A DNA stretch of 64,000 nucleotides from Bigelowiella natans CCMP2755 (lineage: Eukaryota > Protista > Cercozoa). The stretch covers positions 56,541-120,540 of the forward strand of contig ADNK01001071.1 in assembly GCA_000320545.1 (NCBI GenBank), in the 5' to 3' direction. A program made the position numbers and the translations under genes. Each line of letters opens with the position of its first letter. Position 1 is the stretch's first letter. A model generated the notes under the pieces. It ran no database searches. It was not told where the DNA came from and saw nothing but the letters and a program-made list of their open reading frames with translations. Positions 1 to 64,000 of this stretch are shown here, piece by piece.

Positions 1-3000
1 TGTTGTCGGTGTGGAGGTCGGCGCAGCAGTTGCTTGAAGAATTTTCCGTATTATTTTGTTGTTGAAGTCGGACAAGTAAAGCGGTCTAGCCCCGCGTGGA
101 TCCACGATACCGAAATATGGGAAGTTAAATCGAGCGATGTGCCCGTAGCCGTCACGAGCCACAGCTGCGACACCGATACCTGCGATGCTCTGTACAATCT
201 GCGTCTGCAGATCTATCGCCCTGATTTTGTTGTTGTTGCTATCCATCACGTAGAGCAACGGCGGCTCGCGACTCGGGTCGACAATCACATCATTTGGGCC
301 CCAGAACACAGCAGAGCTAATACTCCCGTCTGTGTAAGCGCTGCCAGCTCCAGGCAAGCCAGTAATTGTCGTGACTTCCTTGGTTAATAGATTGATCTTA
401 CGGATCGCGTGATTGTCTCGGTCCGCAACATACAGGGTCCTCGTACCGTACGATGTCTTGTGGTAGCCAAGGCCGACAGGATCGTTCCAGCGAGTATTTG
501 AAGCAGCCCCGTCTCGATATCCGGAAGACGTGCTACCGGCCAATACACCGGTATAGAACTGTCCTGCATACGTCCCCACCCCTGCTACAACCTCTCGGAT
601 TAAGTGATTGCTTTGGTCCGCGACGTAAATCTTGGTTATGGAGTTGACATCCTCAACAACGCAGTCCCGAGGGTTCCTCAGGCGTGAGGCCGTGCCGTAG
701 CCATTCGAACTTCCGTAGCTGCCGGTAGGATGGCCGGCGATCGTTGTGACTTCCATGGCAAAGAAGTTAAGCTTGCGGATTTTGTGGTTGTCACCGTCCA
801 CAACGAAGAGATTCTTTGTCACCTTCTCGTAGCAAACTCCCACTGGATCATTAAACTGCGCAGTTGCAAAAGGGCCGTCGCGGTAGCCAGAGCTTGATCC
901 ACCAGCGAGCAAGAAGTTCGCCATGGTGTCCAACCTGAGATAGGTGCATGTGAGAAATGTTAAAACTTGCTATTCACACTGGGAGATTGACGGAAACACA
1001 AGGAACAGGAGAGAGGAAAGCAAAGAGAAACTAGGGGGATTATACGAACATTACAAAAAACACCCCTATATACGCAGAAAGAAGTGAAAGTGACCGTGTT
1101 TGGTAGATCTTATGGGCTGCAGTGTAGTATAAGTAGCCCGTAGCGACGTTGATATCCATTCCTCGTGGCTTATCCGAACCCAGGTTGATCACTGAAGTGA
1201 CCATAGCATTTGAAAGAGTTATCGGGGAACCACGGTTGGTGGGCCCGCCGGTTGGGGATTGGGTCATTGTCGGTACAAGGGTTGTCGGGTTCGCAGTGGG
1301 AGAAAGTGTTGCGGATGACAGCACTCGGATTGCTTTGTTACTGTAGTCTAGGTAGAAGACGGAGCGAAGACCCTTGGGGTTGAATACCAGGTCCCTGGCG
1401 TTGTCCATCCTAACAAGATTACCCTTTCCGTCTATAATCCCCCCACTCGACGAGCCCAAAATCGAATATACTTTGTCGGTCAACGAGTCGTACAAGCGAA
1501 TCTTATCACCAGTATTTTCCCCCACGAAGACGTAGGGCGGGCTTCGAGTGTTGTCGACCGCGACACTAATCGGTCGATTAAAGCGCGCGACGCGGCCTGG
1601 ACCATCTCTCTGGCCATGACTGTTGACTGTCCCCGCAACTGTTTTCACCTCCATAGTCTGCGTGTCAATCTGGCGCAGCAGCGAGTATTGGTAATCAGCA
1701 ACATATAAAACGGGATAGCCCTTGCTGACGTCAACTGTGACGTCATATGGGGAGTAGAAGCGGCAATGTGTGCCCACGCCGTCGCGGACCCCGGCATTTC
1801 TATCCCCAGCGATAGTGTCGACGACGGTTCCCATACTAGAAATGTCGATAACTCGTATTTTGTGGTAGCCGCGGTCGGCGACATACAGCATTGTACGCCC
1901 CATGCTCGGCTTGTACATTGCCATGCCCTCCGGATAGTAGAACCTCGCTTGGAAGGCGGCTCCATCATTGTAACCGCTGCCTCCCCCCGCAAGGATTTTC
2001 ACAACCTTTCGGTCTAGATCAACGACGCGAATCCTGTGGTTGTAGTTATCAACCACGTACACATATCGTTCACCAGGCCTACGTTTTTCATAAACCAAGC
2101 CTCGTGGAGAATAGAAACGGGCTATGGATAGCTGCCCATCCATGAGCGCAGCAGACCCACTCCCGGCGACTCTCGCAACTGATTGGTCCACAAGGTTGAC
2201 GCGCCGAATTATGTGATCACTGCAGCTGACGTACATCATCTCGTTCTCCTTGTCGTAATCCATTTGGAACATTGTGAATGTTGCATGGAACTTCGTTGTT
2301 GATTCTGCAGATTCGAATGGCCGGCCTGATTAACATACAAGAATGGGGAAAGAGTGGGAGGAGAAAATATAAGCATAGGAAATATAACTAGGATGGATAC
2401 TTTTGATCACCACCACCACCTCACTCTTTTTCGTGAGGACTACTTTCATTCTCACTGTCATTTCATACAACCTCTGGCAGTCGGCGTTGTTGTAGGTGTC
2501 CGAGTAATTGTGGGGACGGATGTCGGAGAAGCGGTTACATTCCGATAAACTAAAGTCCTGACAGCTTGGTTGGTACAATCAGTAACGTAAAGCTTCCGTT
2601 CCCCTCGTTTGTCAAAGGCCATTCCCCATAGATAACCAAACTGGGCAGTGCCTCCAAACCCGTCCATCTGCGGCATATTCGATCCGACGCCAGCAACACT
2701 GTTGACCTCGTTAGTCAGAAGATCTAGAGAACGGACCTTGTAATTGCCGTACTCGCTCACGTACAACAGGGGTGGATTCCGGGTTGGATCGATCTCGAGG
2801 AAATGAGGCTTGGAGAACAGTGCAATGGTTCCAATGCCATCTCGGCCCCCAACAACACTGCGTCGGCCTGCGATCGTCGTAACCTGTTGATTTGCCAAGT
2901 TGACCCGCCGTATCCGGTGGTAGGTGTAGCCGGTGACATAGACACTGTTCTCATAGTGAACGATACCCGTTGGGTAGTGGAAGCGTGCATGTGTGGTATG

Positions 3001-3850
3001 CCCGTCAAAGTAGCCGCAGGATCCCGAACCCGCCACGCGACTCACGATCACACCGTACAGGTTGATAGTGAGGACCCTCACAAGACAATTGGTTCGATCC
3101 GCTACGTACACATATTTCGCTGTCGGCGCCACCTTGACGGAGACATCGTTAGGATTGCGGGAATCCTGAGGTGATCCCCGGGCCATCACCGTTACCATAA
3201 CTTCCAGTTGGATGACCAGCTAGCGTGGTGACTGCACGATTGGTCAAATCTATAAGCCTGATCTGATGCGAATTGTAGTCGGCAACGTACACTTGGTGCG
3301 CACTAGTTTCGGGGTCAACGACAAATTGCATCCCCGTAGGCTCGTTGAATCGCGCATTCTTAAGAGCGCCGTCAAAGTAGCCAGCCGTACCCGACCCAGC
3401 GACCACTACCACCTGTCCAGTCTTAAGGTCCATGCGCCGAATCCTGTCATCGACCGAGGAGATGTACAAGTTGTTTGAGGCCTCGTCAAGGGCCACGCCG
3501 CGAGGGCAGCCATTCGTCATCCCCCTTGTCGCTGTGTCAACGATTACGCGGTCTGCTCTCATGGTTTTGCCTCTCACGGAAGGAGCGCTGGTGGGATGAC
3601 AGGTGATTGTTGGTCCTATAGTGGTTGGGGTACGCGTGGGCGACACAGTACCTCCGTTTGCAAAACGAATTGTATTGGTAGATATATCTGTCCAATAGAT
3701 TGCACGCCCGGCCGCAGTGTCGAAGGTGGGGAAATAGGGAGAGTATACCCTGTAAATGTATGGCATGTGAGGTTTTGTTAAATGCATGTTTATCTATTCC
3801 AATTGAGGTGTATGCCAGGACAGAAACTAAATACGTACTCATAAAACCGA

Positions 3851-3893
<43 letters not shown>

Positions 3894-6800
3894 ATAAAAT
3901 AATAATAATGAATATATTTGTAGATATATATGTATATTATACATATTAAAGAGAGAGAGAAAGAGAGGGGGGGGGGGGGTGGAGGAGTTGACTTTGCAAT
4001 TTGGCCCTTGCCGTCGACTTGACCTCCCGATCCTGTTCCTGCAACAAGCCCGACCATTTGTGTCTTCAAATCGAGCGCTCTCACTCTATGACCACTGTAA
4101 TCACAGATGTACAAGACCGGCGGATTGCGCGTCTTATCCGCGGTGATGCCCCATGGATAGTAAAAGCGCGCCGTTGTCGCTCTGCCATCCCAATTGCCCC
4201 CGCTGCGAGCCTTGTTTGCAATGGTGGTGACCTGGCGAGCCTCGAGATTGATGGCCCTAATGTTGGAGTACTGGTAGTTTGTCACGTATACCCACGTGGT
4301 GCCACCGATTTCTGCAGAAGTTACTCCCACAGGATTGTAGAATCGTGAGTAGTCCGACGTACCGTCATAGTAACCAGCATTCCTGTTGCCCCCAATCCTG
4401 TGCACATACTTGCCATTTTTACCGATTTCAATCATTCTTATTTGGTGGTAGCTGCGATCGGTAACGAAGATGAGCGTGTTGCCTTTCGTTGATCCCTGTG
4501 TGGAGTGGAGCACGTCAACATCATGTGGATAGTTGAACTGGGCGTGCATAGCATGGCCGTCGCGATAGCCCCGGCCTCCGTCCCCTGCGACAATGTCTAC
4601 GATGCCTTTTTGCAGGTCGATGACGCGAACCTTGCTGTTGTACGAATCGGCCAAATACAGCTTCTGCCCGCCCCCGTAGTTGTCGTAGCACATACCCAAG
4701 GGGGTGTAAAACCTCGAATTTGTCATCACTCCATCGACAGATCCGCTTGCTATGCCACCAATGCGCTTAATAGAACCGTCTTTCATGCTGATCCGGCGAA
4801 TTGAATGGTCTGACATAGTCGCATAGATATACCTATTGACTGGGTCCATCGCGAGACCCTTGAACTGTGTGCTGTCCTTGATCAGTGTACCAGTCTGAGA
4901 ATAGGGTACCCACAACGGCATCGCTCGGTTCGTAGGCACTCTCGTGGGAGAGATGGTTTGTGTTGGAGCCAGGGTTGATGGAGAAGAGGTCGGGATGGAC
5001 ATGTTTCCGTATCCAACGGAACGAATCTTGTAATTACTGTAGTCCACGAAGAATAGCGTCCCAAGATTGTAGCTGGGGGAATAGACCATGCCCCATGGCC
5101 TATTCATGCGGGCGGAATGCGATGGTCCGTCGACGGCCTGGCCTATGACTCCAATGCCAGCGACTCTGCCAGACGACCTGTCCTTCATGTCGATCACTCT
5201 TATTATGCTGTTTGAGTAATCGCTGACGTACACAAACGGAGGACTTACTGAATCATCAACAGCTACCCCACGTGGATAATTGAACCGAGAATTGGTACCA
5301 ATCCCATCTCTATTGCTGGCGCTGTTGCGGTATCCCCCAATTGTAGTTACCTGTCCGTTCGCCATGTTGATGGCGCGGACGCAGTCGTAAGATCCCTCTG
5401 CAATAAACAGCATGCCAGTGCCTTGCTTGCTAAGCGCAATAGCCTGGGGATGATAGAAGTAGGCGCTATTCCTATGTCCGTCCCTAAAGCTACGGCTACT
5501 TCCAGCATATGTCGACACGATGCTTCCCATTGCTCCCTCCGTTATCAAACGAATTCGGTAGTTACTAAGGTCAGCGATATACAACTCCAAATCTCCAGTA
5601 GACTTTCGCCAGCCCACGATATCATAGGGGTTATAGAACAGTGCCGTCCGTGGCGACCCGTCCCTATACCCATAGCTTCCAGTGGGGTGCCCTGCAGCCT
5701 TCACCACAGTGCCACTGTTTAGGTTTACCTCTCGGATGTTGTGATATGAATCGCACACGTACAGTATTGGCTGCGCAAACGAATCGTCAACCCAAATACC
5801 CCTCGGGTTGTTAAAGCGCGCTGTCATGAGTGGCCCGTCATAATAGTGAGCACTTCCGTATCCGGCAATGTGTGTTCTTGTTCCGGTTTTAATATTGACC
5901 TTATAGATTTTGTCGTCGGCGTTGCCGTAGTAAATCTCATGTCGCTTATCAGATATTCCAATGTTGTATGTATAACCAGAGTAGGAATTCACTGCGTTGA
6001 CGTAACTGTTTGGGAGATTAAAGGGCTCCTTGCGCTCGGTGGGGGCAGAGGTCGGGTTAACAGTGAAAATCGGCCCTTGTGTCGACGGGGTCATCGTTGG
6101 AGAAAGTGTCAACTCGGATATCATACGCACGGCTCGGTTGTTATACTCGAAGATGTAAATCTTAGTGCCGTCTGGTGACACCTGCACACCCTGTGGATTG
6201 TAGAAGGCTGCTTTGGTACCCGGTCCATCGAAGTAGCCCGTAGCTCCTACGCCAGCTACAGTACCGACGGTCTGTGTGCTAAGGTCGATTGCACGAACCC
6301 AATGTGTGTTATAGTCGTTCACGTACAAAATGGGAGGGTTAACACTCCTGTCGATTCCTATCCCCCATGGTCTAGAGAACCTCGCCGAAAGCGCGCTCCC
6401 ATCCCTTTTGGAGTGGCTGTTGTAATACCCAGCAATGGTGTAGACTCTGTTGTTGTTGGTGTCAAGTTTGCGCACAATTGCCCCGTAGTAGTCGGTAATG
6501 TACAGCACTTCCTTAGCCTGCGATTCATCAATTGCGATAGAGGTCGGGTAGTAAAAATATGAGCTCAATGCAGGCCCGTCACGGCGACTTGCACTTCCAG
6601 TACCTGCAGCTCTTGTGACATCGACACCAAAGGGCGTCATCGTGATCTTGCGGATCATGTGGGATTGGTAGTCTGTGACCCAGACGTGCGTCACACCGTT
6701 TGGCCGCACACTGACCGCAACTTCTTTTGGATTGTAAAACCTGCATGACCATGGTTTTCCGTCAGTACTCCCTGCATTCCTACTTCCTGCGACGTGGTGT

Positions 6801-9800
6801 ACAGTTTGGTCGGTCAAGTCGATGCGGCGAATCTGGTGGTAGGATTCATCAACCACGTACAACCATTTCTTGCTGTTCCTTTCCGATAGTGCGAGTCCTC
6901 TTGGGTTGTAGAAGCGTGCATACGTGGCAGCACCATCATAGTAGCCGGCAGTTCCACTCCCAGCCAACCTTGTGGATAGTCCAGTGCCCATGTTGACCTC
7001 ATGGATTCTATGGTCGCTCCCAGCGACATACATGATCTGCCTCTCAAAGTCGATTGCACCTTTACCTCTTACATAGAAACTCGTAGTCTTGAAGACGGTG
7101 GAAACGCTCGAACGTCGTCCCCAAACTGGTAGCCTTCGGATAGTTGGCGGACCTATAGGAACTCCCGTAGGGCTTTGCGTTGCGACCCTCGTTGGGATAT
7201 AGATCTTCCGGATACAATTATTTGAGTAGTCAGCGACGTACAGGACAGTTGAGCGGTTTCGTGTGTCGCAGATGATTCCCCTCGGTCGGTAAAACGAACT
7301 GTACAGAGCAGGTCCATCCCTCATTGTCACATAGCGACCTTCCCCTGCGACAGTATTGACGATTCCAGTCTTTTGATCGAGCATGCGAATATCATGGTTA
7401 CTGTACTCGGTGGTGTATAGGTCGGGTGGATTTCTCGTCTTGTCTAGAGCAATTCCCCACACACTATAGAACCGAGCCTGGCTCCTGGGGCCATCGCGCT
7501 TACTGTTGCCGTTTTGGATGCCTGCGATAGTGTACACTCTACCGTTCCTTGTGTCGACTTTGCGTATTATGTCGTAGGTGTAATCCGCGACATACACATC
7601 AACATATTTGTCGGTTCTTTCATACACAGCGACGTCGCGTGGACTATAGAAGTACGAGCTGAGCGCCGGGCCGTCCCGTCTTCCAGCGCTGCCTGAACCG
7701 GCAACTGTTTCGATCACTCGATGGCCTGCCAAGAGTTTTACCACTCGAATCCGGTGGTTACTATAATCCGCAATGTAGAGGTCAGGCTCAGGCAGGTCGG
7801 CATTCCCAATAACATCCTAACAAGTCAAGAAACACATGCGTTAGTGAAGTAAGTATCACGAGTATTGTCAACATTGGCAGTGCAGCCCGTCAATCGAAGA
7901 ATCTCAGTCGACGGTAGCGAGTGCACGTCCCCTCATCACCATAAAATTCAATACAGCACCTCTTTTGGATGATTTGCCAACTTGGATCGGTGAATGGAGA
8001 TGCCATATGGATTGTAAAGCAGCGCATAGGTCGCAGGACCGTCACGGTAGCCGTAACTGGTACTTCCAGCCACTGTGAAAACCTCATCTCTTTGGATATC
8101 AATGCGACGAATGCGGTGATTGGATGGGTCTGCCACGTAGATAATGGGCCGCATGTTGCCACGGTCAATGGCCAAGCCAGCCGGGTTGTAAAAGCGTGCC
8201 GTCGTCATCTTACCATCGTAGTTCCCTGCAGATCCAGATCCAGCGAGCACTGTCATTAGCCGCGAGTCGAGGGAAAGCTTATGAATCTTATGATGGCTCG
8301 AGGAAAAATAGATTACGTTCTCTTCCTCGTCTAGACAAAGCCCGTTGATCCCCGTGGTGTACTTGAAGACCGTATCAGTAACGACCTGGTCGACGCGGAG
8401 AGGTATGCCTCGTTTAGTCGGTGACAAAGTCGGCACCGCCGTGACAACTGGCATTTTTGTAGTAGGTGCACTGGTTTGCGTGTCTGCTACGTAGCTGATC
8501 TCTCGGAAGGAGTACGTGCCTCGGTCAACTACGTAGAGTACCCTCTTTCCATCCGGCTTTCGGCGGAAAATGACTTGACTAGGTTGGTAAAATTGAGCCT
8601 CGTACCTATTTTAGGAGATAAATGACCCTATGCATAATTTACAGTATAGCTCTATTTCGACACAGATATACTTCTGCATACACATGTGCATCCTTCTCCT
8701 TCCCATCATCTTCAATACTGCGCGCGCGCGCGCGCGCACACACACACACACACACAACACACACACACACACAAGGGCGTAAAGTGCTCATACCCAAAGC
8801 CATCCTTCGGTAATCTGTTGCTAGCTCCAGGATTATACCCTGCAACCAGGTAGGTTTTTTGCGTTGCAAGGTCGACACCACGCACACGATGATAAGTATA
8901 TCCAGCCGCGTAAAGAAATCCAGGACTTCTTGTGTTATCAATGGCCAAGCCCCACGGCCTGTGAAACCGTGCGTACGTGCCTCTACCATCACGTTGAGTC
9001 GCCGAATTGCCGTAGCCGGCGATGGTCGTGACCTGATTGCCAGTCACATCGACCTTTCGGATGCAGTCATTTTCGAAATCGCCAATATAAAGCACAGTAT
9101 TTCCACCGCTATCGTCTACGACGATGCCGCGTGGATTACGAAAGTATGCATGGGTAAGGCGCCCATCTCGCCAGCCTGCAGGTCCATAACTGTTACCGCT
9201 GCCGGCGACGCGGGTGACATAGTCGAGAGAACCGTCACTTGGAATCGTAATCTTTCGGACCAGATGACCACTATAATCCACTGTGTAGAGCAAGGTACCC
9301 TCCGTTGGCTTCTTCTGCATTGTGAGCCCACTTGGGTAATAGAACCGCGCTTTAAGTGCGTATCCGTCCCAGAAACCATAGCTGCTTTCACCAGCTATGG
9401 TCAAACATTCACGCTTAGTCATGTCCAGCACTCGGATTCTATGGTATTGTCGGTCAGCAAAGTAAAACTTCACTTCCCCGTCAGCAGATCTGTCGAGGAC
9501 AACCCCTTCTACAGAGGTACTGAAACGGCATGTTGTAAACGGCCCATCATAATAGCCACTGCTGGTCCCTGCGATATTCTTCACGATGCCCGTGTCGGGG
9601 TTCATCGATCTCATTCTCGCGACAGAGTCAAAGAAGTAGAGGAGCTTATCATCCTCGTCCCAGACAGCTCCATTTGGATACCCCCCCGTGCTTCGCCCGA
9701 GGGTTCGCACGTTGGCCATCTCTGCAACCATTATGTCGCCGCGACCAGAGATAGCTGGCTGGAAGGTTGGACCGCTTGTGCCGGGAACTGGAGATCCTGT

Positions 9801-12800
9801 CGGAGCGTTCATCGTAGACAGAACGCGAATCTTGCTGTTACTATAATCGGCAATATAAATCCTGCGAGAGTTCGTATCGATCGTGATAGAGTATGGATTA
9901 TTGAATAATGCTACGGAGCCCGATCCATCACGGTAGCCAGCCACATACATATATTGTACAAGAGGCGTGACACTGCGTGTATTCATATTGACTTGTCGGA
10001 TTCTGTCAGTATTATACTCCAGCACGTACATAGTCGGGGCCGAGGGAGACGTCAGGTCGAGAGCCATGCTGATTGGGTTGTTGAACCTCGCATTAGTGCC
10101 TACTCCATCAAACCAAGAAGCAGACCCCATTCGCCCCACAAAAGTGGTTACGACTGTTTGCCTAACATTGCTCGGCACCTCCAATTTGCGGATAGCATCT
10201 CCATACTCTGCGACATAAATAATGTCCTTACCAGATTGATGTTTTTCGAAAACGACATCACGAGGACTGTTGAACCTAGCGCGTGTCCATGTTCCATCAT
10301 AGCTCCCAGCACTTCTCGTATAATAACCTCCAACCATATGCACTTGGGTGCCGTCGAATTGTCGAACCTTATGGTTGGAATAGTCAGCAATGTAAATTTT
10401 GCCCTTTGCGTACACAGCGAGGCCGTATGGGTTGTAGAATCTGGAGGACAGTGCCGCACCATCGTTGTAGCCATACGAGTTGTATCGCCCACAGACAGTT
10501 GTGACCATATTGGTTCGCATATCGAATTTCCTTATGATGTGATAGGATGAGCTTGTTGCAAAGATCACCTGGTAATCATCAAATTGATCTATCTCCATTC
10601 CCCAAATGTTGTAAAAATAAGCTGAGGATGCGGGTCCGTCACGATGAGAGGCGGTTCCCGTTCCAGCGACTGTAGTGATTTGCCCATTTTCAATCTTATA
10701 AATTCTATAATTACCGGAGGCGTACAGGAGCGACCTTGTTGGATCAAATGTCAAAACCTTGGGCGACGTGAAGGACACGTATGTCTCAACATTGGTCAGC
10801 TTCGGAATGGTTGGCATAACGCCCGTCAACGTTGGGGCTTTGGTCTGAGTTGGTGCGGTAGTTTCAGGAGGAGAGTAGTACTGGACGGTCCTAATTGCTT
10901 GATTGGAATAGTCAGTAAGGTAGAGAGTCCCGTTGTAAAAATGGCAATTATCCGGGTAATTAAACATTGCGGAGCTTGTACGACCGTCGCGGTAGCCTGC
11001 TGACCTTGTGCCTGCGACCAAATACGTCTGCCCAGTCGATACGTCGATCGACCGAATTGTTTCATATGTAAGACCCATTACGTAGATGAACGTCGGGTTG
11101 CGCGAAACATCCAAGCAAACACCTCGTGGCCTATGAAACTTGGCCGTTAGCAGTGCCCCATCTCCGTAGCCCGCAGACCTTCTCACTCCAGCGAGTGTTG
11201 TCACTTGTGCACTTGGATTCATAACGATCTTGCGTATCGTATAGGTATACTCGTCACCGACATAAACCACTGGGTAGTTGTAGTCGGGATCAACAGCCAC
11301 GCTGAATGGATGGTAAAAGTACGGAGTCCGCCCATTACCATCCCGATGGGAGGCAGAGCCTGCTCCGATTGTGTCAACAATGTGCACGCCCGCGGTGCCC
11401 ATCTTTGTGATAGTGCGTATCCTGTGGTTTGAGCGGTCGGCGATGAAGGTAATCTGGTTTTGGGAACTGGATGATGGCTTTGGATAGTATATAGAAATGC
11501 CACTCGGATAGTAGAATCGAGCATACTTGTTAATTCCATCCTGCATGATTTTAGTTGGGAGGATGTAATCATCGCAAATTAGGGCGCTATGAAGTGGATA
11601 GTAATATTTACAAAAGCTGTCCAAAAAAGTTTATTCACACACATTAGACATTAGTACTCAAGCATTACTACCTGAGAGCCATAACTCCCAGTGGGGTGTC
11701 CAGCAAGCTTCGTTGTAAAGCCGCTACTGAGGTCAACCCTACGGATGTTGTGGTATGTGTAGTCTGTGACATACAGTACTACTCCCACCTCATCGTAATT
11801 GACCTCCAGCTGACTAGGATTGTAGAATCGTGCGACTTGAAGGTTGTGGCCGTCCATATAACCTGTACTACCGGTCCCGGCAACGACAGCCATCTGCCCT
11901 GTTGCCCGATCCAGACTCCGTATCCGATGGTCGCTAGTCGTGACATACATGGTACCTGTCCTCCGATCGATAGTCACACCTCGTGGATATCCTCCCATCC
12001 CACCTTTTTTCAGGGTCTTCACGACATACTTGACATCGGACATGAATGGACTACCCCTAGCCGATGGGCCAGTCGTGCCAATGAGAGGAGTGTGAGTCGT
12101 AGGTGTAACCGTCGGAGTCAAAGTTGCGCGATAAATCTCGCGAATCGCCATATTAGTGTAATCGGCGACGAAAAGGTGACGAGGGTCTTTCTGATCGATC
12201 GTTATGTAATATGGGTTGTTGAAACGTGCAGTAGCTCCAGGGCCATCTTCGCGCGCACCACCAGTCAGCCTGCCAGCAACACGGTTTACTGCCATGGTCT
12301 TCAGATCCACGGATCGAACGCCATCGTAGCCATACCCAGTCACATAGAGAACATGCGGGTTGCGAGTTTTGTCGATTGTGATGCCAATTGGGTAGTTGAA
12401 CTTCGCGCTTCTACCAATTCCGTCGAAGAATCCACTCGAATGACGTACTCCAGCGATTGTTGTTACTTTATTGGCGACAACATCGATTAGTCTGATGGCA
12501 TGGCTGTATGCGTCCGCAACGTATACATACGCGCCTGTCTTTGCTGGGTTCATTGTAGTTGCAACGCCTCCAGGGTAGTAAAATCGTGCCGTGTTAGTCG
12601 GACCGTCCATCATAGCGGCGCTTCCGGTCCCTCCAGCCGTTTTCACCTCGTTCTTGTGAATCTTTCTAACACGGTGGTTGCTCCAATCTGCCACATAGAC
12701 CTCTGGATCTGAGGATGGAGTCAGCGCAAAGACTGAAACATCTCTTGGATTATTGAAGTAGGCGCTACTGGGGCGGCCATCGCGGAAGGATGCGGTTCCA

Positions 12801-15800
12801 GACCCCCCCACTAGATAGAGGGTTTTCGTCACAAGGTTTAACTTGCGGATCCTATGACTAGACTCGTCTGCGATGTATAGCATCTTATGACCTGAGAGGT
12901 GATCCACGTGCATGTCCATACCTCGAGGGTTGTAAAAGCGCCCTGTCGTTGCAGTCCCATCGAAATAGCCAGTGCTCCCTGAGCCTGCAATGACAGTCTC
13001 CGAGGCTGACGGTGAGGACAATGACCATGTGCGAATCCTGTGGTCACTGCAGGAAACGTAGAAATCGCGCGTTTCACTATCCAAATAGATACCCCGAGGG
13101 TAGTAGGTCATCTTCTTCATCGTTCTAGTCTTTACTTCATGGTCGCTGTAGGGCATACCTCTCTGTGTTGGCGCCGTCGTAGGATACCGGGTGACCGTAG
13201 GTGTCACCTGCGGCGAAAATGTCTGAAGTTTTATGGATTTTGTCACCTTGCGAATGCGCATGTTGCTGTAGTCGGTGACCCATACTGTCTGCGTTCCATT
13301 AGTATACTGGAAACATATTCCGTACGGATTGTTGAAGCGAGAATAATATGCTTTGCCGTCGGTGGTCGCACCACCGGCCCACATTCCCGCGACAAGACTT
13401 ACCCGCTTGTCCATCATGTCGATCACACGAATGTTGTCATTGCCATACTCGCTCACATAGACAAATGGAGGGTTGCGGGTTTCATCGACATCGATACTAA
13501 CTGGATAATTAAATTTGGCTAACGTTCCAATTCCATCGAAACTGCCAGCAGATAGACGAGTCCCTGCGATCGTCGTAACCTTTGCTAAACCTAGATCAAT
13601 CTGTCTAATGGAGTGACTGTATGAGTCTGCAACGTAAATCTTGACTACGTCCGTAATCTTCGACACTGCGAGGCCCATCGGGTAGTAGAAACGCGAAGAA
13701 GTCAAAGGTCCGTCCATCTGAGTTGCAGATCCTGTTCCTGCGAGCCTGTACACTTGACGATCCTCAATCCTACGAATGCGGTGGTTGTTGCGATCTGCTA
13801 CATACACGATCACAGTTTCTCTCTTCGCAGCCTTTGAAGGATCAGGGACAAGCTCATAGTAGCCACCGTTGGAACTGTATGTACCGCCATTCTTGTCATA
13901 ACTTGTTTTCATGCAGCAGCGGCCAGGACTCGAGTACGATCTTGTGTAGACCCAGAAGGAGGTGCACCGGTACGCTCCTGCGCACACGTCTGCGCAATAT
14001 TTGACCTCGTCCGACTGGCCGGAACTGCTGAAGCTATTTGTACACCACAGGCCCCCAGAAACGAGAGGGTGTGCACCCGGGATAGTGAGCTCTGCAACCC
14101 TGGGAGTCGCGGTGCTCATGATGTAGTATGCTCCTGCACTAAATGCCTGATTGCCTGCGAGGGCAAACGAAGAATGCATACAGCAACGACCCGCCGGCTT
14201 TGCGTACGCATAGAATGACTTACAACTACCCTCCTGACGGCATTGTTCTGCGCAGAAACTCACCTCTGATGAGTATCCTGATGCAGGAAAGTCGTCGACA
14301 CATCTGATCGTCTGATAGGTGTTTGGATGTCGATTTGCTGTATAAACCTGCATGGGAACCTGCTCCTCCTTCTTACGATAGACTGCTACGTCGTTAGGAT
14401 AGTTGAATCGCGCGTAGGTGAATGACCCGTCGTAGTAGCCAGCAGTCCCACTCCCTGCAAGCAAATTTGTAACCTGCGTCTGCAAATTGATGTACCTGAT
14501 ACGGTGGCTATTGTAGTCAGCAACGTATAGGTTCTTCTTTCCAAGAGGGTCGGTATCAATCGACAGTCCGCGCGGATTGTAGAAGCGAGCATAAGAAACT
14601 GGTCCGTCGAAGTAACCAGTACTGCCCGTGCCCGCGATGATCTTGGTAGCAGCTGTTGCTCCGTCGTACTCTCGGATTCTGTGATCAGTGTACGAAACGT
14701 AGAGTTTATTCGTCTCTGCATCATATTCTATGCCATAGGGATATTTGCTTGACTCAAACTTCCAAGTGCTTACTTCCCCGGTAAACTGATCGATTGGATC
14801 TCCACGGAGAGTCGGTGAAATTGTAGGTGTTTGTGTAATGGTCGGCGCTATTGTTGTGGGTGTAGATGTAGGACTTAGTGTCTCGAAAGATATCTTCCTG
14901 ATACGTTGATTGCTGTAATCTGCGACATATATGACACTTCCAGACGCAGTGCGGTGGTATGCGAGGCCGTAAGGATTATTTAAATTTGCCAAATATCCTA
15001 TCCCATCCAGGAATCCAGCTTTAATGCCAGCAACACGTGTCACTCGCCCAGTAACGAGATCAAATGACCGGATCAAGTCTTTTCCACCATACTCTGATAT
15101 ATACAGCGTTGGTGGATCTGCTGTGTCGTCCATAGTTATACCATGTGGGTAGTAGAACTTAGATGTACTAGCGATTCCGTCAATTTCTCCTGCACTTCTG
15201 CGCGTTCCAGCGATGGTTGTAACCTGTTGAGATTGTAGGTTGATCTTCCGAACAACGTGGCCGTAGGTGTCAGCAACGTAGACTGACAGGACGTCGTTAC
15301 TGTCCACGTGGGCTACTACGCCTCCAGGGTAGTAGAAATACGCTGTTGAGGCGGGGCCATCCCTGTGTGACGCGCTGCCGGTTCCGGAAAGTCTGCTAAC
15401 GCGCCATTCCATCAGCATCTGTGTCTGGGACACCATCGGTGCCACAACTCTGATGCAGTGCCGATTCCAATCAGCGACGTAGATCGCGTTGGGAAACTCA
15501 AATAGGGACGATTTATTCCGGAAGACAGCTACATCATGAGGATTGTAAAACTGCGCGTACGTCCCGGGACCATCTCTCACAGAAGTATAGGTCCCACTAC
15601 CAGCAATTGTATTGGTTTCGAAGGTATCAAGGTCCATTGAACGAATTCTGTGATTCGACTGGTCCGCTATGTAAAGAACTCGTTTCCCGCTGGGCATGTA
15701 ATCGATGTCCAAGCCGCGTGGGTTGTAAAAGTAGGCGATGGTTCCGCGTCCATCACGGAAGGACTGTGAAGATCCAGCAATAATGGAAGATAATTTATTC

Positions 15801-17591
15801 GGCTCTTGGACGCGGATCTTATCGTTGACCCAAGAAGAATATACGTTTCCAGTCGTCTTATCGACCGCCACGCTATACGGATTACTTCCGTAGTAGTCGT
15901 ACGTCTCAACATATGCGAATGTATCGACGAATGGCTGCTGTCTGGTCGTGGGTGCCTTGGTAGGAGAGATAGTAGTGAGAAGATCGGTGGGCGATCCAGT
16001 GGAAGGGGTCATCGTTGGCGACTTGGTTGAAAAGAACAGCTTGCGGATCGCATAGTTGGAGTAGTCAGAAAGGTAGATGACACGGTCAGAAGTCATGACC
16101 ATTCGCTTCGGGTTGTTGAACCGGGCTCGATACCTGAAGAGAAGAGAGAGATTCATCAAAAGAAGGCAACAGAAAGTCACAGATACTAGAGATATGTGTT
16201 GGCGCGAAGAGGGATGGAAAAGCAAGCAGTAGGATAATTGCTACAATAATGGTACCCCAGGCCGTCAATTCTTCCCCCGGCTTGAACTCCGGCTGTTCGA
16301 AAGACTTGATTTTGGGCCAGATCGATGACACGGATGTTATCATTTCCTTGTTCACCCACGTAGATAAATGGCGGGTTAGATTTTCTATCCACAACGATGC
16401 AGTGTGGAGTATTAAATCGTGCGGTTCGGAGAGGTCCATCGTTATTGCCTGAGATGTGATGTATGAACGTGAGTGAGAAAGGCAAGCAAGAACGGCGAAG
16501 GTAGGTTTTTTATAGATATCTCAGGTTGTTCGAAGGAACGCAATTTCCCTATTCTCTCCTAATTCTCTCTCTGCCTCGCAGAACGTACTTGCAGAGTTCT
16601 TAACTCCCGCCAGTGTGGTCACCATCCCAGTATAGGTGTCGATCTTGCGAATAACGTCATAGGTGTAGTCCGCGACATACAAGACCGGCTTGCCGTCATT
16701 CGGGTCCAAATCTATACCGTAGGGATTGTAGAACTGTGCAAACGTGGCCATTCCGTCGCGCAATTGCGCCCCACCAGTACCTGTGAGATGGCAAAGAAGT
16801 CAAAAGCAAATGTTAAGGGATACGGGCCAAAAGCTACGACCAGTGTCAATGTATTCTAAATAAGTACTCTTTTCTGAATCCAATTCAACAAAGTAGCAGA
16901 TGGAGCGGTGGCAGGTATATATATCCAGTCTATAATGCTTGCACAGAAGTGTATTTTCTGCTCCACCACTAACACTACTGCTACTATGTATACAGCTGCT
17001 ATTTCTCCTAATACCATGCCTACAGTTACAACGGCTACATCTACCACGCTATAAATATGTCCTACCGGCAACACGATTCACAACTCGTCCGGTGATTGCA
17101 CGAATACGGTGGTTTGAGGAGTCCGCGACGTAGATGGTTGGGTGCGAGTCGAAGGTGCCGTTGCGGAAGACGGCGATGTCATATGGATTATAAAAGCGCA
17201 CATTGATCGTTCCTATGCCGTCATAGTACCCATAACTCCCAATACCCGCCTGGGTGGTGACAGTTGCTGTGTCCACGTTGTATTTGCGAATGCGGTGATA
17301 GCTGTCCGCGATGTAGATAATCGTTTGCGAACTCCCGCCATTGACTTCGGTGTCGATATCGAATGCACGCATGTACCCAAACTTAGCATCCATTGCAGAA
17401 CCATCTCTATGCCCGCTACCTGAGGAGGCTACGACACGGTACGACTGGTCGGTAGGATTGATTCGCTTGATCTTATAGTCGCTGTAACCAACATACAAGT
17501 AGTTTGTCCTCTCATCGTAGGCCACGGCCCACGGATACAAACTATCAGTGAAGACCGTATCCACCATTGAAATACCTTTATATGTGAGGAA

Positions 17592-17628
<37 letters not shown>

Positions 17629-18488
17629 TGTGTTAGAGAGAGGGAGACAGAAAATTATGTATTTCTGCTGGTGTGATACTAATAAAATAATGGTAGTGTC
17701 CGTTTTGCGCAAGCAACCTCCTGATGGTGTCATTCCTCGCTTCGTCGGGCTTAGAGTGGGAGAGATAGTCATCGAAGGTCCCTTTGTAATGGGAACTCGA
17801 GTCGGCGATGATGTAATACGCCGGATTTCACGGATCGCCCTGATTATGTGTAGCAACGTATGGAATATTATTTCGGGAGGCCTGTTGTCCCTCCCTCTTC
17901 GCTCTCTGGCTAACACTATTTTAATTCTCCAATCGCTTGTTACCAATATTTAACTGACCCGTTGCTGTAGTCTCCAACGTAGATGTTCCGCTGGTCCTTG
18001 TGTGAAACAGTGAGGGAATACGGGTTGTTGAAGCGAGCTTGCATTCCCGCGCCATCGATAATGGCACCTTCAGTTCCAACGCCAGCTACTCGCATGACGT
18101 TCCCTGTGTTCATGTTAATACCTCGAATGTTTCCGTTTCCGTGCTCTGCGACGTAAATATGGGGGGGGTGAGTCGAGGGATCCACGTCGATTCCTATTGG
18201 ATAGGTAAAGCGCGCCAGTGTTCCTACTCCATCGAAAGCACCGGCCGAGTTGCGGTGTCCTGCGATTGTTGTAACCTGCTCGAGAGCGAGATCTACTTTC
18301 CGGATGCAGTGGCTATATGAGTCCGCAACGAAGAGGACTAGCTTTCCAGTCGCCTCATTGAAGTAGTGGGTAACGCCTTGAATGTAGTTGAAGTAGGCCG
18401 TTCTTCCAGGGCCGTCGCGGTGCGATCTCGATCCTGAGTGATGTGTGCGTGTGTGTGCGGGTAGAAGCGGTGTGCGGAGGAGAGTGTA

Positions 18489-18528
<40 letters not shown>

Positions 18529-21500
18529 CGTATATACAGATATGATCGCGGAGTTGGCAGATGCAAAGAGAAATAAGAGATGAGGGGAAGATCATTTTTA
18601 TACCTGTTCCAGCGACGGTAGTAATCATCCTATTGACCACAGTCCCAAAACTGTTTAGAACAGGTGTGATTTTGCGGATCCTGTAGTTATACTCGTCGGC
18701 AACATATATATCTGGATGAGTCTTTGTCTTGTTGCGCCACAATGTTATGTCCATGGGGTAATTGAAGTACCTAAGTTTTAATAGCCCGGTCAGAAGTAGC
18801 CAAATCTCTCTCGCTCCCTTGCGCTCCCCCCCCCCCCTCTCTCTCTTTGTATGTGTGTGTGTGTGTGTGTGTGTGCGTTTCAAATGATTCTTACGCATAA
18901 GTTTGTGGTCCATCGCGGAAGCTGCGGGAGCCGGACCCAGCGATATGCTCTACGGTCTTCGTTTGAAAGTCATACATGCGAATCCGGTGGTTCCGGTAGT
19001 CAGCAATGTAGAGGTACTTATTCCCGTTTGAATGATAGTCCATTTCCAGTCCGCGAGGCTCGTAAAAGTGTGCGTAAGTCGGTGCGCCATCTCGGTAGCT
19101 TGCTGAACCAGAGCCTGCAAGGAGGGAAGAATAGAACCCCTTCGCCGTCAACGAGCGGATCTTTTGGTCGGAGCAAGACACGTACGCATCCCCAGTGATA
19201 GGGTCAATCTCGATGCCCCTAGGATACCATGATTCCGTGGTCATGGTGTTGACCTCTACTGTGTTCATCGTCATGATGTCGAATGATGCAGTCGGCACCT
19301 GGGTAGGTGTGACGGTAAAGATGCTCTTTGTCGGGGCGACGGTTGTTGGAGCATTCGTTGGACTTCGGGTTTGGGAATATACTGCCCTGAGCAGCGTGTT
19401 ACTGTAGTCTGAGACGTATATCCGTCTCATGGCTTGGTTCCATCCAATGTGGTACGGGTTATTGAACCTCGCGCGCGTGCCTAGACCATCAATTGCAGCC
19501 CCTGCCGTGTTGTAGCCTGCAACATGCAGAACTTGCTGGTTTGCAAGGTCGACAAGCCGGATGTTGTCATACTGATACTCGGAGACATAGAGGAAGGGCG
19601 GGTCACGCGATTTGTCGACAACAATGTCGCGAGGGTAATAAAATCTTGCGACCGTGCTGGCTCCATCGTTATAGCTTGCAGAGTTGCGGCCAGCAACTGT
19701 AGTCACTTCTCGTGCCATCAGATCGATCTTACGGATGCAATGATGATAACTGTCTACAACGAATAACATCACTCGATTGCTGACGCCTTCATAGACCTGG
19801 ATTCCCTCTGGATAATAGAACTGTGCCGAGGAAACCGGCCCATCTTTCCACGCTGTTCCTCCAGTTCCAGCCACCTGATACACCTCGACTGTGTGCGCAA
19901 CCGCCGGTGCGTAGCGCGTGCGGCGGATCTCACGAATGCGGTGGTTGTTACGGTCGGTCACATATAAGGTAGGCTGGTCTGACTGAGAGTTATTCCTGTA
20001 CAAAGTAATATCCCATGGGTAGTAGAACTTTGCGATCGACGCGCGGCCATCTCTCATGCCAGAGCCACTTGAGGCGTACGTTTCCGTCATACGAGTTTTG
20101 AGATCAATAACACGAATCCTGTGGTTGGTATAATCAGCGACGTATAGCTTATTGCTAGATGCATCGTTCTCGTCTAGGCAAAGGCCCTTGGGTGAGTAGA
20201 AGCGTGTCATCGTCGTAACACCATCGACAATACCGGCGCTGCCACTTCCTGCAATCAAGAGGACGGAGTGGTCATTTGGATTATACCGACGAATTCTATG
20301 GTCCGTGTGTGCGACATAGAGGAAGCCAGATTCAGAGACAGTAATTCCTGTAGGTGTGCTCTGGGCCCTCATCACGGTAGACACATCGGCAAGATCGTAG
20401 CGCAGCGGGTCTCCACGAAGAGTCGGAGATACGGTTGGTGAGACTGTGTCAGTAGGCGAGGAAGTAACAGGCACGCGAGTGGGCGAGGTGGTCACACGTT
20501 TGAGCTGACGAATAAGGCCGTTCGAATAGTCTGCGACATAGGTGATGCGCTCGCCACGGAGGTCCGTGCAGATGCCGAAGGGGTTACTGAATCGCGCCTT
20601 GACCCCGAAACCGTCAATAGCGTTTCCTTGCTGTTTCATTCCCGCTGCCGTGTAAACTTGTTGGGAGAGGAGATCGACAGCCCTAACGTTGTCGTTGCCA
20701 GACTCGGTGACGTAAATCACTGGAGGCACGCGCGTCGAGTCAACGCTCAGATAATACGGACTGTTGAATCGCGCGGTTGCGATCGAGCCGTCATAGTATC
20801 CTGAGCTGTAACCTGCAACTGTTGTGACCTCATCGCGGGTCATATCGACCCTACGGATCTTATGGTTGCTCGTGTCTACCACGAACAGCACTACTCGCGA
20901 CTTGGCATCACGCTGGTACACTTCGACGTCGCGCGGGTAGTAGAAGTACGCGTACGTTAGCGGGCCATCACGAAAGCTGGCCGCTCCAGACCCTGCGGCT
21001 CTATGCAACTTGCCATTGCGGATCTCCCGGATACGATGATTGTACATGTCGGCAACAAACAAACGTGGATTCGATCCGAGCGTAAGATCCTCGACCTTGT
21101 AGTACGCACCATTGCTGAGCGTTTTGTACGCGGTGCCCGTATAGCCGGCATGCAAGCAGCACTTTCCCGGCTCGGCGTGTGTCTTGTCATGGACCCAGAA
21201 GTGCGTGCAGGCTGTCAACGATGCCTTGCACAGGTCAAGGCAGTGCTGGATCTCATCGTGGTAACCAGATGTTGGAAAGTCAGTCGAGCAAGAGATGTTG
21301 ACCGGATTGGCCGGGAACCTGTTGAATGCGAACTCACGCCGCGCCACTTTGGGGTCCGCTGAATAGCGCTTCAACGAGATTCCTGAGGGGTAGTAGAGCC
21401 TGCCAGGGCTCGTGGCAATGCCATCTGAGTACCCAGCCGAACCAGTTCCCGCGACATGATGAACGAGGTTGTTTACTTGATCAATCTTTCGAACCTTGTG

Positions 21501-22697
21501 AGAATTGTGATCTACGACATAAATGTCGGGAGATCCGGAGGTCCCTGTATAATCAAGGGCAACGCCATGCGGGTTGTAGAACTGCGCGGTCATCGAGTCG
21601 CCATCGCGGCTACCATGGCCCCCCTGCCCCGCAACTACGAAGATGCGCTTGAAAGAATCAATTTTGTACAATTTGTCGTCACCAACTGACGAGTAATATA
21701 TGTCGCCATTTTGCTTGTCCATTGTGATGCACATGGGCGAGTTGAGGCCCTTGTAATGTGTACGGACTTCCATACTTTCTGCAATCATTGGCGAACCCCG
21801 GTATCTAATTTGTGGGGGAGACGGGAAGGTATGGCAATGAGGAATCGAGAATCATAACATAATCACATTCAATGCGAAGATTCGAAATCAAGAGCAATAA
21901 TGCCTGCACATACACACGTACACAACAGAGGCAGGTATGCCACAACAGTTGCCGCATGCATAAAACAGGCACTGCATGATCATCAATGACGCCGTATCTG
22001 CTACTTACGTTGGAGACACGGTGTTGCTCAGGTAGATGCTAGGGGAGATGGTTGTTGGTACTGACGTCGGACTTAATGTTTGCGACCGAAGAGATCGAAT
22101 CGCGTAGTTGTTATACTCTGCGACGTACAAAGTCCTCGTTGTTCGGTCAAACCCTGCCGAGAATGGCTCGTTAAACCTTGCAGTGGGGCCCTTACCGTCG
22201 ATCCGACTTGCTGCGCCGTTTCCTGCCACACGATATACCATCCCCAACCTTGGATCAACCGCGCGTACATCGTCGTGGCCAGTTGTGGTAACATAGACAA
22301 AGGGAGGCGTCCTCGACGTGTCAAGACCGATTGCCATCGGATATGTGAATTTGGCCGTGTGCGCTTGCCCGTCAACAAGTCCGGCACTGCCTGGAGTACC
22401 AGCGATGGTGGTGACGATATTTGTGGCCAGGTTTACGGCACGCACTGTATGGCTATTGTAGTTTGCAACATAGAGGGTGGGGGGTGAGCCGGGGTTGGTA
22501 AAGGGGTCCATCTTTAAGTCGGTCGGGTAGTAGAAGCGAGCAGTTGCAACCTAAAAGAAGATAGATGACAGTCATTTTCTGTGCCGTTACCTCGTTAACA
22601 GTCAAATCTCGACTCCATTATCATTTTATAAAATAGCATTACTAACAAAAAATATTCCCTCTCACGTACTCACCAAACTATCTGGATCCAGATTTAA

Positions 22698-22755
<58 letters not shown>

Positions 22756-25700
22756 ATGCGCATATATCCATTCTAACATTTTCTGACTTGGCAGCAACTG
22801 CTGTATTCAGCACCGCTGCACTACCGCACAAAGCTAGTACCGGGCCATCGATGTTGCCTGCACTGCCAGTTCCAGCTGCCGTTGTGACCTGACTTGATTG
22901 TGTATCACACTGCCTGATCTTATTACTTGTACGATCCGCGACATAGAGCTTGACGAAGTTAGATCCCGCAGTACGGTGAACAACAACCGCGTATGGAGAG
23001 TAGAAACGAGCAGCGCTAATCGGTCCATCATTGGAGCCGGCACTGCCAGTTCCAAACGCAACGTTGACCTTGCAGCCCGTGCAAAGTGCAATTTCCCTGA
23101 TCTTGTGGTTGCTTTCATCCGCAACATACACCCTATTTTGGCTAGGCTTCGTGGGGTGTTGATCTAGAGCTACGCCACGCGGATTGTAGAAACGGGAGTT
23201 TGTTGGGTTTCCGTCTGTACTTCCACTGGTCGAACCAGCGATGAGGAGGATACTCTGATCCTTGGTGTTGACCATGCGAATCTTGTGATCCGTCGCTGAG
23301 AAGTAGATCTTGCCGCTGCCATCTGGGACGACATAGATTCCCTTAATTTTGAAGCGCGAGTCGTACATAGCCGTGAACACCTCAGACTTCAGATCGTAAA
23401 AAGGATCCCTGCGCAATGAAGGCGTAGTAGTTGGGTTGACAGTGCTGGTTGGGCATTTCGTCCTTGGAGCACGAGTTGGTGAAGCGGTCCCAGCATCCTG
23501 GATGCGTCTAACGACTTTGTTAGAGTAGCTGGAAAGGTAGATCTTCCTTGTCGTTGGGTGTATAACTAAGCCATAGCAATCACTAAATCTCGCAAGATTT
23601 CCTTTCCCATCAATCGGAGCTCCTCCAACACCTAACCCAGCAACTCGCTCCACCAAGTTTGTGCCTAGATCAACCAGGCGCACAACGTCAGTTCCGTAGT
23701 CAAACGTAAAGATCATCGGGGGATCGCGCGTCTCATCAACAGAGATAGCCCTCGGAAAGTTAAAGGTCGATGTCAGCGGGTTGCCGTCGACTGAACCCGT
23801 AACCCCTGTTCCCGCGATTGTCGTCACAACTTGTGTCTGCAGGTTGAGCATCCTCACCGCGTGATTTTGGGTGTCAGCAATATAAAGGTTTGCCATTCCA
23901 TTGGACTTCACGTGCACATCAAGGCCTCCAGGAGACTTAAACTGTGCGCTTAAGGCAGGGCCGTCAATGAGCCCCGCGGTGCTACCCCCCGCGACCGTCG
24001 AAACAATTGAATTGTGGATCAAGCGAATTCTGTTGTTTCCATAATCCGCAACGTACACTTTCGGCGCTGACATGGTTGCGGTCCTAAGCACTGACACGTC
24101 GTAGGGGTACGAGAAGTGGGAATTGGCAGCCGGTCCGTCGCCCAAACTGTTACTCCCCGTTCCCGCAGCTGTGTACACTCTATCGTCGTAGAAAGAGTAC
24201 CTGCAACAGCAAATGCACATGGGGAAAAGAGAGAAGTTTTTTTTATGCAGAAGCGCGACGAAATAATTTGAATTCAGTGTGGAATGTAAGATTTTTTACA
24301 TTACCTTCGAATGCGGTGGTTATTTTTGTCAGCGATGTAAATTTCAGATCTGTATTGTGTGACGTAGTCGAAATCGCATGACATCGGCACATAAAATCTA
24401 GCTGACAAAGGCGCTCCGTTGGTCGCCCCGGCGCTTCCAGTCCCCATAAATGTTGAAAGAACTTGATTCGCAAGGGAAAGAGTCCGGATCCTGTTGTCGT
24501 TGCATGTAAGATAGAGTACGTTGTTTCTCTTGTCAATGCACATTCCGTTCACAGTCGTGCCAATAGTAGATTCCGTGAAGACCATCTGAAGTGGGGTTAG
24601 TTCAAAGTCACGCGCATATGAAAGTTATTCCTTGTCCTATTTCGAGATATTAGTATTTTTGTGCGGTAGTGGTAATAGCGGGAACCGCTGCAGGACTAAG
24701 CGGGTGAGGATAGGGGGCGTGAACGCTCAGTGTTGCATCAAGTAATTACCACTTCGCTTTGTCTGAATCGCGCGCCTCGCATTGACGGCGCGCTAGTTGG
24801 GTTCATAGTGTCAGTTGGACATCTTGTTGGATTGAACACCTAATCATTACAAATTCAACCAATAATCGCTCAGCACACACGCAGGCTCGCACGTTTGACG
24901 CACACAGAAGGCAAAGAGGAGATGGAACGGGACAAATAAAGAAGAAGGAGGGCACACAAGAGTCAAAAGGAGAGGAATGTGATAGACTATCAATCGCTAT
25001 CGCTGCTGCCAATTTCTTTCCTATGTTGCTGCTATTGGGAGAGAGAATTACCGGTGACCGTGTGGGAGACATGGTCTCTTGTCCGATGAACCGTATCTTA
25101 GCATCACTGGTGTCCATGACGTAGATAGCCTTGTGGCGATTAATGCTCACATCGGCCGCAATGCCACGGAGACTGTAGAAGCGCGCAAGGGTCGCCGGCC
25201 CGTCGATTGCTGTTCCACTGCTCATAGGTGTCTTACCCGCGATGGTAGTAACTTGATTGCCCAAAATCATGTCGATCCTCCTCACCACAGGGTTTGAGGT
25301 GGACACGACGTAAAGCTGATTCTGGAACGGGTCAATTGAGATGCGGAACGGGTTGTTGAAGCGCGCAGTCGCATAGGGGCCGTCGAGGTGACCGGAAGAC
25401 CCTGAGCCCGCAACTGTGGTTACCTGCTGGCCCGCAATATCGATCATCCGGATGCGGTGGTTGCTCCTGTCTGCGACGAAGAGCTTGGGGAGAGGAGTTG
25501 TTGTGTTGTGGCACACGATCCCAGATGGATAGCGGAACTTTGCGACATGAAGATGGCCGTCCATGAACCCACTCGATCCTGTCAGCGTCGTGACAACCGT
25601 CCCCATCGCCTTGACATCCAGCGCGCGGATCACGTGGTTGCTAAAATCTGCAACATAGATGGTCTTGAAAGTCAAAGAACCATCACCGTCGGGGTCAATG

Positions 25701-26213
25701 CACAAATCGTACGGGTTGTTAAACCGGGCACTAAGAGCCATCCCGTCGGTCCGACCTGCGCCGAACATACCGGCGATGGTGTCAACAGATTTTGTCGCCA
25801 TGTCCAACCGCTTCACGACATGATATTGAATGTCTGATACATATATTTGCGGTTTTGGCAGCGAATTGTCGATAGCTATGCCATAGAGATTGCCGAACCG
25901 AGCCGATCCCATAGCGCCATCCATGTAGCCTTGGGTTCCTGAGCCCGCGACTTGAAGCTGGAAACCTGTGACGGGGTTGATCTTGTGGATCCGCCGATCA
26001 CTCGAACAGATGTAGATATCTCCCGACTTATCGTCGATAACCATCCCCTGAGGCGTTGCTACAGAGGAAACTGTCTTCACCTGCAGCGTGTTCCGGTTGA
26101 ACGGTATTTGAGGCGAAATCGTCGGATACTCTGAGGATGGTGATTATGTGAGCATGAGGTTATTCAAAAGATCTTATGGTAAGATTCACAAAAGACACAC
26201 ATTAAAATATTTA

Positions 26214-26249
<36 letters not shown>

Positions 26250-29200
26250 CTAAAGTATCTACAACACGGCAAGTAACCAGTGCGGAAAGGCTGCATAGTT
26301 GTAGGAGTTGAGGAGCCTACAAGATCCTCCGCAATCTTCCGCACAGCTTTGTTGCTAGTGTCGGCGACGTAGAGGAACGTCTGTCCTCTAAGACTCACGA
26401 CAGTGTCCATTGGATTGTTAAAGCGGGATTCCTTCGCATAACCGTCTCGCAGATTCATTGGTCTTCCTACTCCAGCGACACGGTCAACCTTCCTTGTCTT
26501 GAGGTCAAAGCTGCGGATCATTGAATTGCTTTCATCTGTTACGTAGAGGATCGCTGGCGACCGATTACTGTCGATCTGGATTCCGCGCGGGTTGAAAAAC
26601 TTGGCAAGCGTCGCCGCCCCATCTACCATTCCGTACGAGTTGCGAACGCCAGCGAGCGTGTTTACCGAATACGTACGAAGGTTAACTTCTCGGATGAGGT
26701 GGGAGTTGTACTCAGTCACGTACAAGATGGGAGCCTGGCTGCCATCCGGGGTGACACATAAAGAAACCGGGTGGGAAAGCTTCGCAGTGGATAGCGAGCC
26801 GTCCACTTGCCCCGATGTGCTTCCGACGACGGTTTCAACCTCGCGCGTCATCGATAGCTGTGAGACCATCCTGATCCTATGGTTGTTATAGTCGGCGACG
26901 TATATGTGAGGCCCCTCCGTCCCCGTTTTGATGTGCACGGCAACGTCTTTCGGAGCATTGAAACGCGCAGCAGGGCCGTTGCCATCGGCGTATGCCCCAG
27001 AAGCCTTGCCTGCGATCGTGTCCATGGTTTCTGCCTCAATGTCCATCATGCGGACGCTGTGGTAGTTGTCATCAGCGATGAACAGCAAGCTTTTCCCTTT
27101 CCAACGGACGAAGTCAAGCCCCTCGGCTGGACCAATCCGAGAATTCATGGCAGCCTAAAATACAAATGACAGGAGCGCGAGATCAAATCAACTCTCTCTC
27201 AACTTAACAGACAGGCAATAGAAAGGGGGACTAGAAAGAAGGGCGTAAAAGCAGCAAGACGGCTATCGCCATTTTCGATTACAATTGGCACTACTCATAC
27301 TGCAACTTGTATACATCTCATACCCCGTCAATACAGCCAGCAGAGCCCGTGCCGGCTATAACTTTGTGCGTCTGGTCTCCGGGCTTAACCATCCTGAGCT
27401 TGTAATCTGACGTAACGAGGTATATCCTCCCCGTTTCCGGGTCCATCGTTATGCTCTGCGGATTCATGATACTGGCGGTCGTCGTCGTAATCGCATCCAG
27501 CGCATGGAGGCCGATGCCACGGCTGGTTGGCGCAGATGTACCCTTTTGAGGCGACCTAGTCACAGGAGAGACAGAGGGTGCCCCAGCGGCTGTTCCCTGT
27601 TTGACGGTGCGAATGCGGCCATTGTTCATGTCAAGAACAAATACAGTTTTTGTGGCGCTATCGACAGATATCTCCCGTAGGTAATTAAAACGTGCTGTTG
27701 ATCCAGGGCCGTCGCGGGCAGTCCCTAGCTCGGTTGTTCCTATGGATATGAAGGCCGCCCATTCCGACATGAGGGATTAGGGTAATATAATTATGATATA
27801 TCGAAAATACACATACGCGCGCGCGCGCGCGCACACACACACACAAACTATATGTATGATAGAGAAAGCATGTGTGCCTACTTTTGCGCAAGCAGTAAAT
27901 TACACAAAGTGGTGAGGATGCACGAGATTCAGACATACAGTTGGGCTGCCTAACACTCTCCCTCTCCTACTAACTGCTGCTAATACTATAAAGCATGTAC
28001 TGACCTGCAACAAGCACGGTTTGCTGGGTAGAAAGGTCGATACAGCGTACCATGTGATTCCCATATTCAGAAATGTAGAGATTGGGCGGGGTGACTGACG
28101 TATCAGCTACAATCCCGTAGGGTTGGGTGAACTGTGCTAAACTTGCACTTCCATCGATTTCGCCAGGAGCCCCTGATATCCCAGCCAGCGTCGAGACCTT
28201 CGGAGGAAATGGAAATGCAACAGAGAAAATGGAGATTAGTATAAATCGATGCCAACCGAATAGGTAACATGATCACATAAAAATCTCAAGCCCGTTGAAG
28301 ACTCCAGTCACCGCCGATGGAGAATGATAAAATGTAACTGGCGACGATTGATGAAGAATCACATGTATCACTCGTCCCTTATTTCCGACCCTAGCCTACC
28401 TGTTGCGTGGCGAAATCAAGTTTCCTGATGATATGGTTGGAAAAATCTGTAACGTAGAGGACAGGATTGGCAGCCGCAGAATTCTCAAGTGTGAGACTAT
28501 TAGGGCTGTTGAACGTCGCTGTCGAAAAGGCGCCGTTTGCGGAGCCTGCTGATCCTCCTGCAACTGTATCAATAGTACTCGCGGCGGGGTTGAAAACACG
28601 AATTGCGTGATTATTTGAATCCGCGATGTAAATCTTAGTAGTGCCAGAGTAGACGTGCAGGGCCAGCTGTCGCGGCCGGTGCAGTGCGCTGCTCAGTGCA
28701 GGCCCATCGGATCTAGAATGTTTCACAAAGGAACAATTTAGCATATGGGATATGAATGGGAATTCAAGCTTATCGAGGAGAGAGGGAGGGTGAGGTTTTG
28801 CTGTGGGGGAAACTATTTTTGTCAGCCTAGCAACAAATTTATCAAATCCAAATTCACTTCCGCACCCCTTCCCCACTCTCTCTAACAGTTGTGTGCATGA
28901 GAGTAAGGAGGTGAATACAAGACCTTCCGGCAGAGCGTGTTCCAGCAACGCGATGTGTAGTCACGATTTCGATACCTAAAGCAGGGGCAGATAGCTCAGA
29001 TAACGTGTGTTTGCGGGACGAAGTGGAGTGTTGATTCAAGATCTTTTCAAAGTATAATAATTACAACAATAGCTATGATACTGCTGATGATGATGATGAT
29101 AATGATGACAATGACGATGTTTATAGTGGTTATGATGACGGTGAATAAACAAACCTCGCAGATTTCTTATATCAAGCTTTCGAATAAGGTGATTCGCAGA

Positions 29201-29346
29201 ATCCGCTACATAGAGAACCTACATTGTCGCAAACATGCAAAACCAGTCAGTTTTCGCGAAAGCACATCACAATATGCATTTTTCTTTACTATTGTGCACG
29301 AAATATTTTTATCGTAAGTTGAATGACTGTGTTGGTCTATGGTATT

Positions 29347-29384
<38 letters not shown>

Positions 29385-30329
29385 TTAGTACGCATTATAT
29401 TTGTCTGCTCATGGTCGAACCAGGTTGGAAAATTCCCTCGTTGCTACGACTCCTTCTGGTGTATTGAACTTGGACTGTTTGAAATACATTACCGAAGTGA
29501 GTACAGATCATCTCATCGCATTCTATAATAAGGAAACAAGTTGAAAGAGATAGTACGTGAGTTCCAATGCCGTCATTAAAACCAGCGGAACTCTTGGTCC
29601 CTGGTTAAGTGCACAAAACATATATTGAAATATTAGTTGAACAACTGCATCATGCAAAAGGAAAATACCTGCAAATGAACCCGCGAGGCCACTAGTTGGG
29701 TTCACACGATATATTTCATGCGTCTGAACAATGATGGTGGTTAGACCGTGGCGCTTGGAATACTTAATTCTATGATAAAGTCAATTACACTTGTGGTGAC
29801 GTAAAGGTATTTTCCCACAGAATCGAATACAGAGGCTTTCGTCCCCGAGAGGCTATGTCCGAAATAATTTAATTTTGGTAAAGAATCAATGAGCTCATTT
29901 GATTAAAAATTGTTGCGTGAAGATGTCAGACCTGGAGGTGAGACTGCTGACAATAGAGTTATCAGCAGTAATGACCCCGCCTATTCCAAAGCGAGAATAA
30001 AATGCGTTACAACAACTTTTTCATGAATTGGAGATTGAAGTCGGTACTTACTTCTGACATTAGGTGCAGCCTGTAACTGGACCTGCTGGATCAAGGACGC
30101 GGACGGCCATATATTCGTGGAGTCCGGGATAGATTGGCCCTGATACATCATCGTTAGAAATATTTTCATGTACAGTTGCATGAAGAACCTTTACTAAATT
30201 CCTTTTGTTAGAGCCTGCGCCTACAACAGATAATAATATACAGCAACATGAGGAATCAACGGTCTCAAGCTACATTTAATTATTCATACCATCAAAGTAG
30301 ATGACAAAGAATAGAGCTATCCAAATCAT
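1..30329 (-). CDS. Giant secreted tandem NHL-repeat (beta-propeller) protein, >=22 propeller modules with Pro/Thr linkers and PAN/Apple-like inserts; 3' end runs off the window
   Basis: Hand-spliced GT-AG model, exons 5'->3': 30290-30329, 30189-30220, 30052-30139, 29932-29980, 29789-29852, 29669-29723, 29557-29600, 29421-29474, 29155-29218, 28924-28975, 28400-28712, 28005-28197, 27324-27739, 26278-27154, 25052-26130, 24750-24839, 24305-24585, 22841-24200, 22009-22550, 18895-21804, 18604-18770, 17959-18433, 17718-17839, 17066-17575, 16589-16780, 16256-16448, 11672-16133, 8794-11540, 7960-8605, 3993-7816, 2472-3749, 1095-2325, 1-934. Phases join consistently apart from one extra base near 3160, giving ~25.4 kb CDS. 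The N-terminus MIWIALFFVIYFDGAGS looks like a signal peptide. The repeat consensus AGxGxxGxxDGxxxxARFxxPxGixxD...LYVADxxNHRIRxID is an NHL repeat. Confidence 0.92.
13845..14315 (-). other. Two tandem PAN/Apple-like Cys-rich domains inserted in propeller module 11 of the giant NHL protein
   Basis: Sequences CVDDFPASGYSSEVSFCAEQCRQEGSCKSFYAYAKPAGRCCMH and CTNSFSSSGQSDEVKYCADVCAGAYRCTSFWVYTRSYSSPGRCCMK show the C-x3-C-x5-C-x2-F...C-x-hydrophobic pattern typical of PAN/Apple domains. Confidence 0.7.
21090..21300 (-). other. Single PAN/Apple-like Cys-rich domain inserted in propeller module 6 of the giant NHL protein
   Basis: CSTDFPTSGYHDEIQHCLDLCKASLTACTHFWVHDKTHAEPGKCCLHAGY...GAYYKV, clearly homologous to the two inserts at 13845-14315. 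Confidence 0.7.
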
Positions 30330-30638
30330 CCTGGAGGCTGGTAGATGCTAGGAGGATCTCAGGCAGCTCGCAATAGGATCAGCCAGCTCCCATTGCCATT
30401 AGAGCCTCCATCCACGCTTCGTTTCAATAGTAGGGTTTGAATATACAGTGTTTATTTTGCAGGAGATTTTACCCATCCGTCAACAAATACGAGGCATTTC
30501 CAACAGGAATGTCGAATCATCAATGAAATCAGAGTATCTTGAGCGTAACTGGTCAAACAGCCTCGACAAACCAACACATCGCGTTTATGAGGGCCGTGTG
30601 GTGAAAACTTTTGTCGTCGTACATGGTTTAGCCTAATT

Positions 30639-31804
30639 ATGAAGTAAGTGATTGAAACCGATTGAAAAGATTAACTTCTTCTACATAAAATTTTTTATAA
30701 GTCATATTTGCATGACGTTGGGTTGAAACAAAAGATATTTTCTTTTTTTTGGCAGCACCGTAGCACCGTTTCGTTTTTTTTCTTCGGAAAAGCTGGAAAA
30801 TGTTCTCCGGACTGCTTTGGAGGAAAATCACGACCATTTGCTGAGTGCGGCAGGGTCGGCAGGATGGCAGGCCTGCCGATTGTCCTGCCGATATTCGCGG
30901 TAGTGTCGGAATTTAAGGCCTGCCGATTGTCCTGCCGATATTCGCGTGGAATTTAATAAATCGGTCGAATTTCCCTGCCGGCAGGGAGCGAGACTCCATC
31001 CCACCAGTGCGCTTCCCTGCCGGCAGGAAAATCCCCGGGGATTTCCGGGGACCCAGCGTTGCCTTCATGGAACTTTCATAATCTGCACTGCTCCATCCAA
31101 ATACATCGCAAAAATTTGTCCTAAATTTTGACTACTGCTCACTGATCACACCGCGATTACCAAGGCAATCCCCGCGACTGTCAGCAGATGCCGGCAGGCC
31201 TGCCAAATCAGGCCAGAGTCAGAGAGTAAAACTCCAAATCCTTCCGACACTGCCACCCTGCCACCCTGCCGGCAGGGTCGGACTCTGCCGCACTTAGCAA
31301 ACGGGTCATCAATTTGAAGAGAGAATACATGACTGTCTCTGGAGACGACATGGAGTCTGGGAGGATATCAAGGCTGGATCTGGAGATGACATGGAGTCTC
31401 GAGTAGATATCCGTGAACAGAACGCATTTCATATTCGGCTTCTAACTGATCGATCCCCTTTCCCCCGCCCTGAGAGGCCGTGTGTGCTCTGCTTTTCCCT
31501 CGATACATGTTTCCAAGCATTGTTAAAAATGTAATGTTGGAAAGTAGGACTGCGAGCGTTGGAGGGCGGAGGCAAAAGCGGCAGGCGAATCATGAGGTGG
31601 TTTCGAGCGCTAGTTTTGTCTCTGAGACGAAATTCTGATTTTGACTTTCTGGATCCCTTTCCGGCGATGATCCACCATGAATTTTTAGAGGTACGGAAGG
31701 GAAGGCCAGAAGAAAGGAGAAGAATATGCAGGCTCAAATACGTCGTCGAGTTCAGGTTGTTCAGATGATAATATTTAAGCTGCTCTTCTAGTATAGCATA
31801 GTAA

Positions 31805-31840
<36 letters not shown>

Positions 31841-34068
31841 AAATTAGGGCACTGGGAAAAGAGATCGAAATGCAAGATACCAGAATCGATTCAAAGGTAT
31901 TTAGGAATCGTGTCTAATCGAAATCTCTGGTCCTAATGGGGTGGGTCGGTAGATCTTATGGTTGACATCTTGCTGTCTCTTTTGTAGCGGGAACCTCTCT
32001 CGTCTATTTGGGGTCCACAGATAAAGCTGAAGGTGCTTTCACAGTAGCAGAACCCTTTACTTTCACCTTCTATATTCAGCTAACCATAATCTTCCACTGT
32101 AAGATTTGCTCCCTCACAAGTCTAAACTCCCGGAAATTGCAATATTCGGCCGCTCGAACGTGGTGATGTGAGAAGAAAAATGCTTTTTTCAAACATCTCG
32201 ACCGTCTGCATAAATCTGACCATCTTTATTACTGATTTTATGGTTTGTTCAGGGAAAGTCTAGTTTAATGAATATCCTGACTGGGCGCAAGGTTCGTATT
32301 TGCATATCAAGCACGTCATCGTCCTAAATTATCTAATCTTCTTCTTCTTCTTCTTCTTCTTCTTGTACTTATACTTGCAATCACTTTATAAGAAAATGTG
32401 CGTGGTCTCGAAGCGCCCTGGATGCACGAAGGTTTAAAATTTTAGCAGCCAGTTTTGCTTTTAATTAAGAGTTCGTGTTCTTTTTTCTTTTTTCTGTGGA
32501 TGTATATTTCAGGCTCTCCATTTCTTCTGTCTCAAAAATTCGTTCTCGCTCGTAGATACTCCCGGCTACGGTAAAAAACAGCATTGCACCGCCACTCCTC
32601 GTCGTTGGTATTAATCCCATCCGCTACCATCATCGTCATCGTCGTCGTCACTTATGTTCAGGTTTCGCAAGAGGAATGACCCCACAGAAGATGGAGCAGT
32701 TATGGAATCTGATATGGTTGTACGTAACCAAGGTGCGTCAGCAGCTTAACCACTCGGATTCACAATATGTAGTCGAAATATCGATCTAGATTCTTACTAC
32801 CCACAGCTGTACTAGTAAAAATAATTGCGTTTGACTAGGATTCAATTGATATCCTGTATCACTATAAATATTAGGGAAGGCTGCTCAGAGGGGGGCTAGT
32901 ACTTCTTGACGCAAGACGAAATCTGGGGAGCACGGAACTAGGTGCCGCCATTTCCTTCATTCTAGTCACTACGTATTGTTTGTAGTAGAACAGTACTACG
33001 AACAGGAGAAACTCTGGTAGTCGGTAGATGGTGGTAGTAGCAGTAGTAGTAGAAGTAGAGTGCAGTTAGTAGTGGTAGTACAAGATGAGCAGCGTTGGAA
33101 CAGTCAGGAGGTAGACAATAAGGAAAGTGCAATTTTCGCTGCGATGAGGCTAGGGTATTGTCGTGAATTATAACTTTTAAGATGAGGCTAAATATGCTTT
33201 GAAACACACACAAAGTACACGCACGCACACACACACACACACACACACACATATTTATATTATATATACATATAAAATACTGCAGACCTGTTGAATATCT
33301 TCAAGGAGCGCGATCTTCCCATATGCCTAGTGCGCACAAAGATGGACAAGATGAACAAGGCACGCGGGCATGCCATTCTCACGGAGACCGCGCAGCAACT
33401 AGCTGATGGTAGGTCCAAAGTTGTTGCAGCTGTAGTGGATATGATGGTGGTGCGGATTGTGTAGAAGACGACTGTTTCGTCATGGTGCCTAGTATTTTTC
33501 TACGAGGAAGCTTGGATGTACACAATTCGCGATGCGAGCACGATTCTGTTATAGAGCTTCTATGTTGGAGGGCACATTGTTAAAAGCGTTTGTCTACCAC
33601 CCACAACAGCAAATCTCAAGGCCTCGGTGGTAGGAGTCTCCTCCCTTAAACAAACCGGTATCTGGCTATGCACGTATTACCCCAACAACATCATAGATCC
33701 AATCATGCATCCACCACTATCATCAGCAGTATACATAATTATGACTTACGTCGTTGACGCCCGCCGCGCCCTTGCGGATAATACACAGGAATTGTTGAGC
33801 TTTGGGCGCGTATTCGTAGCATGGCATCATCCGGTACCCATCCAGTCCCGCGGCAAACTCATTTTTTTAGATTTAACGGTGGCTCATAGAACTGCTATTT
33901 CACTGCGTAGGGAACCGAAAAGCCCGAGCTGCTTCCGACGGAACGATGCCGTCAAATCCGGGACACCTTGCTGACAAAAACGAAGGCGAAGGAGAGCTCG
34001 AAAACGATGAGCAGGAAGAAGAAGACGAAGAAGAAGATGATGATGATGATGATGGTGATGATATATAG
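30639..34068 (+). CDS. engB: EngB/YihA (YsxC)-type ribosome-biogenesis GTPase with acidic C-terminal tail; multi-exon, 5' end uncertain
   Basis: Spliced exons give LPEIAIFGRSNV|GKSSLMNILTGRK (G1, ~32130-32290), VSKRPGCTK (G2, ~32400-32430), FSLVDTPGYG|FARG (G3, ~32550-32670), LVLLDARR (~32900), LVRTKMDKM (G4, ~33330-33350) and VGVSSLKQTG|IVELW (G5), then a D/E-rich tail ending TAG at 34068. The 5' exons are tentative: ATG 30639 with GTAAGT donor at 30644, acceptor 30755, then 31548-31596, 31689-31755, 31848-31896. Confidence 0.85.
30831..31308. mobile_element. Non-autonomous DNA transposon (MITE), possibly PIF/Harbinger-like
   Basis: Imperfect ~28 bp terminal inverted repeats: left cgaccatttgctgagtgcggcagggtc versus reverse complement of the right end tgacccgtttgctaagtgcggcagagtc. 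TCA is duplicated on both flanks (30828-30830 and 31309-31311). Internally there are repeated palindromes ccctgccggcagg(g) and a direct repeat gcctgccgattgtcctgccgatattcgcg, and no transposase ORF. Confidence 0.7.
31338..31412. repeat. Two-copy tandem duplication (period 41 bp)
   Basis: tctggagacgacatggagtctgggaggatatc at 31338 and tctggagatgacatggagtctcgagtagatatc at 31379. Confidence 0.8.
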
Positions 34069-34145
34069 GAGGAGGAAGATCGATGAGATGTGAAAAGGAA
34101 CCCCACTGATAGTTGGAAACAGTATGATTAAGATAGAAAATATAG

Positions 34146-34181
<36 letters not shown>

Positions 34182-34814
34182 CCCATGTAAGAATCGAGAA
34201 ATGAATTTGTAAAAAGAGTAGTTTTTCTCCTAGTCTAATGATTATTTGCGTAGAATTTTCTTTCCTTAATGACTACGATGCAAGTGTGCTATACCCTTGC
34301 TCATAAAGGACAATGGGTGTCGATAATAGACACAGTAATATCATATATACAATAATGTCGTATGAAAGATCTGACGATACTACCATTTATATTTTCCAAA
34401 GATGGCTGCATAACTAGACAAGCAAGAAAAAATGTTTTTATTTAGAAAACCATACAGATCATAGTAAGAATGTTGTGAGCGTGGTGTAATGTCTAAGACA
34501 TGCATGCTGTCGCAGCGCTCTACGTATGTGTATGCCTGAGCAACTGCGGTTTATATGCTACGGCAGCGCTTCGGACATGTCGCCCATTCATGATAAATAA
34601 TAGTGCGGCATAAGTTGATAAAACTACAGAGGCAAAATTGAGGGTGCGGGCACGCAGCGCTGCACTGCACTGCTTCAGGTGCGACGCTTGCCCGCGAGAT
34701 CATGTGAGTCAGAGATGTTGCTATACGTTTTTCTAAATGCTGTACATTCCCCTCGTCACATTTATATTCGTCCATAATTTAAATCAGCACTGCCTACTAC
34801 GAGTCGCTGCGTTT

Positions 34815-35043
34815 CTACTTGTCCATCGATGGCTTATTCGATGCTGTCGCCTTTATCATCTCTGAGGGATCCCCCCCGAGTCTTTCAATCATCTCTTGAA
34901 CAAACTTAAAGCCAGGGGCCTGCGACAAGATTACAATGATAAGTACATTCGGTGAAAAGTACGATTAGGCAACTGCTTTCTCGGCAAAAAATAATGACTG
35001 AAAATTCTCTTCTCTACCGCCTACTTCGATGGCTGAAATATGC

Positions 35044-35085
<42 letters not shown>

Positions 35086-35563
35086 TATATAATATATATA
35101 TATATATATATATGTTATTTATTATACACTCGTTTACTGCATTTAATATATGCAGCAGCACCTTCCTAGCTGCAGGATTTTTGGAGCAAGAGCTTATAAA
35201 CTTCTCGACCTCCATTTTCAGCGCCCACTCCTCTCTGGATCTACGGGGAGGGGATATTGGAACCCAAAAAAACCGAAGAATATGACAATGATGAAGGAGA
35301 GGAGTAAAATCGAGGAGGACGCATTGATTCGTTTATTAGGTCGGTGTAACATCCTCGCGGCCTACTACAGAAAGCTGAGAAAAACAGTGTTTGATGACGT
35401 ACAAGGCGGGTCCTGAGAACTCTCGGTCGAGAAGATATCCGCTCACGGTCGACGTCTCCAGGCTCACACGATCGAGGAATATCTCGAGAAGTCTGGCTGC
35501 CTGTGTTGTTGTAGTTTTTTGTGATAGTAGCAGTATATAATACATATATATTGAGATATAAAA

Positions 35564-35639
<76 letters not shown>

Positions 35640-35819
35640 GAAACGAGAAGGAAAGACGGCGTACAGGTTTATCAAAGTCATTATCGTTATTAGAGTCTTC
35701 GCCTCCTAGTTTTGCTTGCTAACACAACGCACACCACTTTCCTTCGCTGCTGCCACTGCTACTGCTGCTTCATCGGTGCTGCCACCGTCAATACCTCCTT
35801 GATTTTCATCTGTTCTGGA

Positions 35820-35852
<33 letters not shown>

Positions 35853-36209
35853 ACTTCTTTCACCGCGTCCATAACGATCATATTCAGGTCTGGCCACAGG
35901 TCCTGGAAGTGGTTACGATGTAGTTGTTGTTGAAAATACGTTGTAAGAACAGCTGCTATCAAGCATCATTAGACGGAGACGAGTGTTGGTCCCTGCAATG
36001 GAGGTGTTCTCCTCTAATTCCTTTCTTCCCTAATCGCGTTGTTGTTGTTGTTTTAATCGTTGTTGCTTTTATCGATGTTGCTCTCACCTCCAGGAAAGGG
36101 CGATCCGTGAGGCTCAAAACCGTTCCGAAGCGTCTCGGTTGAGACTCAGCACCCTCCTCGCTGTCCCAGCACATCTCGCTTTCAACGCCACTGCAGTCCT
36201 GATAAAACA

Positions 36210-36245
<36 letters not shown>

Positions 36246-37501
36246 TATGGGAGATGGGAATCGTAACGTAGTAGTACCAAGAAGAGTCAGCGCTGTACTC
36301 ATCATGTTGTCGAAAAGGGGTAGGGAGGAGGAGGGAATGGGGATGCATTTTTGTCAAACAAAAAAGGCAAATGAATGGTCTCTTTTGCTTTGGACGCATT
36401 GACAGCTACCAGGTGGGGAGGGTTGAAAGCAGTTCTCATTGTAGTCGCAACTTTGTGGAAGTTCTCGTCCTATTAAATCAGGCATATATCAGCGGCGTTA
36501 AACGGAATTTGCATCATGATGATGATGGTGATGATGACGTTGGTGGAAATGCCAGTGCTACTTAACCACCTGCAGCGAAAAGCCAACAAATAGCATGTGC
36601 TTTGTGATGAGTAAAGCTTGCACGATGCTGATGGTGACGTTGATAATAACGATGATGGGGAAAATTAATCACAACTCGATTTTGTGCTACGATCGAAACG
36701 TAGCAATGACAATAATAAAGTGTGTCTCGCCATCAGAATTACGAGCATTAATGAATCTTCATCAAATATCACTGTCTTCCTCGTTTTCTCATCTTCTTCC
36801 TCCTCCTGCTCCTTGGCATCATCGTAATCGTCATCATCCTCATCCTCCTCCTATCACGCAGCGCCACTACCACCCACCCACCCACCCAGATAGAGCCTTT
36901 CGTCTATCGTCGTATCGGTCGACTTGTTCCCGTGTCAAGACAATATCCTGAGGACAAGAGATAGATATCAGCATGTTACTGCAGCGCGCTGCCGTCATTA
37001 TTTCTCTGCCGACTGTCTTTTGCTGGAATAAATGTGGCGAGCGTCATCATCATCCTTTGCCCTCGCGCATGGCATGCATGGCATATGCCCTCTTCCCTCT
37101 CCCCGCACTATTTCTGGTACAATTTCTCACCTCAGGATGATTTACATCGCCATGAAGCTTGAGAATCCATTTGGAATTGGGTGTGCGGACTTCGTAGGGC
37201 AGCGCGTATATAGGTTGCTGAGAGGGGGGGGATAGAGAGAAGTGAAAAGAACAACACGGCACACATCGAAGTAATACTCCACACAAATCGTATCTGCACC
37301 CCGCCTACAGCGGAAGAAGAACATGTCTCGCTCATCCTGCCCCCCGCCCTGCATTATTACCTGTGAGGCCCTGCAGGCGTCCTCAAACATGGTGTCGTAG
37401 TTTGTGGTCACGATGGCATCAACAGGGATGTTCGACAAGAGACTGCGGTCAAAACGTAATCAACAACAATAACAACTAGCCTATAAATACCACAATATTT
37501 G

Positions 37502-37577
<76 letters not shown>

Positions 37578-37726
37578 ACCCATCGCACAACCCCACCTAT
37601 GCATCATCGAATGTCTCGACGTAGTGAGCAAATGTGCTATCTCACGCTGCATCCACGTGCATCGTTCACCCGTCGGAGTAACAGGCAAGTTCCAGCTATT
37701 GATGTGGTTGCCTTCCATCCCACATT

Positions 37727-37759
<33 letters not shown>

Positions 37760-37770
37760 GGTGCGGGAGA

Positions 37771-37813
<43 letters not shown>

Positions 37814-38109
37814 ACGTATATCGACCAAATTGTTTATAATGTTGTACTTGTTCTCCACCCCTCCCCCCCCTTTTCCCACCGATGCAAAGTGCACGTACAT
37901 GCATATCACACAACCGGTAAATGCGGAATTCAGCAGCACAAACAAAGTAAATAGGCCGGTCTTCCTTCTCCTCCTTCTCCTCCCCTCTCCCTCTTATTCA
38001 TCTTTTCCTCCTTTTCTTTAATTAAAAGAGAGAATTCACTACCTCCCTCTTCCAGCTTGTTGTTGTACTTCATTTCCAGGCGCTGCTCGATAACTTTCGC
38101 CTGATGATA

Positions 38110-38144
<35 letters not shown>

Positions 38145-38621
38145 AACGATATTATTCGTGCTATTCATTATAATGGTTTTGAACGAGCAGTATGTACCAC
38201 AAAAGCATAGTAAGGTGTATTGAGTCATTCAAACCACACGCGTCCTATTCACAATTGTAGCTGCTCAAGCCAACAAACAAATCCCTTTGATGATACAAAC
38301 CTGATCTAGGAATGACAGTGTTGTCAGCTGTCGCATATCTTCGTTCGATAGCCCGCTGGATCTTTGATGGTCACAACATTCACCGAAACACTATCATCAG
38401 CATCAGTGAGTCAAGTCATTGGACCGAGAAAGAGGAGAGAAGTGGGGAGAGGGAGATGGGGATGGCAATTGGGTGGAATGACTTTGCAAGAATTTGGAGG
38501 AGTTCCTTCCAATCAGGAAGGCCGCCAGAGGAACTGCGCATTTGAGGAGGAGGGGGGAGAGGGGGGGAAACAAGGAGGGGGAGGAGGAGAAATGAATCAC
38601 CAAAAGCAGATGGAGGGGAAA

Positions 38622-38668
<47 letters not shown>

Positions 38669-38962
38669 CCGGGAGGGGGGTCTAACTGCATGCCCCGTAC
38701 TTCGGTAAAGTGATAATACAGTATCGAAGGAGTGGCAGTGGTGAAGGGGAGGGGGAGGTGGAGGAAGGTGGTCCTCCTACGAGTGAATATGACGACATCA
38801 CCACCTGCATCCGGCCCCAATGAAGAATACGATCTCCCCCGCAATCGCCATCTCCGCCAGCTTCCTTGACGCCTTCACTAGACGAGGAGGTAGCGGACTC
38901 CACTAACGACAACGACAACAACAACGACAACAACAACGACAACAACACCGCAGCTATATATA

Positions 38963-39029
<67 letters not shown>

Positions 39030-39605
39030 GACAACAACGACGAATTCGATGTTCTGTCAGCTTTACGTCTTCAAGCATGGAAAAGGCGTGGTAGTAGTAA
39101 TAATCATCATGTTACCTCGCTATTGAACCTGCGGCTTTCTATCTGTAGCCTCGTTGCTTGAGCCGCTGTAGCACGGAGAGAGCGGTGGCAATGGCGAAGA
39201 CAGCGCGATGAGCAATAGCGGCGCGAAGAGTTTCACACGACGACGACGGCGACGAAACGCGTTTTTCACATCTAGCAGCGACGGTGTATGATGAGTACTA
39301 CCACTAAACATCTGGGGAGAACGAACCACAAGCACGATGTCCACGCCCGTTCTGGCTGCGAAGACGTACCTGCGGTGGTGATCGAAAGAGCAATTATGGA
39401 CATCGAGAATGAAAGGAGCAACAAGGTTCATAGCAACTCCGCCCATTATGCTACATTTATGTTACATTGTCGCTCCCCTTCTTATCTTGTCGTCGTGGGA
39501 GGAGACGAATAAGGGGAAAGGGCTACGACTACGAGCTTACAATCGTTTGAGCAAGGCGGAGAGCAGCTGCCCAGAGTTGTCCCGCGCATTACCTTCACCT
39601 AGGGA

Positions 39606-39650
<45 letters not shown>

Positions 39651-40292
39651 ATGGAGTTATCCCCTTATATTTTGGTAGAAGATGATGAGTCAGGTTGCTA
39701 CCTGTCCCAATAACTGGTAGAGCAAGTAAGTGCCTCGAGCGATCATTTTTTGGAGGGATTCCACGTCCTTGCCCCTCCCCTTCTTCGCCAGAACTCCCAC
39801 CGCTGGTAAGGTCCTGCACTGCAACCTAGAGGAAGCAAACTATTGATAAGAGCAGCTAAAGGAATGTAACAATAACAACAACAACAACAACGACGACGAC
39901 GACGACGACGACGAAGACTACGACGACGACGACACAGCAAGAATAGTATACACGACAAAGAAGCGGCAAAATAATGAAATAGCCTTATTACGTGAAGATA
40001 CTGCCAGGCGCAATTGAGGTACCAGCTAACAGGCCGGAAGTTATCTCCCTAGGATGGAAATACCGACGTGATGAGATACAAAGGACCAAATACAAAGCAA
40101 CAAAAAGAAGAAGGGGGACATGATGAAAAGAGAGAAATTGAGAATTGACTGCTCCTAAATGGAGGAGCCGTGAAGTTACTACCTTCGCAACGTAGCCAAG
40201 CCACAGCCTTGGATGATTCTCAGTAGGACCAATTCCATGCACGCGATGCACTCTGCATAGTGAGCAGCGACATCACAGGGTATCTAGCACAT

Positions 40293-40340
<48 letters not shown>

Positions 40341-40553
40341 TGTGTGTGTGTGTGTGTGTGTGTGACTACCTCCTCTCTTCTGTGAAAGCTGACTCTGGAA
40401 TCTCCACCGCGCCTTGTGGTGGTCCCTTTATGCATTTGTAAGGGATGTAAAACAGACAACAACAACAACAACAACAACAACAACTTATGAATACTCCTGG
40501 GCTCTCTCTAATGGCTGCTGCTTGGAGCGACCTACTACTACGATCACCCTAAC

Positions 40554-40590
<37 letters not shown>

Positions 40591-41228
40591 GTATATTTTT
40601 ATGTACGTACATCTGGGAACCAGTCGGTATTTGTAAACTTTCGGGTAGGGTACAACACTGCATCCGCTGCGACTGTACGGAGGTCTCCCTGCACAACAAA
40701 GACATGCCCTGGGGATGACACCCCATGTTTCTTTCCGAGGTCAGATGTGCTCTGGTGCTCATGGATACGACGGCTGACGCCTTGTTGTTTTCTGCTTCCT
40801 CCAGCTGCTGAGGCAGTTGACTCAACTGGATCATCCTTGAAACACTGAACACTCGAACATCGTCGCTTTTGTCGTTCCACAGTGCTTGGAAGATTCTGGC
40901 CTCTGAGTTTATAAAGAAGCGTGAGATGCGAGTTATTGATAGCCTTTACAGTTACCGTTCGCGGTAAGATCTTCTCAGAGGTGTGCGCAAGGCTCGATTT
41001 GCCAGAGTATGAGCCCATTTATTCGCCAACCGCGAAGAAGAAATTCGATTACTTCGAGCAACATATTCTGTGATGGAATTTAGAAAGTTTAGTGTAAACA
41101 GTTGAGTCAAAAGACAAACGCTACAAACCTGGATGGCGACTGGGGTATACCAGGGAGAACGGGACATTATTGAGATAGATTAGGAAGGCGAGGCTCAGGA
41201 ACACGCACCAACGTCGTCGAGCCAGCAT
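34815..41228 (-). CDS. Macro-domain + SIR2-like (SIR2_2 family) NAD-hydrolase fusion protein with N-terminal signal/transit-like leader; ~20+ exons
   Basis: Spliced motifs in order: MLARRRWCVFLSLAFLIYL (ATG 41228); GHVFVVQGDLRTVAADAVLYP (40611-40902); RHLLALPVIGTG|EG (39702-39825); VDIVLVVRSPQMFSAA; EIVFFIGAGCS|SSGGLPDWKELL (38805-38902, ~38485-38535); LSFLDQ|AKVIEQ; HSMMHS|LLSNIPVDAIVTTNYDTMFEDA (37361-37442); WILKLHGDVNHPE (37131-37217); DIVLTREQVDRY; IVQALLITKHMLFVGFSLQ|DENF; RFGTVLSL; AARLLEIFLD; ...EMIERLGG...SMDK-TAG at 34815. A few small internal exons are uncertain. Confidence 0.88.
35567..35636. repeat. Compound intronic microsatellite (TA)n(TG)n
   Basis: Direct reading. It is representative of many similar tracts, e.g. 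22700-22754, 38967-39028 and 40297-40363. Confidence 0.95.
37505..37575. repeat. Compound intronic microsatellite (AC)n(AG)n
   Basis: Direct reading; lies within an intron of the Macro-SIR2 gene. Confidence 0.95.
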
Positions 41229-42066
41229 TATCAGGGTAGGAGCGCCACAGGCGCTCTAACGGCAGGGAGCGGGAGGCTTCTGGAACGGGCCATGAGAGCA
41301 CTGTTTTGACGAACGAGCAGCTGTTGCAGAGAACGTGGCCTGTCGTTCATCCGGTTCAACCTGTAATTTATTTGTGCGACAAAACACCTACAGAAATATA
41401 CATATTAATCGCGTTTGACTTCTGCGACATGACTAAACCGGAAGAGTTCATCTCTTTTTCGGGCAGAAATGAGATTACGATTTCACCTAGATCTGCATCG
41501 AGTTCTGTGCTGCACAGCGTGCGCGAGAGCCAACCGAAATTTCGCATAAATTTACATGCCCAAAAACACTACGGCTGATTCTTTCGGTTGTCGTTGTTCC
41601 AAAACGTCTCAATTTGCAAGCTCCTCCTTTGCCATTTTTCTAAAAAAAGTGTCCCGGTGGTGGTTGCTTCCACGGCAAAAAATAGCCTAGTTTCGCGGCT
41701 ACTAAAAAGAAGAATAACAACTGCATCAACTAAACCTGCTGATTACGGTATTGACGTATGGCTCCAGTTTTTTTCGTCGAATTGGAGGTTCTTTCTGTTT
41801 GTCGCAAAGTCAAAAACCCCTGTTTTTTGGAAATAAATTCGATGAAATGTATAAAATCTGCCATCCATTCACACATTACTCCCACCCGATTTGAGGAACA
41901 AGTGCTCCATTGGAGACTCGTCGAGAAACAATCCTCGTCCCCCCTCACACCCCCCTCGCTCTTTCTCAAGCAAGACATACCAGTTGGAGAATAAAGCATG
42001 ATATCATTGGTAAAAAAAGCCACGGCTCTATTATGTAGGCTTGCTATATTTTAAAACAACACGAAT

Positions 42067-43131
42067 ATGGATATCTGCATGTATTCCGCAATGGTGATGC
42101 GTGTACGATAACGTTCAATCGTATAATACAGGATATCGGGGTAACAAAATCTACAGATGAACCAATGCCTTTTTCTTTCGAAGGAAAGCTCGTGCTAGAT
42201 GATACAGAAGCAGATAGGCTGCCCATTCCACAAATAAACAATGACAACGATGATAGAGAGTCAAATCGCCTCTCCGTTCCAGATGATGGCAGCGCAATGA
42301 TGGACGATTCTCCAGCAACGAAGGATGATGACAATTCAAACCGTGGATCTAGTGTTTCCAAAGGAAGGTACCTGAATATTCGGCGTCGTACATAACAAAA
42401 AGTTTACCCCCCACCCCTTTTGCCTTTTCCCTTTCTCCAGAGGATGGTCTTGTGTATCTACGGACCATAGCCTCCCTGCTGGATCAGCATTAGCCGAAGA
42501 TAATGCTTCAATTCCAGAGCATTTGAAAGTTGGTGGCAAGCAAAGAGACTCGCTCATGTCATTCCAGACACACATGTCTGAAAGTAGACGCGACAGACTC
42601 GATAGTGGGACAAACGATAAGGTCTAATTATTCGAGAAACCAACAAATATCCCGAACTCCACAGCATTCACTTCATGACCGCTTCCTGAACGCTCTTTAT
42701 CTCATTATATCGGCGACTGTGTGTGTATGTGCAGAAGGTGACACCGGAAATCATGGCTCAAATGAAAAAATTAGAAGCCTTGCAGAGACCATTCGGAAGG
42801 GATAGCAACGACATGGTTACTCGGCATATTTGTAATGACAATCTTATAAATCTTGCTCACACACTCAATTTAACACATCAGCGAATGTCGATGGAGAGCA
42901 ATGGCTCGTCCAATGATAACCGACCTCGTGGAGATTCGGCCTTATTTGACGAAAAACAATTAGAGTAACGCACAGGATTTGGTCGATTGCTGGAAATTTC
43001 CACGTTCATCGTTGCTTTTTTTTCGTAGGTTTGTGAAGCAAGCAAGAACAGCTCAACAGCTGACAAAGTCTGGCACTAAAACCGGACAGACCCCTCCAAA
43101 TCAAAACAACGAAGAATGTGTCCTTCAGTAG
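42067..43131 (+). CDS. Hypothetical low-complexity protein ending in a CaaX prenylation motif (CVLQ)
   Basis: Phase-consistent exons at ~42067-42093, 42132-42367, 42441-42621, 42734-42814, 42882-42964 and 43029-43131. The last exon reads FVKQARTAQQLTKSGTKTGQTPPNQNNEECVLQ-TAG. The start codon is uncertain. Confidence 0.65.
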
Positions 43132-43489
43132 AATGACTCTGGCATGCACTAGCATTCTCCACTTCCTCTCTCTCTTTGGATAATTACTGGAGAGAATGAA
43201 TGCCATGAAGAAATTGGATGTTGCAGTATTTTTCAGATATGTGTTTGCAGCACTGAGACGACGCCCACAGGTTGGAGCGATAAATCGAGTGATGAATATT
43301 AATCATTAATGCGTACATACAGAGAGTAGCGGTCTATATATTTGTACTATTCGTCGTGTAATGAGTCAAAAAAGCGCCAATGATGGTGCTCTTGTGAATA
43401 TTAGCTAAGCTTGAAGAGCAGCATTTTTTAAATTGACATTCCTTTGCAAGTAAATACGATCTTAGACTAATGAACCATTGTTTCGGTTC

Positions 43490-44170
43490 ATCAACATAAA
43501 ATAAAATACTTTACTTGCAGCTGCGGCTCTGCAATGCAGCGTATTATTGCGATAAGGGCTGTATATTGTTGTGTGTAGCGCTTGTCCGCTACGTACGCTA
43601 CACGGTAGTTCATGTGCGGGACGCATGTGCTATGTGTACATATACATCTCGAGGGCAGGCAGGCAAGTGCAATATGACTATCTAGCTGTAGTCCTGTCAT
43701 AGCAAGTATGAGTATGATGGCGACACTGATGCGCTGCGCCCAGTAGACAGATGCTGTGATCAACAACACACGTACACATATGTACTAACAATGTAGCCTA
43801 GCCTCAAACACTACGATGCGTACATGGATAGACACACTGACATGCACACCAGCACAGATAAATGTGAACATAATGTTTGCACACATAGCAGTTATTACCA
43901 TATGTTTTTGCTACAAGCACATATGCTTTGTTGTTGGCTAGCTATCTAGCTATATGTGCACACACATATTTAGATGCATATGCATACCAGATTTGTTGCA
44001 AAAAGATTTTGCTTCGCTTTGCATTGGCAGTCGTAGCTGCACAAGTCATTGTATGCCATGTCGAAATTCGGGTAGTTCGTCGTGTATGTTGGAGCTAGCT
44101 TATAAAGTTGTACACAATCCTCGCTTCTTGGATAGCTAGATAGGATATGAAGAGTCATAGCTCCATTTAG
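43490..44170. repeat. Degenerate repeat/transposon relic with CpG-decay signature
   Basis: Non-coding, with a visible excess of CTAG, CATG, TGCA and AGCT 4-mers (e.g. ggctagctatctagctatatgtgcaca). Confidence 0.5.
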
Positions 44171-44195
44171 CCAGGCCGCATTCTACAACTCAGGC

Positions 44196-45191
44196 TTATT
44201 TCTTGGAGTAATCACGTGCTCCAAATATGGTTGAACCCACTCTCACCAGATTGCTCCCCCTTTTGATGGCCTCTTCAAAATCACCTGACATCCCCATCGA
44301 AAGCTTCAAATCTGAGGCATCTACCCCTAGCTTTGAGGCCACCATTTTCCGAGCTTCGACCAACTTATCAAAGCAGGACAAATCTCCTGGGGCGCCGATT
44401 GTCATCAATCCCACAAGTTTCAAGCGATCGAATGGTTCCTCACTACTTGCAACGAGCTCGGCCAATTTGACCAGCTCTTCACCCGTATCGACCCCATTCT
44501 TCGTCACCTCGCCACTGGTATCGACTTGTATGTAAATATCGATCGAGTCTCTGTTTAAGGTCTTACAGGCGTTTCCAATTTTTCTCGCAACTTTCTCGGA
44601 ATGGACGGTATGCACTGCCTTCAAGTTTGGAACGCCCTTCAGAATAGGGTTAATTTTGTTGCTCTGAAGTTTGCCGATGAAATGCCATTCAGTGTCGTCT
44701 GGCATCTGAGGAGCTTTCTCAATCAGCTCCTGAGCGTAATTCTCTCCGAACGCACGCTGGCCAGCATCGTATGCGTGGCGTAGAAGCTCAACGGGCTTCG
44801 TCTTACTGACTGCGATCAGCTCTGCACCGTGCCCTACCTCTTTGCAGACGGACTCCATCTTATTCCTTACGGATTTTAGTCCTGCTTTCACAAAGTCGGC
44901 AGATCCCTCAGCGTGTGCATTCGAAGCGAATAGGCGCCGCGGGATGATGGAGCTTTTAATTCTACTTGAAAGCCGTAGCATCGCTGGTCGCACAGTACGA
45001 AGGCACATCGGCAGTCTCATACGGACAGGCTTCGGATTGACTCTGTGGAAGAGAGTGGATAATGCGATGGTTGTTGCGAAAAGAGATACGAGGAGTAATA
45101 TACAGACAGATCGTACGGCTTTCGTGGTCTCCAAAAGGGAGAGGGTGTCTTTTACGGTAGTGCAGGGTTCACAGCTGGCTCCGTCACCCAT
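44196..45191 (-). CDS. PLPBP: Pyridoxal-phosphate homeostasis protein (YggS/PROSC family), intronless, with N-terminal targeting extension
   Basis: Family motifs LIAVSKTKP, FGENYAQEL, WHFIGKLQSNK, GLMTIG and LSMGMSGDFEEAIKRGSNLVRVGSTIFGAR in one uninterrupted 331-aa ORF. Confidence 0.96.
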   Translation of the reverse strand: MGDGASCEPCTTVKDTLSLLETTKAVRSVCILLLVSLFATTIALSTLFHRVNPKPVRMRLPMCLRTVRPAMLRLSSRIKSSIIPRRLFASNAHAEGSADFVKAGLKSVRNKMESVCKEVGHGAELIAVSKTKPVELLRHAYDAGQRAFGENYAQELIEKAPQMPDDTEWHFIGKLQSNKINPILKGVPNLKAVHTVHSEKVARKIGNACKTLNRDSIDIYIQVDTSGEVTKNGVDTGEELVKLAELVASSEEPFDRLKLVGLMTIGAPGDLSCFDKLVEARKMVASKLGVDASDLKLSMGMSGDFEEAIKRGSNLVRVGSTIFGARDYSKK

Positions 45192-45601
45192 TACCCGTCA
45201 CCCAGAAATGCACCTTAGGCTCCCTTGGAAGAATTTATTCGGGCAAATATCTGATGAAATCAATTAAATATTTCGCAATTTTTGGTCTATAAAATAAGCG
45301 GAATACTTCCATCACAGGTCGTCTGCTCTTCCAAGCAAAACGAATCACCGGTAGTATCATGGAGGATGAGTGATGCCTCAAGTGTTTGATGCCCATCTCG
45401 CACGGTAGTCAAGTGCACGCCAATCCAACTCTGTGTGCTGCCAGCTCTCATTCAGAGTTTGCTTTATTCACGCGTCCCTAACATTTCCAAGATTTCCCTC
45501 TACATACGAAATTGCATGGAATGCAGGGTATTTTCTGATCATGAGAGCTTTCGTCTGTGTGTTGGACACCATTTCTCTCATTAATTGCCTCCAATACTTT
45601 T

Positions 45602-46213
45602 ATGGCGGGAGGAGATACGATGCAGACTTCAGAATCGACACTGCGCACGAGCGATGAGCAATCCCCTCAAGGTCGGACATCCTCTGTCCCTCCCTCTTCT
45701 GCGTCTACCACTGAAATAGCCAAAAGTGAGGGACAGATCCGGTGTTCTCAACTCGAGCCTCCAATAGATCCTGAGGGCGATGTTAAGATCAAAACTCCTT
45801 CCACGACACCAGCTACCCGTAGCCGAAATCGGTCTAAGACGTTCACTCTATTAGCGAAGAAGGAGGAGTTACGTGGTAAACAGGAAGGATCCTTCGAGGT
45901 TTTCACAGCAGAGTATGATGCAATATCTCTTTTGGAATTCGTGACACGACTAAAGGATAATCTAGACATCCAGGATCGAAAAGGGATCCTGAAGAAGCAT
46001 AAGGAATGTTTCATCGGGAAGGAAGCTGTTGCTTGGCTGGTGAAATCAAACTTATCGAGGGATCGAGAGCACGCTGTGAAGATGGTACAGCGATTATCCA
46101 ACATAGGCGTAATCGCAAATACAAGCAACAAGCGAAGACAGTTTTGCGACGACAATAGTTACTACCGTTTCAATGATGTTGCTGTTGAAGCGCTTGCCCT
46201 CAGCTCAGTTTAA
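45602..46213 (+). CDS. DEP-domain protein, intronless
   Basis: The C-terminal IQDRKGILKKHKECFIGKEAVAWLV...DREHAVKMVQRLSNIGVI...FCDDNSYYRF matches the DEP consensus. The first ATG is at 45602 (the ORF track begins upstream at a non-ATG codon). Confidence 0.88.
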   Translation: MAGGDTMQTSESTLRTSDEQSPQGRTSSVPPSSASTTEIAKSEGQIRCSQLEPPIDPEGDVKIKTPSTTPATRSRNRSKTFTLLAKKEELRGKQEGSFEVFTAEYDAISLLEFVTRLKDNLDIQDRKGILKKHKECFIGKEAVAWLVKSNLSRDREHAVKMVQRLSNIGVIANTSNKRRQFCDDNSYYRFNDVAVEALALSSV

Positions 46214-46719
46214 AAAAAGTATGTAAGAAGAAAATAGTTCTCTGTATCTGGCAATATTACTTCTTCTAATAATAGATACTGAATAATGAAATGTAAGAAG
46301 TTCATTTGAAAGTGTTTATATGTCCAAGGAGCATTTCAGATTTAGATAATTGCAAGCATTCTTTCTTTCGTTCTATCAATTTAATTAAAACAATTCAGAT
46401 AATTCATTTGAATTCAGGGGGATCTGTGATCTTTAAGCAACAGTTAAATTAAAAAATATTGATTCTCTGATGATTCCTGATAAAAGCACGTGGTTGTTTC
46501 TCACAGTGTATTCTATGCATTTTTTAGTTCGTAAGTCATGTTTTTAATATTCTGTATTTATATGTATTCACTCCTTTTGTACATTTCCGCTAGACATAAA
46601 TTTCGGAAGTGCATCCAACGATTTCTAATCATTGTATACATGCAACAGAGTAAGATACTTTATACATGAAATTTGCTTGAATACCAGTTCATTATAAAAT
46701 TATTTCATTATTCACATCG

Positions 46720-47560
46720 AAAGCTAGTATATGGCTAGGAACATGTCTGAGTAGTGGCGAGCTAGATAATAAAGGCAGTGGTGCCCCATGCATGTCTAGA
46801 TATGTGTAGCTGTGCGCGCACGGACTGTTACAGTCGGAATTTTCATTGTGTATTCCATGATATGGCACAAGCTACCTGGATATATACCTTATTTAAGTAT
46901 GGCATTCATGTCTATGTCTAGATGTCATGCGCGCACAGCGTAGTCTAGTAGTGCGTGTGCATCGTAGCAGAAACAAACAGTAATTAAGTAGAATTTCTAA
47001 TTTAAGCGCAGTAGCCGCGGCTTCCTAGCTTTGCACAGCTATATTAGGATGACAATTGATCATATTTAACTTACTCAATACATCCGTCTCATACATGACA
47101 TGCTGCGCAAACGGCTTTCCTGCACACTACACTATATAAATCATGCTTCATAGCTAGATAGCTTCATCTTGTACATTTCATACTACATGCACTACTAGAC
47201 TGGTGCATGTAGTAGCTGATGGAACAACCACTCGATTCGGGCAATTTATGTGCTAGTGTGGTATAGGGCATGCAACATCTAGAGTACAATCTGCATACAG
47301 AATGTGTGTACTGCGACTGCAGCGATAGCTAGACAGCGCGTCGAGTATCATTGTACAAGCTAGTAAGAGGCTAGCTAGCTGTGGCTGCGTGGTCACGCAT
47401 GATGCATGCAAAACAATCCCATGTCTTAATGTTTCTACAATTAAGGTGATGTATTTTGGTACTATTTCTTAATACTAATGACTGTTGGACTTGTAATAAG
47501 CGCTAGCTCTAGTAGCTAGATCATAAAGCGCTGTAACATGTAACGAATCATTGTATCTCA
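46720..47560. repeat. Degenerate repeat/transposon relic with CpG-decay signature
   Basis: No ORF; dense CTAG/CATG/TGCA (e.g. catgcatgtctagatatgtgtagctg, ggctagctagctgtgg). Confidence 0.5.
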
Positions 47561-47679
47561 CGTAAACATCTGCTGGTCGATTATCCAAGACGTGTGAATT
47601 TATGGCGCATATAAAGTTACTTGAATCGATCAGTGATTCTATTTCCTTAAGCATCGCTGCTCGAGTACTCTCGGGCTAC

Positions 47680-48514
47680 TTATTTACTTGAGAGAAGTTC
47701 AATATCAAACACGAGAACAGAGTTCGGCATGATACCCCACGCCTAAAAATCATGTATAATTTAGTCAGAATTGGATACTAGGGAAAAAATGCATATCTGA
47801 CCGGAAATCCACCACTCCCATAGGCATAGGAAGGTTGCGCTTTAATTTTGGCGCGCTCACCAATCTTCATCGTTGCGACCTGAAGGAGGACAAAAATTCT
47901 ACATACTCACAGGAAATCTACAGCTTCGCAGTCAGTCTTCTTACCCCAATATCCCAAGCCTTGATCACTGCTCCCTCACCAATGGTGAAGCTGAATAAGT
48001 TAAGAAGGGAAATATTTAGAGAAGTTTGCGAAGAATGAGTGACAGGCAAATTCTGGATCTGATGCTAGTCCACAGTGTAACCACGGACCTGAACGGCTTC
48101 TGACCAGGATCCTTCGTGCTCCAGAACTTCTTGTCTAGATCGCGATTCTTACCATACCCCGTGCAGTGGACAGTGACAATTTCTCCCTGATACGGAGTGG
48201 GGGAGGGGGGGATATGGCACTGTGAGATTCGAAATTTAGCGTATTGAAATACAAATGATATCTCTTCCACATTGGTCACCTTTTGTGGAGTGGGGCCCTT
48301 TCCCTCAACCAGAATCTCCTATGAGACACACACACACACGAATTACGCAAAATCGTTTAAAACGTCAGCACGAATCCCAAAATTGAAATTGCGGAGAAGA
48401 AGTCCCTTCTACATGCCCTTGTTCTCAACTTTTGACTGTGGCGCTCTTACTTCCCTCATAACCTCCTCGTTGCGGTCTACTCCTCACCTTGGACCATTGC
48501 TCTGCGTTTGACAT
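47680..48514 (-). CDS. FKBP12: FKBP-type peptidyl-prolyl isomerase FKBP12 (plant/green-algal type), 6 exons
   Basis: Spliced product: MSNAEQWSK|EILVEGKGPTPQK|GEIVTVHCTGYGKNRDLDKKFWSTKDPGQKPFS|FTIGEGAVIKAWDIG|VATMKIGERAKIKAQPSYAYGSGGFP|AWGIMPNSVLVFDIELLSSK-TAA. Confidence 0.95.
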
Positions 48515-48753
48515 GGTGTTGTTTTACAGTGAACAGTTATGCTCGTTGGGTTGTCGCAAACAGAACATATTTTAATACTAAAAACATCTATATTTAGGAT
48601 TATCTTTATGGTCATGGAACCATGTTTCTGTGTGGACAAATCGATATGTTGTACTTGAAGAATCAGAGATTTATAGATATTTACAGTATATATTATTTTC
48701 CAACTGACTGTCCAAGTGCTCCTACAATTAACTGATCGCGGAACAGAGCAGCA

Positions 48754-49528
48754 ATGGATAGGTCGATGTCGAGGCTGGAACGCTTATGCGGGATCCGAAA
48801 TAACTGTGATGGTGAAGGCGGTGCTGAAGGCGATGATAGTAAATCAAGCGAAGATGCGAACTCGACCAATGGAAGCCTGGATGGGCTTTTCATCAAAGGA
48901 CAGGTCTGCCAAACGTTGCGGATGTGCGTTTGATTAAACTGATACATCCTAAATTCGAGCCGCTCCTTCGCTATTTTCTGCAAACCTTTTAAGTTTCTCG
49001 TTCATTCTCATTCAAGAAGATACGTCACACGATCATACAATGCTCATATGCACGAGCTCTGTAGTCATTTGTTTTGGTGGATCGAAACAGAGGCCGCTGA
49101 TTTTCTGCGCGATTATGGGGCTGGAAGAGATCGGAGAAGAGCTCCTTAAGCGACACGAAAAAATTAAGGACTATATCGACGAGGTGGATGGATACGATTA
49201 TACAGCTTTGCATCATGCCGCGAATCTGGGTTGCAGCGACTTGGTCCGAGCATTGCTTCAGGTGTCTGTGCTGCTGCTAGAAGTAGTTAGTTACTACGGG
49301 GGATTATTTACAGAGTGATAGATCATGATAGTGATGAAGATGCCATCAAATTTTTGAAGAATTTAACCTTCTTAAGGAGGCAAACTATTTTATCAGGCGA
49401 AGGCGAATGTGAATGCGACTACTGACCAGATAGCAAGTACACTGTTTGTACCAGGTAAACGTTTGTTTAGGGGAATCTATGCGCTTGACTATGTTCCACC
49501 TCCTCGTTGAGTCTCCCCCTCCCCATTA

Positions 49529-49582
<54 letters not shown>

Positions 49583-49661
49583 ATTTATCTATCTATCTAT
49601 CTCTCTCTACTTGTGTGCATGTGTGTTTGTGTGTTTCTCTTCGTGAACACAACATCTGAGT

Positions 49662-49705
<44 letters not shown>

Positions 49706-50075
49706 CTCTATTTATCGCACCTTCTCCTTCTTTCTTTCTGTCCTTCTACCTCTTTTCTTCTTGCATTAGTGACGCAGATAGTAATGGGAAGTTTAAAAAA
49801 ACATGTAATTATAAATTAGGTGGAAGAAGTGCTTTGCATTTGGCAGGTCATAAATATTTCTTAATGCGTGTCTCCGCAGTGTTTCGTTTCTCTATCCCCC
49901 TATACCCCCCACCCCCTCTCTCTTCCCCATTTTCCTATCTCCCCTCTTCTTTTTGGGTATAGTCAAGTTCGATGCCGATGTCAATATAGGCTCCAACGGC
50001 TGCACTGACACCATCTCCGCTCTCCTGGAATTCAAAGCACAGGTAGTAACAACCGCTCACGCCTCAGCTAATAGG

Positions 50076-50125
<50 letters not shown>

Positions 50126-50620
50126 TTATATGTCTCCATCTGGTTCTACACCGCAACTGATGCTTTCTACCGCCGTCACTTGCCTCCCTCCTTTACATCG
50201 TCTTCCTAGATAGATCTGCGAGACTTTGAAGGCGAGCCCCCTCTCGCGGTCACCTCCTCAAAGGCAGCACAGAAGCTCCTAATCAGAGCGGCGAGAAATC
50301 ACTACCACTTCGAGGAAGAGGAGCAGAAGGAGGGGGAGGATGGCGAGGAGAAGGGCGGGGAAGGAAACAACGGCGGGGAGGAAGAGATATCAGCAGAAGA
50401 AGGGAGGGGGAGACGAGGAAGAAAGGCGTCAAAAAAGGAACGGAAAGAGGGGGTAGAGAGATGCAGGAAGGCTCCATCTGACGAGTTACGTTTCCAACAA
50501 ACAATGAAGAATCACCCTCCTTCAGAACCGCTGTTAGTTGTTCATGCTCTGAAATATCGGCAGCCCTGGATGCCGTTGTCGTTGTTTGCTTGTGCCCCAA
50601 TCTTCAACAATCTGATATGA
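48754..50620 (+). CDS. Ankyrin-repeat protein with acidic/Gly-rich C-terminal region
   Basis: Exons give RPLIFCAIMGLEEIGEELL, DGYDYTALHHAANLGCSDLVRALLQ|AKANVNA, GGRSALHLA|GSNGCTDTISALLEFKAQ|IDLRDFEGEPPL, i.e. about three ankyrin repeats. The 3' end is approximate. Confidence 0.82.
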
Positions 50621-50707
50621 TCGGCGTGACTTGCTATGCCTGTGTAGTCTTATAAAGCCTCTAAGCCCAAATGAGTTTGTTGCTCAGGAAAAAATAAGTA
50701 TATTAAC

Positions 50708-50743
<36 letters not shown>

Positions 50744-50859
50744 GACTTGGGAACAACAATGAGAAGGGGCAAAGGAATGGCCTGGGGAAAGAATAACAGC
50801 ATGGCCCATTTTTTTTCCACAACAAAATTCTTGTTTCATCGAGTGATGTTCCGCTCCCA

Positions 50860-53340
<2,481 letters not shown>

Positions 53341-53479
53341 GCATGATGTAGGATTAATGTGATCAGCTGAGCCTTCCTCATTAGTAGCGAACGGCTTTAG
53401 ATCTATGGTGTGTAGTTAATATCAAAAACCATTTTAGAGTCCTTCAGAGTCCTCAGTCCTGTGTTCCGATGTGCATCAT

Positions 53480-53950
53480 TGTGAAGGGAGTACAAGCCAA
53501 GTAGCTCATGCATCTTCATCTGTCTAGGTGTCTAGATCTAGAGATGTTGATTGAGCTGCACGTCACATCCTTCAACTTCTCTCGAGCGCCTATCGCTGCA
53601 TGTGCGATGCAAATCTGGTCCGCTTCAACTCATGCGTGCATGCGTGCTGCACGTTGGTGTTTGACGTTCATTCGAAGTGACATGCAATGGCTGTGGCCAG
53701 GCATCGTTCACTGCATTCATTGATTCATCTAGCTGCAGCTAGTCATGGCTCACATGTGTGACTGCACAACGAGTGCGCAATGCTTTGCATCTCGACATGG
53801 ACAGCTGATGAACACGTTTCACACCCAGGCTAGCAGGGTGCGACACGGTCTAGCTAGCTAGCTAGCGGTGGTGATCATCATTCTGCGACAAAAGCGTCAC
53901 TTCTCAGGCAGCTCTGACCTGACCTGTCTAGCTGTCCAATCTGTTGGTCA
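53480..53950. repeat. Degenerate repeat/transposon relic with CpG-decay signature
   Basis: CTAG/CATG/TGCA-rich non-coding tract including tctagctagctagctagc. Confidence 0.45.
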
Positions 53951-54540
53951 TTGTTGATGTTGTTTTTGTTCCAGTGTTGAGCACAGTTGCGAGCTCTCTC
54001 TGGTCTCTGGCTCTGCATGTGTCGCCACACAGCAGCGATTTCGGTCTTGGAGGAGCCATTGTGGATCGAGCCACGTGATTTCCTTGACCAACTGATCAAA
54101 CTGAAGGTTGCACTCGTGTTCACTGTCAGTGTTGCTGATCCCACTGCGCACACCAGCCTGAGCCACGCCGCGCTGTCATCACGCACGTGCCGCGCCACTG
54201 ACGCTGACACTCGAGTGAATTGATCAATTAATGAATGAAGCGATTCAAAAGGAGCGGTTGAGACGGTCACAAGTCACGCTGACTCATCTGTGACCTCCTC
54301 AACGCTCGTAGATCTCCAGAGAAAGTTGAGGCTTCCCGAACAAGAAGAACAAGAACAATGATGATGAACTGCACTTCCAAAGTGTTGCAAGATCAGTGAC
54401 GGATCAGTGCATTGTCTTTTATTCTGGTAAAAATCGATGGGATTTTATCAGTACGACATGACATTTAACGGTGTTTCTCTCCCTGAAACGAGTCACCCTC
54501 TCGCCCCGTTCTTCTCCGCCGGAGCCAACGGATAGTTCCC

Positions 54541-54898
54541 ATGACGATGGCACCGACGAGGGTGCCCCTGCTGCTCCCGCTGATGCTTTGTCTACAAATA
54601 TGTGCCGGGTGGGAAATACAGGAAATCTTCATCAGAGACATAACTGATTTCCTCATCCGCGAAAAGGGGGGAGTGGCGGTTTTCATTCTCGAATTTAATG
54701 GCATTAAATTATTATCAGGACATGGAAAATGCCCCAGGGAGGAAGAGTCAAGTTAGAGGCGATAGCAGACAGAAATTCGGATGACAGTGTTGTAGCTAAA
54801 AGAAACTTAAAGGATACTAAGAATGCAGAAATATCGACGGTAGACATTCAAAAATTCTCATCAGGCACCAAGCTATCAGCTTCTCTTTCTCTCTCGCA

Positions 54899-54943
<45 letters not shown>

Positions 54944-56191
54944 CCTCTCCCTCTCCCTCTTCCCGCCGTCTTACCCTCTTCAACATTTACGAAGGAGGAA
55001 GAGGCAACCAGACAGCAGTCTCCCAACGCACCTTACTACTTGAACATTCTAGACGACTTTGAAGTGTCGGAGGTGCAACTTCAACAACCAATGCATACAT
55101 TCATCTTTATATACATGCATTACATGGCCCACTGCGTGCGCGCGCGCGCGCGTATATGTGTGTGTGTGTACCCATGCCTCTTCATCTATTTTTTATATGC
55201 ATTTGATGAGGGCGACGAAGCTGAGAACAATCAAAGAAATGCTTAAGCAGGGCCTTTCTATCATATGAAAGAATACAAATATTCATGTTACATCTCTGTA
55301 GCTCTGTCTCCTCGTACGATATAATTTGACTGTTGTGATTTGCGTCATAGGCTCGAAAGCAACGGAGAAAGAGCGTCCCATTTGTACTGACACACACAGA
55401 CAGACACACACAAGAGTAGAAGAGAGTAATGTATGATTTGCAAGTGCTAGGTTTCAGGTGTCGGAGCTCGTTTGTGATTTGATCGCCTCCTGAAATGTGT
55501 GTAATGTAAGTGAAATAAGATTCATGACGCAAACACGTAATCGTCACAGGGCTTGGTGGGAGGGGAGTTCTGCGATGCACGGAAACGATGCGTTGTATCC
55601 CACTTCGTGCATATTCCGAAGACTGGAGGAACTTCGGTAGGAAAGATCCACCTGGACAATTAACTCTCATGCTCAGTTAACAGCAATATTATGCTGGAAG
55701 TATAGAAGGGAAGCCGTATTCATTCTTAGTGGTATATGCTCTTGAAGTCGCTCTTTCCCTCCTCTCATTTCCCTGTCTAGTCCTAATCTATTACTCGTGG
55801 CTCATCATCCACCCATTCTCTAGGTGCGAGCAATGATGCCAACTTGGTACCGCACGGTAGGGAATCTTACATGCTAAGATACTAGAAGTAATAGTAGAGA
55901 AAGGGAGTAGGAGGGGGGGGAGAAGAAGAAAATAAAGCGATATGTCCCCCCTTTTGCCTCGGAGAAGAAGGTCGTGCTACGATAGTCACCACACCTATAT
56001 CGACATGCAAAGGGTGATGATATCAAAGCAGCTGCAGTATGCGTCACGTTCCTCCTAGGCTGGCTTCTAAAGCCAGGAATAAAAAGCAATGGTCCCTGCC
56101 CCCCTCCTCATTTTGTTTTTTGATCGAAGGACTTTCCTTGGGGAGCTGGATACCACAATGAGTCCTGCGGCGTGGTAGCTTACGATTGCTG

Positions 56192-56234
<43 letters not shown>

Positions 56235-56305
56235 TCCCCATATGTGTATAACATGTTAGGAAAACTAAAATCTAATATACAATCGCATATATAAGATGTT
56301 ACATA

Positions 56306-56348
<43 letters not shown>

Positions 56349-56485
56349 AATATTGTTTTATATATAATTATGCTTGTGTGCGGGTTTATGTGCTGAATCT
56401 GTAATTATGTCATGAAGAGGTCAGCATCAACATTCCACATGACGCTGCCCGAGCTTCGGAGATGTGGTAGTAGTAGTAGTAGTAG

Positions 56486-56519
<34 letters not shown>

Positions 56520-56564
56520 TGTAGTAGTAAGGCGTCACCCATTTAGCTGTCATCACGCTCCATC

Positions 56565-56605
<41 letters not shown>

Positions 56606-56637
56606 GTCTTGATTTTGTGAAAAGGTATGCATGCATG

Positions 56638-56670
<33 letters not shown>

Positions 56671-56965
56671 CTATATTTTGTTGGCGTGTATGACGTGTTG
56701 ACGGGTGAAAAGGTCTCGTGAGGCGCCAAGTAGAACCCGGGTTGGTTCTTTGCACAGTGAGGGATTCTCTATCACGTTTCAAAGCTGAGGTAATATGCAT
56801 TGTTATCTCCGACTCAGGGGGGAGGAAGGGTGGCAGATCTAGTAATGAGTTGTATCAGCATCGTTGTGTGGTAGTAAGAAGTATGGATAGGAACCAAGAT
56901 AGTAGTAGAGGAGGGCACCTGATAAACAACCCTTCTCTCTCCCTCTCTCTTCTCTATTTCCTTCT

Positions 56966-57000
<35 letters not shown>

Positions 57001-57238
57001 TGAACGGTTATTGACAGGTTTCATGGCAACACTGGGCTTCAGGGAACACGTATATCGCCCCATGAGTCACACACGCACTTGCACATACACACATTCACAA
57101 GAGGGAGAGGGGGGGGGGGAGAGGGAGAGAAGTCGTCAGTATATTGTGCTAATTGGCGACCACATTGCTCATGCATCTCAAAGCGGTTCAGAGTCAAACT
57201 TCATCCCCAACGAGATTAAGCGGTGCGTGTCAGATGCT

Positions 57239-57271
<33 letters not shown>

Positions 57272-58191
57272 GCTTTATGAACGCTGCTAGCCAATTCAGG
57301 GAGTAGTCCGCGATTAGAATTTAATAGCGAAGAGAGCCAGCACACACCCCCGATCTTCTCTGGATCGCCACGCAAAATTCAAATCGTCATTTTTCATTTT
57401 TTTAAAAAGGTGTAACAAGGCCTCTCCAATGCGAGATATGGGTAGTAGCAGCAGCAGCAGCTGCCAGATCATGGATTGTACACCTATAGACCGCTAATTA
57501 CAAAGCGACTTTGAGCACATGGAAGATTTTGACGGGCTACATGATATATATATTCCTGCTTTGTGTGGTTTACAACTATGTGACGCGCTTCTGAAGTTTT
57601 GCATGATCACACAAATAATACGGGTAGATAAATTCTCTCACTGTCGCCCCCAGAGTGCTTATCTTCGCGACGAAGACGGCGATGTAAGTTGTTTCTCCGG
57701 GCACTTCATCAGCAACATTGCCTGCAGATATGGAATTGCGATCTTTGTTCTGCAAGAAGGCTTTTACGCTTGAGCGTGGAGCAAAGATGCCTCTTCCTCT
57801 GCTACGTGTCTTGTCGGGGTTACGGCTCTTATAGGGTGAAGGAGAGGTCAGGGTGATAATCGAGAGATCGGGGCGAAGCAGCTTTGGCCACACATACATT
57901 TTTTGCAGCAAGGCTTATCCAACGAACGACTCTTCCGTGGTGCCTACTATTTGTTACAGGAGATCTGTGATGTGTTGATTTCAAACCCCAGTAACCATGC
58001 AAGACTCCTCAGAGATCTAACAGGTACTGCTTATCACCGGCTGCTGTCATGTCAGCTACCTGTCGCTGTTCCACGCGTTAACATGATGCAGCTCTTCTGC
58101 AAGCTGTATCCTTCTACTCCTCCAGTGTGTTATTAGTGTTATAGGAACCTTACACGCTCATCTACCATCGCTACATCTGCCTTTTCCTGCC

Positions 58192-58243
<52 letters not shown>

Positions 58244-58346
58244 TCTCTATTTGTACTAGGCTGCGACCTCAAGGAACTCCCGAAAATCAACATGCATACG
58301 GGTCCATTCCTATGCGCACACACGCACACACGTGTATGTATGTATT

Positions 58347-58381
<35 letters not shown>

Positions 58382-59009
58382 CGTATGCACTGGCTCAACA
58401 TGTTTGTCGTGTGTGAGTAGGGCGAAGGGACTGGAATTTGACTAAGGTTAGTGATTCAAGGAATAATGCTTTCTCTCTTTCTCTCTTTCTCTCTTTCTCT
58501 CTTTCTCTCTTTCTCTCTTCCTCTCTTTCTCTCTCTCTCCCTACTGCCTTCTATATGGCATTAATGCTGAATCTTGCACCGTTGTTGTATGTGGTACTAC
58601 GATGATCTAGGAGCAAATGGATTGGGTCACATCTTTCTATCATAGCGGTCGGGAGATATTATTAATACTGTACTTACCTGCGGACTGTTTGCTCTTGATT
58701 AGCGCGACAAGCTTTTCGCTCCATATCTCAAGCCCCCCCCCCCCCCCCTATGATTTTCCATTTCGTAAATGCCACCACCACCGCACACAATGCTGCTTTC
58801 GAGCGGTCGCTTATCAATTATATATTCCAGAGAACTTCTGATTATGGTGTCCTGACGATGTCTGAGCAGACTTCGACAACGATGCGATCCAGAGGGCGCT
58901 CCAGGGAAAAGTCGTTATTAAGGCGAGTATAAGGTTGTTCGAAGAAGATGCTCGTCATTCCATGTTGAGCGAGAGCGAGCCAACAATAAAGGCAGCTTCA
59001 CAGGAATAG
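54541..59009 (+). CDS. Secretory-pathway sulfotransferase (Sulfotransfer_2-like), multi-exon
   Basis: N-terminal hydrophobic leader MTMAPTRVPLLLPLMLCLQICAG; 5'-PSB motif HFVHIPKTGGTS (~55600-55636); 3'-PB-like LCTVRDSLSRFKAE (~56748-56789); HCRPQSAYL (~57640-57665). Several exons and the 3' end are uncertain. Confidence 0.75.
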
Positions 59010-59599
59010 TGAGATACGTACGCGACCTAGATAATAGTGAGGGTGAATTGAAGGAGAAATGACTTACTCACCTTACTCATTTCCATTACCTCGTACTCGG
59101 TATGCTTATACTAATGCTGGCTGCCACTCGATGCAAACCTGTCTTTCATTATCGTCCATTCGATTGATTGCGTACCCCCCCCCCCCCCACAATTGAAGTG
59201 AACATACACGGATCTAGCGCTGATCAGTGCTGTTACATGATTGCAGTGAGGCAAAGCGAAGGATGCTCAAAACGGTTGGCTGGAGTATAGTAAGGCAGTC
59301 GAAGGAGTCTGGATAGAAGATGGGGGTTTAACAAGGATTATAAGATTTGCGGGAAAGTTTAAATGTAAGACTTCTTCATCTATTATCATAGCTAGAGGGA
59401 AGCAGCAAAAACATACAGCGTTCTCTTCTATATGAGACGGATGTAGTGAGATGATTACATTTTCTCAATAGTCATCCTAATCTAGTTATGTAGCCATGAG
59501 CAGCGACTACGGCGATCATGTTTTACTTATTTGTTTCTGCAATTATGCTGCGTGTCCTGTGAGACGGGTGTAATGAAATGAATGCTTTTTTTTAATGGC

Positions 59600-60700
59600 C
59601 ATCCTAATGTAGCTGTGCAATCTAGCAATGCTAGAACGCTGCAGCTACAGCGCTGATGTGTTCTATACACTAGCTAGCTAGTACATACAGCGTTGTCTGC
59701 TCATAATCTAGACAATGTTGTTCGAGGCATGCATGGCGCACATCACCACCGCACTTGCTAGCTTGACACTGCTAGACTGCGCAATCTAACAGTAAGGAAC
59801 ATAACTCTGTAGGACCCATAGCTAGACAGGTCCAACCTAGCAACATGTGTGTGTGGGTCTGTGATATGTGCATCGACCACTTCACATACTAGCATGTACC
59901 TCCATGCAAACTCATGTGCTATCCACAAATCAGCGCACACATGAACACGTGTCTAGCATAGATGTGTCCATGCTAGCATGTGCACATCAGCACACCTAGA
60001 CACGTGTCGTGATTTGTTTGGTGCATGTGTGGAGGTGAAAAGAACACACATGCTTTTTTTACATTTGCAAAAAATGGTATATGCATGTGTTTTACGTGCA
60101 CAAACATGTGGAACCTGTAGGTCAAATGTAGCTAGATAGTGTGACTGTCTAGCTGTGCTAATTAGGCTGCATGTGCGCACAACAATGTCACAGTCTAGCA
60201 GTACAGCAGTGCGATTCCACAAACTGTGTGTTGTAATCATCCAAGCTCACATTTAGAACGCGCATCTACACTCCACACAGCTACATGCATGTGTATATAG
60301 ACATAATGTCCATATACGTGTACGCGTAAGGAACACATGCTAGCATGTAGTAGACGGCATACACGTATATGGACATAGTGTCCATATATGTGGCATGTAC
60401 ACGCATGCTAGCATGCCGCTCGCATACATACCAGCTTAATTGCTACATTTCGTAACATGCTTTCGCACATCACCTAGCTAGCTAGCTAGCTAGTGTCTAG
60501 ATACATACACATGCTAGCATGTCTCTTTCCTAGCCTGCAAACGTGTATGCCACGATCCCAACAAAGTGCACGTGAAAACATGACTTGCGTTCTCACGGTG
60601 CACGCAAAGCTGGATTACTTTTCGCGCACGTGCGATGCGCAGCGCGAACAATACATTTGCTGTACTTTTCATCAGCAGTAAGCGTCAGTGACGGGCGGAG
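59600..60700. repeat. Degenerate repeat/transposon relic with CpG-decay signature
   Basis: Very dense CTAG/CATG/TGCA (e.g. catgctagcatg repeated, cctagctagctagctagctagtg); no credible ORF. Confidence 0.55.
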
Positions 60701-60909
60701 CGACTATGCACAACGATGTATTTGACGCAGTAACATGCATCTTTTGTTCACACATGGCGATGACTGGAAGTATTTACTCAGTATCCACATTTAAGCATGC
60801 GTGTACGCACAGCATATGCTCAGTAGCCGAGCGCATATTCCGTGCAATTCTATCTTTGATAGCCAAAGTCATCAGTGAGTTGGAGAATCCAAGACTTAGC
60901 ATCATCTCA

Positions 60910-61430
60910 TCAGGGCGTCGTGCTGGCAAGGAGCCCGCTGTGTCGCAGAAGAGGCTCAGTAGATGGCTTACGTCCTCGGAAAGCCTTGAAAACCTGTGCG
61001 TGAATAACAATAACCAAGTTGCATGCAATAAGAGATAGCTAGGAATAGCTCATCTTTGTCAGTTTTAGACAATGATATTCTGAAAGGAAAACAACTCCAG
61101 CTGCTCACGCGCGCCTGAGGCGATCTGCTATCTTTGTGGGAGCGATGTCCGTTTGTCATCGTGACTTACTTCCATTGGATCTTTGCCCCCCCCAAGCGCC
61201 AGTACCGTGTCACGGAAACGGATACCAGTTTCACGTACCTGTTTAAATTTTAAGAATGGGGAGGAGAGGAGGCGTCGAGGAAACAGATATAGGTCTTTCA
61301 GCATAATTGCAGCAATGTCACTTCTGAAGATGCGCAGTGCTGCATAAGAGAATGAAGACTTTGAAGGCCGTGGTGCGTGAGTTTCATAACAGCATCAGCC
61401 GGCGGAATAAAGCGGATTCCCACCGCTATC

Positions 61431-61472
<42 letters not shown>

Positions 61473-63374
61473 CATATATATGACTGTGTTCTGATTGAAT
61501 GATCGTTACCTTATCCTCGTTCTCTAGGCCTACCTCCTCAAAGGCAGCAAAGCAGTCCGCCGAGAGAACCTGCAGGGAAGAAACAAAGGTAAGTGTCCGA
61601 TCTACCAGTGCGTATTTGATGAGGAAAGCAGCACAAGTACCGCCATCACCACCACCACCACCACTAGTAACCAACCTCTGCCCATTTGTATGAGTAGTAG
61701 CCAGCGGAGTACCTAACAACAAGAGAGAGAGAGAGAGAGGGGGGGGGGGGGGGGGGTTGGTAAAAGAGAGGGGGAGGAGTAGGCGTTAGAAAAGAAAGGG
61801 TGATACAGATGATCACAAGCATTATACTTCTCCTTCGTCTTTGTTGCCGGTCAATCGACAGACAAGTTTCAAAGTATAACTGATATTTTTGTTAAGCTAG
61901 GCTTGCGCGAACAGCCGTGAAAAGTTCATGGCACTACAACGTGACAAATTGATCATAACACATACGACACTTTTTCCCTTCTCCCCCCTCCTCTTCCCTT
62001 CTCCATCCCCCCCCCCCCTCCCTCCTATACCCGCCAGCGAAGATATGCGAGAATGCGTTAAGGAAGCGGTCAAACTCGGCTGGTGGTAGTGCCTCCGTCG
62101 TCTCCGCAACCTGAGAAAAGGCGACAACGACGAGAAATCGAGCAACGAATGTAAGAGAGATTAAAACGGTGAAATCGAGGCAATACAAGCATATCTTGTC
62201 AGGCGGAGAAGGAAAAGCTATGCTTCAGGAGTGCTTGCCAGAGGGGGATGATGATGATAATGATGATAATGATGATGATGATGATACATCATGATTTCTC
62301 CTCAAAAACATCTGAGACACACTCCCCCCCCCCTCCCACTTTATTTATCTCTCTTTCTCACCCTCCTATCAAGCTCGTAAGGGGTCTCCTTTGTTTCATC
62401 GAATTCGCTGTTATTGGAGGAAGGATGAACAGCAGGAGGAGGGGGAGGGGGAGGGGAAAAGGAGGGCACGAGTTATTATCACGAGGATAACACGAATAGC
62501 AAACGACAGCATTGCTGAATATAACGTGCAACATATTGCCGGCAAATAGCACAAGATCACCATCGCAGCCTCCGCCCTATCGAGCAGGCCGCGAAGTGGA
62601 AGAATACTACCTGTGCAGCAGGAGGTCGGTAGTTGCGAAGTGAAGTTGCCTGGCCATTGCAGAGCCCGCTCTGAACGTGCGAGCTGCCTGGAGAAGTCGA
62701 TCGTCGCACACAGCAGCAAACGGCGGCGACGACCACCAATAATAATAATGCAGCAGAGCTATTAGAAGAAGGGAATCGAGAGCAGCACCAACACCAGGAA
62801 ACAAGGCCAAAAATGGCCAGGCCAGCAGCGGGAAACCACCACCTACAGCAAACAACGCACCTTTATTTTCTCGAATTCCTCCTGGGGGAGGGGTTCTTCA
62901 GTCTCGTAGTGCTTTGCCATGGCCATGAGAGTCGGCTCATCATAAAGCCAGTTCTCCATAAATTGGGAGGGCTGCTCTACCGCGTCCCACTCTACGTTCT
63001 CGATCCCTGCCACCATGCCCTCGCTCTGGGTTGTGAGCATATGCTGCAGAGCGTGCCCCATCTCGTGGAAGAGGGTCTCTACCTGATATATGTATAATAT
63101 ATATATATATATATATATATTTTACATACACATATTATATAAATTTTATATATATACATTACATTGGATGGACTGGTGGATGGATGGGTGGATAACAATA
63201 ACAATCATCAACGAAGGAGGAAGGACCACGACGACGACGAGGGGAGGGGTGTGAAAGAGAAGCGGTGGCACACATGGATCATCGAGCTAATAAGCAAAAC
63301 GGCCATCGTCTTCATCATCATTAACATCATCATCATCATCTTCCTCAAAAGGTTGATCCAAGGGTATATCACAT

Positions 63375-63412
<38 letters not shown>

Positions 63413-63514
63413 CCTCTCGGAACTTCATCAAACTTGGTTTGCCATCAACAGGAGGAGCTTGATTTAGCACCTATTCACACCAGAGGGAGGGAGGGAGGGA
63501 GGGAGGGAGAAAGA

Positions 63515-63558
<44 letters not shown>

Positions 63559-64000
63559 AATAAAAATGGAACACATGGACACAGAGAGAGAGTGGGAGAG
63601 AGAGAGGGGGGGGGGGGGGGGGTTTTTTTTTACTTTAAAATATTCTGGGGCTCTGGAAATTCACTCTTGCTTCTCCCATCCATAGATGGCTGAAAGCTTT
63701 TTAATTATAGAAGATTTTGTAATAACTTAATCATCTGAGTATTACGTTATGATGGCTGTCTGGCTCGCTTCCCACCTCTCAGTCTTTATCTCTTTCTCTC
63801 ACACGCACACCCTCCCACTCTTTTTGACAGGGCCGCGGGCAAGAACGATATTTCTATGATTCTCCTGTCTTTGTGAGTGAGGGGGTCGGGGGGGCGAGTC
63901 AAAACGAACGACAGGGGGTGGTATGCATATATAGTAGATAATACGGAGAAAACAAGGGGGTGTGTGCGGCTGGGCGGGCGGGCGGGGCGGGGGGCTCCTA
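60910..64000 (-). CDS. prlC: Oligopeptidase A (peptidase M3A, PrlC/organellar OOP-like), C-terminal exons; 5' part outside the window
   Basis: [19 protein letters not shown]|[16 protein letters not shown] (HEXXH)...[16 protein letters not shown]; [17 protein letters not shown]; [14 protein letters not shown]|[12 protein letters not shown]|[12 protein letters not shown]; [16 protein letters not shown]; [22 protein letters not shown]...TGA at 60910. Confidence 0.95.

Follow-up and report, generated by a model that had tools for sequence, protein, structure and literature searches.

A 41-exon algal gene encodes a chain of 30 NHL propellers that may form a secreted scaffold or adhesin

One intron-rich gene accounts for the minus-strand fragments

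In the 64,000-nucleotide stretch of DNA analyzed here (the window), the minus strand of a marine alga carries one gene of approximately 40.7–41 kb, with approximately 41 exons and a product of approximately 11,480–11,500 amino acids. It occupies positions 1–30416 of the window and continues past base 1 to a stop codon at coordinate -10333 (G000:C2666:46208). The transcript starts at 30416, and the start codon (30327–30329, minus strand) is the first in-frame ATG behind an in-frame stop in the transcript contig. The gene model contains 41 exons and 40 GT..AG introns, and its mRNA measures 34,537 nt up to the stop codon.

Transcript evidence comes from run X1 of the same organism, whose label, "RNA?", is a guess. 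It holds a spliced contig of 34,764 nt, an assembly rather than a single molecule, that begins at 30416. Over the 6 kb in which we aligned this contig (24550–30549), it lacks 16 introns, all 16 of them GT..AG on the minus strand; the other 24 of the 40 introns are predictions. The contig exceeds the modelled mRNA to the stop by 227 nt, plausibly the 3′ UTR. X1 also contains 0.76 of sampled words from 16000–25999, where a model with all exons and no introns predicts 0.756, and a seawater metatranscriptome (X5) has three junctions in common with X1.

The RNA-confirmed introns, numbered from the 5′ end and all on the minus strand, lie at 30221–30289 (intron 1), 30140–30188 (2; the shortest, at 49 nt), 29981–30051 (3), 29853–29931 (4), 29724–29788 (5), 29601–29668 (6), 29475–29556 (7), 29219–29420 (8), 28976–29154 (9), 28713–28923 (10), 28198–28399 (11; also in X5), 27740–28004 (12), 27155–27323 (13), 26131–26277 (14; linker between modules M2 and M3), 24840–25051 (15; M3–M4 linker, also in X5) and 24586–24749 (16; also in X5). 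The predicted introns begin with 24201–24304 (17), a GT..AG intron whose removal keeps the frame and completes M4, and 22551–22840 (18), which completes M5. Intron 19 (21805–22008), in the M5–M6 linker, has a GTAAGT donor and joins ..SPT to YRGSP. Introns 20 (18771–18894) and 21 (18434–18603) lie inside M8, and intron 22 (17840–17958) in its last blade, followed by a 122-nt exon encoding linker; intron 23 (17576–17717) leads from the M8–M9 linker to the start of M9. Inside M9 are introns 24 (16781–17065), 25 (16449–16588) and 26 (16134–16255). Single introns interrupt M13 (11541–11671; 27), M15 (8606–8793; 28), M16 (7817–7959; 29, with 7786 a compatible alternative acceptor) and M19 (3750–3992; 30, containing C, TA and GT microsatellites). 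Intron 31 (2326–2471), at the end of the M20–M21 linker, joins ..PTAR to GRPFE, and intron 32 (935–1094) falls in the first blade of M22. Across the gene, 33 of the 40 introns interrupt a propeller, so that the flanking exons could not stand alone.

We conclude that the minus-strand fragments are one nuclear, intron-rich gene, whose spliced mRNA, about 34.8 kb long, encodes about 11,480 amino acids. The original prediction had spliced these open reading frames into one gene starting at ATG 30329, and the X1 contig, the open frame and the completeness of the modules after splicing all bear it out. Its in-window figures (32 introns, about 8,461 amino acids and 22 modules) are reproduced by the whole-gene model, and the expected continuation beyond base 1 adds 10.3 kb, bringing the total to 30 modules. 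Junction mapping, proposed as a check, is complete for introns 1–16; introns 17–32 in the window are predictions from the model.

The protein is a chain of 30 different six-bladed propellers

After splicing, the protein contains 30 complete modules of approximately 345 amino acids, 22 of them in the window, each spanning the full 345-position profile at 277–487 bits. All NHL-module matches are on the minus strand, and their module coordinates run on in order across the breaks between open reading frames. M1 (27594–29975) has nine internal introns. It is followed by M2 (26324–27509), M3 (25076–26110; one exon), M4 (23492–24776), M5 (22080–23407), M6 (20493–21797), M7 (19371–20414), M8 (17815–19277), M9 (16031–17730), M10 (14885–15940), M11 (13235–14803), M12 (12125–13159), M13 (10875–12055), M14 (9810–10820), M15 (8488–9737), M16 (7196–8409), M17 (6110–7135), M18 (5009–6031), M19 (3656–4924), M20 (2542–3565), M21 (1310–2493) and M22 (31–1231); M23–M30 lie beyond base 1. 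Modules are 326–357 amino acids long, apart from two larger ones with Cys-rich, PAN-like inserts (one in M6, two in M11).

All 30 modules differ, with pairwise identities of 26–48%. We found no higher-order period among them and no nucleotide self-similarity of at least 150 nt, the sole matches being intronic (CA)n runs. As originally proposed, the array is old rather than a recent satellite expansion. Each of the seven large exons tested scored above the cut-off for Pfam NHL, and the blades, described as rich in Tyr and Arg, belong to a protein with 6.0% Tyr and 7.1% Arg overall. An AlphaFold2 model of M12 (pLDDT 93.9) has 24 strands in six blades, in keeping with the beads-on-a-string arrangement of six-repeat modules that had been predicted. 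Foldseek matched this module best to the lumenal NHL domain of SOQ1 (7djj; TM-score 0.83) and to human NHLRC2 (6g7w; 0.82), with TM-scores of 0.81–0.83 in both directions, rmsd of 2.5–2.8 Å and identities of 22–23%.

A one-nucleotide break in the assembled sequence interrupts module 20

The confirmed exons (24550–30549) read open from ATG 30329. The frame remains open for 7,513 codons, breaks, and is then open for a further 3,992. In the assembled sequence, the predicted single frame holds across the modelled introns but is broken once, at about 3165–3180 (minus strand), where a 1-nt break that is not an intron falls inside a conserved blade motif of M20: ..GDGPGITSGF is read in one frame and RNPNDVSV.. 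in the following one, at minus-strand TTCCCGC. Taken literally, the frame stops at 3151, five codons after the break, leaving 7,513 amino acids that end inside propeller 20.

If the break were real in this strain, the gene would be truncated or decaying and its last 10 modules would be untranslated 3′ sequence. The break does sit in the assembled sequence, with a stop close behind, and the assembly contains one copy of the locus, leaving no second allele for comparison. However, the 3,992 codons past it stay open over 11 exons and encode 10 complete modules scoring 277–342 bits, which would be unexpected in untranslated sequence unless the mutation were very recent. Furthermore, the canonical motif on both sides of the break has the look of a single-base assembly error. 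We consider truncation unlikely.

Leader, linkers and tail suggest an unanchored secreted protein

The protein begins with a short leader (MIWIALFFVIYFDGAG/S; 30214–30329, minus strand, split by intron 1) and a basic, Ser/Thr/Gln-rich stretch of approximately 38 amino acids, followed by 30 propellers with 29 linkers between them, a last linker and a 37-amino acid tail with three Cys. The leader is hydrophobic but lacks a basic n-region; we infer that it is a signal peptide directing the protein into the secretory pathway. Pro/Thr/Ser make up 54% of the linker residues (T 25%, P 18%, S 12%), matching the predicted composition, and the linkers measure 17–41 amino acids. Most end in PT-x-R-G-x-P, and the PT-x-R motif lies approximately 10 residues ahead of the first strand of the propeller.

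The insert in M6 (21132–21356, minus strand) shows a C-x3-C-x6-C ... G-x-C-C pattern and is PAN/apple-like; the two units in M11 (13826–14293, minus strand) match Pfam PAN_1 at E = 0.002 and PAN_4 at E = 0.0046, scores that fall short of the cut-offs. The structure model of the Cys-rich insert stayed at pLDDT <50, and a search of PDB sequences returned no match for it. The protein has no transmembrane segment (no 19-residue window reaches Kyte-Doolittle 1.6), and we found in it neither REJ nor GPS nor any other anchor. The C-terminus that the original prediction sought beyond the window is placed at the stop at -10333, behind the 37-residue tail, and no transmembrane segment or other anchor was found there.

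Relatives carry the same modules and linkers on receptor cores

The original prediction implied that this architecture was unique, which was overstated: at E ≤ 1e-30, a module profile search returned 36,127 cluster representatives. The top 150 of these are proteins of 0.9–7.5 kaa with 5–26 matched stretches each; among those 150, none comes near 30 complete modules and none has a tested function. Judging from these matches, multi-propeller NHL proteins appear to be common in sequence databases and uncharacterized.

The closest architecture appears to be one in which NHL modules and the same linkers are followed by REJ and GPS. In P0160, a metagenomic protein of 5,712 amino acids, a signal peptide and an F5/8-type C domain precede 10 NHL modules joined by PT..R linkers, with REJ and GPS after them; in a paralogue from the same genome (C2424; G000:C2424:72421-82000), REJ and GPS come after a pair of NHL modules and a PT linker. 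Four other contigs (C1287, C997, C1218 and C1301) have NHL and REJ matches on one strand, with NHL on the 5′ side. Like our gene, P0160 and the C2424 paralogue combine a signal-like N-terminal leader and a beads-on-a-string order with six-bladed modules of approximately 345 amino acids (about 32% identical to those described here) and Pro/Thr/Ser linkers of 26–31 amino acids ending in PT-x-R. Unlike our gene, which has 30 modules and ends after the last, they have 2–10 modules and run on into REJ and GPS, and P0160 also bears an F5/8-type C lectin domain at its N-terminus. Among 160 proteins examined, PT-x-R linkers occur only in P0160 and P0025. A literature search found no paper characterizing these NHL/PT-stalk/REJ/GPS relatives.

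Other known systems share only parts of the architecture. SOQ1 and NHLRC2 have the six blades, but each has only one propeller, attached to a thioredoxin-like domain, which a Pfam scan of the exons did not find here. Pfam TEN_NHL scores above cut-off on several exons, and teneurin NHL structures (9ifo, 6fb3) match by Foldseek at TM-scores of 0.67–0.79 and share an extracellular setting; teneurins, however, have one NHL propeller with EGF repeats, a YD shell, a toxin-like domain and a type II membrane anchor, none of which the Pfam scan found in the exons. Bacterial multi-NHL surface proteins likewise string many NHL blades or propellers together in a single, very long chain that is secreted or displayed at the surface, with 26–34% identity to these modules. 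They include T9SS-sorted, gliding-motility-associated, choice-of-anchor and LamG/FN3/Ig-containing types (for example MFZ4773744.1, 7,518 amino acids), and NHL arrays of up to 37 repeats have been described in giant Omnitrophota proteins (bioRxiv 10.64898/2026.06.07.730766). In contrast to our gene, these are prokaryotic and intron-free, carry bacterial sorting signals, and are mostly uninterrupted blade arrays or have other domains mixed in. Gel-forming and tethered mucins and the Pro/Thr linkers of cellulases are parallels in which Pro/Thr/Ser spacers separate the folded domains of very large secreted proteins, but unlike mucins the mass here is mainly folded propeller, the spacers are short, and there is no VWD, CK or SEA.

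Alternatives to an intact secreted chain

The linkers could also be processing sites in a polyprotein, with cleavage after the Arg of PT-x-R-G-x-P freeing up to 30 secreted propellers of approximately 38 kDa. Approximately 24 of the 29 linkers have a terminal PT-x-R with G, K, R, S or E as the next residue; some of these sites are dibasic (KR, RR, RK), and the Arg is conserved in P0160, a distant relative, and in the paralogue on C2424. Yet in both of these the same linkers tie modules to a membrane receptor core, and cleavage would shed the ectodomain. A lone Arg is a weak convertase site, and the motif's position may simply reflect capping of the propeller. Together, these points make processing quite improbable.

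We regard as very improbable that the chain is a membrane receptor ectodomain whose 3′ REJ/GPS/transmembrane exons went undetected, or that the leader and the following ~38 amino acids form a bipartite plastid signal for organelle targeting. The paralogues do have REJ/GPS behind their NHL modules, but here an in-frame stop lies at -10333, the transcript leaves only about 227 nt after it, and there is no REJ match on the gene's contig. The plastid version draws on the basic, hydroxyl-rich region between leader and M1 and on the top Foldseek match, SOQ1, a thylakoid-lumen protein. However, that match is at the level of fold (23% identity) and is equaled by human NHLRC2, and it seems implausible that plastid membranes would let through a 1.2-MDa chain carrying mucin-like linkers and disulfide-rich inserts.

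Finally, it is scarcely credible that several adjacent genes lie here, with transcripts ending and restarting inside the region and the long contig a chimera over neighbors: four introns do fall within linkers, where a break would spare the domains, and a contig spanning two genes would not prove a single transcript, but two of those four introns are spliced out in the X1 contig, its length equals the summed exons within 227 nt, most introns interrupt a propeller, the frame continues and neither intergenic space nor a stop or new start separates one module from the next, and the modules, with no common run of at least 150 nt, are too diverged for repeat-driven misassembly.

A candidate extracellular scaffold

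On balance, we favor as the probable reading that one gene encodes a secreted, unanchored NHL scaffold or adhesin of 30 propellers. The extracellular location that had been proposed receives indirect support from the hydrophobic leader, the lack of a transmembrane segment, the mucin-like Pro/Thr/Ser linkers, the PAN-like inserts (below Pfam cut-off) and the NHL-plus-linker modules upstream of REJ/GPS in relatives. With the leader acting as a signal peptide, the chain would enter the secretory pathway, and the linkers, by analogy with mucins and cellulase linkers, may be O-glycosylated, extended and protease-resistant spacers. The product would be a flexible beads-on-a-string filament approximately 0.3 μm long, of more than 1.2 MDa before glycans, presenting 30 different propeller faces outside the cell. 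Architecture and relatives suggest that it may serve in a cell coat or extracellular matrix, as an adhesin or a scaffold for multivalent binding. The protein may be an unanchored and much expanded derivative of the NHL-plus-PT-stalk ectodomain that appears to stand ahead of REJ/GPS (polycystin-1-like) receptor cores in this organism and a relative.

One gene encodes a chain of NHL propellers

Between positions 1 and 30416, the minus strand carries about 20 long open reading frames and many short ones. Pfam NHL (PF01436) matched all seven large exons scanned, at 30–105 bits against a cut-off of 20, with secondary matches to TEN_NHL, SGL and Arylesterase that are typical of six-bladed propellers. 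Iterating one module against all six-frame ORFs gave a 345-position module profile. Its matches lie on the minus strand only, and profile coordinates run on across successive ORFs (for example, 9–106 and then 108–343), as expected for exons of one gene. We followed the chain beyond base 1 in the upstream 40 kb of the contig, where its C-terminus had been proposed to lie. This sequence supplied eight more modules, then a stop at window coordinate −10333, and no anchor. The chain of propellers that had been read from the region's fragments is real and larger than in the original prediction, with 30 modules (M1–M30) rather than at least 22.

Four runs from the same organism and a single study (X1–X4), labelled "RNA?", contain 0.76 of the sampled words of 16000–25999, and several seawater metatranscriptomes contain 6–23% of them. 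Contigs and reads were aligned over the 6,000 letters of 24550–30549. Over this interval, X1 provides a single 34,764-nt contig on the minus strand with its first base at 30416, and it skips 16 segments, all placeable as GT..AG introns of 49–265 nt. For X1 the label RNA is a guess, and its contig is an assembly rather than a single molecule; the removal of introns argues for cDNA. The unspliced pieces in a further run, X10, mark it as DNA. A seawater metatranscriptome, X5, has three junctions in common with X1. Its spliced contig carries C where the assembly has T at position 28048 and is otherwise identical. The gene is transcribed in seawater by a variant from a natural population of the species. 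Spliced GT..AG introns also rule out bacterial contamination.

The exons set by the X1 contig are open from the ATG at 30329, the start originally proposed, and an in-frame stop precedes this codon within the transcript. Another ATG, at 30409–30411 on the minus strand and in a different frame, lies within the 87-nt 5′ UTR of the transcript contig and could represent an upstream ORF.

The other 24 introns of the gene are predictions: each is a GT..AG pair whose removal maintains the frame and makes the modules continuous again. The search was confined to gaps between module matches and combined with inspection by hand; it superseded an unrestricted search, ranked by total HMM score, that favoured over-long introns. 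The resulting model has 41 exons of 32–4,701 nt and 40 introns of 49–290 nt, 33 of them inside a propeller and four in linkers (two RNA-confirmed). Within the window it reproduces the 32 introns, 22 modules and ~8,461 aa claimed earlier; 16 of these introns are confirmed by the X1 junctions in 24550–30549 and the rest stand as predictions. From 30416 to the stop the model measures 34,537 nt, 227 nt shorter than the X1 contig. By arithmetic, it predicts a purely exonic fraction of 0.756 for the 31-mers of 16000–25999, against 0.76 observed. When spliced, all 30 modules span essentially the whole profile (277–487 bits). Single exons served as queries for database, family and fold searches, and the joined protein, with X at a frame break, was used to check the frame, count modules and compute the composition. 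Taken together, these results show one gene with a spliced transcript of ~34.8 kb, encoding 30 diverged NHL propellers on Pro/Thr/Ser (PT) linkers, with no anchor.

A one-base frame break in module M20

A canonical blade motif at ~3165–3180 is split between two frames by a one-base shift around minus-strand TTCCCGC, with GDGPGITSGF in one frame and RNPNDVSV in the next. Read literally, the ORF has 7,513 codons and ends at 3151. We think it unlikely that the protein is truncated here, because the 3,992 codons downstream are still open to the final stop. This long intact frame leads us to favour a mistake in the assembly, or else a mutation that arose very recently; in the former case the gene would hold a single ORF of ~11,480 aa. 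We rejected a short intron here, such as 3120–3189: it would remove part of a blade in which the conserved motif can be read on either side of the break. The locus is single-copy, with no second allele in the assembly, and an exact-pattern scan of metagenome contigs for an independent copy across the break returned 0 matches.

The modules are diverged six-bladed propellers

Modules measure 326–357 aa (n = 30) except for M6 (435 aa) and M11 (523 aa), both of which contain inserts. Pairwise identity among them is 26–48% (median 33%), with no higher-order period. Many introns contain (CA)n/(GT)n and (TA)n microsatellites, for example at 3750–3992, 17576–17717, 18771–18894, −7485 to −7444 and −9011 to −8941. 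The gene has no other repeats at the nucleotide level; a search for DNA self-matches of at least 150 nt found none besides these microsatellites. The earlier view that the modules are diverged at the nucleotide level is borne out: the array is old, and the absence of nucleotide self-similarity rules out both recent satellite expansion and assembly collapse.

The residues kept across modules are those of the NHL signature (Y-V-A-D, N-H-R-I-R, D-G and A-R-F-x-x-P), and we saw no further conserved cluster across modules hinting at a shared catalytic site. An AlphaFold2 model of one module, M12, has six four-stranded blades (24 strands, pLDDT 93.9, pTM 0.93), in agreement with the predicted six-repeat NHL module. 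Foldseek matched it to solved NHL domains at E = 1e-22, the closest folds being the SOQ1 lumenal NHL domain (TM 0.83) and NHLRC2 (0.82), followed by a teneurin-like protein.

The inserts comprise one unit in M6 and two in M11, and the three units have the pattern C-x3-C-x5/6-C...G-x-C-C in common. Their Pfam scores are sub-threshold for PAN_1 (18.4 bits, cut-off 21.4) and PAN_4 (17.4 bits, cut-off 27), and a profile of the three units found no sequence match in the PDB. In the AlphaFold2 model of M11 the propeller is confident and the insert has pLDDT <50.

Leader, linkers and C-terminus

The N-terminal leader, MIWIALFFVIYFDGAG followed by S, precedes ~38 aa that lead into M1. As a putative signal peptide, it has glycines at −3 and −1 and a hydrophobic core of 11 residues, with no basic n-region. 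The 29 linkers are 17–41 aa long and consist of x-P-T units (T 25%, P 18% and S 12% over 796 residues), a composition that, taken by itself, fits mucin-like Pro/Thr/Ser regions. R-G-D ends three linkers, M6–M7, M10–M11 and M14–M15 (~20440, 14830 and 9760), twice as PTLRGDP and once as SGRGDI; given the R-G motif of the linkers, it may be due to chance.

About 24 of the 29 linkers close with PT-x-R-G-x-P. Such regularity is what speaks for a polyprotein cut between R and G of PT-x-R-G into monomers, a fate we regard as quite improbable for this chain. In the bolder filament model discussed below, the same conserved sites may permit regulated fragmentation.

After M30 come the last PT linker and a 37-aa tail (−10220 to −10333). 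Three cysteines lie in and just after this linker and could form a site for intermolecular disulfides; elsewhere in the protein, Cys accounts for 0.7% of residues. No 19-residue window in the whole protein exceeds a Kyte-Doolittle hydrophobicity of 1.6.

Relatives and comparison with known NHL proteins

A profile of 14 single-exon modules retrieved 113,875 cluster representatives from the protein library at E ≤ 0.001, of which 36,127 also pass E ≤ 1e-30. The 150 strongest matches among these 36,127 are proteins of 0.9–7.5 kaa with 5–26 matched stretches, and those with a name or context are mostly bacterial surface proteins. The top match, an unrelated 4,013-aa blade array, scores 2,851 bits, against 200–330 bits for each of the ten modules of P0160, a metagenomic relative; no listed protein therefore nears 30 modules. 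The giant protein itself is not among these 150, from a library in which intron-rich eukaryotic genes are poorly represented. A 1,325-aa exon query found nothing above 34–35% identity, among proteins of 730–2,300 aa, and the ESM Atlas returned generic bacterial NHL clusters only. NHL arrays of up to 37 repeats have been described in giant Omnitrophota proteins (bioRxiv 10.64898/2026.06.07.730766). Our literature search found nothing relevant on algal poly-NHL proteins or on the combination of NHL and REJ.

Among 160 proteins examined, one cluster, P0160 (5,712 aa), has the same design. A signal-like leader, an F5/8-type C domain and ten complete modules are followed by REJ and GPS, and its PT linkers (26–31 aa) end in PT-x-R, as in the giant protein. 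It comes from an intron-poor, eukaryote-like metagenome scaffold. In another library protein, P0005 (3,591 aa, JGI, named "mucin-19"), short Thr-rich linkers lie between six-blade NHL modules. By eye, its C-terminal segment resembles the intramolecular-chaperone (peptidase S74) end of phage or giant-virus tail fibres, and the whole protein may be a viral fibre composed of NHL propellers.

In the B. natans genome, a paralogue locus on contig C2424 encodes two NHL modules with a PT-type linker, then REJ and GPS. On four other contigs (C1287, C997, C1218 and C1301), NHL matches lie 5′ to REJ matches and share their strand. Genome-wide, a six-frame search finds no fewer than 99 REJ matches that pass the Pfam cut-off. 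At the level of sequence, these loci suggest that the repertoire of polycystin-1/REJ-like receptors with NHL ectodomains is expanded. Another giant gene lies on a separate contig, C712, where the 10 kb of 122000–131999 form a single open frame. These 3,333 aa contain one NHL propeller and 14 or more IPT/TIG domains, and the genome search gives 11,943 aa for the open frame.

The giant protein departs from each of three known architectures. Teneurins combine a single NHL propeller with EGF repeats, a YD/Rhs shell, a C-terminal toxin-like domain and a type II anchor, whereas the seven exons scanned here match only NHL-type and generic six-bladed-propeller Pfam families. SOQ1 and NHLRC2 join a thioredoxin-like domain to one NHL propeller; the giant protein has 30 and no Trx in the Pfam scans. 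In polycystin-1/REJ-type receptors, REJ is followed by GPS and transmembrane segments, but none of those 99 REJ matches falls on the giant gene's contig, C2666, no hydrophobic 19-mer is present, and only ~227 nt of transcript follow the stop codon. A hidden anchor, or plastid targeting in place of secretion, is very improbable.

Discussion

That the region holds separate adjacent genes is scarcely credible. The single giant gene is an extreme case of a type that is widespread yet uncharacterised. We infer that its product enters secretion, that its linkers would carry O-glycans, and that it would act as an extended multivalent extracellular scaffold or adhesin, putatively derived from the ectodomain of a REJ/GPS receptor. 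A bolder and doubtful proposal, though still a conceivable one, is a "propeller mucin": a secreted, glycosylated filament of ~0.3 µm and >1.2 MDa that would consist of 30 different ligand-binding NHL propellers and serve as a main structural or adhesive material of the alga, for example in a cell coat, an aggregation matrix or threads for particle or prey capture. If true, it would represent an extracellular-matrix polymer of a new class in protists, drawn from a polycystin-like receptor ectodomain, and the longest tandem β-propeller array among the proteins listed.

To our knowledge, characterised NHL proteins have one propeller each; this gene places thirty in one chain. Gene callers will break the locus into ~20 fragments. 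The gene and transcript are now defined well enough for cloning, tagging and knockout, and they offer a natural test case for the folding, secretion and mechanics of long propeller strings. The gene also ties to a large unexplored set of NHL/PT-stalk/REJ/GPS receptors in the same genome. Together with transcription in seawater, this link could help to identify the ligands that NHL propellers let marine protists sense or bind.

Follow-up and report, generated by a model that had tools for sequence, protein, structure and literature searches.

The window, which is the whole stretch of 64,000 nucleotides analysed here, carries on its minus strand, from 41228 to 34815, a real and expressed nuclear gene of Bigelowiella natans that is divided into 25 exons of 50-292 nt. 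Its product begins with a leader some 135 residues long, continues with a divergent Macro domain of macroH2A-like type and then a SIR2_2 domain, and ends in a conserved helical tail. By a modest preference over the alternatives weighed below, we read this protein as a ligand-gated NAD+ glycohydrolase of the published SIRim clade C, in which the Macro domain would be the sensor and the SIR2_2 domain the effector.

The coding sequence comprises 2,220 nt (739 codons, with a single terminal stop). All 24 introns have GT-AG borders, and the frame stays open across all 25 exons, which argues against a pseudogene. Of the 24 introns, 22 are backed by spliced RNA contigs, which derive from the runs of three different studies: 14 are directly visible as CT..AC joints on the plus strand, and eight more were fixed by contig-length bookkeeping and one loose end. 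Expression is steady and low-level in runs of seven studies. The exons are as follows.

Exon 1, 41129..41228, minus: ATG at 41228 and signal-peptide-like start (MLARRRW...), hydrophobic core at residues 8-22; based on the start of public model P0001, frame bookkeeping and hydropathy.
Exon 2, 40956..41067, minus: Ser/Arg-rich leader, predicted from in-frame GT-AG introns of 61 and 53 nt; matches P0001.
Exon 3, 40611..40902, minus: leader end and Macro start (GHVFVVQGDL..ADAVLYPT); RNA contig piece 40610-40879, continuing upstream; tblastn with ortholog P0002; search match to P0001.
Exon 4, 40370..40425, minus: Macro domain, 56 nt; frame, and 57 unassigned nt between the neighbouring exons in an RNA contig; in P0001, similar in P0002.
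Exon 5, 40183..40252, minus: Macro domain (VHRVHGIGP); joint 40047/8 to 40182/3; tblastn.
Exon 6, 39992..40048, minus: Macro domain; RNA joints on both sides.
Exon 7, 39702..39825, minus: Macro domain (LLALPVIGT); contig piece 39700-39823 and joint; tblastn.
Exon 8, 39541..39598, minus: Macro diphosphate loop (G-EGNA); joint 39366/9 to 39538/41; tblastn.
Exon 9, 39302..39369, minus: last Macro strand (VDIVLVV); RNA joints on both sides, linking Macro-side and SIR2-side contigs.
Exon 10, 39116..39165, minus: linker (AAQATR; AAQxxR conserved in the family); joint 39165 to 39302.
Exon 11, 38805..38902, minus: SIR2 Rossmann start (VFFIGAGC); contig piece 38805-38898 and joint; tblastn.
Exon 12, 38483..38533, minus: SIR2 (GGLPDW); RNA joints on both sides.
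Exon 13, 38301..38361, minus: SIR2 helical insert; joint 38361 to 38483; contig-length bookkeeping; tblastn.
Exon 14, 38043..38100, minus: SIR2 helical insert; contig-length bookkeeping; frame; similar in P0002.
Exon 15, 37597..37711, minus: SIR2 helical insert; contig piece 37597-37710; absent from P0001.
Exon 16, 37361..37442, minus: catalytic Asn (VTTNYD), equivalent to DSR2 N133 in the alignment via P0002; joints; Pfam SIR2_2 positions 2-22, E 0.003.
Exon 17, 37131..37217, minus: catalytic His (LKLHGD), equivalent to DSR2 H171 in the alignment via P0002; joints; Pfam SIR2_2 positions 34-61.
Exon 18, 36886..36947, minus: SIR2 (DIVLTREQ); joints; tblastn, 88% identity.
Exon 19, 36570..36627, minus: SIR2 (LFVGFSLQ); joints; tblastn, 100% identity; PADLOC ThsA positions 177-197.
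Exon 20, 36410..36469, minus: SIR2 (DENFHKV); joint and contig bookkeeping; tblastn.
Exon 21, 36088..36198, minus: variable loop and conserved G-T-L strand; contig piece 36087-36197.
Exon 22, 35795..35902, minus: conserved LW motif; joint 35901 to 36087; loose end at 35502 matches from 35798.
Exon 23, 35403..35500, minus: C-terminal helical region (ARLLEIFLDRV); contig piece 35403-35502 and joint; raw RNA reads of X21.
Exon 24, 35162..35240, minus: C-terminal helices; joints on both sides in contigs and X21 raw reads.
Exon 25, 34815..34919, minus: coding end, stop TAG at 34817-34815; joint 34918 to 35161; frame.

The 3' UTR reaches at least about 34750, with a contig running about 170 nt beyond the joint of exons 24 and 25. 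The earlier note had proposed a gene of some 20 or more small exons at 34815-40902; the exon count and the 3' end hold, but the start lies upstream, at the ATG at 41228, provided that both short introns which the public model places in the leader are genuine. The motifs that it quoted, on a strand it left unnamed, are all encoded on the minus strand in exons joining in frame: VVQGDL..ADAVLYPT in exon 3, LALPVIGT-G-EG across exons 7/8, FFIGAGC-S-SSGGLPDW across 11/12, VTTNYD, LKLHGD and DIVLT in exons 16, 17 and 18, and LFVGFSLQ-DENF across 19/20. The 56-nt exon at 40425-40370 was included because the reading frame needs it, and a GTTTRRGGDS stretch nearby was rejected as coding, being in another frame. 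An unspliced contig at 39340-39567 represents partial retention of the intron upstream of exon 9, and in exon 22 a (GAT)n repeat, lying in frame, codes for 11 consecutive Ser.

Public model P0001 is partly mis-predicted, and these stretches are all that we found in favour of a trivial explanation, namely two mis-joined genes, a pseudogene or a classical zinc-binding sirtuin deacylase, which we regard as very improbable. The chain of spliced contigs connects Macro to SIR2 exons through exon 9, and a single ORF of ortholog P0002, on a single contig, encodes both domains; therefore, mis-joining was rejected. Classical sirtuins match the family profile only at E > 0.008, against 1e-37 for ThsA, and no zinc-binding Cys is conserved in the alignments of homologues, so a sirtuin deacylase was likewise rejected.

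The SIR2 domain is of the zinc-less SIR2_2 type of anti-phage NADases, as had been proposed. The Pfam SIR2_2 profile hits two individual exons, at positions that follow one another in the profile, and it scores 95.6 bits on the public protein model. Searched against the PDB, the family profile matches SeThsA (6.5e-37) and BcThsA (1.5e-33), followed by DSR2 and KomC, with FAM118B at 1e-7. The full-length AF2 model of P0002 (pLDDT 93, pTM 0.93) has BcThsA, KomC and DSR2 as its top fold matches. Both catalytic residues, Asn in TTNYD and His in KLHGD, are intact. Across 68-95 homologues they vary hardly or not at all, and the same is true of the GAG loop and of the D/P/G positions in Macro.

By contrast to SIR2_2, the Macro domain was not confirmed by Pfam, whose Macro models recognise the N-domain in 0 of 69 family members. 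Its support comes instead from a profile comparison, in which macroH2A1.1 matches at E 3.9e-10 with GD..DAvv.PT and AFP.IG.G aligned, and from its fold: the AF2 model of the B. natans N-domain (pLDDT 90.6) finds almost exclusively macro domains among the matches listed, the remainder being designed proteins. The domain retains the Asp that contacts adenine as well as the diphosphate loop rich in Gly. Since no Pfam Macro model matches, ligand binding is suggested by few conserved positions only. Macro domains of the macroH2A type bind ADPR without catalysis, and Macro acts as a signal sensor in Thoeris (PMC11204291).

We hypothesize that ADP-ribose, or a conjugate of it, is bound but not hydrolysed by the Macro domain, that binding would alter the conformation or oligomeric state and so open the SIR2 site, and that NAD+ would then be destroyed in the compartment to which the leader directs the protein. 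The ligand might come from a TIR enzyme or from ADP-ribosylation turnover, or might be what the enzyme itself produces. The protein may plausibly act in immunity or stress.

Bacteria have full-length homologues that combine both domains, as the earlier note had anticipated. About 20 algal and protist sequences form one well-supported clade nested among bacterial Macro-SIR2 proteins that lack introns, measure ~500 residues and come from phyla including Actinomycetota, Myxococcota and Planctomycetota, and these single-gene proteins are the closest non-eukaryotic kin of the B. natans protein. A single eukaryotic clade surrounded by such homologues is consistent with a gene that was acquired from bacteria and later gained introns, with the direction of transfer depending on an unrooted tree. 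In about 19-20 of 23 eukaryotic members the N terminus is extended by 30-135 residues, while in most bacterial homologues fewer than a dozen residues or so precede the Macro domain; leaders thus appear to be a trait of the eukaryotic clade. That of B. natans starts like a signal or transit peptide, a predicted targeting signal.

The bacterial neighbourhoods support a defence association only in part. Some loci lie amid GmrSD, SLFN-type helicase, Z1, Mrr and TerB genes. However, many are housekeeping-like, with non-defence surroundings in Georgenia and several metagenome contigs; the gene often stands alone; and no TIR/ThsB gene adjoins it in 8 annotated contexts or among 119 nearest-neighbour ORFs. 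The missing TIR partner and the many housekeeping neighbours speak against a ligand-gated NADase. Recurrent neighbours across 80 loci are limited to NrtR (within 10 kb in 16) and ADP-ribosylglycohydrolase (ARG; 10) modules, which suit a role in ADP-ribosylation or NAD homeostasis no less than one in defence.

These modules raise the possibility, which we consider unlikely, that the SIR2 domain is not a bulk NADase but an ADP-ribosyltransferase with protein or nucleic acid as its target, and that the fused Macro domain reads or tethers the mark. In bacteria, an ADP-ribosylglycohydrolase-phosphatase would erase the mark and NrtR sense the freed ADPR, a writer/reader/eraser set like SirTM-Macro pairs. 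ADP_ribosyl_GH(-DSPc), NUDIX-NrtR and ARPP-1 adjoin the homologue in Arthrobacter, Microlunatus and Knoellia, NrtR_WHD is the most frequent nearest-neighbour family (7/119), and the macro-fused SirTM 8rsn is among the Macro-domain fold matches. However, the SIR2-domain matches include no SirTM chain, and both by sequence and by fold the domain lies nearest to the NADases ThsA, DSR2 and KomC. Further, ARG is absent from most bacterial loci and from the eukaryotic genes, and the ARG systems of Iyer et al. are defined by the absence of a coupled sirtuin.

NrtR adjacency, seen in several phyla, would equally suit a housekeeping or organellar enzyme of NAD+/ADP-ribose homeostasis without any immunity or cell-death role, a member of the NrtR regulon in bacteria that algae import into the plastid, periplastid space or mitochondrion. 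The non-defence loci, the leaders and the steady expression agree with this, but we give it a low probability: the defence-type loci and the nearest characterised SIR2 domains, all abortive-infection effectors, point elsewhere, and the patchy eukaryotic distribution in a single clade and the mixing of phyla in the bacterial tree suggest a mobile accessory gene.

Among known systems, the SIR2 domain is matched best, in sequence, profile and fold alike, by type I Thoeris ThsA (SIR2-SLOG; BcThsA 6LHX/8BTO, SeThsA 7UXT), which shares the catalytic Asn/His and the lack of a zinc module. The proposed Thoeris likeness is loose; it does not extend to the C-terminal SLOG sensor, in whose stead B. natans has an N-terminal Macro candidate, to a membrane domain, or to the ThsB (TIR) partner, which the bacterial homologues sampled lack next to them. 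Type II ThsA (TM-Macro) likewise fuses a Macro binder of ADPR-type ligands to a killing module (PMC11204291), but its effector is a membrane domain rather than SIR2, and the B. natans Macro is nearest to macroH2A-type domains. DSR2, DSR1 and KomC have the same SIR2_2 fold and catalytic pair, whereas they lack a Macro domain and use other domains or partners to recognise phage proteins or dITP; NCBIfam scores fall far under the equivalog cut-offs. SirTM-Macro pairs and Mfs1 (8RSN) also couple a sirtuin-superfamily domain to Macro, but SirTM is class M and ADP-ribosylates proteins, with a hydrolase as its Macro partner, in contrast to the SIR2_2/SIRim domain here. Human FAM118B/FAM118A (SIRal/SIRanc) are eukaryotic SIR2_2 kin of anti-phage sirtuins (PMC12700824), yet belong to a separate clade (A), lack Macro and are much more distant than ThsA.

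The B. natans protein does not differ in kind from SIRim clade C, the SIRim-Macro fusions of 83 eukaryotic species that branch with ThsA-like bacterial proteins (bioRxiv 10.1101/2024.09.18.613514). Bonhomme et al. (2024) list it there as EP00466_Bigelowiella_natans_P021490 (EukProt P021490); protein, clade and the idea of the fusion are thus already known. Their survey used the partly wrong public model and reported neither bacterial neighbourhoods nor leaders; new here are the corrected gene model, the bacterial neighbourhood survey and the observation that leaders seem confined to the eukaryotic clade.

The earlier note had read from the sequence a Macro-like domain fused to a SIR2-like domain, and this fusion was confirmed as observed; both the identity of the domains and their bacterial affinity were right. 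The motifs it had quoted are all present on the minus strand, spread over short open stretches whose frame changes from one to the next. Our final model of the gene, at 41228-34815 on that strand, comprises 25 exons (50-292 nt) separated by 24 GT-AG introns (53-331 nt), and its coding sequence of 2,220 nt (739 codons) ends in a single stop, TAG at 34817-34815.

RNA evidence stands behind 22 of the 24 introns. Assembled Logan contigs from three studies (runs X1, X2 and X4) and reads of the raw run X21 were mapped on window positions 34880-40879 (6,000 letters), giving 14 splice joints with CT..AC ends on the plus strand, i.e., GT..AG on the minus strand, that are concordant in X1, X2 and X4, two of them being also present in the raw X21 reads. 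Exons inside repeat stretches were placed by the record lengths between mapped pieces, and a loose contig end at 35502 matches 35798 onward. An extra exon of 56 nt (40425-40370) is required by the frame, and at that very place an RNA contig has 57 bases left unassigned. Two introns of the leader, 41128-41068 and 40955-40903, are predicted from the public protein model and from the in-frame join they make to a signal-peptide-like first exon. ATG 41018, opening a first exon that is left unspliced, was considered as an alternative start, from which the downstream frame calls for the 56-nt exon; ATG 41228 is favoured over it by the public model and by its signal-like exon, which is in frame. The placement of the Macro and SIR2 exons in one gene is supported by spliced contigs, among which one that crosses the junction of exons 8 and 9 joins a Macro-side contig (exons 3-8) to a SIR2-side contig (exons 9-22), a linkage that consists of a chain of contigs and not of one molecule.

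The sampled-word share in 20 runs of seven studies was 0.09-0.28, of the same order as the exon share of the stretch. Expression of the gene is low, since just 13 reads were placed from 6% of X21. Among X21 reads on 34880-35480, first mates fall on the minus strand, the mRNA strand by the splice ends, at a ratio of about 8:1, and the library appears to be forward-stranded. All three assembled runs also contain an unspliced 228-nt contig (39340-39567) at roughly a third of the k-mer depth around it. Hence the intron (39370-39540) between exons 8 and 9, the last Macro exons, is often retained, and retention introduces a stop codon. A non-canonical joint, 36813/39235 (TG..TC), which skips 2,421 nt, was seen in X2 and X4 at depths of 225 and 94 with 21 nt on one side. 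Both of its ends lie in triplet-repeat-rich sequence, and it is probably either another transcript or a repeat artefact.

The region is eukaryotic in character, with a GC content of ~41-48% and a microsatellite in nearly every intron. Most introns hold one or more of the types (AT)n, (GT)n, (GA)n and (GAT)n, and exon 22 contains a (GAT)n run encoding 11 serines.

Microsatellites in the region of the gene (window coordinates)
35035-35125, microsatellite
35542-35644, microsatellite
36205-36245, microsatellite
37500-37575, microsatellite
37735-37810, microsatellite
38100-38145, microsatellite
38620-38665, microsatellite
38950-39030, microsatellite
39605-39650, microsatellite
40285-40365, microsatellite
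40555-40590, microsatellite

The open frame of exon 3, used as query against a library of 1.84 billion proteins, retrieved P0001, the public model of this gene (jgi/Bigna1/72819, Bigelowiella natans; 781 aa, 93% identical over the aligned stretch), and P0002, a ~60% identical ortholog of 681 aa encoded on a single 4,088-nt contig, which in tblastn agrees exon by exon with the RNA-based structure. P0001 contains read-through or mis-framing at 39301-39116 and mis-framing at 38482-38043, skips exon 15 (37711-37597) and inserts ~38 residues from ~36029-35916; its residues ~313-470 and ~640-670 are mis-predicted. The RNA contigs and the ortholog P0002 together support the replacement of P0001 by the 739-codon model. 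P0001:128-312 represented the Macro domain of the window gene itself, and P0002 stood in for the remaining protein, including the SIR2 part, because P0001 is mis-predicted there.

The SIR2 part belongs to the zinc-less SIR2_2 family, as had been proposed. By the Pfam profile (PF13289), whose cut-off is 24.5 bits, P0001 scores 95.6 and P0002 95.1. Scanned as single exons, the TTNYD exon matches SIR2_2 positions 2-22 (E 0.003) and the KLHGD exon positions 34-61 (E 0.024), while three pieces fall weakly (2e-4) on ThsA in PADLOC. A profile built from 95 family members and run against all PDB sequences ranked SeThsA (6.5e-37) and BcThsA (1.5e-33) first, then DSR2, KomC and SIR2-HerA; FAM118B appeared at 1e-7, and classical sirtuins matched only at E > 0.008. 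No cysteine occurs in the invariant or near-invariant columns of 68 homologues, so the four-cysteine zinc tetrad of classical sirtuins is lacking. In the same homologues, the T, N, D, K, H and G of the TTNYD and KLHGD motifs are invariant. Taking N112/H152 of ThsA and N133/H171 of DSR2 as the catalytic reference, pairwise alignment places TTNYD on DSR2 N133 and KLHGD on DSR2 H171; the catalytic Asn and His are thus intact, the motifs being encoded in the window by exons 16 and 17. The AF2 model of P0002:123-681 (pLDDT 93, pTM 0.93) has BcThsA, KomC and DSR2 as its top fold matches, and shows a conserved helical tail of ~100 residues C-terminal of the SIR2 core.

The Macro domain is likewise present, on the evidence of a profile match to macroH2A1.1 and of the macro fold of its AF2 model. 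The N-domain profile matches the macroH2A1.1 macrodomain of Capsaspora at E 3.9e-10 and that of human at 3e-5, and the motifs that align, a GD..(C)DAvv.PT strand-loop and an AFP.IG.G loop, correspond to the ADP-ribose (ADPR)-contacting Asp after strand 2 and to the Gly-rich loop. Residues D19, P134, G137, G142 and G148 each reach at least 90% conservation. The model of P0001:128-312 reached a pLDDT of 90.6, and the Foldseek matches listed (probability 1.00, TM 0.5-0.6) consist almost wholly of macro domains, plus some designed proteins. None of the 69 N-domains matches a Pfam macro family, therefore pointing to a divergent macroH2A-like subfamily outside Pfam coverage. Single-exon Pfam and PADLOC scans gave a Macro match in none of the exons, and a six-frame genome scan with PF01661 finds other B. 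natans genes and misses this one. Because macroH2A-like domains are described as binding ADPR without catalysis (PMC11204291), we infer that the Macro domain would act as a sensor rather than as a hydrolase. A mechanism in which an ADPR-type ligand gates NADase activity would be plausible.

The homologue search yielded 113 full-length relatives, about 23 of which have 475-852 aa and include one from Prymnesium parvum; the remainder have ~500 aa, and every named one is bacterial. Scanning one genome per species found at least 328 relatives in prokaryotes, including Actinomycetota, Myxococcota, Planctomycetota, Rokubacteria, Chloroflexota, Acidobacteriota, Thermodesulfobacteriota and others. In two quick maximum-likelihood trees, both unrooted, the eukaryotic sequences form one clade (SH-aLRT 99 and 100) on a polytomy with several bacterial Macro-SIR2 groups, a placement in agreement with the bacterial affinity claimed earlier. 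The window gene has 24 introns and its bacterial relatives have none. A single bacterium-to-eukaryote transfer followed by intron gain would fit this pattern, although the unrooted trees leave its direction unproven.

Two members of the eukaryotic clade, P0024 and P0044 (840 and 852 aa), carry a C-terminal pair of EF-hands after the Macro-SIR2 core, which hints at a possible calcium input in some lineages. B. natans itself has a second Macro-SIR2 paralogue, split over four small neighbouring genome contigs, C649-C652 (loci L001, L022 and L023). Its pieces were located by the family profile, a search with the relative P0133 as query giving nothing useful; the open frame on C651 (a 210-aa ORF at 207-839) bears the motif LMTKHMVFIGFSLTDYNFHK.

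The N-terminal leader differs between the two domains of life. Most bacterial homologues start no more than ~12 residues from the Macro domain, with a few having up to ~20 extra, and most members of the eukaryotic clade have 30-135 extra N-terminal residues. The B. natans leader consists of a basic stretch, a hydrophobic core and then ~100 Ser/Arg/Thr/Lys-rich residues, an arrangement that we take to resemble the bipartite leaders found on plastid and periplastid proteins of chlorarachniophytes, and it may by analogy be a targeting signal of that type. A much bolder reading, which we consider improbable, is that the algal members of clade C, the eukaryotic group of SIR2_2-Macro proteins, gained N-terminal targeting leaders and act in an endosymbiont-derived compartment as ADPR-gated NADases. 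Such targeting and action in the compartment would then permit shutdown at the level of the organelle or regulation of its NAD+, a capacity passed down from a single-gene module that in bacteria is wired to NrtR, an ADPR-sensing repressor.

Eight annotated bacterial contexts of the gene were inspected. In Arthrobacter, Microlunatus and Knoellia it adjoins an ADP-ribosylglycohydrolase (ARG, or ARG-DSPc) and NUDIX-NrtR, with or without ARPP-1; on one metagenome contig ARPP-1, Macro, GmrSD and an SLFN-type helicase are nearby; and the remaining four contexts are housekeeping-like. By tblastn within 10 kb of 80 species-genome loci, NrtR was found at 16, ARG at 10 and ARPP-1 at three, with NrtR directly adjacent at several of them, including loci of Myxococcota and proteobacterial MAGs. 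An unbiased Pfam census of 119 nearest-neighbour ORFs from ~70 loci matched 60 families, and among the 25 most frequent NrtR_WHD was the sole clearly recurrent one (seven members), followed by TY-Chap2 and ADP_ribosyl_GH with two each and by scattered singletons that include Mrr_cat and TerB. No TIR family was seen in the eight annotated contexts or among those 25 families. In this survey the bacterial protein is therefore mostly stand-alone and sometimes lies within an ADPR-sensing module, and it is not a Thoeris effector. The earlier framing as a Thoeris-like, defence-island gene is weak, with no TIR neighbour seen and half of the annotated contexts housekeeping-like.

NUDIX-NrtR stands directly beside the Macro-SIR2 gene in several phyla (L011, L012, L015; L030, L048, L082, L088, L092, L104), and at the Actinomycetota loci ARG-DSPc and ARPP-1 are also adjacent, next to an adnAB-like PDDEXK/UvrD pair. 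Iyer et al. (2022; PMC9503650) predicted an "ARG-centric" conflict system made up of this set of NrtR, ARG, ARPP and TY-chaperone, and took the lack of a coupled sirtuin as the defining feature of ARG systems.

The Macro-SIR2 protein and its family are already catalogued, so the finding is not novel and its discovery value is low. Five eukaryotic clades of SIR2_2-type (SIRim) proteins were defined from a EukProt survey, of which clade C, with 83 species, typically combines SIRim with Macro in a fusion and groups in the tree with bacterial proteins of the ThsA kind; the supplementary table lists EP00466_Bigelowiella_natans_P021490, with the N-terminus of P0001, as Clade C (Bonhomme et al., bioRxiv 10.1101/2024.09.18.613514). 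This membership is consistent with the single eukaryotic clade of our trees (support 99-100). The tree legend of a paper on FAM118 in NSMB also includes Macro-tagged SIR2_2 members (PMC12700824). Our literature search found no experimental work on clade C proteins, nor any publication on a Macro-SIR2 Thoeris effector or on SIR2 in B. natans. Interest in the eukaryotic kin of bacterial anti-phage NADases comes from the possibility that they are immune modules of ancient origin, and the window gene gives a clean and expressed case from an alga with relatives amenable to laboratory manipulation. Its practical value lies in a corrected, RNA-supported gene model, in the eukaryote-specific targeting-like leaders, and in bacterial relatives that are stand-alone, with ties, if any, to NrtR/ADP-ribosylglycohydrolase modules and not to Thoeris TIR partners.

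B. natans has TIR_2-domain genes of its own (genome contigs C2143:1939-2301 and C180:12920-13045), one scoring 96 bits inside an uninterrupted open frame of 649 aa; their proteins could in principle produce the signal for a Macro sensor. No SirTM (class M) chain figured in the matches of the SIR2 part, whether by sequence or by fold. Thoeris of any type has an adjacent gene for the TIR-domain protein ThsB, whereas no TIR family was seen in the bacterial neighbourhoods covered above. In type II Thoeris, ThsA is a transmembrane effector fused to Macro; by contrast, the sole hydrophobic stretch of the window protein is the N-terminal signal-like segment, and the rest is SIR2 and helices, with no such effector. 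The PADLOC models of type I ThsA match the SIR2 part alone (~12-218 of 478), and where that protein has a C-terminal SLOG/STALD sensor, the window protein has instead a helical C-terminal extension, as modelled on P0002.
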